In this document: positions 1 through 64,000 of the stretch, one piece after another | Position numbering within the stretch: position 1 is the stretch's first letter | How the letters are laid out: every line of letters begins with the position of its first letter | Assembly (NCBI GenBank): GCA_965287045.1 | Contig: OZ336882.1 | Location: 81,158,001-81,222,000 of the forward strand | Direction of reading: 5' to 3' | Origin: Carcharhinus amblyrhynchos | Taxonomy: Eukaryota | Length of the DNA: 64,000 nucleotides | Position numbers and translations under genes: made by a program | Notes under the pieces: model-generated | The model's input: the letters and a program-made list of their open reading frames with translations, nothing else | The model's database searches: none | Told to the model about the DNA's origin: nothing

Positions 1-359
1 TTAAGCCCTAGTAGCTCACTCTGTTTCCCCCTCACTCCGCTGCCCGCTCCGACGCTGCCCGCTGTCTATACCAGGCCTCTTTTTAAACCTGGCACTGATT
101 TAAAGATTGCTGGTCCACAACTCCCTTCTAACCACTCCCTCAGAATTCTTAAAGAGGTAAAAACAAAAAGCCCTCAAAAATGCTTTTCAATGATTTAAAC
201 AGTTTTACAAGGAACAAAGTGCTTTAAACTTATTTAAACAGGTTTTTAACAGGTAATTTCTTATCTCTCTCTCTGCTCCTTCACTCCTCTGCTCCAGCAA
301 ACAATACCCTTCCCTGTGTGAGTGCAATTTCAACAACATTCAAGGAGCTCTACACAATC

Positions 360-790
360 CAAGGCAAAGATGCTGGTTGTTAAAAACTCACCCACTATCT
401 TATACCTTCACTCCCTTGATCATCAGTTCATATTACCATCAGTGTGTTTAGTGTACCATGGGCGCATTACATCAAGCCTCCTTCACAAACATCTTCAAAA
501 CCCCCGAACTCAATCAAATAAAAGAAGAAGAACATCAGGTTAATCGGAGAAACTGCAAGTTCACCTCCAAGCCACACAATATCCTGACATGATGGTATGC
601 CACCGTTCCATCGCGGTCTCCTGGCAGAATGCCTATAACTTCCTCCCTAGTAGATCCAAGAGTCTTTGTGAAACACACAGTCAGTATACATTCAAAAAGG
701 CAGAATACCACCAACTTCTCAAGGATGGATAACTTAAATGTTTACGTAAACAGCGCTGCCCACGGTCCCTGAACAAACATTCGGGCTTCA
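360..790 (+). mobile_element. Decayed 3' end of a CR1/L2-group LINE (same family as 15561 and 42200 fragments)
   Basis: Degenerate match to 15700-16110, e.g. tgcaagttcacctccaagccacac and ttcaaaaaggcagaataccaccaacttctcaagg. Confidence 0.5.
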
Positions 791-2582
791 GTCATTAAAA
801 CAGATGAGATGGGCTAAATGACACATTGATAATATGTGATCGATGAACTACAGTGATGATTATGGATAGAGGTGTTCAAGGGGAAGTTAACACAAATTTT
901 GCCTTTTTAAGAAAATATTGTAAACATCATGCTTGGAGGGCTGAAAGGAATGTTGCAGCAAGCTGCAAACATTGACTGGCGGAATTTCTTTGAAACAGCG
1001 GACTAGATGCATCGAAGGCATTTCTGTGTATATCAGTGCGGCGCCGAAAGGCACACTGTGGATTGTGCATTCAAGGTAACGTTACTTCGTGATCCATTTC
1101 AACTTCAAGGAACACGCAGGTAGTTGTAATAGATGAGTCAAAACTATCACGATGGATGTAATTTTTATAGAGGACAGATGGAACACAGTGGGCAGATGGG
1201 CTCGATTAACGGAATGAAATGGTTTCAAATTGCTAATGAATGTGCATGATTAGCTGGGCGGTATTGGCTAGTTATATCTGCTGAATGGAATGAAATTTGT
1301 TGCCTGGGAGATGTGCTGAACAGAATTTTGTGGATAGGTGATACGACAGGCTATGGATACAATATATGTTTTCTACGGAAAGCTGATGGTGATGTTGCCG
1401 TTAAGTGACATGACAGGTTGAAGAGGGTGACTTGGCAAGATTGTATGTACTGCAGTATTCGCTATTACTAATATTGTACTATTAATTTACTATTGACTGT
1501 AGGGAATATTGTGGCTGGGTGGTACGAATAGGTGAAGAAGTACCTTGAATAGGTGAATATACTACAGGCTGTCTTTACGACTGGTAAGGTGATATGCCAC
1601 GTTGAGGGGAATATTTGAATAAGTGACACAGCAGATTGAAGGGAAAACAACGGATCTAAATGGAAGAGTAGTGTTCATCGGCCTGAGAGAACGTGGGAGC
1701 TCTGTCACCAGTTGCGCTACAATCAGTCTCTTAAATCTTATCCCAGGGCAAACTGTGGCCAAACTCATTTTGCGAAGCCTGGATATTGACTTGCTCAGAC
1801 TCTAATTTTGAAACCTTTCACCAACTTTAATGAGTTATATCAATTTTCAGAAAGCCGGAACTAGTTTCCCTACTGTTCGTGTCAAAGTTTTTCTGTTAAG
1901 TTGTTTAGCGTGGTGTGCATGGACCTCCTACCGAAAACCGGCATGACGAGTGATCGCTGCTATTCTCAGTTAAAATCGAAAAGGTGAAATATTCGTGTTC
2001 TTCCTAAACCCCATCAGGTGACTTTTCTGTGGGGAAGGAGTCCGAGCCCTCAAGAATTCCTCTGTGAGGGGGCAACATTTATTGTTTCTTCTTGAATTAT
2101 TGCATCTACTGAAGCCCTAATGCTCCGAATATCGTGTGAAGTTATCTCAAGAGAGTTGCCCTGAAATGGTAAAGGAACTACGATAGATCCTCATGTCAGA
2201 ATGATGTTAAATATAAGATTCCAATTTATTTCAAAAGCCCAAACTACGAATGAAATGTTCAAATATCAATGTAGAGTGTTGTTTCATTGAGTAGGTTCTT
2301 AATCCTGTTTCTATTCACTCAATGGTACACCTCTCGCAATGGCTGTGTTGCGACCAACACATTTATTTTCTTTCTTTAAACAATTGTGAAACAACATCAT
2401 GATCGTTAACTTCGTTTTTTCTCCCTAGGCTGTTTGTTAAATCACTGTAACAAATCCTTTAAAATGATGTAACCAGTGAGATACTCTCAACGGGGCGATC
2501 TCTCTCATTTTACTGTTGGCTCATTCAAACACGCAATGATATATAATCAGTTGCAGCCACCATTATCCTTACCTCAGAGATA

Positions 2583-2652
2583 ATGGAATACTCAGTGATA
2601 TATCAGATAGAAAGCATCTACTACCCTCTTCTCGCAGCCATTGGCATTATTG
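2583..2652 (+). CDS. GPCR gene 1, coding exon 1 (MEYSVIYQIESIYYPLLAAIGII), GPR139/GPR142-like
   Basis: ATG at 2583, 70 nt, followed by donor G|gtaagg at 2653. Phase 1 joins exon 2 in frame (G+TT=V, then N1.50). The YYP-L-A-G pattern matches exon 1 of the other three paralogs. Confidence 0.9.
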
Positions 2653-3184
2653 GTAAGGCTTTGCATCCAGTCTGAATGTTGTTAACTAATGTTGATTTCT
2701 TATTTACGCTTGCTCCCTGCCTTGTACTTCAACATATTCCTGTTTTTTTTCTCTGAGTGATAAAGATGTAATACCGTGCTACCGTTTAAACCAGGAGTAA
2801 TGTTACTGTTGGCTGTAGGAGGATTATTTACAAGGCTTTTATTTTCTTCAGTGCTCAACAGAGTCAATTTTGTGAGAACCTTTCGTTACATTGTTTCTTA
2901 TCCGTTTTTACCAAAAGAGCAAATGCGAGAATAAGTATCTAAATATCGGCGGATGATTTAATTCCCCTGTCATATGGGCAGATATTTACGACCGTTGTTG
3001 CGAATGCGAATAAATGGCAAGTATTGTTTGCAAGGGACGACTGACACGAAACTACGCATGTTGCGCTATGTTTTGATGGTTCTCTCCTCACCATTTAACA
3101 CCACAGTAAACATGTATTTTTTTAAAAATAGAGGAAAGGCTTGTCTATAGTAAATTGCGTAAATAAGGGTGCTCAAGTATATAT

Positions 3185-3523
3185 AGAAACATAGAAGCAT
3201 AGAATCATATAATCCCTACAGTACAGAAGGAGGACATTCGGCCCATTGACGCTGCACCGACGGCAATCCCACCCTGGCCCTATTCTCGTAACCCCACATA
3301 TTTACTCTGCTAATCCTGTGAAACTAGAATCAATGTGGAATGGCTAATCAAATTGATTCGCATTCTTTGGTCTGCGGGAGGAAACTGGAGCACCCAGAGG
3401 AAACCCACGCAGACAAGGATAGAATGTGCAAACTCCACACAGGCAGTGACCCGGGGTTGGATTTCATTCCGGATCCCTGGCGCTGTGAGGCAGCAGTGTG
3501 AACCATCGTGCCACCGGGCTCCC
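3185..3523 (-). mobile_element. HE1-type tRNA-derived SINE in gene 1 intron
   Basis: (catagaa)n tail, core ggaggaaactggagcacccagaggaaacccacgcagaca, tRNA-like head at the right end. Confidence 0.85.
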
Positions 3524-4539
3524 CATACAGCGTATATTTTATGCGTTAACGGAAGAAAGATTCAGTGGGCATTATACAACAGGTTATAGTATATAAACAC
3601 TCAAGATAATAACTAATACCCACACGTCAACTAAAGGTAAGCCTGCAGTCAACTGCAATGCACTTTGAAAACGTTCTCCACATTTCAACACTGGAGAACG
3701 GATAATTGACATCACAAGTCTTATTTTCAACACCATTGATAGTCTCGCTGAATTATTACTTGAATTTCGCTCATTTGTCAACTTTTTCATGATGCAAGCT
3801 ATACTATTAAATGAGTCAACTGTACCTCAGCTAGACACACTACCTGTGTCAAAACTTTATATACTTAAATCTGACTACAGATTTCGGTCACAGAAGGAAG
3901 GACCCGCGGAATATTGCAGTGTGGAGGCAGGTTAGACAACATTTCGATTTCGACAAATTCAGCCCCTTCTCCTTTGCCAATTTGCTTTCGTATCTTATTC
4001 CAATATTTCATAGAAATAAACAGCTTTAGCCTGGATGCGGGGGCCGAAACCGACACCCAATTAATATTAGAAGCGTATATATTATATTGACATTTTAATA
4101 TTGATGTGGAAATCAGCTGATGCGTTTCGTAACGTACAACAGTGACAATGCTCCATTGGTGGTGAAAAATGTCGTCATGTCTTGTGGTCGTGAAAATGTT
4201 TATTTCGCTAAAAATGTTCAGGTTTCTATTTTACCAAAATTCACCAGCTTTAATTAAGTCTTGGTATTAATAGGTGGGATTTAGAAAATAAACTGGGTTC
4301 ACAAAGAACAATTATCGTTTTTGTTATATCTTAACTGAATAAAGCATTTTGAAAAAAGTATCCTTTTTCCTTTTCGATGTCGAGACATGCGCACCACAGC
4401 CAAGCTGATAATTAATGCGTTTTACCGTCGTTATTTAATTATCAGAGTAAATAAGATGAACCGACTGCTTTGTTGCTGTTTGTTGTCTGGGTACTTAACA
4501 GAATCGATTACTAGACAAGTTCCGATGCTAATTAAGAGT

Positions 4540-4897
4540 CGGCACACTGGCACAGTGTTGAACAGGGCTGTGTTGCAGCTTCAGAGATCTGGGTCCGATT
4601 CCCGGCTTGGGTCACTGTCTGTCTGAAATTTGCACATTGTGTCTGCGTGGGTTTCCACACATAGTCCAGAGATGTGCGGGTTAGGTTAATTGGTAATACT
4701 AAATTGCCCTTTGGTGTGCCTTAGGGTGCTGGTTCGAGGGATTAGCGGGGTAAAGTTGTGGAGTTGTGGGAATACGGCTCGGCGGGCCGGGGGTGGAGGT
4801 GGGGTTCGGTGGCGGAGGGGGATGTGAGGGGGAGACTGTTGGTGGTGCAGATTCGAAGGGCCGAATGGCTTCTTCTGCATTGTAGGGATTCTACAAG
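4540..4897 (+). mobile_element. HE1-type SINE with internal G-rich expansion
   Basis: Head ggcacagtg...gggtccgattcccggcttgggtcactgtctg; tail gggccgaatggcttcttctgcattgtagggattcta. Confidence 0.8.
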
Positions 4898-6959
4898 TCA
4901 CCCAACTAGCTTACCTTCTATTTTATAAAAGAAGGCTCGTGAATCTATCATGCAAAATTGGACACCTGAGTGCGTTGCCTTTTTACATGATAGCAACTGT
5001 TGATTCCATGAAATCATAAAGAAGAGAATGAAATACATCGTCGGATAGACATTAAAACATAGTTCCATGCTCCTGGTTTTTCTTGTCACCTGAACGTTTT
5101 CCTTTTCTAAGTGGAGATTCAATTCACTTTCAGAAAGTTACGGCAGAACCTGTTTCGTTCCCCAAATCATGCAAATGTTTGTTGCCATAACAAAGTGCGA
5201 TATAAATTGAAACAGTCACTTTTAATTTTTGTCGTTGTTCAGTGTCTGTCTGTTCTAATCAACAACATCATTTGTTTACTTACCCTCGAACCAGCCAAAT
5301 TAAATATCGAAGCATGTTGTGATTTTAAAGGGTTATTCCCACTTTAGCTTTTCCATCCATCATGAAGCAGCGCCAACATTTCCAGGCACGCAACAAAAAT
5401 TATGTCCATAAGTCCTGATGAAGCTCCAGTGCCCCTCATCTTCACCCTTTCCTTGAATGTCAATTCTGAAGCCATTTTCGGCATGTCAAACAGTCCCCCA
5501 GCTCCTCTCTAAACATTATTTCGAAAGGTTCCCTAACACATCCTTGTTTTTCTTTTCTGTCTCCATTTATGAAGCTTAAGTGCATTGTTTAGCGCATTCT
5601 TAACTAGAGCTCCCACATTCAGAAATATGGGTGGGTGCATCATATTATATTCTCAGTCTGTTTCACAAACGTACCAAAAATTACATAGTTTTTCAGAATG
5701 TATTTTCCAAGTGGAATCAGTTATTCTTGCATATTGAGATTCATGTGTCCTGCTTTTCCAAGTTTTCTCTCTCAGTTTGTGTCTTCTGTTTCTTTTGTCA
5801 TATTCCTCCAGCCTAGTTAAGATAATTCGCTGCCTGTGCCATATTTACACTTTGAAAGTATTCCCTGTATATCAGAGTCCAACTCAATTGTTTCTCCTGG
5901 CACGTTCTGATAGCCTGGGTGGCATAATGTTGTTCACCCTTGCAGTTAAAAAGCTCAGAATTTACTGCTATTGCAAACGATCATCAGTTTCCTTTCTGAG
6001 AGCAGGAATGAGTTTCGCTGACAAATCAACTGTGAGCGTATCATGAGCGCTCATAGTCCAAATTCCAGATTACCTTCCGCATTATAAATAATTAACTATG
6101 CCCTGTCCTTTAATAATAATGCCGAACATGAACCAATCTAATCCCAACGTATATTATCTTGTCCCTTTTAAATTTAATCCACTGACAATTGAAGAGGAAG
6201 GTTAATAGGTTAATGCAGTGTGGTGGGGGGCGGGGGGAGGGGGCGGGGCGGATCAGTACGTTTCAATTCTTTGCCGAAGAGCATAACTGAATGTAACAAA
6301 AGCCTATTGAAAAAGATTTTCGATTCATATTGGAGTCGAGACTCAGTGGGGGCGGGGCTGGGGTGGTGGAGGGGGGGGTGGTGGGGCGTTGGTGAGGGGC
6401 GTGGTGGGGGGGGCGTCAAAAGGCGAAGCCCACTTTCGGCCACGATTAGATCAGACAAGATTTTATTAACTGTCAGCGCAAGCAAACGGACCGAGCGCCA
6501 ATTGTTTCCCCACTTTCTTATTTTTCTCCATTCATCCGGTTCTGCTGGTTGTCCATTTACACTTGTCTATATAGTGAACTTACGCACATCATTTGCTTAA
6601 GACTGCCGGTTCTGGTGAAAGTGACCGTTTCCTCCTTCTGCGGACATACAGAACCAGAATTCTTATTTATGTCAAGCTATCATTCCTCAAGATTAGATCC
6701 GGTTCCATTTGACGCATGTCAGGGTTACTGCTGTTCTTTTCACACTTTGAGATTTAGAAGTATGACCACGACGTTGCCAAATATTCAGCAAAAACATAGT
6801 CAAACAAAATAACCCTTGCCATTACAGATCGTTGTGACTTTTTTTCGATTCACTATTAACAACGATTAATAGTGTTTTTTTCTTATGTTCAATTCATTGA
6901 AGTTTTGTACTCTTTGCTATTTTGTTTAATTAATATGACCGTGTGGCAAAAATCCATTT

Positions 6960-7800
6960 CAATTGCATTTTTGAAGTTTTCTGATGATATCACTGTAGTA
7001 GTCGACTCTCAATCAATGAGGTCACGCAGGATACGAAAAAAGATAGAGATTCTGCTCAAATGGTGCAATGACACAAATCTCTATGTCAGTAAAACGAAGG
7101 AGATAGCCATTGGCTTCAAGAAGCTCAGTGGGGGATCTGCATCTGCCTACATCGACAGTGATGAAGTGGAGATGGTTCAGAACTTCACGTTTCTTGGTGT
7201 CCAGATCACCAACAATCTGCTCTGGCCCCTGCAAGACGATGTTTTAGTTAAGAAAGCCCACCAACATTTCTACTTTCTCACAAGGCAAAGGAAATCGGTC
7301 CTGTCCACTTCCCAATATTTACAGATTCACCATAGAAAGCAGAGTCCCGAATGTCACATGGTGAGAACAGCTTTTATGGTTGCTGCTCTGATCGAGACCG
7401 CAAGGAACGACAGAGGGTTGCGAGCATAGCCCAGTCGATCAGGCAAACCAGCCTCAAATCCACTGACTTCGTTTACTCATTCTACTTCCTCTGGAAAGCA
7501 GTCAGCAAAATCAAGGACCTCGGACATTGCGGGAATACTACCTTCCACATTCTTCATTCGGGAAAATAACAAACACACATCTGAAAACACGTTCCAACCG
7601 ACTCAAGAACACTTTCTTTAGAGATTAAACAGCGGTATCATAAATTCAATTGATCTTCTCTTCACCGCACGTGCAACTGAAAAACAATATTCCACACCCT
7701 AACGTTTTGTTTGTCACTCCGTGCTTAATCTTGTCTATAAAATGCACAAGAAACAATTTTCACTCCATCCCAATGCATGTGACAATAAACCAAATCAAAT
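6960..7800 (+). mobile_element. Rex1/Babar-like LINE, RT C-terminal fragment
   Basis: ORF 6872..7429 contains KFSDDITVV, VSKTKEIAIGFKK, FTFLGVQITNNL and VKKAHQHFYFL; ends in caataaaccaaatcaaatc tail. Confidence 0.75.
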
Positions 7801-7944
7801 CATCGTATTCTTCTATAGAAAGGCAATCAATTTGCTGCAGTGAATGTCATTTGCAATTTTTACATTGACTCTTATTCAAATGATAAAGTATTTACCTGTG
7901 AATTTGTCTACTAAATTGTTGATGTTTAATTCTATTTGTTACAG

Positions 7945-8870
7945 TTAACGCGGTGGCGATTGTGATCCTGAAACGAGGGAAATGTGGCCTCTCCAAATGT
8001 ATCACTCAGTACCTAATGGCAATGACTTCAGTAGATCTACTACTCGTCATCACCGATGTTATATTGAATCGACTTAATACTATGTATTTCCCTGTCAATT
8101 TTTTATCTATTACTCCAGTGTGTGCGCTGAAAGCAGCTTTATTTCTTTCAGCAACGAATTGTTCCGTTTGGTTCACAGTGGTTTTTACCTTTGATCGGTT
8201 TGTAGCCATTTCTTGCCAGACACTGAAACTACGATATTGTACCAAGAGAACTGCGGTTGTGGTTATCATAACAGTGACCATTATCAGCTGTGTGAGATGC
8301 ATTCCCTGGTGCCTTGCCTTTCGCCCTTCAATCATTATTGACAATGTACCATGGTTTTGCATTGAGAAAGATCTCTATCATACCTCAACATTTTATATAG
8401 TGTATGAGCGGATTGACATTGTACTAACACCATTGCTTCCATTTGCTCTGATTTTGGTTTTCAACACTCTGACTGCTAGGAATATTATAATTGTCACTAA
8501 GCTGCGGAGGAGCCTTAGGGAACAAAGTAAATCAGAGAATCATATTGACCCAGAAGTGGAGAGCCGAAGGAAATCCATTATATTACTTTTTGCTTTGTCT
8601 GCCAATTTTATACTATTGTGGATTCCATATATTGTGCACTTGTTAACCTGGAGAACTGTAAACTACAATTACACAGACAAAAGCTTTACCAATCCAGAAT
8701 ATGTCGCTCAGCAATGTGGATACATGTTGCAGCTTCTGAGTTCATGCACCAACACCTGCATTTATGCACTAACCCAGAGGAAATTCAGGGAGGAGTTAAA
8801 GAACGGGGTTAAATATCCATTTATTCTAATTTCAAAAATATTTGAACAAAGTAAAACAGAACTTCAATAA
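7945..8870 (+). CDS. GPCR gene 1, coding exon 2; spliced product 331 aa, class A GPR139/GPR142-like receptor
   Basis: Acceptor ttgttacag|TT at 7944/7945. Hydrophobic TM segments, MAMTSVD (TM2), C3.25, SVWFTV-FTFDRF (TM3), PWFC (ECL2), DPEVESRRKS, NTCIY (TM7), stop TAA. Confidence 0.92.
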
Positions 8871-9167
8871 GAGGTTCTAACATGACAGATTACCCTGCAT
8901 TCAAAATAGAACACGACTGTCACTTGTCCATTATTGCGATAACATATATTCTTTGACCCTTGTGACAATGGTTGATTTTTTTCATTAACGTCTTGCAAAG
9001 TCTTGCAATCTTAACTGTCATTAACACTGCAGTCGCCTGAAATGACACCTCCAATTTCTCGCTCAGCGAGATATGAATAGCCAGATAATTCCTACATATA
9101 ATTACATGGCGAGAGCATATATGCCAGAATCATCTCGCCTGGTCCCTGCAGTTGCGGATTCAGCCAA

Positions 9168-9503
9168 GGATCACGGCGGCATATTGGTTAGCTCTGTTGA
9201 TTCATAGCAGCAGGGCGCCAGAATCGATTCCAGCCTTGGGTCCTTGTCTGTCTGTTTGTGTCTGCTTGGATTTCCTTCGGGTTCTCAGGTTTCATCTGAT
9301 AGTGACAACGATGTGCATGGCAGGTGCATTGACCATGCTAAACTGCACCTGAGTATTCATCTGCAGGTTAGTTGAAATAGTCATGGTAAATGCATGGGGT
9401 TACGTTGATAGTGCATGGGGATGAGCTTGGGTAAGATCCTCTTTCCGAGAGACAGTACATACTTGATGGGCAGAATGACATCCAAATGTGGAATGATTCT
9501 ATA
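9168..9503 (+). mobile_element. Old HE1-type SINE
   Basis: Degenerate head (cacggcggcatattggttagc...tcgattccagccttggg) and tail (ttgatgggcagaatgac). Confidence 0.65.
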
Positions 9504-10299
9504 TTTGGAGCCCTCTTTTTTTTAGCTGCACGGAAGCCACTTCAACACAATTCATGGAACAGATATAGTGCTGGATCCCAGTTTTACATCTGCATCACTT
9601 TTCGCAACGCGACCTGTCTTCGGGTTGTCGAGCTATTTGTTTGATGTTGAATGCTGCATCATATGCAATGTAGTCGGCTGCAACATTTAACTGGAAAATC
9701 CGTTCAAAATCACTGCTAACTCACTTCTCTTGCCGTGGATTCTGTATTTTCTTTGGTGGCTGTCTTATGTTGCGAATGATTGTTTATAATTTTGCATTTG
9801 GGATGCAAGCCCGTTGACATCCCGTCTTCTTATCTTCTTCGTTACATAGGCAACCATATTTCTCCCCTCTCTTCCAACGTGCTTCCTTGTTAGTCCATGT
9901 GTGGCTTGGTACCCCTTCGCCTCAATGTTTTCAACAACTTGTGTGCGTATTACACAAAATGTTGCAGGCTACTCCAGTCCGGAGTTATGCACGGGAATTT
10001 GCTATTCCTTCCAGTGCAGCTATTTAGCCTTGGCCATTGACCCGTTAATCATTGTTGCGGACGCGTTCAGGGAGGTCCAAACTACACCTTGTTCACTCTC
10101 TACCTATACAGTTTCCTTCAAAATTCTTTGTTAAATCTCACGTTTGTAAACCAGTTTTATATTTATCTTTTATATTGTTTTCTTTTTCTTTGGTTTGACA
10201 TTCATTTTTGAGGTGACAAGAGTTTATGAATGTCAGGAAATTCTGTGATGTCTATTATCCACTTTGAAAATTCTCCTGTAACGTATTCAAATAAAGAAA

Positions 10300-11400
10300 A
10301 ATAAAATACTGTGGATGCTGAAAATCTAAAATTCATATAAAAAGTTTTATAAACGTTCATTGGATCACGTAGCACCTGTGGAGAATGAGGCAGAGTTAAC
10401 GTTTGGGTTCCCATAGAACACTTCTGCAGCACGGAAAAAGAGGGATACACGTGTTGCATTGCGTAGCGTACAGAGGGGTGGAGCAGCTGGAGAAGAGCAA
10501 AAGGTCACCGATTAGTGAGAGTGAAGAGAGCTTTAATTAAAAAAAGAAAGGCAAAAGTTAAAGTTGTGTTGATGGAAACAGTGAGGGCTGTGGAAATTGC
10601 AAGTCACATCACAAACGTGTGACAACAGAACGTGTACAGTGCTCAGTGAAGCAAAATCCTAAGGAGTCTGACACATGGTCAAGAAGGGAGCGTTGTGCCA
10701 AAACAAAGTTCAAAATTGCCCATGATAGAGGGAAAATACCGCTTTATTCAGTTGTTGAAACTCAATGTTGAGTGCAGTTATTGGAAGATGGGATCCCACT
10801 CATTCATTTTGTTCTGGGTTTCACTGAAACATTCCAATAGACCAAGGATTGACATCTGAGCATGAGTGTAGGCTGCTGAGTTGAATTTATAAGCAGCAGA
10901 AAAATTAGGATCACGGTTGCATGCTTAGAGATCGTATTCCATGAAATCTTCACCCAGCCTGTTTTTTGCCTCCATCGCATAGAGGTGAACACATTGGGAG
11001 CAGTGAACACTGTCGGCAAAATTGCTGGAGGTGAAAATGAAACGGTGCTTCAGTTGTAAAACGTTGATGGATTTTGGTCGGTGAAGAAAGAGGACATAAA
11101 GGGACAGGGGTTGCATCTTCGGTGACGGCAGGAGAAGGTTAACCTGAGAAAGTTCTGTGGGCTTAGGGTGAAGGAGAAAGAACTATGACTGAAGGAGTCG
11201 CCCCTGCAGAATAATTTCATAGACTAGTGGAAGTTGTGAGGGAAATGGATGTTTAACGCTGGCATCTCTGTGGAGTTGGGGGAAGAGTGGAGAATGATTT
11301 TCTGAATGCGAAGGCTAGTGGGTCGAAATGTGAGGAAAATGGGGGACACTATCATCATTCTAGTCGGGCAGCACGTAGTTTAGGTTACACTGCTGGGGCA
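10300..11400 (-). mobile_element. Decayed shark-type Penelope-like element fragment
   Basis: Starts aaataaaatactgtggatgctgaaaatct...gcacctgtggagaatgaggcagagttaacgttt, the reverse complement of the motif at 36430-36570. Family assignment is from recall. Confidence 0.55.
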
Positions 11401-11559
11401 GGAAGAAACGTGCACGTGTTTCTCCTTTCAATACTTACAAAATTGTAGCTCTGTTGACAGCAGCCTGGAGGAAGGAAATGGTTCAATAAAGGCATCAGTC
11501 ATTGGAATTTTTTTAGATCAACAAATCACTTTACGCTGCCATGCATGACGTGAGCTCCG

Positions 11560-13000
11560 GACATCTATTACGGAGATCTTAGATGAGAGTATACAGGAGA
11601 CTCTGGCTGGACAAAACGAATTGGATGATCAGTTTAACACAAATAGTGCTGCCACAGTTTCAATCAATGGGTGGTTGATATAACGCTTTTCAATTAATTG
11701 TAGAGGGTACTCGGAAAATTTGATCCCATGGCCTAATATCTTTATAAGGTTAACCTTCTTTTTTACAAAATGCAAACATTTCAGACGTAAAATGACTCTG
11801 TATAAAAGTGTTCATTAAACTTAATGTAAAAAAATTTAAATCGTTGAAGAATTAAAATTGACATAAAATAAGATGGAACTTAAAATACAACAGACAGAAC
11901 AATACCTTTGGCCGAAGAGAAATCTCAGCTATGCCAGTCAACACAACAGTAGCATTAGGCTTTCTAAACAGATTTGTGTGTTCATGCCAAAATGTAAGTT
12001 AATTATACTCTATTGTTATCAATAATCCAATCCATTAATTAGGTCAGTATGGTTTCATTTATTATTCAATATGCCAATCTAATCACGACAGTTTTATTAA
12101 ATCAATTAAAAACTTGCACCTTCAATAATGTTATTTCATTATTTCTTTCTGAAACGCAGAAGTCCGCCTTGGCATAAATCACTTTCTTGTTGCCATTGTA
12201 TCCAAGAAAATATATTTTACTTAATTCAGCACTGGCTAATTGGCTAAATTTGGTCTAATGCCAAATGGGGACCCAGGACTCGACATCATTCCAGGCCTGA
12301 GCGGTTTAAATCATATAAAATGTATCTTAAGATGTTCCTTCACACCGGTATATTTTGAATATGTTTGTTTGATCCATTCTTTTCTTAATGTAAGTTAAAC
12401 CATTTAATACCAAAATGTTGAATCTTGTATTCTTCGTTAAAGTTACTGATATCTTTAGTCAAAGTAAAGATAAACTGCATGTTTCTGCCTTAGAATCTTC
12501 ATTAATACAATTCAATTTTAAATGAATCAGCTTACTTCGAAATCGTTGATTTATATAAAACATACACCTCATGGTTCAATTTTCTTTCAAATCCTTGCAC
12601 ATATAATCAACAGTTCATAGCCTTCATGCAGCGTAGGGTTAATTATAAATTTCCCTTTATCCTATCTGATAGTTGCTAATGTTTATTGTCCCCTTCCACA
12701 GTTTCACTCAATATTTGGTTGATGCAAAGCTTTTCAATTAATTCTGGAGTAAGACAAAATGCCCGATTACATCCTGTGTTGTCCTTGTGTTCCAAAGACA
12801 CACCCCTCAGCAGGGTCCCTTTGGAAGGTTTGGGGAATTCGTGGACTGACAATCGCAATCAACGGATGCACATAGGTCAAAATTACTATCTGATTTACAT
12901 GGATCCGCTGTCTGATGTACATTTGTAACCAACTCAAACAGTCCCCCAAAGCCAAGTTAAATCAGGAAAAAAAAGGGTGTGGGGGTCATATTCTTTGGGA
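11560..13000 (+). mobile_element. Tx1/L1-like RT remnants separated by an AT-rich segment
   Basis: VSINGW at about 11655; SFSINSGVRQNARLHPVL (degenerate GVRQGCPLSP) in ORF 12686..12928. Confidence 0.5.
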
Positions 13001-13848
13001 CGAGGTTCAACAGATCGTGTGTCCGCCTCATCAACGAGTAAGTCCGCATGATGGTACTATACAGGCATTCACAACCTCATCTGGACTCATTACTTTGTGT
13101 ATAAAGATCAAAACTCTCTCTGAATTTGCATCATGAAGGATTTTTTTCAACTTTGCTCCTCCGTTACAGAGTTTCGTTTTTGTACAACATTCCCCTCCCG
13201 CAATCCAACCATTTGAAATCTGTCATATTCACAGTCATTTCTGATCGTTTGGACCGTTTACCTCGCTTGTCTTCACATAATTTCCCAGATCTGCCGAGCA
13301 TTTCCAACGTCATGACAATGTTGAGTTCGTTCTCTATCTGAAAGCATAGTATATTGTCACGAGTTTCAAGATTAAATTAATTAAATTGGATTGTGGTACA
13401 TAGCGTTCCAAAATGAGATGGGCCGGGGGTCACTTTCGGAATTGTGTTTTTTTTTTAATTATAATTCAGGATTTCCCTTAATACTGGGCGAGAAGATAAG
13501 AACATTCTTAAAGAGGTGAAGATGATCGATGATTCATCCAGGGCAAATGCTGAGTGTTCAGTACCAACCATTTGGTTCATGTAGCAAAGCTACATTTGCC
13601 CAGCTGTGCGAGCGGTGGTTAAGGTGTTGTACGTGGGTGTTGCACATGTGATTCGGTGTGAGTGTTCAAACATTGTTCGAAGCCTCCATGATTGAAATGA
13701 TTCTCTTCTTCCATCAGCTCCCTGTCTCGGAATGCATTAATTAATCCACTGTTCCAATGCTTAGGGGAAAAAATGCCAAAAAACTTGGTTACCGGCTGTT
13801 TGTTAGAAACACTCTAACTTTCGACAAAAAAATGAAAATTAAACTCAG

Positions 13849-13916
13849 CAAACGTGTTGTAATATGTTATCAACATATTACAACACGTTTGTAGTATGTT
13901 ATCAACATATTACAAC
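13849..13916. repeat. Perfect 20-bp-arm inverted repeat followed by a tandem copy of its core
   Basis: caaacgtgttgtaatatgtt-atc-aacatattacaacacgtttg; the core is repeated at 13889..13916 with one mismatch. Confidence 0.95.
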
Positions 13917-14039
13917 GGCTTTAACCTCCGGAGCGGACGAAGACACAAAGTCAACTTTAAATGTTTAAACGCAATTTCCTCCATTCAGCAGCAATTTAAA
14001 CAACAGTAAATATTTACCATGCATAAATACTCACTATCT

Positions 14040-14700
14040 GTTGCTTGCTTTAAGAAGCAACAGTTGCATAAGGCAGTATTTACAGTGAAGGCAGCACCTG
14101 TGGCGTGAGGCAGCACTTACAGCGAAAGCTTTATGGCATACCATTGACGCTATGCAGCAGCTGCAGCGTAACAAACTCATGTGGAGTAAGGAATGATCTG
14201 CGGTCCAACACTGTGTATACACTGCAATGCTAAACCTGTGGTGTAAGTAATTAGCTCCAGTGTAAAACGTTTCGTGTAATGCAAAATCTGTGGTTCAAGG
14301 TAATACCTGTGATGTATGCCAATACCCGCAACGTAAGTTAGAACGTTTGATGTCAGGCATAATTGTTTGTGGGCAGAGAATGTGGGGAATGGCTGCGCCT
14401 GTGCTGATGTCTCGCACCTCTGTTGTAGGGCAGAAATTTTGGTGTAAGACAACACATGCAATCTGTTGCAGTTTCTGCGTTTCAGGCGGGATCTGGTTTG
14501 ATTCATTGGCCCGAACAGGCGTTGGGGTGTGGTGAATGAGGGATTTTCAAAATACTTTATTGCAGTGTTAATGAAGGCCTTACTTGCAATTAATAAATAT
14601 ACTTTATCGGCAGTGTTAGCTGTCACCTGTGGTGCATGACACTGATTGTAGAGTAAAGAAATAGCTTCAGTGTCAAACAGCACCTTTGTATGACTCACCT
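14040..14700. repeat. Degenerate ~19-bp minisatellite (consensus ~ggcagtacctgtggtgtaa)
   Basis: Recurrent units such as aggcagcacctgtggcgtg, cctgtggtgtaag and tctgtggttcaaggtaatacctgtg. Confidence 0.7.
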
Positions 14701-14789
14701 CGAGAATTCACAGTGTTTTAGTGATGTCTTCGATGCTACTCTGTCTCTTCAATAGTTTCTTAATGAAAGAGCATCCCCCTGCCCTCTTT

Positions 14790-15560
14790 AACAGTGGACC
14801 AAAGTGTACAGAGGATGCTGATTGTTTGCAAAGGAATTTCGATAATTTAAGTGAGCGGACAAGGGTCTGTCAGATGGAGTACAATGTTGTTAAATGTGAG
14901 GTCATCCATTTTGGAAGGAATAACAGCAAAATGGATTATTATTTAATTGTAAAACAAATTACAGCATGCTTCCTGGGCAGAGGACTTGTGTGTCCTTGTG
15001 GATGAATCTCAAGGAGTTATCTATCCTTAAAAACATTTAATGAGGTAGCCTCAACTACTTCACTGGGTAGGGAGTTCTACAGATTCACAACTCCATGTGT
15101 GACTAAGTTCCTCCTCAACTCAAGTTCCTCCTCAACTCAGCCCTAAATCTGCTTCCCCTTATTTTGAGGCCATGCCCCCTAGTTCTAGTTTCACCTGCCA
15201 GTGGAAACAACTTCCCTGCTTCTATCTTAATTGTTCTCTTCATAATTATTCCTTCATAATCGTATATGTTTCGACAAGATTCCAATGAGCATAGCACCAG
15301 TCTACTCAGTGTCTCGTCATAAGCCAACACTCTCAACTCCAGAATCAACCTAGTGAAGCTCCTCTGCATCCCCTCCAGTGCCAGTATATCCTTTCTCAAG
15401 TAAGGAGACCAAAACTATACAGACCATTCTAGGCGTGGCCTCATCAGAACCTTAACAACTGCAACATAACCTCGCTGTTTCTAAACTCCACCCCTCCAGC
15501 AATGAAGACAAAGTTACATTTGCCTTCTTAATTACCTGCTCCACCTGCAAACCAACTCCA
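14790..15560. mobile_element. CR1 (HER1-like) LINE fragment with internal inversion
   Basis: + part encodes MEYNVVKCEVIHFGRNN and ends ...gaatctcaaggagtt; - part (15019..15560) continues GVGLQVEQVIKKAN and KDILALEGMQRSFTRLI. Confidence 0.85.
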
Positions 15561-16110
15561 AAGACTGCCCACAGTCTACAAGGCACAAGCCAGGAGTATT
15601 GATAGAATACTTCCCAATTGCCTGGATGGGCGCAGCTCCAACGGCATTCGGGAAGCTGGTAACATCCACGACAAAGCATGGTGTTTGATTGGCACCACAA
15701 CCACAAAGATCCAATCCGTCCACCACCGACGCTCAGTAGCAATAGCGTGTACTATCATCAAGATGGACTGCAAAAAATGAACAAAGATCTTACACAGCAC
15801 CTTTCAAACTCAAGGCCACTTCCATCTAGAAGGGTAAAGGCAGCAGATACCTAGGAACACCAACACATGTAAGTTTCCCTCCAAACAATTTACTACCATG
15901 ACTTCGAAATATATCACCGTTCTTTCGAAGTTGCTTGGACAAAATCCGGAAGTTCCTTTCCTAACGGCATTGTGGATCAATCAATAGCACGCAGACTGCA
16001 GTGTTTCAAGAAGGCTGCTCCACACCAACATGTCATCTGCAACTTCGGCTGGGCAATAAATGTTTGCCAGCCAGCAATGCCCATGTCCCAGGCATGAGTA
16101 CAAACAAATA
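15561..16110 (+). mobile_element. CR1/L2-group LINE 3' end (YKAQ-R-EY-P-AWMGAAPT type)
   Basis: gtctacaaggcacaagccaggagtattgatagaatacttcccaattgcctggatgggcgcagctccaac; tail gggcaataaatgtttgccagccagcaatgccc. Confidence 0.7.
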
Positions 16111-16179
16111 TATTGCCCTGTTCCAATTTATCCGCAGCACATGTGACACCTTGAAACGAGTCCAATAAATTGATTCAGC

Positions 16180-16790
16180 AATATTTAATTTATGGAAAAC
16201 GATGTTCCCCCTGCCTGGTTGCATTCATTTTTCCAAATTCCTGCTGTAACATCTTTAATAATGGTTTCCACCATTTTCCGATGTCAGATACGCTAACTGC
16301 CAAATCGTGCCCTACTTTCTGGCTCGCTCCCTTTTTTTTTACGTAAACGAGTTACATTTGCTCACTTCCGATCTAATGGATCCTTCCCCGAATCCAGGGA
16401 TTTTGTAAAGTCAAAGCCAATGTTTCAGCAATCTCATTAGCAAACTCTGTCAAGACATTAGTGTGAGGTCAATCCAGACCATCGGAATTCTCAGTTCGCG
16501 TATGGTATTTGCTCAATGCCACTTTTCTGGTGATTGTAAATTTCCTGAGTTCCTCCTTCCTTTCCATTTTCTTAATTACAGCTATTAAATTGATTTTTTT
16601 TTTGAGTCATCTATTGTGAAAATAGATGAAAAATACTTGTTTAATTTGCCCATTAGAACTATACTCTCCGTTACGAATACGCCATAAGCACGTTCTATGC
16701 AACCAATGCCCATTTTGTTAACTCTTATTTAACGATCTGTAGACACTCTTTCATTCAGTTTTCATTTTATTGACTAACTTTTCCTTGTAC
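16180..16790 (-). mobile_element. Old CR1 fragment
   Basis: Degenerate reverse match to the PEDWKIANVTPLFKKG...NYRPVSLTS coding region. Confidence 0.5.
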
Positions 16791-18762
16791 ACTCAACTGT
16801 TCGCGCCCATCCGGACTGGCCGTTACATGGGAGTCTCTAACGATGTGGAATTTCGCCTTGGCAGCACCCCATCATTCAATGTCTCATTAATGATTGATAA
16901 AGGATTAAATAACCAGAAAGAATGACTGATGTTATTACAAAATTCAATTTCAACGTTGAATGAACATGCGAGGTTTGTAAAAAAAAAAGTTCCTGGAAAA
17001 GAAAGTTATGATGACACAGGTTTATTAAGGATGCTATTCTACACAAGCGCAAGGTTGAAATTAAGGTAACACCTAACTGATATTCTTGGGAAATCCAGAT
17101 ATAGTAGTGTCCTGATTTCAGTCTCTCAGCCAAATCGTAAAGAAAATCAGTTAAATACATTCTTTACTGTACTAATTATTGTGTTAAAGCTAAAATAAAA
17201 CTCCCTACAAATGAAAATATTTGGTTTATTTTATTGATCGATTCAGACTTGATGAATCGATACATGAACAGTACTTTGGTGTTGTGTCTGAATATATCGT
17301 TTAAAACACAAACGACGTGATTTTTCAGCTGCTTCTTTCGGAACTTGACGCAATGTTGTTTGCAACAAGGTTATCAAATAATTTAAACTTTCTCAAACTG
17401 ATTTAATAATTAGCAATGGATATATTAAACATGCAGGCTTGTTACTCAATTCTGGAACTGACCACTGCTGCACCAATGACTTGAACTAACATTCTAAACA
17501 TACTTTCCCAAAATTGTCACTTCCCAGCTAAACAAGATAGAAAGATAAGATGAATGTCACGACAATAGACAAGAAGAACCATGCAATCTAGCAGGAATAT
17601 CCTGCAGGAATGCCTCATCAATCCAATGCTAATGGAGTTAGTGAAGATAAATTCAGCACTAACCCATATCCCTTCAACATCTATCGTGAACTTCTTTCGG
17701 ATTCCGAACTTCATCCGTTTTTATGCATTGCACTCTCCATAACCAGTTTACATATTTCATTTGGAAATTTTGGCCTTGTTTTGCGATCATGCTCCTGAGC
17801 ATTTGACCATGCCTGCAGCATGTTTGCTACTTCATGATCACAATTATGATCTGGCGGTTCCCTGAGGGAATGCATTGAATTTGATACAACAAATGTTTCT
17901 TTTCTGTAGGTGTGGTGGGGTTGCGGGTTGGGTGGTTGATGGTTGGAGCAGTTTGACATCTCTGTCCACCCTGGATTATTCGGGTGTTCAGAGTCGTGTT
18001 AAAATGATCAGACACATTTACGCCTCTATTCAATATAAGCAAGGAAACACGAACCAACAACAGAAACCAACCTATCAAGCCTTAACTGCATTTCGCTGGC
18101 TTTCACTAGTTCGATTTCATATCAGGTTGATATTTGTCGAGTTGTGCCCACATGTATTACATGAAGGAATACGAAATGCATAGACACAGGCAGCATCTAT
18201 TAGTTCAGGATCCGAAAACTGAAAAGAGTTAAAAGAATCAATAAAAAAAAACGACTAACAGTGACGGAACGCCTTTAAAAGGAGAACTAGGGGACAATGG
18301 AATTCGCCGATGCATATTTCTGAAATATTAAACATAAACATAAACATGTGGGTGAATAAAAATATAGGTTGATGATGTTGATAGACGGCGGAAAAAAAAC
18401 ATATTGGAACTATTTATTTGGCTGGTGGGTAAAATCCAGCAATATTTCGCTCGTCGGAATGATCTGTTCCTCTGTTATATAATTCCGGAATTTTCAAGGC
18501 CGGCTGAGAGCGAAGTTAAGAGCTCGAAAAATTAATTTGACCTCATAAGGATGAACCAAGAGACAGTACTATCTTCTATTAGCATCAGAAACAAGAGAGA
18601 ACAAAACCTGATAGGGGGAAACCGGGATTTGTATTATTACAAACAGATAGCGGATATAGCAGAACATGTACACAATTCCAGTGTTTCTAATCTCAATGAA
18701 TTTATCAGGCAATTCAACAGAATATATTACTTCAGTGGATGAAATGTGAGGCAGTTTGTGGT

Positions 18763-19080
18763 GGGAAGATGATATAGTGGTTAGCATTGCTGCGTTAAAC
18801 ATCAGGGACCTGGGTTCGATTCCTGGCTTGAGTCACTTTCATGTGCGGAGTTTGTACGCTCTCTCCGTGTTTACGAGGGTTTCGTCAGGGTGTTCCTGTT
18901 TCCTTTCAAATTCCAAAGATGTGCAGGCTAGGCGGATTGGCGATGCTGCACTTCCACTTAGTGTCAGAGGTACATAGGGTATATACATGGGAATAAGGGG
19001 ATAGGATATGGGTGGGACTGTGGTCGGTACAGACTCGATGAACATAATGGCCTCCTTCTGCATTGTAGGTTTCTATGATA
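18763..19080 (+). mobile_element. HE1-type SINE just 3' of gene 2
   Basis: gtggttagcattgctgc...cagggacctgggttcgattcctggcttgagtcac; tail ggcctccttctgcattgtaggtttctatga. Confidence 0.85.
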
Positions 19081-19310
19081 AACACTGATTGTCACTTTAT
19101 CAGTTACATAGCTGAGCCTCAGTTTGCCTTTGAATCTCGGATGTAAATACATTGCTTTAGCAGGGAATCGATCTGTTCCAATTGGAGAGCATTGGATATG
19201 AAATACAAGCTACTAAGCTTTCCGACTTTTCTTTTCTCAGAACAATATATCTTGGCAGTTCGAACTGAAAGAGATGTATTCTATGACGAATCGAGGGTTA
19301 TAATTATGTT

Positions 19311-20242
19311 CTAACTGGGGCCGATAGCTTTGGGTTGATTTTTCATATTTTTAACCAATGAAGAAATAAATATCCAAGGAGATTTCACCAAGTGAATCAT
19401 TTCCTCCCTGAATTTCGTTTGTGTCGCAGCATAAATGCACGTATTTGCACAAAACTTCAGCTGAGTAAGCATATATCCTGTTTCATTGGCAATATAAGCA
19501 GGATCTGTATAGACAGGTCGGATATTTATGACCAGGGCGTCAGTCCACTGACTCACCACCGATGTCAGACTCAGCAATATAAAATTGGCGGACACAGCGA
19601 AGAGTAAAATAATGGATTTCCTTCGGTTTTCCATCTCTGGATCACGCTGATTCCCAATCCTGAGAGCACAGAGTCTCCTGCGGGCAATATTTGTCACTAC
19701 AATGCGTCTGACTGTTAAACTATTAAACAGCAATATTAAAGAAAAGGGGATCAATGACAATAAAATACTTTGAAATCTGAAGTATGCTCCACCTGCTGGT
19801 GATTTTAAAAAAGCCGCACTGGGTATGAAACCCCATCGAACATTATTAATTATTTGTTTATGTTGAAATGCAAACCAAAAAGGAATGTTCTCTAAACACA
19901 GAAATATTGAAACTATGGTTACGACGATAGATGCAGCTTTTACTGTGCAATATCTGGTTTTCAGTTCCGGGCTACAGATAGCTACAAACCGGTCAAATGT
20001 AAATCCAACCGGAAACCACGCAGACAAACCAACGTTGACACAAGTCAAGTACAACATAAGCTTACAAATGACAGTGTAGGAGAGAAATGAATATGGAAAG
20101 CGTTGCTGGACAATTTGACGTACAATTCGATAGACGAGTGTAGTCAGTAGATCCACTGATGCCATGGCCACCATATAAGTAGAGATACTTTTCGAAAGGT
20201 GGCAGTTTCCTCTGCAGAGGGTCACTATTGTTAGCAGGTTCA
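19311..20242 (-). CDS. GPCR gene 2, coding exon 2; spliced product 333 aa, GPR139/GPR142-like
   Basis: Acceptor ctttcttacag|TG; MVAMASVD, FTFDRF, DPEMENRRKS and NTCIY motifs; open to TAG. Confidence 0.92.
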
Positions 20243-21059
20243 CTGTAAGAAAGCGAGAGAGGAGTCAAATAAGGGGTACAAATCTCACCATATATTGTGG
20301 GACCACGCAGATATATAGTTGCTAATAAGTTGAAGCGCGTTTTCATTTTTAAATATTATTGGACACAGAACACTTGTAATGTGACTTCATTCAGAAGGTA
20401 GACGATCGGCTTCAAGAAGGGCAACGGTAAATAAGAACAGCCTGCTTGTAGTTGAAACCCAAACAACGGTGATTCAAGGCGAGGTGGAAGGGGCTGATGA
20501 AGGGGGCAGTGACTTCAGACGATGATGCGAAAGCGAAAGCTTTGGACAGACATCATTCTTCTCCATTGATTTCTTTCCTCAGGTTGGCACATTTAAAGTG
20601 CAACATAAAATAAAGAACGGCATTGCTTCGATCGCGTTGAAATTCAGGAAAGCTGAAAGGTGAGCAGCAAGACATGACACTTACACTTAAATAGTTCCTT
20701 TAGCTTTATAAATCATACACAGAAGTTTCATAAAACTGTTGTAAATCGTGAACATCGGGTCATGAACAGAGACATTGTTAGTTTAAGTGAAAACGTGAAA
20801 AAAAAACAGACCAATGTTAACGACCATCTTGAAGGAGAGAATATAGGTAAAGAGGCGGCTGACAGATTTTAATTTCTCCAATTTCTCCTCCATGCAATTT
20901 GTTTTTTTTTGGATGATGTCCACGGGGAGTACTTTGCAGGTGAGAGTATAAAGTGGGCAGGGACAGGTCCTTAATCCGAGGTCTGCATAAGAGTGAAAGG
21001 TTCAGAGGTGGGAAGTGAAACAATTTCAATTGAATTTATGGCTCTACTCAAATAACTAA

Positions 21060-22000
21060 GAAGGATATTGAATCATAAAATAGTTCGGTCTCGTTGAAGG
21101 AGCCCATGTGTTCATCATGTCTGTACATTGTTACCGAATGAGCAATTCACCCAATGCCATTTTCTGCATTGCACACGTTAACCTGCATTTCCTTATCTTT
21201 CAGACAACATTCTAATTCTATTTTTATAGTTTCAGTTGAACTTGCCTCCACCATAATCCCTGACACTGCATCACAAAGCCTAAATACGTATCACATTTAG
21301 GAAGTAATTGATCATTATATCACCACCGCACAATTTGCGATATAAATCCAATCCATGCCCTCTGGTCATCGATTTTATCAAAAGGGGGAACTGTTTCTCC
21401 CAACGTACTACACTCAACATTTTGAATTCTTTAATCAAGTTTCCTCACTTTTTTTGTTTCTGTGAGACAGAAAATCATTATTGCTTCAACCTACATTCAC
21501 AACTGAAGTTCCTCAACGCTGCAACAATTCTTGTCATGTTGGCTGCACTATTTCTAATGCCTGCACATACTTTTTAAAGTGTGTCACCTGGATGTCGCCG
21601 ATATATTCTATTTGTGGTTGAAATAATGACTTATATAAATTCCAGTCAAACTCCTGGCTCTTGTACCCCTACCCTGATGAATAGCACCCCGAATGTTGTA
21701 CGGTTTATGCACATTTGCCTCAGCAATCTCCACCTCCTTCTATAATTTATACAGAGATACACCTCGGTCCAATTTCTCCTCAATATTTTTACTCGATGTC
21801 TTGTCTTGTCTCTCCATGTCCTTCCAACCAAAACGAAATTATTCACATTACTCTGCATTGAAATTAATTTACCAGCTGCCTACTCTTTGCAAGAACACGT
21901 TAGCGTTACTTCTCATTTCGACACGACCCCTTTATTAGCTCACAATGCTTGCAAGCTTTGTATAATCTGCCAACTTCGAAATGTTGTACCGAAAATTCGC
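21060..22000 (-). mobile_element. Highly decayed CR1 3' fragment in gene 2 intron
   Basis: Degenerate reverse similarity to the CR1 RT C-terminus (e.g. ctttgtataatctgccaactt corresponds to KFADDTK). Confidence 0.5.
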
Positions 22001-22129
22001 AATGCATTAATATCAGGAAGAACAAGTTTTCTAATAGTGATTTCTGGGGAATCCCCAAGCGAAACTTTATTGAATTCAAATGAAATATCTTTGGGTTGGA
22101 CGGTGTGGGGAGTGGGTGGCGGCGTTTGG

Positions 22130-22465
22130 GGTGGTACAGTGGCACAGTGTTTCGCGTTGCTGCCTCACAACGTTAGTGGCCAGCGGTCAATTATTGCCTT
22201 CTGTGTCTATGTGGAGTTTGCACAATCTTCCTATGCGTGAATAGGTTCCCTCCGGGGGCTCCGGTTTCCTGCCACAGTCCAAAGATGTACACGTTAGATT
22301 TATGAGTTTCTTCTCGCTGCCCCAGTATATGTAAAGGTTTTGGCGGGGTAATTACGCGCAGTTTCGGGCGTAGGGCCTGAATAATGTGCCCGAACCAAGA
22401 GTTGGAAACAAACCCGACAGGACGAAAGGCCTAATTGTGCATTGTAGAATTATATATCGCTATGA
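22130..22465 (+). mobile_element. HE1-type SINE
   Basis: gtggcacagtgtttcgcgttgctgcctcacaacg...tgtggagtttgcaca...tccggtttcctgccacagtccaaagatgt. Confidence 0.8.
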
Positions 22466-22649
22466 AATTCTGCAAGCGCCTAGTTCTTATTTCCTAATCC
22501 TTGTTTGCCACTAGTATGTTGCACGGTATTGTACTAACCACTTTTACAATTCTATTCACACAGTATCAACAGAATTGTCCACACACATGTCGTATGTAAA
22601 CCCCTCAAAACATCTCCAACGTATTAGTTGAACTTGATTCTTTTCCCTG

Positions 22650-23965
22650 AGAAATACTGGTCGTTATAAGCCAGTTAGTCTTACTTCGGTGGTCGGTAAG
22701 TTCATAGAAAGGGTCCTGAGGGAAACGATTTATGGCCATTTGGAAAGATGCAACTTAATCCAGAATAGTCAGCACGTTTCGGGAGGAGTAAGCCCTGCCT
22801 CGCAAATTTGATTGATTTATTTGAGGAGGTAATTAAATGTGCATTTGAAGATAGAGCAGTTGATGTCGTATACATGGAGTTTAGTAAGGCGTTTGATAAT
22901 GTTCCCCAATGGTAGGCTCATGAAGAAAGTAAGGAGGTGTGGGATAGAATGAAATTTGGCTGATTGGATAAGTAACTGGTTGTCTCATAGAAGACAAAGG
23001 ATGTGGTGGAGGGAACATTTTCAGACTAGAGGCCAGTTACCAGCGGTGTACCACAGGGATCAGTGCTGGGTCCCCTGCTTTTTGTGATTTTTATCAATGA
23101 CTTGGAAGAGGGGGCTTATTGTGTGTTAGTAAATTTGCTGATGGCCCCAAAAGTGATGGAGTAGTGGATGAGGCGGAGGGCTCTTGTAGGCTGCAAAGAG
23201 GCATTGATAAGATGCAGAGCTTGGCCAAAAAGTGGCAGCTGCAGTTTAATCCTGATAAGTGTGAGGTGATTCATTTTGTTTGGACAAAGTTGAATGCGGA
23301 TTACAGAGTCAACGGCAGGGTTCTGAGGAATGTGGATGCACAGAGAGATCTTGGGGTTCATATCCACAGATCTCTGAAGATTGCCACTCAAGTGGATAGA
23401 ACATGAAGAATACTTATAGTGTGTCAGCGTTTATTAACAGGGGGTTTGAGTTTAAGAGTCGTGGGGTTATGCTGCAACTATACAGGGCCTTGGTGAGACC
23501 ACATTTGGAATATTGTGCGCAGTTCTGGTCACCTCACTATAAGAAGGATATGGAAGCATTGGAGAGAGGAGGTTAAGCGGGATACTGCCAGGTTTGGAGG
23601 ATATGTCTTATGAGGAAATGTTGAGGGAGCTGGGACTTTACGCTTTAGAGCGGCGGAGGATGAGAGGCGACTTAATGGATGTTTTCACGTTGATGAGGGG
23701 GACAGATAGAGTGGACATGCAGAGACCATTTCCTTGTCTGGATGTAACTGTTACTAGGGGGCATAACTGTAATGTTCATGGTGGGGAGAGATAGGAAGAA
23801 CTTGCGAGGTAGATTCTTTACTCAGAGAGTGGTTGGGGTTATTGGATAGGCACATGGAACACACAAGAATGATAGGGAATGGAGTAGCTTGATCTTGGGT
23901 TCAGACACAGCTTGGCACAACAGCGAGGGCCGAAAGGCCTGCACCGTGCTGTTCTATGTTCTATC
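22650..23965 (+). mobile_element. 5'-truncated CR1 (HER1-like) LINE with frameshifts
   Basis: Encodes [31 protein letters not shown] and FNPDKCEVIHF; tail gttctatgttctat. Confidence 0.9.
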
Positions 23966-24639
23966 CATCAGAATGAAACGTGTGTATGCAGTTCCAGTCA
24001 GATACCAAGTCGTGTGGAATGTTGAAGGAGACAAGCTTGGTAAAATATTCCCTTTCGAATAGTAAAAACGAATATTTTTCTCTTTGAAAAAATTCCTTTT
24101 GGCAATGTTCCTGGAGTCAAACTTTATTGGAAAGTTTCAAGTGTGGAGATTGAAATGTTTTACCCTGATTGGGAAGGCGACAATGTGTTCACAGAATTTA
24201 CAGAGGTAAAGGGACTTGGAAATGTGGCAGTGGTTTGAATGGATCATGGGATAAAAGACATTTCTTATCTTTGAGGGAGATGCCAATGAAGTGAATACTT
24301 TCAACGGAAGAATGGTGACCATTAATAGTATCAGCCAACAAAGGGAGCAACAGAGGATGTTGCATGGTCTGAAATGTGGACTGAATGATCCAGGAAGCTA
24401 GAACGTGGGTCTCTTGATGAGTTTAAAGAAGGAATCTGAATGCATACGTGTCTATGCTGTGTTGGGCGGGAAGAACATCCCTCCTGGAACATGTACAGCA
24501 TGATCCGCAGGGCCAAGATTCTATGTAATCACGGGAGGTTAATGGAACAAATTATACGATTTTACATTTGAGTCTCTTAATTGACTTGAATGCCAGCGAC
24601 AAAATTAGAGACAAATAGCATTCAACAAAATTCCAACAC

Positions 24640-25435
24640 ATTAACTGGAAATTTAAATTTAATCCGGGCAAGCATGAGATAATACGTTTTGGAAAATCCA
24701 ATGCATGTTAGGATTCTACATTAAATGGTAGAACCCTAACCAGTATGGACAGCCGGAGAGACCTGGGAGTGTAAGTCCACCGATCTCTAAACTGGCAATA
24801 CAGTTGGATAAGGTTCTCAAGAAGGCAAATGGCATGTTTGCCTTCATCGATCGGGGCATTCAGTAAAAGAATACACATGTCATGCTGCAGTTGTACAAAG
24901 CAATAGTTCGGCCTCATTTAGAACACTGTCTACAATTCTGGTCGCCACACTACCAGAAGGATGTGGATGCTTTGAAGAAGGTACAAAAGAGGTTTGCGAG
25001 GATGATGCCTGACCTGGGGAGTATTAGCTGTGAAGAGTGGTTGGATAAACACAGTTTGTTCTCACTGGAAAGATGGAGGTTGAGAGGTGACCTGTAGAGG
25101 TTTACAAGATTATGAGTGGCATGGACAGAGTGGAGAGTTCGACGCTCTTTTCTGGGGCAGAAAAGTCAAGAGTTCGGAGATATAGGTTTCAGGTGCGTGG
25201 AGAAATTTTCAGAGGAGATGCGTGAGGCAATCTATTGACAGGGAGTGTCCAGAATGCCCGGAATGCGCTGCGCAGGAAGCAGCATTTAAGGGGCGACGAT
25301 ACTAATACATATTTAGGATATGAACGGAATGATTCAGTGCATATGGTTTTATTTTTTGCAAGAATCATGATCAGCACAGCCTGTGTCTGTGCCTTTCTTT
25401 GTTCCTTGTTCGTTGTTCTACATCCATTCAAATAA
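24640..25435 (+). mobile_element. CR1 3' fragment
   Basis: ORF 24882 LQLYKAIVRPHLEHCLQFWSPHYQKDVDALKKVQKRF. Confidence 0.85.
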
Positions 25436-26030
25436 AACCTCCACTTTAGGTAATTGAATATAATTTGAAACACCTCTCTCTTTCCCTTTTATAATGTCCG
25501 AGAGGGAGAAGAGGGAAAAGAGCGTGAGCTGAATGTGAACTGGTGGAACCGGAATTGGAATGGGAACAAACAAAATGTGTTTCAAAAAAAGTATATCTCA
25601 AAGCCTCATAACCTTCGTCAGAATAATTATCAAGGGGCTGTCGTCGGAGGTCAAAGAAATCAATGGGTAAATACAACGGTTGTCATCATCTACTCATCAA
25701 TTGAGAATGGGTAACGATCCTTGTCATGTCAACGCCTCTCCAATGCCTTGAAATAACAAATCAAAACACATTCCTTTGTGATCCATTATACTATTAGAGT
25801 GGTGAGGATTCATTCCCGCCATCTCTTATTATAGGCAGCAAAGTTGAGGTCCCTCATTCTGCCGAGCAGCAGAGCGTCTCAGAGGCTGTGTGGGCTCCGA
25901 AATGTATGAATGTTCATTATGCTAACACACTAGAAATAAAACGACTCTGCAAGCACATTCTCTCTTCGATACAGAACCATTAACAGTGACATATTCAGCA
26001 CCGATTAAGCAGCAGGACATACTGACTTGC

Positions 26031-26100
26031 CTGGTGTACCAATGGCTACGAGCACGGGGTAGTAAATATCCTCGACCTGTAGAATTATTGGCCGTTCCAT
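26031..26100 (-). CDS. GPCR gene 2, coding exon 1 (MERPIILQVEDIYYPVLVAIGTP)
   Basis: acaATG, 70 nt like the paralogs, followed by CAG|gcaagt (GC donor). In frame with exon 2 (G+TG=V, then N). Confidence 0.88.
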
Positions 26101-26171
26101 TGTTTCGAACACTTTTCGCTGTCTCTCCGGTTTTACAGCTCCCATTGGAAAGTTTCTGAGATCTCTCCCAG

Positions 26172-26183
26172 TCCCCTTTTATA
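26172..26183 (-). promoter_or_regulatory. Putative TATA box TATAAAAGGGGA of gene 2
   Basis: About 72 nt upstream of the ATG; the same motif is upstream of genes 3 and 4. Confidence 0.55.
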
Positions 26184-27049
26184 GAACAATCCATGCGCAG
26201 CTGAGAAAAAAAAAACACAGCTTGCACAATACCTGTCATGTGTGACAGTCAAACAAACAAAGCACGGGTTCCACTTTGGTGCATTGAAAACGTCAATGAC
26301 AAACTTGAGCAGGTCAATCAGGAAACCTCCTGCCGACAGAATTGATAAACGGAAAGAGGTCCCAGAGGAAATGGGCCTCATTCATAAAGGTCATGAAATT
26401 GGTTCAAGATCGTCTATAAAATAGTGCACCGACAAACCAAGCAGGTTTTTTTTTGTACAGACTGAAGTTTCAGTGATCGTCTAAAAATAGATTGGTTTCT
26501 TAGGAAGAGTGCAATTAATATGACAGCAATTTGCTTTGTGTTGAAATGTGATTTAGTTACCTCTGAGTCTGGCACGATAAGTCCCATCTCAGCAAATGGC
26601 GTAGCACTGGATTATGAGCTCTCAAATGTAGAATTTGACAGACCACTTGAAAATATATGACTGTAGTCACGAAATTACTGCCATAAAATAGTTGGCACAC
26701 AATTTTAAATATGTATGCCTTCATTCCAGGGACAACACCTCCGACGAGAAAAGTAATATTGAACCTGACTAACAAAAATAGTCAATGATAAGACAAAATT
26801 GTCAAATGGAGTTACAAAGCTGAAGAAGGAAAGGTTTTAGCGTTCAAGAATTGTGATCAACAATTGTTAAGGATAGACTGAAGGAAACATACTACCAAAC
26901 CTAATGCACAAATTGTCTGTAAATGTTTCTTGAAGATAGGTAAGGGGAAGAAATTCGTGAGAGTAGCCATTCGACAAAGGTGAACGGGAATTTAAGAGAA
27001 CGTTCAAAAACAATTCAAAGACAACGTGAGAGCAAATATCTACTAAGAA

Positions 27050-28100
27050 TAAGGAATTCTGGCGTTAGCTTTAACAGGGAAACAGTACTGGAGGCATCCT
27101 TGGGATTGGTGGGAACAAAGTGTCCGAATGCGTCAATCAGAGTTTAATAATGAGGTATCAGCAAGATAGAGGTTGAATTGTATTTACTCTTTTAGAATTA
27201 ATTGGACAGTCGGAGAGTTCGCAATGATTGCAATCATGGTCTTAATCCCGTTGATTAATAATGTCCCAGGGAGATAATGCGAAACTGCTGCCAGATAGCT
27301 TTACATCACTGCTAGGCAAAATTATATTTAGATGTATGGAAAATCAAAGGATTGTAAAGGGTAAACGGAGCAGGAAAAAAATCTGTGAGCGAATATTGAG
27401 CATGCACTTAGGAAGGTAGGTAAGGTGGGGACGAGCAAGTGCTGCATTTGGATTGTCAGGAAGCATTCACTAAAGTAGCCCCAACGAGATTTAACACACT
27501 ATTAAAATATATGGGATATGGAAGAACACATTAAGCCGAATTGGGAATTAAAAATTGGGGAAAAAATATTGAATAGAAAAGAAGGCATATTTTCAAGTTG
27601 GCATGCAACAATCGTTGGACCAAATGTAAAAATGTTTGGACTTCAGCTGTTAACAATCTAAATGCAGAACATAGACTATTATCTGAGTGCAAGTTTTCCA
27701 AGTTGATTAGAAGATTGGAATGTACTGAATAAAACGTCCGTTAGTCCACAGTTAGAATATTGTTTGTAATACTGGTTAGCACACTCTCAGCACAGCGTGA
27801 TTGCAGAAGCAATGGTGCAGAGGATATTCACCAGTTTCTTGCCTGGGCTAGCGTATTTTAGCTATAAAGAGCGGCTAGTAGTTTGGACTGTAATAGAGAG
27901 TGCTGAGAGGTGACAGGACAGAGGTGTAAAAATAATGGGGGATATCTATAGGGTAAATAGGAAGGAATGTTTCTGCTGAGAAGAGGGGTGAGTAACTGGG
28001 CGACCACGATTTAAACCGAGGGGCAGGAGATTTAGACTAGGTTTGACGGGAAAAGATCTTCTCGTTGAAGACTGTAGGGTCAACTAATGTTCCAGTACCC
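27050..28100 (+). mobile_element. Highly decayed CR1 remnant
   Basis: gttagtccacagttagaatattgt (VRPQLEYC-like), gctgagaggtgac and ccacgatttaaaccgaggggcaggagatttaga. Confidence 0.6.
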
Positions 28101-28549
28101 GAAAGAAAGTTTAAACAGCACATTTACTTGTTGAGTCATTGAGGGTCACAGGCCCAGTGTCAGAGGTAAAGGGTGGTTGAAGCACATAAAATTATGTCGA
28201 CGAAATACCAGACAATCGAGATGGAGCATTTCAGCTGCTACTTTGCAAATGCTCAGCGGTTTTCCAGAGGAAACTACAAAGAATAAAAGGGCGAAAGTCA
28301 TAATTATTTGATCGCCCTGGCAATTTCTACCTTTTTTTTTCTCGTGTCTGCACAATGCTGTGTGCCCTCAGTAATAAAATAGAAATGGAGAAGTGAAGAT
28401 TGGAACGCTTAGGTGTCGTAAGAGCTCTACAGTTTTCTGAACGTGCCGTGTGTGCTTACTCCATATTCAAAAAAACTCACTGTAACAATACGTGGGCATT
28501 AAAAATTAGCTGTAAACTAACAATCTGAGATAGGTAGATACACCTTTTT

Positions 28550-29860
28550 CATACATGAGGATATCTATGCCCATTTAGCAGCTAACATTTAGTGCACGTC
28601 GTTAGAAATCAGCCTCGCCATCCAGCAGATGGCTTTCGATGAATATTCCAGGTTGTTAGTTAGCAACAAAATCCGTCATATTGCATAAAACATTATATCA
28701 GTATACAATCTTGGAGCATCTTTGGTCTGTGCTATTTCGCACAAATTTTGGAAAGTTTAGTGGACAGCATTTCTCAGCTTGTGGTCTACTCGGATGACTT
28801 GCTAATCACGGGAGCGTCCCGGCAGGAGGAAAGGGCAAACTGAGAAGAGGGTTTGAAACTTTAATGGAATGGGCGTCTGTTTGAAAGATGAGAATTTCAC
28901 TTTGCATGCACATCAATTTATACATCGGCTTCACCTTACAGTTGTCAGGACTGTTTGTACAATGGGATCCCACCAAACTATTGATCGTGATTTGTCACCA
29001 TGTGGAAGAAGTCTTGTCCCACAAGATGGCGGATGCCAGGACGTGGCAGTCGCATTTGTGTCAATGGCCACATCAACTGCTGAGAACTTGTTCTGTGTCA
29101 AATAAATATTTGGAAGCAAATTATGCACTGATGAAATTTCATCTGCACTCTGCGGTAGACAATTAACATAGCACCAGCCATTGTTGGGTTTTCCTTGATA
29201 GGATAAGGTAAAGCCTCCAGCTGCCTCTGCGAGGGTAGGAGGTGGCTCCTATTGCTACCTATATACAGCTACTCGTTCTAGAATAAAGCAGGGAAACAAT
29301 TAACAAATGCGGGTTTGCTCAGCCGCTTTCTTGGAAGAGTGAACCGTCACCACTGTACCATAGGAAATAGTGCTGATACTGAACCTGAAAGAGAGTCGGT
29401 TAGTCCAACCTACTCATATAAAAAAACAGTTAGAGCGACAGGGACTCAGTGCTCTGAAATGATAGGAGAAATGCGACGCAAAATGGCCCTACAAGAGCGC
29501 TATTTAGACCTTTCCTACATCGTAGTTTGGAGATACTGTGAGGGGATACCATCTTATCGTGTCGGCTATTATTGCTGGAATTGACTGCAGGTCTCTCTCC
29601 CCAGGCAAAGTAAGGTGAAAACGCGCTTGCCAGAAGTTACATTTGGAGGCTGGGCATGAATAAAGAAATCAAAATAAAGGTCAGCCTTTGTCCGAGATAT
29701 GAAGCCTCGTAGGCATTGCCACTTCCAGCGAAGTTGCATCCATGGGAATGGTGGGATCCGCCCTGGTCAAGGCTGTTCATGGAGTGAATGTTCCTCATGG
29801 TGGTTCAGTACATTCTAAATAGCTGAATGTTCAACTAATAAATGTTGCAAAGGCTACCGT
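28550..29860 (+). mobile_element. Gypsy-like LTR retrotransposon pol remnant (RT and integrase)
   Basis: gtggtctactcggatgacttgctaatcacggga encodes VVYSDDLLITG (YxDD); ccagcgaagttgcatccatgggaatgg...ccctggtcaaggctg encodes PAKLHPWEW..PWSRL, typical of the Gypsy integrase region. Confidence 0.75.
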
Positions 29861-30109
29861 CATCTTTGAGAAGTTACAATAGATTTTTGCCATATATGGT
29901 AATACAGAGAACTCATCTGAAGAAAAATATGCAGCATTTCCAGCAGAGGGAGTACAAAAGTGTGTGAAGCAAAACTGTATTCGCCAGGGTCGGTCAGCCC
30001 CTTACCACCCATCTTCCAGCTGTTTCGCTGAACCAGATGTATAAGCGTCAATATCATTGAGAAGAATAGAACAGGTCCCTCAACCATTTTCTTTAAGTTA
30101 GGTGTGTTT

Positions 30110-30320
30110 CTTGATGCCATACAATATTTGCCAGCATCGTTCCCAAACTCCCAGGGATCAAGGGTCGACTCCAGCCTGAGCTGACGTTCGAGTGAAGTTT
30201 GTATGTTCTCCTTGTGACTGCGTGGATGTCTTCCTGGTGCTTCTGTTTCCTCCCACAGTGCAAAGGCGTGCAATGGAGGCGGATTGTCCACGCTGAATTG
30301 TCCCTTAGTGTCCCAAAATG
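30110..30320 (+). mobile_element. 5' half of an HE1-type SINE abutting a CR1 tail
   Basis: gtttgtatgttctccttgtgactgcgtgg...ttcctcccacagtgcaaaggcgtgca...aattgtcccttagtgtcccaaa. Confidence 0.7.
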
Positions 30321-30324
30321 AAAC

Positions 30325-32310
30325 ATGATAAAAGAACACAAGAGATAGGAGCAAGAGTAGGCCATCTAGCCCTTCGAGCCTGCCCTGCCATTCAATAAGA
30401 TCATGGTTGATCTGAGGTGCATCAGTTTCACTTCCCGCTTTCTCCCCAAAACCCTTAATCCCCTTGCCTACAAAAAGCCTATCCACCCGCGTCTTAAATA
30501 TATTGAGCGAGGTAGCCTTCACCACTTCAACGGGCAGAGAATTCCAGAGATTCATCACTCTTTGAGTGAAGAAGTTCGTCCCCAACTCCGATCTGAACTG
30601 CCCCCTCACCCCGCTTATCTTGAGGCTGTGCCCCCTAGTCCTACTGTCCTTTCTGAGCGGGAAGAACCTCTCCGCTTCTTCCCTATCCATCCCTTTCATC
30701 ATCTTATACGTCTCAATAAGATCCTCCCTCATCATTCTAAACTCTAACGAGTACAAGCCCAGCCTATTCAACCTCTCCTCATATTTCAACCCCCTCAACT
30801 CGGGTATCAGCCTAGTGAATCTCCTCTGCACTCCCTTCAAGGCCAAAATATCCTTGTGCAAGTGCAGCTACCAAAACTGCACACAGTACTCCAGCTGCAG
30901 CCTCACCAGTGCCCTGTACAGTTGCAGCAAGACCTCCCTACTTTTATATTCAATCCCCCTCGCTATGAAGACCAGCATCCCATTTGCCTTCCTGACCACC
31001 TGCTGCACCTGTAGGCTGGGTTCTTGCGACTCATGCACAAAGACCCCCAAGTCCCTCTGCACCGTAGCCTGCTGCAGTTTTTCGCCCTGTAGTTAGTCGC
31101 CCTTCCTACTATTATTCCTACCAAAGTGGATAACCTCACACTTGCCAACATTGTATTCCATCTGCCAGTTCCTCGCCCACTCGCTCAGCCTATCTAGATC
31201 CCTCTGCAGACTTTGCACACCCTCCGCACAATTTGCTGTTCCACTTATCTTTGTGTCATCAGCAAATTTCGACACCTTACACTCGGCTCCCTCCTCCAGA
31301 TCATCTATATAAATGGTAAACAGCTGAGGCCCCAGCTCCGATCCCTGGGGCACTCCACTCGTCACCAACCGCCAATCCGAATAGCACCCATTGATACCCA
31401 CTCTCTGCCTCCTGTTTGACAGCCAATCCCCTATCCACGCTAACGCCTTACCCCCAACTCCATGCCCCCTAACCTTCTGTAGCAACCTTTTGTGTGGCAC
31501 CTTATCAAATGCCTTCTGAAAATCGAGAAACACCACATCCACCGGTTCCCCTCTATCCACCTCACTGGACACATCCTCATAGAATTCCAATAAATTCGTC
31601 AGACACGACTTCCCCGAAACGAATCTGTGCTGCATCTGCTCTGTTAAACAATTCTTGTCAAGATGCCTCGCTATTTCCTCTTTGATTACAGATTCAAGCA
31701 TTTTTCCTACAACAGATGTTAAACTAACCGGCCTATAATTCCCTGCCTTATGCCTGCTACCCTTTTTAAACAGCGGCGTAACATTAGCCATTTTCCAATC
31801 TTCCGGCACTTCCCCGGAATCCAGCGAGGTTTGGAAAATAATCACCAAGGCATCAACTATCACCTCTGTCATTTCTTCAGACCCTTGGATGCATTCCATC
31901 CGGCCCTGGGGACTTGTCCACCATCAGTCCCACTAGTCTGTCGAGCACTGCCTCTCTAGTAACAATGATCTCATTCAAGCACCCACTCCTACCATCTTTC
32001 CATCGTTAACACCCGGCAAACTATTTGCGTCCTCCTCCGTGAAGACCGAAGCAAAGAAGTTATTCAAGGCCTCAGCCATTTCCTCATCCCCCACCACTAA
32101 ATCCCCCTCTCATCCTCTAAGGGTCCAATATTCACCCGAGCCAGCCTCCTCCTTTTTATATATTTATAAAAACTCCTACTGTCCTTTTCTATATTTAGCG
32201 CGAGCCTAGATTCATAGTCTATCCTTCCTTTCTTTATCAACTTCTTCGTCATTCTTTGTTGACATTTAAACCTCTCCCACTCCTCTTCTCGCCCACTATT
32301 TTTAGCCACA
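30325..32310 (-). mobile_element. Relatively young 5'-truncated CR1 LINE (RT domain with a few disruptions)
   Basis: ORFs 31093..31899 (NYRPVSLTS, FLDFQKAFDKV, GVPQGS, KFADDTK), 30868..31062 and 29860..30861; 3' UTR and tail at about 30330. Confidence 0.95.
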
Positions 32311-33889
32311 AGTACGGGTGCCCTTCCTTAACTTGTCAAAGTCACTTCCACAGCACATTCTAAATACCCGAAATCTACCATCTGGACGCTCTTTTCCACA
32401 GCACGTTCAAAACACCCGAAATCTAGCATCTCGGCCAAATCTACCATGAGGGTCAAAGGAGCAAAGCATTGGCAAAATCATTACCGTCATGTCCACTGAA
32501 GCCACAAAATATACCAACTTGGAAATGCATTGACATCCCTTTACTGTTGCTGGGTCCAAAAAACAAACGAGAAAACTGTCTTAACATCTCAGTCGATGAA
32601 GTGAGAGAGGTTCACCGTTACCTTCTCCTTGGCAATAAGCAATGTGTTGTAATGAATCTCCTTACCAGCGGCGTTCTCATACAAAAATCGATTCGTAGAC
32701 AGTGTCATTGTACTCGGAAACTTTGCTAATGCCTCCTTTTTGATCATGACCCTGCCTGATTTGGAAGCACAGGAAAGCAACACCAAGCTCGTCAATCTAC
32801 AAATTGACAGATACAATCAGGTTAACCAGTGCTTCACTGGGATTAATTTTGGGAACAGTTTTCAAGTGGATTGCAAGCAAACAGCACAATTAGTTGAAAG
32901 AAAGAACAAAAGACAAAGAAAACAGGTCATTCGGCTTTCCAAATCTGCACCGACCATGCTGCCTGACTGAATTCAAACCCTGCTACTCTTAAATATCAAA
33001 GAAAGTTGAGTTGACTGCGGTATCTTTGAAATCTTGATTATCCGAATGGAATCACTTTCCAAATCCTCTAAGACTTTCGTGGAAAGGTGCAATGGCATTT
33101 TGGCACAATGACATTGTTCCCGACATCCCAATGATGTCATGCCCCATCCACCATTGCCCCACATGACAGAAAAACGCAAGTCGCAAAATATGCAAATTGA
33201 ACATTATTGCACTGCCTTAGTTCGTTTTTAATTTTTTTGAAAAAAAAAACCTCTGATTGCTGCATTGAAATCCATGCTTCCCTCTTGTGAGAACTGCAAA
33301 GGTAATCAATATTGCAATCTGTGTCTTGAAATGAGAATACATGAAAATTACTGATGAGCAATGAGAGTGAACATTAGCCAATTATATCACTGTAGCACCG
33401 GCCAGTGTTTTACGCAATGACGCAGTCCACTGTCGTACCAAATTATCCTACAAACACGATGCATCTGCTACCACTCGGTATATTTAAGTCTCATTCAATT
33501 TCAAATGTTAACTTATTTACTTGCTCTCAAGAAATCAAGAAAGTTATTTGCGAAAAAGCGCAGAAATAATGAGTCCAAATCTAATATGAGTGGCTCCCAT
33601 CAGTAAGATCCCTCTGGCAGCAATATTTTGCAATTAATTTCTTACTTTAGTAGTCCTTAGTATTTTCATCCAAAGTCCTGTGGAAATGCACAAAGAATAA
33701 ACCAACATTTTTCTTCAGAGCTGCACTTCTATTCTGCAATTGCGTCATTATTTTTTCACAAATACCACTCATATCCTCAATGATGATCTTCTCTTTTCGT
33801 TCTGAAAAAAAGACGTCATTGTCTCTGATTCCATCAAGAAATAATTTTCTGCGTACCGTAAGCTTCTCACCTCCAGAGGGAGCTGTACG

Positions 33890-34090
33890 TTTTGCTAATG
33901 TTGCTTTGACTCCACTGAACTGTGGCCATTTTGAACATCCATGATAGAACGTCCAGACGGATCAGGAGGATTTGCAGCGGAAATACGGAGAGTTATGGGG
34001 AAAGACCATGGGTGGGATTGTTGCCAGTGCAAACTCGATGGGGCGAAAGGACTCCTCCAGCATGGCACAGATTATCTGATTTCTCTCGAT
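33890..34090 (+). mobile_element. Old HE1-type SINE 3' part
   Basis: gggtgggattgttgccagtgcaaactcgatggggcgaaaggactcctcc. Confidence 0.6.
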
Positions 34091-34749
34091 TTCCAACTGC
34101 ACCCAATGCGAAAAATGCGTCCAGATATTAGCCTGGTCACCATCACTGTGAAGCAGTCGGATATACATGGTCAAGTTCAGCTGCAGCAGATCAGCGAAGA
34201 CCTCGAACGGTGAGGCAGGCTCGAGTTGCAGAAGGTTTTACTCCGGCTTCTATGTATTGCTCCTGTGATCCAGTATGTTCCGATATTCTTCTTAACAATT
34301 CAAAATACTGGATCAAATATCTCCTTTAATCACAAGGAAGGAGACTGGTGACTTTAACGTAGTGACTGAACTTTGTTTTAATGTGCGGAATTGAGGAGTC
34401 TTTCGAAAGAGTGAAATCGATTTTCAGAGGACAGAAAACGGCCGTTTTGGTGAGGAGAAAGAGAGGATTTGGGAACGATTTCAGATGGCTTTCGGACAAG
34501 GAGTTGCTGCTCAGAGCAGAGAGGAAGCAGAAGTGGAAGTCAAACATGATGTTTACTTACTCATTTGAGGCATCAGGTTGAGCATTTATTGGTCGCGTGG
34601 TCTGATGGATAAGTTATCTGGCTTCAGGGTGAATCGTTATGTCATCAGAAGGTTGTCAATGCCTGAGCTGTTTTTTGTGTGCGTGGAGCCTTCTTTCTTG
34701 TTTTTTTTTGCTTCTTGGCCATTTTCACTAAATGAAGAGATAGAACTCA

Positions 34750-36320
34750 TTTTCGGGGTTTTGAAAGAAATGGCAGAGGTGATAGCAGATGCCTTAGTAA
34801 TTATTTATCAAAATTCGCTGGACTCCGGGGAAGTGCCGGAAGATTGGAAAATTGCGAATCTTACGCTGTTTAAAAAAGGTAGCAGACAAAATGCAAGGAA
34901 TTATAGGCCAGTTAGTTTAACGTCTGTAGTTGGAAAAATGCTAGAATCTGTCATCAAAGAAGAAGTAGCGAGGCACCTAGAAAGGAATGGTTTGATCGAA
35001 CAGAAGCACGGATTCGTTCAGGGGAAGTCGTGTTTGACGAATTTATTGGATTTCTAAGACGATCTGACTAGTGCGGTAGACAGACGGGAACGGGTGGATG
35101 TGGTGTTTTTAGATTTTCAAAAGGCGTTTGATAAGTTGCCTCATAAAAGGTTGCTACAGAACGTTAGGGTGCACGGAGTTGGGGGTAAGGTGTTAACGTG
35201 GATGGAGGATTGGCTGTCGAAAAGGAAGCAGAGAGTTGGCACCAATGGGTGTTATTCTGTTTGGCGGTTGGTGACTGGTGGAGCGCCGCAGGGATCGGTG
35301 CTGGGGTATCAACTATTTACCATTTATATGGATGATCTGGAGGAGGGGGCTGAGTGTAGGGTGACGAAATTTGCTGATGACACGAAGATGAGAGGAAAAG
35401 CAAATTGCGTGGAGGGTGTGGAAAGTCTGCAGAGGGATCTGGACAAGCTGAGCAAGTGGGCGAGGACCTGGCAGATGGAGTATCGTGTTAGCAAGTGTGA
35501 GATTATCCACGTTGGCAGAAATAACAGTAGGAGGGATTATTATTTAAAAGGCGAAAACCTGCAGCATGTTTCGGTGCAAAGGGACCTGGGGGTCCTTGTG
35601 CAGGAGTCGCAAAAACCCAGTCTGCAGGTGCAGCAGGTGATCAAGAAGTCGAATGGAATATTGGCCTTTATAGCGAGGGGGATAGAGTATAATAGTAGGG
35701 AGCTCTTGCTGCAACTGTACAGGGTACTGGTGAGGCCGCAGCTGGAGTACTGTGTGCAGTTTTGGTAGCCACACTTGAGGAAGGATATATTGGCCTTGGA
35801 GGGAGTGCAGAGGAGGTTCACTGGGCTCATACCGGGGATGAGGGGGTTGGACTATGAAGAGAGACTCAATAGACTGGGTCTGTACTCGCTGGAGATAAGA
35901 AGGGTGAGGGGGGATATTATAGCGACGTATAAGATAAGGAAGGGGATGGATAAGGCAGAGGTAGAGAGAATCTTACCGCTTAGAATGGATAGCAGGACTA
36001 GGGGGCACAGCCTCAAGATAAGGGGGGCGGCGGGGGGAGGGGGGTCAGTTTAAATCAGAGTTGAGGAGGAACTTCTTCACTCAAAGGGTCGTGAATCTCT
36101 TAAATTCCCTGCGCGTTGAAGTGGTGGAGGCTACCCGGCTAAATATATTTAAGTCAAGGGTAGATAGGTTTTTGATAGACAGGGGAATTAAGGGTTATGG
36201 GGAGAAAGCGGGAAAGTGAAATTGATCCACTTCAGATCAGCCATGATCTTATTGAATGGCGGGGCAGGCTCGAAGCGCAAGATGGCCGACTCCTGCTCCG
36301 ATTTCTGATGTTCTTATATA
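34750..36320 (+). mobile_element. Relatively young 5'-truncated CR1 LINE, same subfamily as 30325..32310
   Basis: ORFs 34578, 35094 and 35775 carry RT motifs interrupted by stops; tail ctcctgctccgatttctgatgttcttat. Confidence 0.95.
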
Positions 36321-37350
36321 TCCGGCGTGAGTTGACCTTGGTAGATTGGGGAGCGTTACTTAAAGTGATAAGCAATGACAAACGTTAAAGAAAAGCATGG
36401 AGAAACTGCAAGAACTGTTTATTCCATTGACAAGGGCATTGTCAAAGAGTCATATGGTCTCGAAACGTCAACTCTTTATTGTCTTTACAGATGCTGCCAG
36501 AACTGTTGAGATTTCCCAGCATTTTCTCTTTTGGTTTCAGATTCCAGCATCCACAGTATTTTTTTTAACTGTATATTCATATCATGCCCAAAACCCAAGC
36601 GGGTAAAAGGGCTAATCCATGGTCTATAAAAGAAATTGGAGATAGTATGTGAACCAAGAAAGAAGCAGAGAGGTGGCGAAAACAATAATAGGCCTGAGGA
36701 TTGTTAGCAGTTTACAACTCAGCAAAGAAAGACGAAGGATTGAATAGAAATGGGTGAATACAGTACAAAAGTAACCTTTCGAGGAACATAAAGACTGGCA
36801 TTGAGAGTGTCTATAGGTGCGAGAAGAGAAAGAGATTGATGGAGACAAATGTAGGTCCTCTACAGAGAGAAACAAGGGGAAAGTAAAATAAGGAACAAAG
36901 AAATGGCTAAGCAAATGAATACATACTTCGGTTCTGTTTACAGAAAGGAGGATACAAATCAGGTACCAGAAATAGTCGGAAATGAAGGATTTAGTGTGAG
37001 GGAAGAACTGAGGGAGGATAATATTTATTGAGCAAATTGAGAATTGCAAGGGGATAAATCCCCAGTGTCTGAAAATCGGCATCCCAAGTATTCAGGAGCG
37101 GGCTCTAGAAGTGGTGGATGCATTGATGGCCATCTTCCAGGATTCTATATAATCGGGAACAGTCCCTTCAGATTGGAGGGCAGCTAATGTCACTCCAATA
37201 TTCCAAAGTGAGGCAGAGAGAAAACCCTGAGTCATCGATCTGTAAGACTAACATCGGTAGAGCGGAAATTTCTGCAATCAATTATCAGGGACTTTGTAGT
37301 GGAACATGTATATAGCAATGGCAGGATCAGACAGAGTCAGCATGGATTTA
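36320..37350 (+). mobile_element. Older CR1 mid-ORF2 fragment with a nested Penelope-type piece (36430..36570)
   Basis: gattggagggcagctaatgtcactccaatattc (DWRAANVTPIF) and agtcagcatggattt (SQHGF); nested acagatgctgccagaactgttgagatttcccagcattttc. Confidence 0.75.
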
Positions 37351-37380
37351 TAGAGTTTACCGTCTGCATTTTTTTTAAAC

Positions 37381-37570
37381 CATCTCGGCCTTTTGGCTAA
37401 GATGAAGCTTCAGATCAAGCCGGGGTTGGGGTATAATGCCCCATCTTGTTAGCTTTGACGGTGCTTGGGCGACCTCCAGATAGGATGCAAAGTCTGGCCT
37501 TGTCAGATTTCATCTTGTTGTCTCTCTCTCGTGTGGTCGATTAAATGAAATGAATTTGCTTTCTTCTTTG
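37381..37570 (+). pseudogene. U2 snRNA-derived sequence (pseudogene or U2-headed SINE-like element)
   Basis: tctcggccttttggctaagat at 37383..37403 equals vertebrate U2 nt 7-27 as recalled; agatcaag recurs at 37412; the branch-point recognition sequence GTAGTA is absent. Confidence 0.65.
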
Positions 37571-37799
37571 AATCAAAATGATGAAGACGGTGGTTCTCCC
37601 CGGACAAGGGGAGTCCATTGCAGTTCAAATGTGCTGATGTCTGCGAGGTTCACGAAGGCCGGATACTCGATTGAGAATAAATAAAGGAGCACTATGCAGA
37701 TTATTTGTTATATATATGAAATCGGTACAGATGGAAACGGGGTAGAATGACTTTATCTACGTGGGAAGTTGACAAATGAGGAGGATGACAACGATTTCC

Positions 37800-37952
37800 A
37801 GATCAGGTTAATTGCTTTTAGTTGTTTCTTAATATCGGGGAAATTAGCAGGGTCAATATGTGGAGTTACGGAGATAGGGTCTGGGTCGGATTGTGTTTGG
37901 TGAAGGCTTGATGGGTGGCATAACCTCTTTCTGTACTGTAGAGTTTGTATAA
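37800..37952 (+). mobile_element. HE1-type SINE 3' half
   Basis: attagcagggtcaatatgtggagttacggagatagggtctgggtcggattgtg...ctttctgtactgtagag. Confidence 0.65.
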
Positions 37953-38409
37953 TTCACTGAGGATTCAATTCAACTCCAGCTGAAATCGTCTATTGTGCCA
38001 GTGAGAGTGGCAAGACAGATGAGCAAGCCAGGAAGTTCATGATTATTGGAATAGTCAGCTTTCCTTGTCATTGTAGATCATGGGAAGTGAAGTTAAAATG
38101 CAATATCCTCTTTTAATTTTGCAGAAATGAAATTTGAATATCTCTGTGTTAAATCAATTCTGTCTGCTTTCAGAAGTTATCAACAATTATGTTTCTTTTT
38201 CTGAAGCTCATTTGTGTTATGGAATGATATATTTTATAATAGATTTCATGATAACTCTGACACTAACCCTTGATGCAATGTCCGCCTTGTTAACTGTTGA
38301 TTTAGCGTGACTATTCTTAGTCTGAAAAAGTGAACGAAGAAGGATATCACAAATGGAAGAAAAAACAATAGGCATACTACTGGTAAGTTACACGGTAATC
38401 GTATACGCA

Positions 38410-38745
38410 TTTGACATCGTGGCACTGCAAACCCGTAATAGAAATGCAGATACAGATCGTTTATTGTGGGATTCTGGGTTTAAGTACCTTCATATTGTGG
38501 AATTTGAAATCAATAATTTTTATAAACCTCTGTGATGACCATGAATGGGTGGCCGTAAATAGCCATCTAGTTCACGTAAGCTCAGAGACGAATAAAACAT
38601 TCGTCCTCAATTCTTTTGGTTTCCATTCTCCAGTGACACAACCATCTAGTTGACTGCTAAATGCTGTCTCTGGGGTCATTTGAAATGAACAGTAAATTGT
38701 ATCCGGGACGTTTCGCTCCCCCATCCCATAAATGGATAAAATCGT
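38410..38745 (+). mobile_element. Old SINE (non-HE1 shark type); paralogous copy at 50835..51175
   Basis: gtgatgaccatgaa...gtaaatagccatctagttcac...gttgactgctaaatgctgtctctg...catcccataaatggataaaa. Confidence 0.5.
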
Positions 38746-39039
38746 TTGCCCTTAGTTTACTTAATGTGCCATCGTACGTATATAACACCCGAGTCTTCCG
38801 GTTGGGTTTGATGTACGTACTCACTCTTCCTGATATTAATAGTTTCTGGCACGGATGTTGCCCACGTGACGGAGCATGTTTTTGAGCAGTTGTTTAGGGC
38901 CGCATCACGTAAATTGCATCTTGATTGCTTTATGTCGAGCTCAGCAATTCTACACGCACAGCCTCAGTGAAGGTCAGCGTGTGTGCAACATTGAACAGGA
39001 GGCATTCGTTTATTTTCTGCCAAGCTATTCCAGATGGAC

Positions 39040-40380
39040 GGGTCCAACAGGTCTGACTGCTATAGGTGGTACATATGGTGTAAGAAAGTACCTTCAGTTT
39101 AAATTTTGTGGTGTAATGCAGCATGTAAAGTTCCTGTTAGTACCTGTGGTTTGCATAGGCACTGCGATTTTAAGGCAGTGCACGCAGTGAGCTACTCCCT
39201 TTCGAGTCAGTGAGCATCTGCAGTGTTAGGCAGATCCTGTGGTGTAACGCAGTAGCTGCAATATCTGTAGTGCACATCATTCGCCGTGGTGCAAGGCAGT
39301 GCCTGTTGTGAAGTACAATTCCTGCGGCAGAAGACGATGTCTTGTTTGCAAGAAAGTAGCTTCGGTGTAAAAACTGTTCAACGATGCAGTATCGGTTGTT
39401 CAAGGTAGTACCTTTGGCTCGAGTTAGTATTGTGGTGTAAGAAACCAACTGCGTTTTCAAGGAGAACCTGTGGTGTGAGACGTTGGCTACGGAGTTAGAC
39501 AGAAACTGTGCTGTAACCAGAAACTGTGGTGTTAGGCCGTTTCTGCGGTGTAAGGCAGAACCATTGGTGTAAAGCATATCCGTTCTATAAGGAAGAACAT
39601 GAGAGGAATGGCAGTAGTTGTGCTGCGGTGCATCGCCTGGGCGTAAGACAGAACCTGTGGTGCAAGACAGTGCTTGCAATGCAATGCAGTATCTACGGTT
39701 TCCGGCTGTGTAAGCAGTTCCCTGCGGTGTACCTGTTGTGTAAGGAAGTAGTTTAAGTGAAAAGCAGCATCTTTGGTGCAAGGTCGCATCTGTGGTATTA
39801 TGCAGTATTATGCAGTATTATCTGGTATTACGTTCAGGGTAATACATGCGGTGTAATGTGGTACCTGTGGTATAAGGCAGTCTGTGGTACAAGGCAGCCA
39901 CTGTGGTTTAAGGAAGAAACTGAGGTGTATGCATTGCCTGCAAGTTAAGGCAGTGATGTGTAAGGTAGCGTCGGCGTTATCAGGCAGAAGCCGCAACATA
40001 CGGCAGAACTGTGGTTCAAGGTAGTGCCTGCAATGCAGGGCGATTCCTGTCGTGCAATAAATTACCTGTGCTGGAAGGTGGTACATCTGGTTCAAGGCTG
40101 TATCTGCGGTGAGCCTGCGGAGAAAGTATAAGATAGCCCCTGTGGTGTGAGCAAGACCTGCTGTGTAATGATATTCCTGTTGTGTAGTCAGTACCTGCTG
40201 TGTAGGCACGACCTACGGTGCAACGCAATTCCTGCTGTTTAAGTCAGGACTGCGGTGTAAGGTGGTTTCTGCGGTGTAGGATAGAACCTACAATGTAAGG
40301 CAATAGATGCGCTGCAAGGCAGTGCCTGCGATGCATCGTAGTACATGCGGCATAAGGCATTGTGTGCCCTGTACGGCAGC
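39040..40380. repeat. Degenerate ~19-bp minisatellite array, about 1.3 kb, directly 3' of gene 3
   Basis: Many variants of ggcagtacctgtggtgtaa, e.g. gtacctgtggtataaggcag and ttctgcggtgtaaggcag. Confidence 0.85.
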
Positions 40381-40611
40381 TAGGGCTGATGAGAACCCAT
40401 TTTACTCCACTGTGGAATGATATCATTCGTGTTTTCTGTGCACACTGATTCGGCGAAGCCGCTACAGAAGGAAACACCAAAACATACTGGCGAATAGCAG
40501 TAGGCATCAGAAGATACAACAAAGAATGGTACAGTGCTTCTGATGTCCATTATTTAAAAAGACGCATTATATTTTTGTGACAGCAAGGCCGGCATTCAAA
40601 CGTGTACTTCA

Positions 40612-41543
40612 CTACTGCCTGAACATGAGGGCTAGATTTAATTTTACGTATTTTCGCAACACCACAATTATTGTCCAAGGAGATTTCGCGACCTTCTTTA
40701 GCTCTTCCCTGAATTTAGCTTGTGTAGCTGCATAAATGCACGTGTTTGTGCATGAACTTAAATGCATGAGCAGTGTTCCCGTTTCGGTGGCGATATATGC
40801 AGCAGACGTGTAATCGGGCTGGAGATGAACGAGCATCCGACTGACTAAATAACTAATGACTCTTGTCGCCCACAACAATAGAAAGCTACTAGAAATAGCG
40901 AACAATAAAATAATGGACTTCCTTCGGTTCTGTATCTCTGGATCATTCTGATTGTCACTGTTTTGACCCCGGAGGCCCGCACGGGCTTTGCTGGACAACA
41001 AAATCCTTCTGATTGTCAAAAGATTCAATAGTAATATCAAAAAGAAGGGAATCCAGTTCAATAAGATACTTTGTAACAAGACGACTGCATCGCCAATTTG
41101 AGACGTATAAAAATCCTCGCTGGGGCGGACACCCCATTGAACACCATTCATTGTGCTTTTATGTTCAAATGCAAACCAAACATACAAGTTCTGTAAATAG
41201 ATAAGGACTGAGGCTGTTGTGAAAACTGCAGTCGCTGTTCTCGCTGTACAATAGATTGTTTTAAACTTCTGACTACATATAGCAACATAGCGGTCAACCG
41301 TGAATGAGACTGTAAACCATACTGACATATATAGGTTATTACAAAGCATATATATCATTAATTTACGAACAATAGTGTAGGAGAGGAATGAATTTGGAAA
41401 ACGTTTTATCAGAACGTAATACAGAATGACATTGATGAGCATCACCAACAAATCTGCTGTTGCCATGGCCACCATGTAGATCGAGACACATCTGGAAAGG
41501 CCGCAATTTCCTTTGGCGAGGATCACGATGGTCAGGAAATTCG
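40612..41543 (-). CDS. GPCR gene 3, coding exon 2; spliced product 333 aa, GPR139/GPR142-like
   Basis: Acceptor cattcttacag|CG; MVAMATAD, SVWFTVSFTVDRY, DPEIQNRRKS and SSCTNTCIY motifs; stop TAG. Confidence 0.92.
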
Positions 41544-42199
41544 CTGTAAGAATGAGAGAGAAGAGCCAAGTAATGGAAACAGTCTGGTAACACTCAAAGC
41601 ATACTTTAGCGAAATGTTTTGATGCACTTTTTCTCAGTTATGGACACGGACTCATTCTATTGTACAAGGGAGCAGAGGTGATATATTTATCGAAATAGAT
41701 CACCATAAACTCAATATTTAGGCACCTGCGATGTTGTTTCCATTGCAATAATTCAAATGTATTTTTTTCCACATGTTGAGGGGAGGTCGCCGGATTCAGT
41801 CTACAGAATGTTAATGGAAAGTTCTCCTCAGCACCACCCACAACAAAAGAACCCAAGTCTCAAATGGGATCAATTATGATTTCGGGGATTTGTATAAACC
41901 GGGTGATCTGGGATCAGCTTCCTTGCATCTATATCGATTTAATTACAGTAAGCATCAGCCCTGACACTGGTCTGAGACTCCATTCACCCTTAGTCGAAAT
42001 CGCACCTCCGACAACGTGCCCTAAGGAAAATCCCCAGAAAGGAAATTCCGGTTTGTTCAATACATTGAACATTTTGTCATTTCCTCAGTGAGTGTCCTAG
42101 GCTCAAACGCCTTCAGCTACTTCATATTGACTTTTCTTCCACTACAAGGGCAGAAGCGGGAATCATCATTGACGGCTGCACAATATATAGTATCACACG

Positions 42200-43145
42200 T
42201 GAGTCTTCAGATACTGAAGCAAACCGTGTCCAAAAGCAGCAAGATCTGGACAACATCCTGGTTTGGGCTAACAAGGGGCAAATAATGGCTTTGTCAAGCA
42301 ACTTTTAGGTAATGACTGCCTACATGAATACATAATCTAACCATTTCGCCTCGACATTCAATGCCATCACTGAGTCCTCAAGTATTATCATCAACCATAA
42401 ACACAACCTGAGCTGTGCGAGCCATGTGAAAAACAGTAAAGTTTAGAAACTCTCAGCGGGGCTGACAGCTTCCGTCGGGGAAGAAAACAATCCTTTTATT
42501 TAGCATTCCCGGATTCCAACATTCACTGTATTTTGCTTATTTTAGCAAATAAATAGTGACCACAGGAGCAGATCACCGGTTAGGAATCCAGCGGTTAATA
42601 ACAAACCTCTTTTCTTCCAAAATCCTGTGCACTGTTTATAAGTTGATGGAGTGATGGAATACTCTCCATTTACCTGCACGAGGGCAGCTCCAAAGACTCT
42701 CAAGATCTTCTCGACAATGCAGGGCGAAGCAGGCAGTTGGAATGCTAACCCGCCCATAAAATGTTAACTACCTCTAACGCAGACGCACTGTAGCAGCCCT
42801 GTGCAGCATTTACAGGAACTCACCTGACACCTTACACAGCATTATACAAAACCCTCGACCACTAGCATCTGGAAAATAACGGGCAACAGATACATGGGAA
42901 CGCCACCATCTTAATGCTCTCTCAAAGGCACGCACCAAACTGAGTGGAAAATATATCACTGTTCCTTCACTGCAATTGTGTCAAAATCTTGGAATTCTTT
43001 TTCTCCTTACCAACGCTGTGGGTGCACTTACAACTTGGACAGCAGCGAAACAGGAAGGCAGCTCACCACCCGCATCCGAAGGACAGCGAAGAATGAACAA
43101 TAAAGGACATCGATGCCCACATCACACAAATGAATAAAATAAATG
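42200..43145 (+). mobile_element. CR1/L2-group LINE 3' fragment in gene 3 intron, with nested short insert (~42430..42545)
   Basis: ggagtgatggaatactctccatttacctgcacgagggcagctcc; tail gaaggcagctcaccacc...cccacatcacacaaatgaataaaa. Confidence 0.7.
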
Positions 43146-43905
43146 CAACCAAACAAATGATTGATTTCTATACAGTAATTCTCTGTGCTGCAGCTCTGAC
43201 AACTAAATCCATCCACCACAAGGCTTGTGTCAGGTGATGCACCGACCAACAGCATAGTTAGCGGCGCGGCACCATGGGACAATGGATTGAATTTAGTGTC
43301 TTATGTTTACTTGTAGAGGGAGTATCTCAAGAGCTGCATCCAATATCAGGGGTGCTGAACGTAATATTCCAACATTACGGAAATAAGTCCTTCAAATAAA
43401 TCAGTGAGTTGAGGAAAAAACGATTGAAATTCATTCGAGACGTCGGATTCTATTATTCACCATGGGGCACAGAGAGGAAAATAGCGGAATGGGAAAACTG
43501 ATTTGCAGCTCTGGGAAGATCAGCAGCCTCCTGAGAACGATTTTTTCCTTGAAATGTTATCCAATGACTTTTGTTTTCTGGAGAGGCCGCATACCGAGGT
43601 ATTCTCATCTTAAAGGGGTAACAATACAGATTGTCACTGCAAATAATTCGCATACAGACCTATGAAATATTGGAAAGAAAAAGGATCAGCCTCGATCTCC
43701 GTAAATGTGGGGAGGGAAGTTAAACTCCAGAGGTCACATTCCTCTGAGCTGAAGCGCGGCTCACAGGCCATGCGAACCGTTGAGGCTCTCGCTGATATTC
43801 AACTGAGGAAAAACGTTGCAATAATGACCTTCTCGCATTCAGTTGCCGAATCAGTGAGCAGTGGGATACTTCGCAATTATGAGGCAACATAGTACATTGA
43901 CTTAC

Positions 43906-43975
43906 CAGGAGCACCAAAAGCTGCCAGCACAGGGTAGAAAAGTTCCTTGATCTCTATAATTAATGGGCGGGCCAT
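43906..43975 (-). CDS. GPCR gene 3, coding exon 1 (MARPLIIEIKELFYPVLAAFGAP)
   Basis: gcaATGG, 70 nt, donor CTG|gtaagt; in frame with exon 2 (G+CG=A, then N). Confidence 0.92.
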
Positions 43976-44040
43976 TGCGATTTCGAGAAGAATGCAAACG
44001 TTCCACTAGATGCACCGTTGTATGTAAGATTCGTAAATTC

Positions 44041-44052
44041 TCCCCTTTTGTA
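44041..44052 (-). promoter_or_regulatory. Putative TATA-like box TACAAAAGGGGA of gene 3
   Basis: About 66 nt upstream of the ATG; 11/12 match to the gene 2/4 motif. Confidence 0.45.
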
Positions 44053-45359
44053 CTGTAATACATTCCCTGAAGAGGAAAAAAAAATCAGGCGACGCACGGA
44101 TTGCGTCAGTTTCAGCAACTTAACGCAAAAGGTCCCTTTCCTCTGGAGGGAATCCTGGTTGGCCAATCGACACATTGTCAGTCCATGAAGCTCCGTCAAT
44201 AAACATGAGTGATCAGAAAGGAATCCCGGAGCACATGTGTTCAGCGCTGGTTCCCAGAAGACAGAATGGAACATCCCCGTGGACACAATGTTTGATTCTG
44301 CCAGCTTCATCATGTACTGGTTTAAACGCACGTATTTAATGCACAACTTACATGTATTTCGCTCCTGTTTCGCTAACTTTTCATTTGATGTGCATTGTGA
44401 CAATTAGTGATGAACTGACATTTTTATTTGTGACTATTATGTTACTTTCCCATGTCTTTGCTACAATCTCAATTGTAGGAAATAAACTACAAATTTGCCA
44501 TTAATGTTAATCTATCAATATCAATGCTAACTGAACTTAAATATGTGTGACCTACTGAATCATTACTTGAGGGGATACTATTTCAGAGTGTCCCGTGCCA
44601 ACCCGTAAAATATCGATTAGCTTTGCCACCCCCCGGACGCACCAGTAAGAATTTGAGACCCAGCGTTTGACACAGCTTAATGGTTACATTGCATCACTCT
44701 GAACGAGTGGCAGCAAGCTCCTGCTGGCGATTGATCTCAGTGCAGCCGAGCTGCAAAGAAAATCTCAGAGTGCTTTGAAGGTTTTTATTGACCTCAACTG
44801 AAACTTTACCGATTTGAGATTTCAATCCACCAACACGCCATGAAAATAGTTCCTTGCCGTGTGGACACGATATTTCGTCCAATGAAACTGTTTTTGCAGG
44901 AGTCTTCCCTGACCACTTGGCCAGTAATTAATTTGACCAAATATTTGTTGTCCCTGGACGAGCAATGCTTAACTCCCGAACCTTAAATTCAAATCGCTCG
45001 TGGCTACCCTGCTACTAATCTCAATCATGACTCCCACCCAAAGATTTCCTGAGATTTACTATTATCTTAGCATTTTAGGCATCACTCGAATTTGACATCT
45101 GGGTTTTCAATTGAATTGGTCTAAAATATCAAATCACGAATTTCTTTTCCCCCTTAACCATCTATAGCAACCCTTCATCTTTGAACAAGATTTTTTCGCG
45201 AGAGCTGATGCCTCCTTCCGTGGTCATGGTCAGTGTTTTTACCATGTTTTCTTTTGGTAACTCTCTTAAGGAAGATGGAAAGTTGGTTACTTTAATGACG
45301 CTTCAAAGACAAGCTGCTCTTGTGAAGAATAAAACCAAGTATATTTAACTCTACTTAGT

Positions 45360-45830
45360 GCATCATACGAACAAACGAATTGGGATCTGGACAATGCCCT
45401 TCAAAGTCTGCTCGCCCATTTAGCAAGTTTCAGGCTAACCTGGTTGTAACCACAATCCCACATTCCTCCCAACCCCTGATTAACTTTCACCCCCTCGATA
45501 CTCAAGAAAACATCTTGCTCTGCTTTAAAGTTATTCAAAGACTCTCCTTGGATTTGGAGAAAGAGACTACGAGTGGCACACGACCAACTGGGAGACAGAA
45601 ACAAAATCTCATTTCAGCCTTCATTCAGCGACCACTTATTTTAAGCTTGCACTTTCATTCAAGATTTTCTTGCAAGAAGAAATATCCTCTCCACCTTCAC
45701 TCATTCATGCCCCTCAGGGTGTGAAAGGTTTTGATCAAGTCACCCATTACTCCTGTCAGTTCTTCTGGATGCAAAGTTAACTTCTCCAATCTTCCATCAT
45801 TGAACGAGCCAATTATTCCTTGAACTCGTG
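45360..45830 (-). mobile_element. Old CR1 3' end
   Basis: catacgaacaaacgaattggg tail followed by gcccttcaaagtctgctcgcccatttagcaag, similar to the 3' UTR at 51301. Confidence 0.65.
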
Positions 45831-45839
45831 TAGACGACG

Positions 45840-48800
45840 ATCATTCTTTCAGCATTGAAAAAAATCATCTTCATTTGTCATTCAGGCGTTGTGCTGACCG
45901 TATGTGGAAGTCTCTAATGAGCATGATTTTCGCAGGATCCAGTGTAGTGAGGACAGGACAATGCGTCTTGCAGGTCGTGGACGGCACTTTTCTTACGGTT
46001 TTTGCGTGCCTTGTGCTTGACACTATCCGTTACCTCTCGAACGCTGATGCAATTGCGACAATTACACTTTTCCAGGCTCCGAGGTCCTGGGGAAATGTCT
46101 TGCATGAAGCATTGTCAATTTTAAAGCCCTGAATTATAAATTGCAATGTACCCTTGAAGCATTTCTTCTGAGCGCCACTGAAGCGTACTCCATTATTCCG
46201 TTCAGCACCGAAGATTTCAGAAGGAATTAGCTGTCTGGCATTCTGACGACTGCTTCAACTCATCAGAACATTTTTTCTAACAACATTGTGAAAAACCCTG
46301 ACCATACCGGGTCTTCTGACGACCTGTGTGTCTCGGAATATCTCCTGAGTCTGGATTTTGTGACGTTTGCTTCGGCAGCAAATGTAGAAGAGATGAATTT
46401 CACTGTGTGTCAATTGTAGCTGGTCCAGGTCTCGTTCGTGCAGAGAAGAATGGGGAGTGTGGTTGTTCAGTCGACTTTGAACTCGGCACTTAGCCTCATC
46501 CCTCCACTTCCGGTCATGAATAGCAACGTTTTTGTAATTTTGGCATTGGGCTTTTCACCCATCTGAGCATCGCGTGTGAAGTGCTGCGTATGTGGATGAA
46601 CTTGTCCACAGGCCGCAATTTCTGTTTGTTTACTCTCAATACTAGCTCTTCGTAGAGTTTTACTTGGAGCAGGTTCAAACATGTCTTCTTTGTATTGATA
46701 GTGAGACCAAACTTATTGAATGGAGCAGATCAACTATACATTGCCCACTGAAAGCATTTAGTGCATAGTCAGCAGCAAATGGAAATTCATGTAGTCTAGC
46801 ATGGAGGAGCTTGGTCTTGACATCGTGGCGTCGCAAATTGAAAATCTGGCTGTCTACTCCAGAGCTGATTTCTGTGTCTAATCCTTAGCCTCAATGGAAT
46901 CAATACGCACGGCTAAGAACATGATGCTCAAGAGGACCAGTGCAAAAACGCAGCGTTGTTACACTCCATTGATGACTGTGAACGGGACGGAAATCACATT
47001 GCCAAGGAGGAGGCGGCCCTGCATGCCATTGTGCAACTGTCGAACCATCTGATTGAGTTCGTCTGGAAACCCAAACTTTCTCATAATCTTCCAGAGCCCT
47101 TCGCTGCTGACAATTTCGAAGACTTGGCTCGATCGATGAATTGGTGCGTTGTTTAGCATTTTGTTTTGTGAATTTCTCCTGCATTTGGCGACAACAAATA
47201 CCATGCCGATGGTTTCAATTTTTTTTTCTTGATCCACACTGGCTCTCCGAAAAGAACCCTGCTCAGGTCTGTCGGTTTAGACGGATTTTGGCAAAGTCCT
47301 TTCCAGAAATAGCGGTATATAATCAGATGTGTTTGTCACAGGACTGTAGATTGACTTTATGTTTGCAGACGTGAGCGAAGAAGCAGTCACTGAAGGATTG
47401 TGGAAGGAGCCTTTGTGCCTTGTGAACTTCGGAGGTGGGTGGACTTTCTGAGCCTCTATGATGCGCCATATCTATAGATTTCTGCTGAATTTTGATCGTT
47501 TCCGGGGATTCGAAAGCTTTATCTCTTTCAAACAGTGTCGGTGGATTGCCCAGACAAGCGGTGGTATTGACCTGGGGATGTTTACCTATAACTTCATCAT
47601 TAATATGGGACAGTCAATTGAGAACGTTGTTGAAAGACGCAACCGTCTCGAACATCAGAAATTACACTGTGAGTAGTTTCGGCTCAGAAACGCTGAATAG
47701 CGGACAACAATTGTCTGGGTGAGCCCCAAGGGGCATACTGACAGATTCGTAGTGGTGTCCCATGTAATTTTTTGTCAGCACAGGCTTGTGTTTCATCTGC
47801 CTTTTGTCTCAGCCACTTGCCCTGCATTTCATGTAATCTGCCCTGTACTGTACTACGAATGGTGTTTTCAACAGTTCTTTTGCTTCAGGATTTCTCATTT
47901 AGGTATGCACTGTAGAATTTATATTTTTCTTCGAAAGGATGCCGGATTTCAGGGCCATTTTCATCAAAACAGTCCTGATGTTTTCACTTGGTGCGACCCA
48001 ATAATCATTAAGCTTTGACGTACACAGCACCCTGTCAGGAACTTTAAAGTTCCTCGATCTTGTCTTCGGGTTTCTGAAGGTCACTTGGCCGCCTTAGATC
48101 ATCAGTGAGCTGCAGTTTGATACGGTCGATCTTCAGCCTGGAGATTTTCAATCGTTCGGTGATCGTATTCCTTTGAGGGCGTCGCTGTAGCTAAATCTTC
48201 AGACATGTTTTGGAGATAACATATTTGTGCTTAATCCAACAGTCGCTGCCACACATGGTCTGAATCATCCTTACATCCTGTCTGCCATCCTTCCTGACAA
48301 TTATGTAGTTCACGAGGTTCCAAAGGCCAGCTATTGGGTTGATGCTTTCAGGATGTCTGAATTTGACATGGGAGCTAGAAAACTGCGCTGGTGAGCAGAG
48401 ACTGTGCTCAGCGTTAAATTGCAAGCGGAGCAGACAATTGCAATTGGTTTTGCCAAATGCGTTTTTCAGCATCACACCTCCCCAAGTTTGGTTATCTGTG
48501 CTGACTCTGACATTAAAGTTATCAATTTTTGTTCAACTTGTCCATGTCGCTATAGTCAGGAAGTGGGGTCTTCGCAGAATCCGCGTTGGATGAATTCAGG
48601 ATTGGTCCCTCTGGGGCGAAAGTACTGATGAACCATATTGTTTTGTTTTAGCTTCCTGCCAGTCACTGGGATCTTGCAGATATGAATCAGTCATTTTAAC
48701 TCTCTGGAAGGCTTGTCAAATTGTTCCCTAGTTCATTCTTTTTTTAATGCAAAACCCACACCAGCCTGGGGCCTGTCCTCCTTGGTTGAACAATTCCAGA

Positions 48801-49330
48801 ATAAAATGCATCCAACCCCTCTTTCCCTGAGTTGAAATTCCTCTGCCAGGCACATTTTGCTCAGTGCGGCAAAGCCAACTTTGAATTGGGATGGATATCT
48901 GCCCAGGAGGCCAGTTTTCCTGTTCTGGTCTATCAGCTTGGCTGTTGCCTTAAAGAATGCGTACATTCGTCGCACCAGAACTGAGATTTACCACATTTGT
49001 TTTCTTCCTCTTTCTGACAATGCTGCCGCTAAAGTGGCAGGTACACCAAAGCGGCTTTTGCAATTCACGCAATTTTGGTGGTCATCCTTCCTAGCTCCTA
49101 ACTCGGACGTCGTTTTTGAGCAGTGCTGTCTTGAAAAGAGCTACTCAGTCCCTCAACTCTTTAAACGCTGCTTCGCTTCAGTGAAAGGTCACCCCATGGC
49201 CTGAGCCACCTACAGGCAGGTTCACAGCTACAGCTACCAATGTATCACTGGAACTGCTTTGTCCCTTACTCCCGGGGACTTGAGATTGGAATGATAGAAA
49301 TATGGAGACAATGTCTGCGTGAAAGAAATA
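45840..49330 (-). mobile_element. Decayed near-full-length RTE-clade (BovB-like) LINE
   Basis: Endonuclease remnant FAALSKMCLAEEFQLRERGVGCILFW...AGVGFALK (48733..48975); RT remnant SEGLWKIMRKFGFPDELNQMVRQLHNGMQGR...PFTVINGV (46959..47237). Confidence 0.85.
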
Positions 49331-51300
49331 GATTCGTTACATGTGCTCATTTCAGAGGACTGAGGAATTTATCAAAGCACCTCGATGACAACTCACTCTG
49401 CGCCAAATTCAAGACATATATTGTGTAAATTTCCCGTCATTGAGGACTGCTGCAGAAAAAAAAAACTGACTTTAGCTATATATTTATATCACCGCTGAGA
49501 ACATTAAGGTGTTCGTTATCTCTGGGAAACCTAGCAAAAATATTATTATCATGGAGCAGAGAAAGTAATTTTCAAGGGATCAACATTGGCATTTCAAACA
49601 GGCTTGAAATGAACATTTCCCATCGACATTAGAGCGAATTGACAGTTTGCGCATTCTCCAGTTTATAGACACCGCATCTGACGTCGAACAACACATGAGT
49701 GTTACTTGAGTTCGATGTCACATCTGAACGTAAAAGGAAAAAAGTGGCTATGACATAGATTATGTTAAAACAACAATTATACTATCATAAAGGATTCAAG
49801 CTGTGCTGCAGATATGACAGAATTGAGACCTCAGATTGATTTTGTGGCAGTGCTGCAGTGCCAATGCTGATTCCAGTCGACGAACCGTGAATCCGAATCC
49901 ACAATTTGAGAATGGTCACCGTGCTGCAGCCCTGTGTCATCGCGTTGATTACAATGTGTGTGCTTTGAATATGCTTTGGGCTCCTTCCTCAGGCGGAAAG
50001 AATAAACGATGCTGATCAGAGCTCAGCATCACGACTCAATACAACTCCTTAATCCAAACACTTTAAATAGAATGAAACATTCAGATTGTATTCGAGAGTG
50101 AAAATGCAAGTACGAGTGCACCAGTCCGCTTCGTGAGCATTGATATGATTTTTTGTTCAATTGTCCAACCGTTTCTTGCTTTGAAATTCACACAAATGGT
50201 TGCAAGGCATCTATTAAAGACATACCTCACGGTTATTATTCTGGGTTACGTAACTAGTGCATGTTAAGATCTTTTTGAATATTATGAACAGTTCATTGCT
50301 ACACGTCTCCCTCATTCATCCTTCGCCGACATCCATCTAGTTGCGTATAACATAATTGTATGATTCTCAAAATTCACTCCATATAATACCAATTTGCATT
50401 TTCTTTTCCAATATCGATTACATGTCTCAGTATATTATGTTTCCACTGCCAAACAGATCAAATTGCTGCTAGAAAGATACTTTTATTTTTTGAATAATAT
50501 AATTGTAATTCACCCAATTGTTGTGTTATACATATTGGTCTTCTCCTTCATCGTTACTGTCAATTAAAATTGTGATTTGCAAATCATTTATTTTCACAGT
50601 TATCAAACGATTCTGTTTCTCTTTCTCTTGATGTGTGAGCATCAAATTCTATGTCTTGAAATAAATTGCGTATTAATCCTGAAACTGACCCCGATGCATG
50701 GTCCGCTCTGGACCCTGTTGATTTAATATGACTATTCTTCACTATTTAATCGGAAAAGGTGAGCGATGAAAAATGCCACAAACTGACAAAAAACAATAGT
50801 CATAATACTGACAAATTAGGGTCGTTCTTTTTTGCAGTTGGCTTAGTCGTGTTGTAATCCAATAGTAGCAATGCAGGCACCGAACGTATATTCTGGAGTT
50901 CTGGGTGTGAATGCCACCACGTTGCAGAATTACAAACCAATATTCTATTTTTTTTTCAAAAAAACAGTGATCACCATGAATGGATTGTCATAAATACCTG
51001 TCCGCTTCTCTGATGCAAAAAGGGAAAGAAACATCCTCACCCGCTGTCGTCTGCATGCCAGTCCAGACATGCAGCAACATATTTGACTCTTAACTGCTCT
51101 CTGAAGAACGATTTGCCATTACTAGAAAATTATGATTTCTACCAGCAGCTTCCCAATCCCATAACTGAATAAAAACGGATGCTCACCTTCAAATCAGCCC
51201 CCAAGTCCTCCTCAATTACATCATGTCCGTCTTTCCAATGGCGTCATGCCCCGTCCACCATCATCCGTTTTTATGCATTGCACTCTCCATAACCAGTTTA

Positions 51301-52050
51301 AGAACATAAGAACATAAGAACATAAGAAATAGGAGCAGGAGTAGGCCATCTAGCCCTTCGAGCCTGCCCCGCCATTCAATAAGATCATGGCTGATTTGTC
51401 GTGGCTCAGTTCCACTTTCCCGCCCTCTCCCCATAACCCTCAATCCCTTCTCCTATCAAAAACCCATCAACCCGCTTCTTAAAAATATTTAGCGAGGCAG
51501 CCTCCACCACTTCAACGGGCAGAGAATTCCAGAGATTCACCACCCTTTGAGTGAAGAAGTTCCTCCTCAACTCCGTTCTAAACCGCCTCCCCTTTATCTT
51601 GAGGCTGTGCCCCCTAGTCCTACTGTCTTTTTTGAGCGGGAAGAGTCTCTCCACCTCTATCCTATCCATCCCATTCATCATCTTATACGTCTCAATGAGA
51701 TCTCCCCTCATTCTTCTAAACTCTAACGAATACAAGCCTAGTTTATTCAGCCTCTCCTCATAGCTCAATCCCCTCAACTCCGGTATCAGCCTAGTAAACC
51801 TCCTCTGCACTCCCTCCAGGGCCAAAATATCCTTGCGCAGGTGCGGCGCCCAAAACTGCACACAGTACTCCAGCTGCGGCCTCACCAATGCCCTATACAG
51901 CTGCAGCAAGACCTCCCTACTTTTATATTCAATCCCCCTCGCTATGAAGGCCAGCATCCCATTCGCCTTCCTGACCACCTGCTGCACCTGCAAGCTGGGT
52001 TTTTGCGACTCATGCACAAGGACCCCGAGGTCCCTCTGCACCGTCGCCTG
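51301..52050 (-). mobile_element. Young 5'-truncated CR1 insertion specific to copy B
   Basis: Clean (agaacata)3 tail; uninterrupted ORF2 C-terminus ending ...GYGERAGKWN*; absent at the homologous site 17750/17751. Confidence 0.95.
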
Positions 52051-53074
52051 CATTTCATTTGGAAATTTTGGTCTTGCTTTGCGATCATTCTTCTGAGCCT
52101 TTGACCATGCCTGCAGCATGTTTGTTACTTCATGATCACAATTATGATCTGGCGGTGCCCTGAGGACATGCATTAAATTTGATAGAACAAATGTTCCTTT
52201 TCTGTAGGTGTGGCGGGGTGGTGGGTTGGGTGATTGATGGTTGGAACAGTTTGACACCCTGGGTTATTCGGGTGTTTAGAATCCTGTTAAAATGATCAGA
52301 CACATTTACGCCTTTATTCAATAGAAGCAAGGAAACGCGAACCAACAAGACACATTTATCAATTAATTGCCTTAACTGCATTTCGCTGGCTTTCACTAGT
52401 TTGATTTCATATCAGGTTGATATTTATCTAGTCGTGCCCACATGTTTTATATGAAAGAAAACGAAATACATAGACACAGGCAGCACCTATTAGTTGAGGA
52501 ACCGAAAACTGAGAAGAGTTAAAATAATGAATATAAAAAAACGATTGAGAGTGACCGAACGCCTCTAAGAGGAGAACTGGGGGACAGTGGAATTTGCTGA
52601 TGCATTTTTCTGAAATATTAAACATAAACATGTGGGTGAATAAAAATATAGGTCGATGATGTTGATACACGGAGGGAAAAAATATTGGAACTATTTGTTT
52701 GGCTGGCGGGTAAAATCCAGCAATATTTCGCTCGTCGGAATGATCTGTTCCTCTGTTACATAATTCCGAAATTTTCAAGGCCGGCTGAGAGCGAAGTTAA
52801 GGGCTCGAAAAATTAATTTGACCTCATAAAGATGAATCAAATTATTGTTGCCTTAATCATCAGACACCATTCAAGAGACAGTACTACCTTCTATTAGCAT
52901 CAGAAACAAGAGAGAACAAAACCTGATAGGGGAAACCGGGATTTGTATTATTACAAACAGATAGCGGATAAAGCATAACATGTACACAATTCCAGTGTTT
53001 CTAATCTCAATTAATTTATCAGTTCATTCAACAGAATATATTACTTCAGTCGATGAAGTGTGAGGCAGTTTGCG

Positions 53075-53398
53075 GTGAGACGGTGGCACAGTGGTTATGA
53101 TCGCTGCGTTAAAGCATCAGGGACGTGGGTTCGATTCCCGGTTTGAGTCACTATCATGTGCGGATTTTGCACGCTCACTCCGTGTTTCCGAGGGTTTCCT
53201 CAGGGTGTTCCTGTTTCCTTCCAAATTCCAAAGATGTGCAGGCTAGGCGGATTGGTGATGCTGCATTTCCACTTAGTGTCAGAGGACTTGCTAGGGTATA
53301 TACATGGGAATAAGGGGACAGGACATGGGTGGGATTGCGGTCGGTGCAGGCTCGATGAAAACAATGACCTCCTTCTGCATTGTAGGTTTCTATGAGAA
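53075..53398 (+). mobile_element. HE1-type SINE (paralog of 18763..19080)
   Basis: cggtggcacagtggtta...gggttcgattcccgg; tail ctccttctgcattgtaggtttctatga. Confidence 0.85.
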
Positions 53399-53592
53399 AC
53401 ACTGATTCCCACTTTATCAGTTACATATCTCAGCCTCAGTTTGCCTTTGAATCTCGAATGTAAATACATTGTTTTAGCAGGGAATCGATCTGTTCCAATT
53501 GGAGAGCATTGGAAATGAAATATAAGCTACTAAGCTTTCTGACTTTACTTTTGTCAGAACAATATATCTTTGCAGTTCCAACTGAAAGAGAT

Positions 53593-54560
53593 CTATTCTA
53601 TGACGAATGAAGGGCTATAATTATGTTCTAACTGGGACCGATAGCTTTGGGTTGATTTTTTCATATTTTTAACCAATGAGGAAATAAATATCCAAGGAGA
53701 TTTCACCAAGTGAATCATTTCCTCCCTGAATTTCGTTTGTGTCGCTGCATAAATGCACGTATTTGCACAAGACTTCAGCTGAGTAAGCATATATCCTGTT
53801 TCATTGGCAATATAAACAGGATCTGTATAGACAGGTCGGATATTTACGACCAGGGCGTCAGTCCACTGACTCACCGCCGATGTCAGACTCAGCAATATAA
53901 AATTGGCGGACACAGTGAAGAGTAAAATAATGGATTTCCTTCGGTTTTCCATCTCTGGATCACGCTGATTCCCAATCCTGGGAGCACAGAGTCTCCTGCG
54001 GGCAATATTTGTCACTACAATGCGTCTGACTGTTAAACTATTAAACAGCAATATTAAAGAAAAGGGGATCAATGACAACAAAATACTTTGAAATCTGAAG
54101 TATGCTCCACCTGCTGGTGATTTAAAAAAAGCCGCACTGGGAATGTATCCCCATCGAACATTATTAATTATTTGTTTATGTTCAAATGCAAACCAAAAAG
54201 GAATGTTCTCTAAACACAGAAATATTGAAACTATGGCTACGACGATAGATGCAGCTTTCACTGTGCAATATCTGGTTTTCAGTTCCGGGCTACATATAGC
54301 TACAAACCTGTCAAATGTGAATCCAACTGTAAACCACACAGACAAACCAACGTTGACACAAGTCAAGTACAACATGAGCTTACAAATGACAGTGTAGGAG
54401 AGAAATGAATATGGAAAGCGTTTCTGGACAATTTGATGCACAATTCTATAGACGAGTGTAGTCAGTAGATCCACTGACGCCATGGCCACCATGTAGATAG
54501 AGATACTTTTCGATAGGTGGCAATTTCCTCTGCTGGCGGTCACTATTGTTAGCAGGTTCA
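53593..54560 (-). CDS. GPCR gene 4, coding exon 2; spliced product 345 aa, recent paralog of gene 2
   Basis: Acceptor tcttcttacag|TG; SVWFTVGFTFDRF, DPEMENRRKS and NTCIY motifs; C-tail extended relative to gene 2. Confidence 0.92.
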
Positions 54561-56434
54561 CTGTAAGAAGACGAGAGAGGAGTCAAATAAGGGGTACAAA
54601 TCTCACCATACATTGTGGGACCACGCAGATATATAGTTGCTAATAAGTTGAAGCGCGTTTTCTTTTTTAAATATTATTGGACACAGAACACTTGTAATGT
54701 GACTTCATTCAGAAGGTAGAAGATCGGCTTCAAGAAGGGCAACGGTAAATAAGAACAGCCTGCTTGTTGTTGAAACCCAAACAACGGTGATTCAAGGCGA
54801 GGTGGAAGGGGCTGATGAAGGGGGCAGTGACTTCACACGATGATGCTAAACCGAAAGCTTTGGACAGACATCATTCTTCTCCATTGACTTCTTTCCTAAG
54901 GTTGACACATTTATAGTGCAACAAGAAATAAAGAACGGCATTGCTTCGATCGCGATGATATTCAGGAAAGCTGAAAGATGAGCAGCAAGACTTGGCACTT
55001 GCACTTAAATAGCTCCTTTAGCTTTATAAATCATACGCAGTAGTTTCATAAAACTGGTGTAAATCGTTAAAATCGGGTCATGAACAGAGACATTATTAAT
55101 TTAACTTAAAACGTGAAAAAGCAGGCCAATATTAACGACCATCTTGAAGGAGAGAATATAGGTAAAGAGGCGGCTGACAGATTTTAATTTCTCCAGTTTC
55201 TCCTCCATGCACTTTTTTTTTGGATGACGTCCACGGGGAGTACTTTGCAGATGAGAGCACAAAGTGGGCAGGGACAGGTCCTGAATCCGAGGTCTGCACA
55301 AGAGTTAAAGGTTCAGAAGTGGGAAATGGAACAATTGCAATTGAAATTATGGCTCTACTTAAATAACGAAGAAAGATATTGAATCATAAAAAAGTTCGGT
55401 CTCGTTGAAAGAGCCCATGCGTTCATCCTGTCTGTACATTGTTACCGAATGAGCGATTAACCCAGTGCCATTTTCTACATTGCATACGTTTTTCTGCATT
55501 TCCTTACTTTCAGATAACATTCTAATTCCATTTTTATAGTTTCAGTTGAACTTGCCTCCACCATAATCCCTGACACTGCATTAAAAAAACCTAAACACGC
55601 ACGACATTTAGAACGAAATTGATCATTATATCAATATCGCTTAATTTGCGATATAAATCTAATCCATGCCCTCGGATCATCGATTCTGTCAAAAGGGGGA
55701 ACTGTTTCTCAACTATACTCAACATTTTGAATTCTTCAGTCAAGTTTCCACACTTTTTTTATTTTTGTGAGATAAAAAATCCTTATTTCTTCAATCTAGA
55801 TTCACAATTGAAGTCCCTCTACGCTGCAGCAACTCTTGTAATGTTGGCTGCATTATTTCTAATGTCTGCACATACTTTCTAAAGTGTGTCACCTGGATCT
55901 CGCCGGTATATTCTATTTGTGGTTGAAATAATGACTTATATAAATTCCACACAAACTCCTTGTTCTTGTACCCCTACCCTGATGAATAGCATCCCGAATA
56001 TTGTATTTTTTATGCACATTTGCCTCAGCAAACTCCACCACCTTCTATAATTTATACAGAGATGCACCTCGGTCCAATTTCTCCTCAATTTTTTTACTCG
56101 ACATCTTGTCTTGTCTCTCCATGTGCTTCCAACCAAAAAGAAATTATTCCCATTACTCTGCATTGAAATTAATTTACCAGCTGTCTACTCTTTGCAAGAA
56201 CACGTTAGCGTTCCGTCCAATTTCGACACGACCCCTTCATTAGCTCACAATGCTTGCAAGCTTTGTATAATCTGCCAAGTTCGCAATTTTGTACCGAAAA
56301 TTCGCAATGTATTAATATCAGGAAAAACAAGTTTTCTAATAGTGATTTCTGGGGAATCCCCAAACGAAACTTTATTCAATTCAAATGAAATATCTTTGGG
56401 TTGGGCGGTGTGGGGAGTGGGTGGCGGCGTTTGG

Positions 56435-56770
56435 GGTGTTACAGTGGCACAGTGTTTCGCGTTGCTGCCTCACAACGTTAGTGGCCAGGGGTCAATTATT
56501 GCCTTCTGTGTCTATGTGGAGTTTGCACAATCTCCCTATGCGTGAATAGGTTCCCTCCGGGGGCTCCGGTTTCCTGCCACAGTCCAAAGATGTACACGTT
56601 AGATTTATGAGTTTCTTCTCGCTGCCCCAATATATGTAAAGGTTTTGGCGGGGTAATTACGAGCAGTTTCGGGCGTAGGGCCTGAATAATGTGCCCTAAC
56701 AAAGAGTTGGAAACAAACCCGACAGGACGAAAGGCCTAATTGTGCATTGTACAATTATATATCGCTTTGA
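56435..56770 (+). mobile_element. HE1-type SINE (paralog of 22130..22465)
   Basis: Near-identical to the copy A element. Confidence 0.8.
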
Positions 56771-56954
56771 AATTCTGCAAGCGCCTATTTCTTATTTCCT
56801 AATCCTTGTTTGCCACTAGTATGTTGCACGGTATTGTACTAACCACTTTTACAATTCAATTCACACAGTATCAACAGAATTGTCCACACACATGTCGTAT
56901 GTAAACCCCTCAAAACATCTCCAACGTATTAGTTGAACTTGATTCTTTCCCCTG

Positions 56955-58270
56955 AGAAATACTGGTAGTTATAAGCCAGTTAGTCTTACTTCGGTGGTCG
57001 GTAAGTTCATAGAAAGGGTCCTGAGGGAAACGATTTATGGCCATTTGGAAAGATGCAGCTTAATCCAGAATAGTCAGCACGTTTCGGGAGGAGTAAGCCC
57101 TGCCTCGCAAATTTGATTGATTTATTTGAGGAGGTAATTAAATGTGCATTTGAAGATAGAGCAGTTGATGTCGTATACATGGAGTTTAGTCAGGCGTTTG
57201 ATAATTTTCCCCAATGGTAGGCTCATGAAGAAAGTAAGGAGGTGTGGGATAGAATGAAATTTGGCTGATTGGATAAGTAACTGGTTGTCTCATAGAAGAC
57301 AAAGGATGTGGTGGAGGGAACATTTTCAGACGAGAGGCCAGTTACCAGCGGTGTACCACAGGGATCAGTGCTGGGTCCCCTGCTTTTTGTGATTTTTATC
57401 AATGACTTGGAAGAGGGGGCTTATTGTGGGTTAGTAAATTTGCTGATGGCCCCAAAAGTGATGGAGTAGTGGATGAGGCGGAGGGCTCTTGTAGGCTGCA
57501 AAGAGGCATTGATAAGATGCAGAGCTTGGCCAAAAAGTGGCAGGTGGAACTTAACCCTGATAAGTGTGAGGTGATTCATTTTGTTTGGACAAACTTGAAT
57601 GCGGATTACAGGGTCAACGGCAGGGTTCTGAGGAATGTGGATGCACACAGAGATCTTGGGGTTCATACCCACAGACCTCTGAAGGTTGCCACTGAAGTGG
57701 ATAGAACGTGAAGAAGGCTTATAGTGTGTCAGCGTTTATTAACAGGGGGCTTGAGTTTAAGAGTCGTGGGGTTATGCTGCAACTATACAGGGCCTTGGTG
57801 AGACCACATTTGGAATATTGTGCGCAGTTCTGGTCACCTCACTATAAGAAGGATATGGAAGCATTGGAGAGAGGAGGTTAAGCGGGATACTGCCAGGTTT
57901 GGAGGATATGTCTTATGAGGAAATGTTGAGGGAGCTGGGGCTTTACGCTTTAGAGCGGCGGAGGATGAGAGGCGACTTAATGGATGTTTTCACGTTGATG
58001 AGGGGGACAGATAGAGTGGACGTGCAGAGACCATTTCCTTGTCTGGATGTAACTGTTACTAGGGGGCTTAACTGTAATGTTCATGGTGGGGAGAGATAGG
58101 AAGAACTTCCGAGGTAGATTCTTTACTCAGAGAGTGGTTGGGGTTATTGGATAGGCACATGGAACACACCAGAATGATAGGGAATGGAGTAGCTTGATCT
58201 TGGGTTCAGACACAGCTTGGCACAACAGCGAGGGCCGAAAGACCTGCACCGTGCTGTTCTATGTTCTATC
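56955..58270 (+). mobile_element. CR1 fragment (paralog of 22650..23965)
   Basis: ORFs 57424 and 57899 match 23119 and 23594. Confidence 0.9.
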
Positions 58271-58944
58271 CATGAGAATGAAACGTGTGTATGCAGTTCC
58301 AGTCAGATACCAAGTCGTGCGGAATGTTGAAGGAGACAAGCTTGGTAAAATATTCCCTTTCGAATAGTAAAAACGAATATTTTTCTCTTTGAAAAAATTC
58401 CTTTTGGCAATGTTCCTGGAGTCAAACTTTATTGGAAAGTTTCAAGTGTGGAGATTGAAATGTTTTACCCTGATTGGGAAGGCGACAATGTGTTCACAGA
58501 ATTTACAGAGGTAAAGGGACTTGGAAATGTGGCAGTGGTTTGAATGGATCATGGGATAAAAGACATTTCTTATCTTTGAGGGAGATGCCAATGAAGTGAA
58601 TACTTTCAACGGAAGAATGGTGACCATTAATAGTATCAACCAACAAAGGGACAACAGAGGATGTTGCATGGTCTGAAATGTGGACTGAATGATCCAGGAA
58701 GCTAGAACGTGGGTCTCATGATGAGTTTAAAGAAGGAATCTGAATGCATACGTGTCTATGCTGTGCTGGGCGGGAAGAACATTCCTCCTGGAACATGGAC
58801 AGCATGATCCGCAGGGCCAAGATTCTATGTAATCACGGGAGGTTAATGGAACAAATTATACGATTTTACATTTGAGTCTCTTCATTTACTTGAATGCCAG
58901 CGACAAAATTAGAGACAAATAGCATTCAACAAAATTCCAACAAA

Positions 58945-59740
58945 TTAACTGGAAATTTAAATTTAATCCGGGCAAGCTTGAGATAATACGTTTTGGAAAA
59001 TCCAATGCATGTTAGGATTCTACATTAAATGGTAGAACCCTAACCGGTATGGACAGCCGGAGAGGCCTGGAAGTGTAAGTCCACCGATCTCTAAACCGGC
59101 AATGCAGTTGGATAAGGTCCTCAAGAAGGCAAATGGCATGTTTGCCTTCATCGATCGCGGCATTCAGTAAAAGAATACACATGTCATGCTGCAGTTGTAC
59201 AAAGCAATAGTTCGGCCTCATTTAGAACACTGTCTACAATTCTGGTCGCCACACTACCAGAAGGATGTGGATGCTTTGAAGAAGGTACAAAAGAGGTTTG
59301 CGAGGATGATGCCTGGCCTGGGGAGTATTATCTGTGAAGAGTGGTTGGATAAACACAGTTTGTTCTCACTGGAAAGATGGAGGTTGAGAGGTGACCTGAT
59401 AGAGGTTTACAAGATTATGAGTGGCATGGACAGAGTGGAGAGTTCGACGCTCTTTTCTGGGGCAGAAAAGTCAAGAGTTCGGAGATATAGGTTTCAGGTG
59501 CGTGGAGAAATTTTCAGAGGAGCTGCGTGAGGCAATCTATTGACAGGGAGTGTACAGAATGCCCGGAATGCGCTGCGCAGGAAGCAGCATTTAAGGGACG
59601 ACGAGACTAATACATAAATAGGATATGAACGGAATGATTCAGTGCATATGGTTTTATTTTTTGCAAGAATCATGATCAGCACAGCCTGTGTCTGTGCCTT
59701 TCTTTGTTCCTTGTTCGTTGTTCTACATCCATTCAAATAA
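58945..59740 (+). mobile_element. CR1 3' fragment (paralog of 24640..25435)
   Basis: ORF 59186..59530 LQLYKAIVRPHLEHC...RLRGDLIEVYKIM. Confidence 0.85.
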
Positions 59741-60335
59741 AACCTCCGCTTTAGGTAATTGAATATAATTTGAAACACCTCTCTCTTTCCCTTTTATAAT
59801 GTCCGAGAGGGAGAAGAGGGAAAAGAGCGTGAGCTGAATGTGAACTGGTGGAACCGGAATTGGAATGGGAACAAACAAAATGTGTTTCAAAAAAAGTATA
59901 TCTCAAAGCCTCATAACCTTCGTCAGAATAATTATCAAGGGGCTGTCGTCGGAGGTCAAAGATATCAATGGGTAAATACAACGGTTGTCATCATCTACTC
60001 ATCAATTGAGAATGGGTAACGATCCTTGTCATGTCAACGCCGCCCCAGTGCCTTGAAATAACAAATCAAAACACATTCCTTTGTGATTCATTATACTATT
60101 AGAGTGGTGGGGATTCATTCCCGCCATCTCTTATTATAGGTAGCGAAGTTGAGGTCCCTCATTCTGCCGAGCAGCAGAGCGTCTCAGAGGATGTGTGGGC
60201 TCCGAAACGCATGAATGTTCATTATGCTAACACACTAGAAATAAAACGACTCTGCAAGCACATTCTCTCTTCGATACAGAACCATTAACAGTGACATATT
60301 CAGCACCTATTAAGCAGCAGGACATACTGACTTGC

Positions 60336-60405
60336 CTGGTGTACCAATGGCTACGAGCACGGGGTAGTAAATATCCTCGACCTGTAGAATTATTGGCCGT
60401 TCCAT
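60336..60405 (-). CDS. GPCR gene 4, coding exon 1 (MERPIILQVEDIYYPVLVAIGTP)
   Basis: Identical to 26031..26100, including the CAG|gcaagt donor. Confidence 0.88.
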
Positions 60406-60476
60406 TGTTTCGAACACTTTTCGCTGTCTCTCCGGTTTTACAGCTCCCATTGGAAAGTTTCTGAGATCTCTCCCAG

Positions 60477-60488
60477 TCCCCTTTTATA
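60477..60488 (-). promoter_or_regulatory. Putative TATA box TATAAAAGGGGA of gene 4
   Basis: Same position relative to the ATG as in gene 2. Confidence 0.55.
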
Positions 60489-62849
60489 GAACAATCCATG
60501 CGCAGCTGAGAAAAAAAAAATACAGCTTGCACAATATCTGCCGTGAGCGACAGTCAAACAAACAAAGCACGGGTTCCACTTTGGTGCATTGAAAACGTCA
60601 ATGACAAACTTGAGCAGGTCAATCAGGAAACCTGCTGCCGATAGAATTGATAAACGGAAAGTGGTCCCAGAGGAAATGGGCCTCATTCATAAAGGTCATG
60701 AAATTGGTTCAAGACAGTCTATAGAATAGTGCACCGAAAAGCCAAGCAGGTTTCTTTGTAAAGACGAAGGTTTCAGTGATCTCTTAAAATAGATTGGCTT
60801 CGTAGGAAGTATGCAATTGATATGATAGCAATTTGATTGTGTTGAAATGTGATTCAGTTCCCTCTGAACCTGGCACGATAAGTCTCACCTTCGCAAATGG
60901 CGTAGCATGGATTATGAGCTCCCAAATGTAGAATTTGACAGACCACTTGAAAATATATGATTGTAGTCACGAAATTACTGCCATAAAATAGTTGGCATAC
61001 AATTTTAAATATGTATGCCTTCATTCCAGGAACAACACCTCCGACGAGAAAAGTAATATTGAATCTGACTAACTAAAATAGTCAATGATGGGACAAAATC
61101 GTCAAATGGAGTTGCAAAGCTGAAGAAAGAAAGGTTTTAGCGTTCAAGAAAATGTGATCAGCAATTGTGAGGATAGGCTAAAGAAAATATACTACAAAAC
61201 CTAATGCACAAATTGTCTGTAAATGTTTCTTGAAGACAGGCAAGGGGAAGATATTCGTGAGAGTCGCCATTAGACAAAGGTGAAAGGAATTTAAGAGATC
61301 ATTGAAAAACAATTCAAAGGCAACGTGAACGCAAATATCGACTAAAAATAAGGAATTCGGGTGTGAGCATTAACAGAGAAACAGTACTGGAGGCATCCTT
61401 GGGATTGATGGGAACAAAGTGTCCGAATGGGTCAATGAGAGTTTAATAATGAGGTATCAGCAAGATAGAGGTTGAATTGTATTTACTCTTTTAGAATTAA
61501 TTGGAAAGTCGGAGAGTTCGCAATGATTGCAATCATGGTCTTAATCCCGTTGTTTAAAAATGTCCCAGGGAGATAATGCGAAACTGCAGGCCAGATAGCT
61601 TTACATCACTGCTAGGCAAAATTGTATTTAGATATATGGAAAATCAAAGGATTTGTAAAGGGAAAACGGAGCAGGAAAAACACTCTGTGAGCGAATATTG
61701 AGCATGCACTTAGGAAGGTAGGTAAGGTGGGGACGAGTAAGTGCTGCATTTGGATTGTCAGGAAGCATTCACTAAAGTAGCCCCAAAGAGATTTAACACA
61801 CTATTAAAATATATGGGATATGGAAGAACACATTAAGACGAATTGGGAATTAAAAATGGGGGAAAAAAGTATTGAATAGAAAAGAAGATACATTTTCAAG
61901 TTTGCATGCAACAATCGTTGGACCAAATGTAAAAATGTTTGGACTTCAGCTATTAACAATCTAAATGCAGAACATAGACTATTATCTGAGTGCAAGTTTT
62001 CCAAGTTGATTAGAAGATTGGAATGTACTGAATAAAACGTCCGTTAGTCCACAGTTAGAATATTGTTTGTAATACTGGTTAGCACACTCTCAGCACAGCG
62101 TGATTGCAGAAGCAATGGTGCAGAGGATATTCACCAGTTTCTTGCCTGGGCTAGCGTATTTTAGCTATAAAGAGCGGCTAGTAGGTTGGGACTGTAATAG
62201 AGAGTGCTGAGAGGTGACATGACAGAGGTGTAAAAATAATGGGGGATATCTATAGGGTAAATAGGAAGGAATGTTTCTGCTGAGAAGAGGGGTGAGTAAC
62301 TGGGCGACCACGATTTAAACCGAGGGGCAGGAGATTTAGACTAGATTTGACGGGAAAAGGTCATCTCGTTGAAGACAGTAGGGTCAACTAATGTTACAGT
62401 ACCCGAAAGAAAGTTTAAACAGCACATTTACTTGTTGAGTCATTGAGGGTCACAGGCCCAGTGTCAGAGGTAAAGGGTGGTTGAAGCACATAAAATGATG
62501 TCGACGAAATACCAGACAATCGAGATGGAGCATTTCAGCTGCTACTTTGCAAATGCTCAGCGGTTTTCCAGAGGAAACTACAAAGAATAAAAGGGCGAAA
62601 GTCATAATTATTTGATCGCCCTGGCAATTTCTACCTTTGTTTTCTCGTGTCTACACAATGCTGTGTGCCCTCAGTAATAAAATAGAAATGGAGATGGGAA
62701 GATTGGAACGCTTAGGTGTCGTAAGAGCTCTACAGTTCTCTGAACGTGCCGTGTGTGCTTACTCCATATTCAAAAAAACTCACTGTAACAATACGTGGGC
62801 GTTAAAAATTAACTATAAACTAACAATCTGAGATAGGTAGATACACCTT

Positions 62850-64000
62850 TTTCATACATGAGGATATCTATGCCCATTTAGCAGCTAACATTTAGTGCAC
62901 GTCGTTAGAAATCAGCCTCGCCATCCAGCAGATGGATTTCGATGAATATTCCAGGTGGTTAGTTAGCAACAAAATCCATCATATTATAAAAAACATTATA
63001 TTAGTCTACAATCTTGGAGCATCTTTGGTCTGTGCTATTTCGCACAAATGTTGGAAAGTTTATTGGACAGCATTTCTCAACTTGTGGTGTACTCGGATGA
63101 CTTGCTAATCACGGGAGCGTCCCGGCAGGAGGAAAGGGCAAACTGAGAAGAGGGTTTGAAACTTTAATGAAATGGGCGTCTGTTTGAAAGATGAGAATTT
63201 CACTTTGCATGCACATCAATTTATACATCGGCTTCACCTTACAGTTGTCAGCCCTGTTTGTACAATGGGATCCCACCAAACTATTGATCGTGATTTGTCA
63301 CCATGTGGAAGAAGTCTTGTCCCACAAGATGTCGGATGCCAGGACGTGGCAGTCGCATTTGTGTCAATGGCCACATCAGCTGCTGAGAACTTGTTCTGTG
63401 TCAAATAAATATTTGGAAGCAAATTATGCACTGATGAAATTTCATCTGCATCTCTGCGGTAGACAATTAACATAGCACCAGCCATTGTTGGGTTTTCCTT
63501 GATAGGATAAGGTAAAACCTCCAGCTGCCTCTGCGAGGGTACGAGGTGGCTACTATTGCTACCTATATACAGCTACTCCTTTTGGAATAAAGCAGGGAAA
63601 CAATTAACAAATGCGGGTTTGCTCAGCCGCCTTCTTGTAAGAGTGAACCGTCACCACTGTACCATAGGAAATAGTGCTGGTACTGAACCTGAAAGAGAGT
63701 TGATTAGTCCAACCTACTCATATATAAAAACAGTCAGAGCGACAGGGGCTCAGTGCTCTGAAATGAGAGGAGAAATGCGACGCAAAATGGCGCTACAAGA
63801 GCGCAAAGTAGACCTTTCCTACATTATAGTTTGGAGATAATATGAGGGGATACCATCTTATCGTGTCGGCTATTATTGCTGGAATTGACTGCAGGTCTCT
63901 CTCCCCAGGCAAAGTAAGGTGAAAACGCGCTTGCCAGAAGTTACATTTGGAGGCTGGGCATGAATAAAGAAATCAAAATGAAGGTCAGCCTTTGTCCGAG
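62850..64000 (+). mobile_element. Gypsy-like pol remnant (paralog of 28550..29696)
   Basis: gtggtgtactcggatgacttgctaatcacggga (VVYSDDLLITG). Confidence 0.7.

What the first reader, a model, noticed from the sequence alone, without database searches (positions are those of the whole stretch)
2583..60405. Tandem cluster of four divergent orphan GPR139/GPR142-like receptors: candidate shark-expanded chemosensory family
Seen: four intact receptors with identical gene architecture (70-nt exon 1, phase-1 intron, TTACAG acceptor). All have a very short N-terminus with no N-glycosylation sequon and share intracellular motifs (G.C.LS, DRF/Y-VAI, DPE...RRKSIILLF, NTCIY, Q.KFREE), while extracellular loops and upper TM3/TM5-7 are highly variable. 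Established: mammalian GPR139 and GPR142 are single-copy receptors activated by L-Trp/L-Phe; cartilaginous fish have few OR, TAAR and V1R genes; clustered birth-and-death evolution with conserved signalling faces is typical of chemoreceptor families. Inference: this may be a lineage-expanded receptor repertoire for amino acids or peptides (olfactory, gustatory, gut or immune sensing) rather than GPR139 orthologs.
Basis: partly seen in the sequence, partly recalled or inferred. Interest (0 to 1): 0.8.

Follow-up and report, generated by a model that had tools for sequence, protein, structure and literature searches.

The report
Large undescribed shark receptor gene family
These four genes belong to a large family of cell-surface receptors that sharks and rays have multiplied from a gene that frogs and salamanders keep as one conserved copy; their signal-binding pockets vary while their signalling side stays fixed, so they may be an overlooked set of chemical sensors, though where they are used is still unknown.

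Summary
Four intact two-exon class A GPCR genes are confirmed, but they are three types: R2 and R4 are 93% identical copies from a 12-kb segmental duplication (GC-AG introns), and R1 lies on the opposite strand. They are not GPR139/GPR142 orthologues: R1 is 22-23% identical to human GPR139 and the Trp/Phe pocket is not kept. They belong to a very large chondrichthyan family (at least 62 distinct proteins in horn shark, 51 in sevengill shark; 21 species seen), auto-annotated 'probable GPR139'. The family is sister (100/100) to a conserved gene seen once per genus in amphibians and in sturgeon, so the expansion, not the lineage, is shark-specific. Putative pocket positions evolve fast in shark paralogues (relative rate 1.29) and are nearly frozen in the amphibian orthologues (0.30), while the G-protein face is conserved (0.48). 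That fits a ligand-diversified repertoire, but most young clusters show no pocket enrichment and R2/R4 are under purifying selection. No expression or ligand data were available, so chemosensation is a hypothesis. Ten literature searches found no description of the family; one shark genome paper speaks of a paucity of GPCRs.

The parts
2583..2652 (+). R1 coding exon 1 (70 nt, N-terminus and first half of TM1), GT donor
7945..8870 (+). R1 exon 2 (rest of the 7TM receptor to stop); keeps both cysteines of the TM3-ECL2 bridge and W6.48/P6.50; sister to a white shark protein (68%)
26031..26100 (-). R2 coding exon 1 (70 nt), GC donor
19311..20242 (-). R2 exon 2; lacks the ECL2 cysteine and W6.48; carries T-to-P in TM3 at a site 97% T in the family
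43906..43975 (-). R3 coding exon 1 (70 nt), GT donor
40612..41543 (-). R3 exon 2; lacks both bridge cysteines, keeps W6.48 and R6.51; best relative a horn shark protein (67%)
60336..60405 (-). R4 coding exon 1 (70 nt, identical to R2's), GC donor
53593..54560 (-). R4 exon 2; co-orthologue with R2 of a white shark protein (79%); one extra A after helix 8 lengthens the tail by 12 aa
17754..29696 (.). Copy A of the segmental duplication (holds R2 with intron and flanks)
   Evidence: (94.7% nt)
52052..64000 (.). Copy B of the segmental duplication (holds R4); runs to the window edge; left end abuts a repeat fragment at 51314-52051 that matches the LINE at 30328-31877

Best explanation
The window is part of a gene cluster of a very large chondrichthyan family of orphan class A GPCRs that arose from one jawed-vertebrate gene of the GPR139/GPR142 - W/Y/Famide-receptor supergroup. 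Amphibians and sturgeon keep that gene as a single conserved copy with a fixed pocket; cartilaginous fish multiplied it by local and segmental duplication. Shown: the genes, the family size as a lower bound, the sister relation, ongoing duplication, a conserved G-protein face and a variable pocket. Inferred: the family works as a repertoire of receptors that share one G-protein pathway but bind many different small ligands (by ancestry most likely short peptides or aromatic amino-acid-like molecules) that come from outside the body, i.e. a chemosensory repertoire of sensory or epithelial cells (olfactory microvillous neurons, oral, gill, gut or skin chemosensory cells). The tissue, the G protein and the ligands are all unshown.
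For: Size: 2330 proteins at E<=1e-10 among 3899 candidates for R1 (organisms seen only for the best 120: 118 named chondrichthyan, 2 unnamed); 565 at E<=1e-30 among 2020 for R3 (120 of the 120 listed chondrichthyan). Union of named clusters: 248 in 21 species, horn shark 62, sevengill shark 51, sawshark 38 (lower bounds). Clustering: 17 of the 62 horn shark clusters share one 74.9-Mb scaffold, from both the R1 list (4) and the R3 list (13), as in the window; one 90% cluster holds 12 sevengill proteins, another 10 horn shark proteins. Ancestry: shark family plus amphibian/sturgeon gene 100/100, shark family alone 90/89, chimaera copy nested inside; the alternative grouping of sharks with the coelacanth/teleost clade is rejected, p-AU 0.0001. 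Rate inversion: 36 putative pocket positions have relative rate 1.29 in 258 shark rows and 0.30 in 22 amphibian rows; 28 of 36 are invariant in amphibians, 3 of 36 are >=90% conserved in sharks; 29 G-protein-face positions 0.48 in sharks (pocket vs face p=5e-7). D3.49 253, R3.50 255, N5.58 255, N7.49 255, Y7.53 256 of 256. R2/R4 dN/dS 0.29, p=0.0004, so these copies are under selection. Precedent: Atlas neighbours include nematode Srw clusters and FMRFamide-receptor-like clusters; srw is a birth-and-death family related to myosuppressin/FMRFamide receptors and proposed to sense environmental peptides (PMC2576165, passages); that receptor group is sister to GPR139/142 (PMC8557429, passages).
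Against: No expression or ligand data. Pocket enrichment of substitutions was not significant in 5 of 6 sets of shark paralogues tested (only 13 sawshark paralogues, 29 of 36 vs 91 of 165, p=0.005, uncorrected), and five batoid proteins that look orthologous do not conserve the pocket (16 of 36 variable, OR 1.11): relaxed constraint explains this as well as ligand diversification. No shared olfactory-type promoter motif pair upstream of the three gene types (weak test with recalled motifs). In catshark the 50 most specific genes of the brain-plus-olfactory library held no GPCR (PMC11979771, passage; this also misses the V2Rs, so it is weak). V2Rs are robustly expressed in the catshark nose and are held to dominate it (PMC10116579). 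Even V2Rs and ORs of sharks are often expressed in non-olfactory organs. The pocket and G-protein position lists are recalled, and the TM4 anchor is assumed.
Confidence: 0.45

Rival explanations
1. An immune or barrier-surveillance repertoire: receptors on leukocytes or mast-like cells that detect microbial, parasite or damage peptides, working like the formyl-peptide or MRGPR expansions of mammals.
For: The same signature (clusters, birth-and-death, variable pocket, fixed G-protein face) is expected. The whale shark paper notes that cartilaginous fish lack MAS1 and its relatives (PMC8455134, passage), so another family could fill that role (inference). No olfactory promoter signature.
Against: No expression data; nothing in the window links the cluster to immune genes. 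Relatives in the supergroup are neural or chemosensory.
Confidence: 0.2
2. Receptors for endogenous or conspecific signals (a diversified peptide family, reproductive or pheromonal cues) in brain, gonad or ducts; the repertoire co-evolves with a shark ligand family.
For: The single amphibian orthologue has a frozen pocket (28 of 36 positions invariant), as expected for one endogenous ligand; protostome relatives bind amidated neuropeptides and human GPR139 binds aromatic amino acids and peptides; a snail expansion of FMRFamide-like receptors was linked by its authors to reproduction (PMC11589774, passage).
Against: Neuropeptide receptors are normally stable 1:1 orthologues, unlike this family (PMC2576165); no matching ligand expansion is known to me (recalled, not searched).
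Confidence: 0.15
3. Mostly non-adaptive expansion: LINE-rich shark genomes duplicate the locus often, copies keep folding and coupling but the pocket drifts after loss of the ancestral ligand (for example constitutively active or dosage-selected receptors).
For: LINE fragments lie between the genes and at one duplication edge; pocket enrichment is absent in most young clusters and in batoid orthologue-like proteins; loss of W6.48, of bridge cysteines and a TM3 proline in R2 could be decay.
Against: dN/dS 0.29 between R2 and R4; 4 of 4 genes intact and no pseudogene fragment in 64 kb; the W6.48 and cysteine losses are shared with white, whale and zebra shark relatives, so they are old; pocket sites are faster, not merely as fast as, other TM sites (p=0.002); subfamilies are kept across sharks, rays and chimaera.
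Confidence: 0.15
4. They are simply GPR139/GPR142 co-orthologues sensing L-Trp/L-Phe, as the automatic annotation implies.
For: Human GPR139 is the best solved-structure match of the family profile (73.4 bits vs 47.8 for the next); most relatives are named 'probable GPR139'; GPR139 also has two exons (PMC7318219).
Against: 22-23% identity against 70% for human vs zebrafish GPR139; R1 alone did not reach E 0.001 on GPR139; amphioxus, coelacanth, teleost and amphibian orphans all score higher on the same profile (122-218 bits) than human GPR139 (73.4); pocket residues F3x33, H5x43, N7x38 are present in 0 of 4 window proteins, R6x51 in 1, W6x48 in 2.
Confidence: 0.03

Closest known systems
Human GPR139 / GPR142
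   Same: Best solved-structure match of the family profile; shared TM3 motif before DRY, N at 5.58, no proline in NPxxY; two exons.
   Different: 22-23% identity; Trp/Phe pocket not kept; family mostly keeps the TM3-ECL2 cysteines (232 of 256) that GPR139 lacks; has a DPE...RRKS insert at ICL3/TM6 absent from GPR139; dozens of copies rather than one.
Unnamed single-copy receptor of amphibians and sturgeon (e.g. Xenopus tropicalis XP_031757816.1, Pleurodeles XP_069092602.1, Acipenser RXM35349.1)
   Same: Sister group, 100/100; shares the DPE...RR motif (18 of 22), short N-terminus and helix-8 motif.
   Different: One cluster per genus, 66-74% identical across amphibians, frozen pocket, S at 1.50 and N at 2.50; only 26-32% identical to the window proteins.
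GPR210A / GPR210B orphans of coelacanth, gar and teleosts (Rinne et al. 2019, PMC6504862)
   Same: Non-mammalian GPR139/142-related orphans; my clades B and C (coelacanth, teleosts, bichirs) probably correspond to them, by taxon range only (not verified by accession).
   Different: Clades B and C fall outside the shark plus amphibian clade and lack the DPE...RR motif (0 of 8 outgroup rows); that survey's main text does not mention sharks.
Nematode Srw chemoreceptors and molluscan FMRFamide-like receptor expansions
   Same: Same peptide-receptor supergroup, clustered birth-and-death expansion.
   Different: Independent invertebrate expansions; the window proteins match only Pfam 7tm_1 at E<=0.001; function of those families is itself largely inferred.
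Vertebrate olfactory receptor families OR, TAAR, V1R/ORA, V2R
   Same: Clustered, expanded, variable pocket, short N-terminus (class A families; recalled).
   Different: No OR, V1R or class C Pfam match; different ancestry; expression in sensory neurons unshown.

Membership tests
Class A (rhodopsin-like) GPCR | 7tm_1 domain and seven-helix fold | tested here: met
   Pfam 55-63 bits, cutoff 30.5, 4 of 4; model of R1 exon 2 pLDDT 84.3 with TM2-TM7 and helix 8; Foldseek top hits listed are all class A GPCRs
Class A (rhodopsin-like) GPCR | N1.50, D2.50, D/E-R-Y/F, P5.50, Y7.53 | tested here: met
   4 of 4 window proteins; NPxxY is N-T-C-I-Y, W4.50 absent, 5.58 is N
GPR139/GPR142 orthologues | High sequence conservation across vertebrates (70% human-zebrafish, PMC7318219) | tested here: not met
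   22-23% identity of R1 to human GPR139; no phmmer hit at E<=0.001 for R1
GPR139/GPR142 orthologues | Trp/Phe pocket F3x33, H5x43, W6x48, R6x51, N7x38 (PMC5430874) | tested here: not met
   0, 0, 2, 1 and 0 of 4 window proteins; family F 16, H 64, W 248, N 7 of 256 (positions mapped by me)
GPR139/GPR142 orthologues | No TM3-ECL2 disulfide cysteines | tested here: inconclusive
   R3 lacks both, R2/R4 one, R1 none; 232 of 256 family members keep both
GPR139/GPR142 orthologues | Groups with GPR139 or GPR142 in a tree; conserved synteny and intron position | not testable with these tools
   No true GPR139/GPR142 sequence was returned as a usable protein; only profile scores are available; no flanking genes in the window
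GPR139-related supergroup (GPR139/142, GPR210, MIP/FMRFamide/Srw) | GPR139 is the nearest characterised vertebrate receptor; invertebrate neighbours are FMRFamide/Srw-type | tested here: met
GPR210A/B | Falls inside the coelacanth/gar/teleost clades | tested here: not met
   Separate clade, p-AU 0.0001 against sharks plus clade B; identity of clades B/C with GPR210 is inferred
OR / TAAR / V1R / V2R | Family-specific profile match | tested here: not met
   Only 7tm_1 at E<=0.001; no aminergic receptor among the 60 profile hits listed
Chemoreceptor repertoire (functional class) | Large, clustered, birth-and-death family | tested here: met
Chemoreceptor repertoire (functional class) | Variable pocket with conserved G-protein face | tested here: met
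   at family level; among young paralogue sets only 1 of 6 significant
Chemoreceptor repertoire (functional class) | Positive selection on pocket codons | tested here: inconclusive
   Only the window's coding DNA was at hand: R2/R4 dN/dS 0.29, 3 of 17 differences at pocket sites
Chemoreceptor repertoire (functional class) | Sparse expression in sensory cells; activation by external ligands | not testable with these tools
   Catshark 31-tissue expression table exists (PMC11979771, dataset S9) but its supplement could not be read

The most novel reading that the evidence does not exclude
Cartilaginous fish have an unrecognised fifth family of olfactory or epithelial chemoreceptors, with dozens to hundreds of genes per genome, built from a GPR139-related orphan that bony vertebrates keep as one gene or have lost. 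It would be a vertebrate parallel of the nematode Srw expansion from the same peptide-receptor supergroup and would overturn the view that sharks smell with a few dozen V2Rs.
Probability: 0.3. Interest if true: 0.9.

Novelty: new variant of a known kind. Interest (0 to 1): 0.68.

Why it matters
Papers read here describe sharks as having few GPCRs and a small olfactory repertoire dominated by about 34 V2Rs (PMC8455134, PMC6368271, PMC10116579, PMC11979771). A family with at least 50-60 distinct proteins in some sharks, hidden under the automatic label 'probable GPR139', is outside those surveys. Whatever its tissue, it is a large undescribed receptor repertoire of jawed vertebrates, and the question of where it acts can be answered at once from existing catshark RNA-seq. 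The single amphibian orthologue gives an experimentally easy ancestor state (Xenopus) for finding the original ligand.

Tried and rejected
Looked for further genes or pseudogene fragments in the window by tblastn (13 queries) and a six-frame profile scan: none above the shuffled range. Rfam: 0 matches. Other long frames: 3 of 8 tested are reverse-transcriptase fragments, 5 have no Pfam match. Foldseek did not single out GPR139 (ranks 41 and 50, though with the highest identity among the rows listed); the fold is generic class A. Promoter scan with recalled motifs: TATA-like boxes at -43 (R1) and -83 (R2/R4), no shared O/E plus homeodomain pair; noncoding similarity between R1, R3 and R4 regions was limited to repeats. 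R2/R4 as uncollapsed alleles: thought unlikely (5% divergence with indels over 12 kb) but not excluded without reads. The four window genes as one clade from local duplication: rejected, p-AU 1.6e-41; R1 and R2-R4 belong to old separate subfamilies. W6.48 and cysteine losses as pseudogene decay: rejected, shared with other sharks. Pocket-enrichment test in young paralogue sets: mostly negative. Literature: ten searches found no paper on the family; a GPR142-plus-shark search was not run, subscription journals are not covered, and Hara et al. 2018 was not held. Whale shark supplements: 14 of 24 files searched, no GPR139. A tree with true GPR139/142 could not be built.
Full report
OBSERVATION. 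Six-frame translation shows four long GPCR frames. Each is preceded by a TTACAG acceptor and has an upstream 70-nt coding exon that gives an open spliced frame of 331, 333, 333 and 345 aa: R1 (+) 2583-2652/7945-8870; R2 (-) 26100-26031/20242-19311; R3 (-) 43975-43906/41543-40612; R4 (-) 60405-60336/54560-53593. All four match Pfam 7tm_1 and nothing else at E<=0.001. A family profile scores the exon-2 frames at 419-455 bits and the exon-1 frames at 16.7-19.0 bits, against 4.2-9.1 for the best frame in each of 20 shuffled windows; the profile contains the four proteins, so this shows mainly that no fifth gene or remnant is present. The listed motifs and the short N-terminus without a sequon hold in 4 of 4. 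Splicing itself is inferred from sequence and from full-length relatives that begin at the same position; no transcript was seen.

CORRECTIONS. R2 and R4 are 92.8% identical and sit in a duplicated block, 17754-29696 versus 52052-64000, 94.7% identical and running to the window edge; the other pairs are 41-51% identical. So there are three receptor types. R2 and R4 use a GC donor, the only G[TC][AG]A donor-like site within exon 1 plus 61 nt of intron. R1 faces the other way. Between R2 and R4 there are 18 synonymous and 18 non-synonymous differences over 323 codons, dN/dS 0.29 (Fisher p=0.0004), so the pair is under purifying selection. R4 has one more A in a run after helix 8; the white shark orthologue ends like R2, so R4 carries the change, real or a homopolymer error.

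FAMILY SIZE. R1 finds 2330 proteins at E<=1e-10 among 3899 candidates; of the 120 listed, 118 are named chondrichthyan proteins and 2 are unnamed. R3 finds 565 at E<=1e-30 among 2020; all 120 listed are chondrichthyan. The organisms of the unlisted hits were not seen, so 2330 is not a shark count. The union of named 90%-identity clusters is 248 in 21 species of sharks, rays, skates and a chimaera: horn shark 62, sevengill shark 51, sawshark 38, small-spotted catshark 12 (lower bounds from truncated lists, typed from the tables). Clusters hide further copies: 12 sevengill proteins in one, 10 horn shark proteins in another, four consecutive catshark accessions on one chromosome in a third. Taking longest contig as a proxy for scaffold, horn shark members lie on 22 scaffolds, 17 on one that holds hits from both the R1 and the R3 list. 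The nearest named relatives of R1 (68%) and R2/R4 (79%) are white shark proteins, so the window is most likely from a shark.

ANCESTRY. A profile of 57 members searched against 1.84 billion representatives gave 140 hits at E<=1e-30. Naming the lower-scoring full-length hits revealed bony-vertebrate and amphioxus relatives. One, a salamander protein, carries the DPE...RR motif; searching with it gave 25 hits among 1675 candidates: 20 amphibian clusters, each led by a different genus, at 66-74% identity to the query, one sturgeon cluster (46%) and 4 chondrichthyan proteins, with no teleost, coelacanth or amniote hit (a word-based search, so absence is soft). In a 59-row tree rooted on amphioxus (42 shark-family rows chosen for spread), the shark family and this amphibian/sturgeon gene form a clade at 100/100; the shark family alone has 90/89 (94% of bootstrap trees), its 40-row core 100/98, and the chimaera copy is nested inside (a 105-row quick tree agrees). 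Grouping sharks with the coelacanth/teleost clade instead is rejected (p-AU 0.0001), as is monophyly of the four window genes. The two outer clades probably match GPR210A/B of Rinne et al. (PMC6504862, passages), by taxon range only. So one jawed-vertebrate gene stayed single in amphibians and sturgeon and was multiplied in cartilaginous fish, starting probably before the chimaera split and still going on.

RELATION TO GPR139. Human GPR139 is the best solved-structure match of the family profile (73.4 bits, E 1.6e-19; next 47.8) and of the coelacanth and salamander relatives, so the supergroup assignment is right. Orthology is not: R1 alone misses it at E<=0.001, the structural alignment gives 22-23% identity against 70% for human versus zebrafish GPR139 (PMC7318219, passage), and amphioxus and bony-fish orphans outscore it on the same profile. 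Of the residues that form the Trp/Phe site (PMC5430874, passages), F3x33, H5x43 and N7x38 are in 0 of 4 window proteins, R6x51 in 1 and W6x48 in 2; the amphibian orthologues keep F, W and N and have K at 6.51 in 22 of 22. I could not place true GPR139/142 in the tree.

ANATOMY OF VARIATION. With helix limits from the AlphaFold model of R1 (pLDDT 84.3) and recalled lists of pocket and G-protein-contact positions, site rates were estimated for 258 shark rows (254 of 256 named proteins, 2 dropped for gaps, plus the four window proteins) and 22 amphibian rows, each normalised to its own mean. Pocket: 1.29 in sharks, 0.30 in amphibians; G-protein face 0.48 and 0.73; other TM sites 0.96 and 1.10. 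Outer TM halves run at 1.31 versus 0.64 for inner halves in sharks, and the reverse (0.67 versus 1.06) in amphibians. 28 of 36 pocket positions are invariant in amphibians; 3 of 36 reach 90% conservation in sharks. Against over-reading: among six sets of shark paralogues only the 13 sawshark proteins show significant pocket enrichment (p=0.005, uncorrected), and five orthologue-like batoid proteins do not conserve the pocket, so relaxation after loss of the ancestral ligand is not excluded. The short N-terminus is ancestral: a sequon lies in the first 14 residues in 3 of 163 clean full-length shark proteins, and amphibian, coelacanth and amphioxus relatives start at the same place. The window's R2-R4 branch is unusual: 232 of 256 members keep both TM3-ECL2 cysteines, R3 has lost both and R2/R4 one, and R2/R4 have S for W6.48 (W in 248 of 256); these changes are shared with white, whale or zebra shark relatives.

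MECHANISM. Shown: intact receptors under selection, a conserved intracellular face, a diversified pocket, clustered birth-and-death evolution. Inferred: one shared G-protein pathway reading many ligands. By ancestry the ligands are most likely peptides or aromatic amino-acid-like molecules (PMC8557429, passages). The same supergroup produced the nematode srw expansion, proposed to sense environmental peptides (PMC2576165, passages), and Atlas neighbours of R3 and of the salamander protein include Srw and FMRFamide-receptor-like clusters. I give 0.45 to an external-chemosensory role in sensory or epithelial cells, 0.2 to immune surveillance, 0.15 to endogenous or reproductive signals, 0.15 to mostly non-adaptive expansion, 0.03 to plain GPR139 orthology. 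No expression data could be read: the catshark 31-tissue table exists but its supplement was too large and may bear directly on this claim.

LITERATURE. Ten searches of PMC open-licence papers and bioRxiv listed no paper on this family. Seen: passages of PMC10620051, PMC10115646, PMC8514136, PMC11589774, PMC11682238 and PMC8455134 ('relative paucity' of GPCRs in cartilaginous fish; 14 of 24 supplements searched without GPR139); passages and section 13 of PMC11979771 and PMC10116579; the abstract of PMC6368271. The genes are, however, present in public annotations under the automatic name 'probable GPR139' and several wrong names, so the sequences are not new; subscription journals were not searched and a description under another name is possible.

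VERDICT. It works like a birth-and-death receptor repertoire; it is not GPR139, GPR142, OR, TAAR or V1R. New variant of a known kind; interest 0.68, rising to about 0.9 if olfactory or epithelial expression is shown.

Noticed in passing
window 26031/26030 and 60336/60335 (minus strand): R2 and R4 introns start with GC (CAG|GCAAGT), a GC-AG intron; gene finders may miss exon 1, and the white shark orthologue P0392 is indeed annotated without it (287 aa, starts in TM2).
   Followed up: partly
window 17754-29696 vs 52052-64000: Divergence along the duplicated block is patchy (about 2% at 22-26 kb, 8-9% at 17.7-19 kb and 21 kb), suggesting gene conversion or a mosaic history; the block runs to the window edge and its left end in copy B abuts a LINE-derived fragment.
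   Followed up: partly
window about 53630-53640 (R4 exon 2, after helix 8): One extra A in a run shifts the R4 tail by 12 aa relative to R2 and the white shark orthologue; real change or homopolymer error.
   Followed up: partly
window 30328-31923, 34765-36319, 51314-52051, 14811-15552, 6860-7429: LINE retrotransposon fragments (RVT_1 matches at 31096-31923, 35058-35765, weak at 6860-7426); two 84%-identical copies lie in inverted orientation between R2 and R3.
   Followed up: partly
P0216, P0275-P0293, P0294 (amphibian and sturgeon orthologues): An unnamed conserved receptor with S at 1.50 (20 of 22) and N at 2.50 (22 of 22) in place of the canonical N and D, and a frozen pocket; apparently absent from teleosts and amniotes in the one search run. 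An orphan worth study in its own right.
   Followed up: partly
P0168, P0163, P0322, P0344, P0365, P0380, P0391, P0395: Family members carry misleading automatic names (vasopressin V2, capa, allatostatin-A, 5-HT4, prolactin-releasing peptide, GPR182, FMRFamide, GPR15 receptor-like), which would hide the family's size in name-based counts.
   Followed up: no
window 2540-2546 (+), and 83 nt upstream of the R2 and R4 start codons (-): TATA-like boxes close to the start codons, consistent with exon 1 being the first exon; none found for R3.
   Followed up: no
window 38175-40300 and 14177-14707: Degenerate low-complexity repeats with long open frames and no Pfam match; 38175-38561 resembles 50598-50996 (67%).
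   Followed up: no
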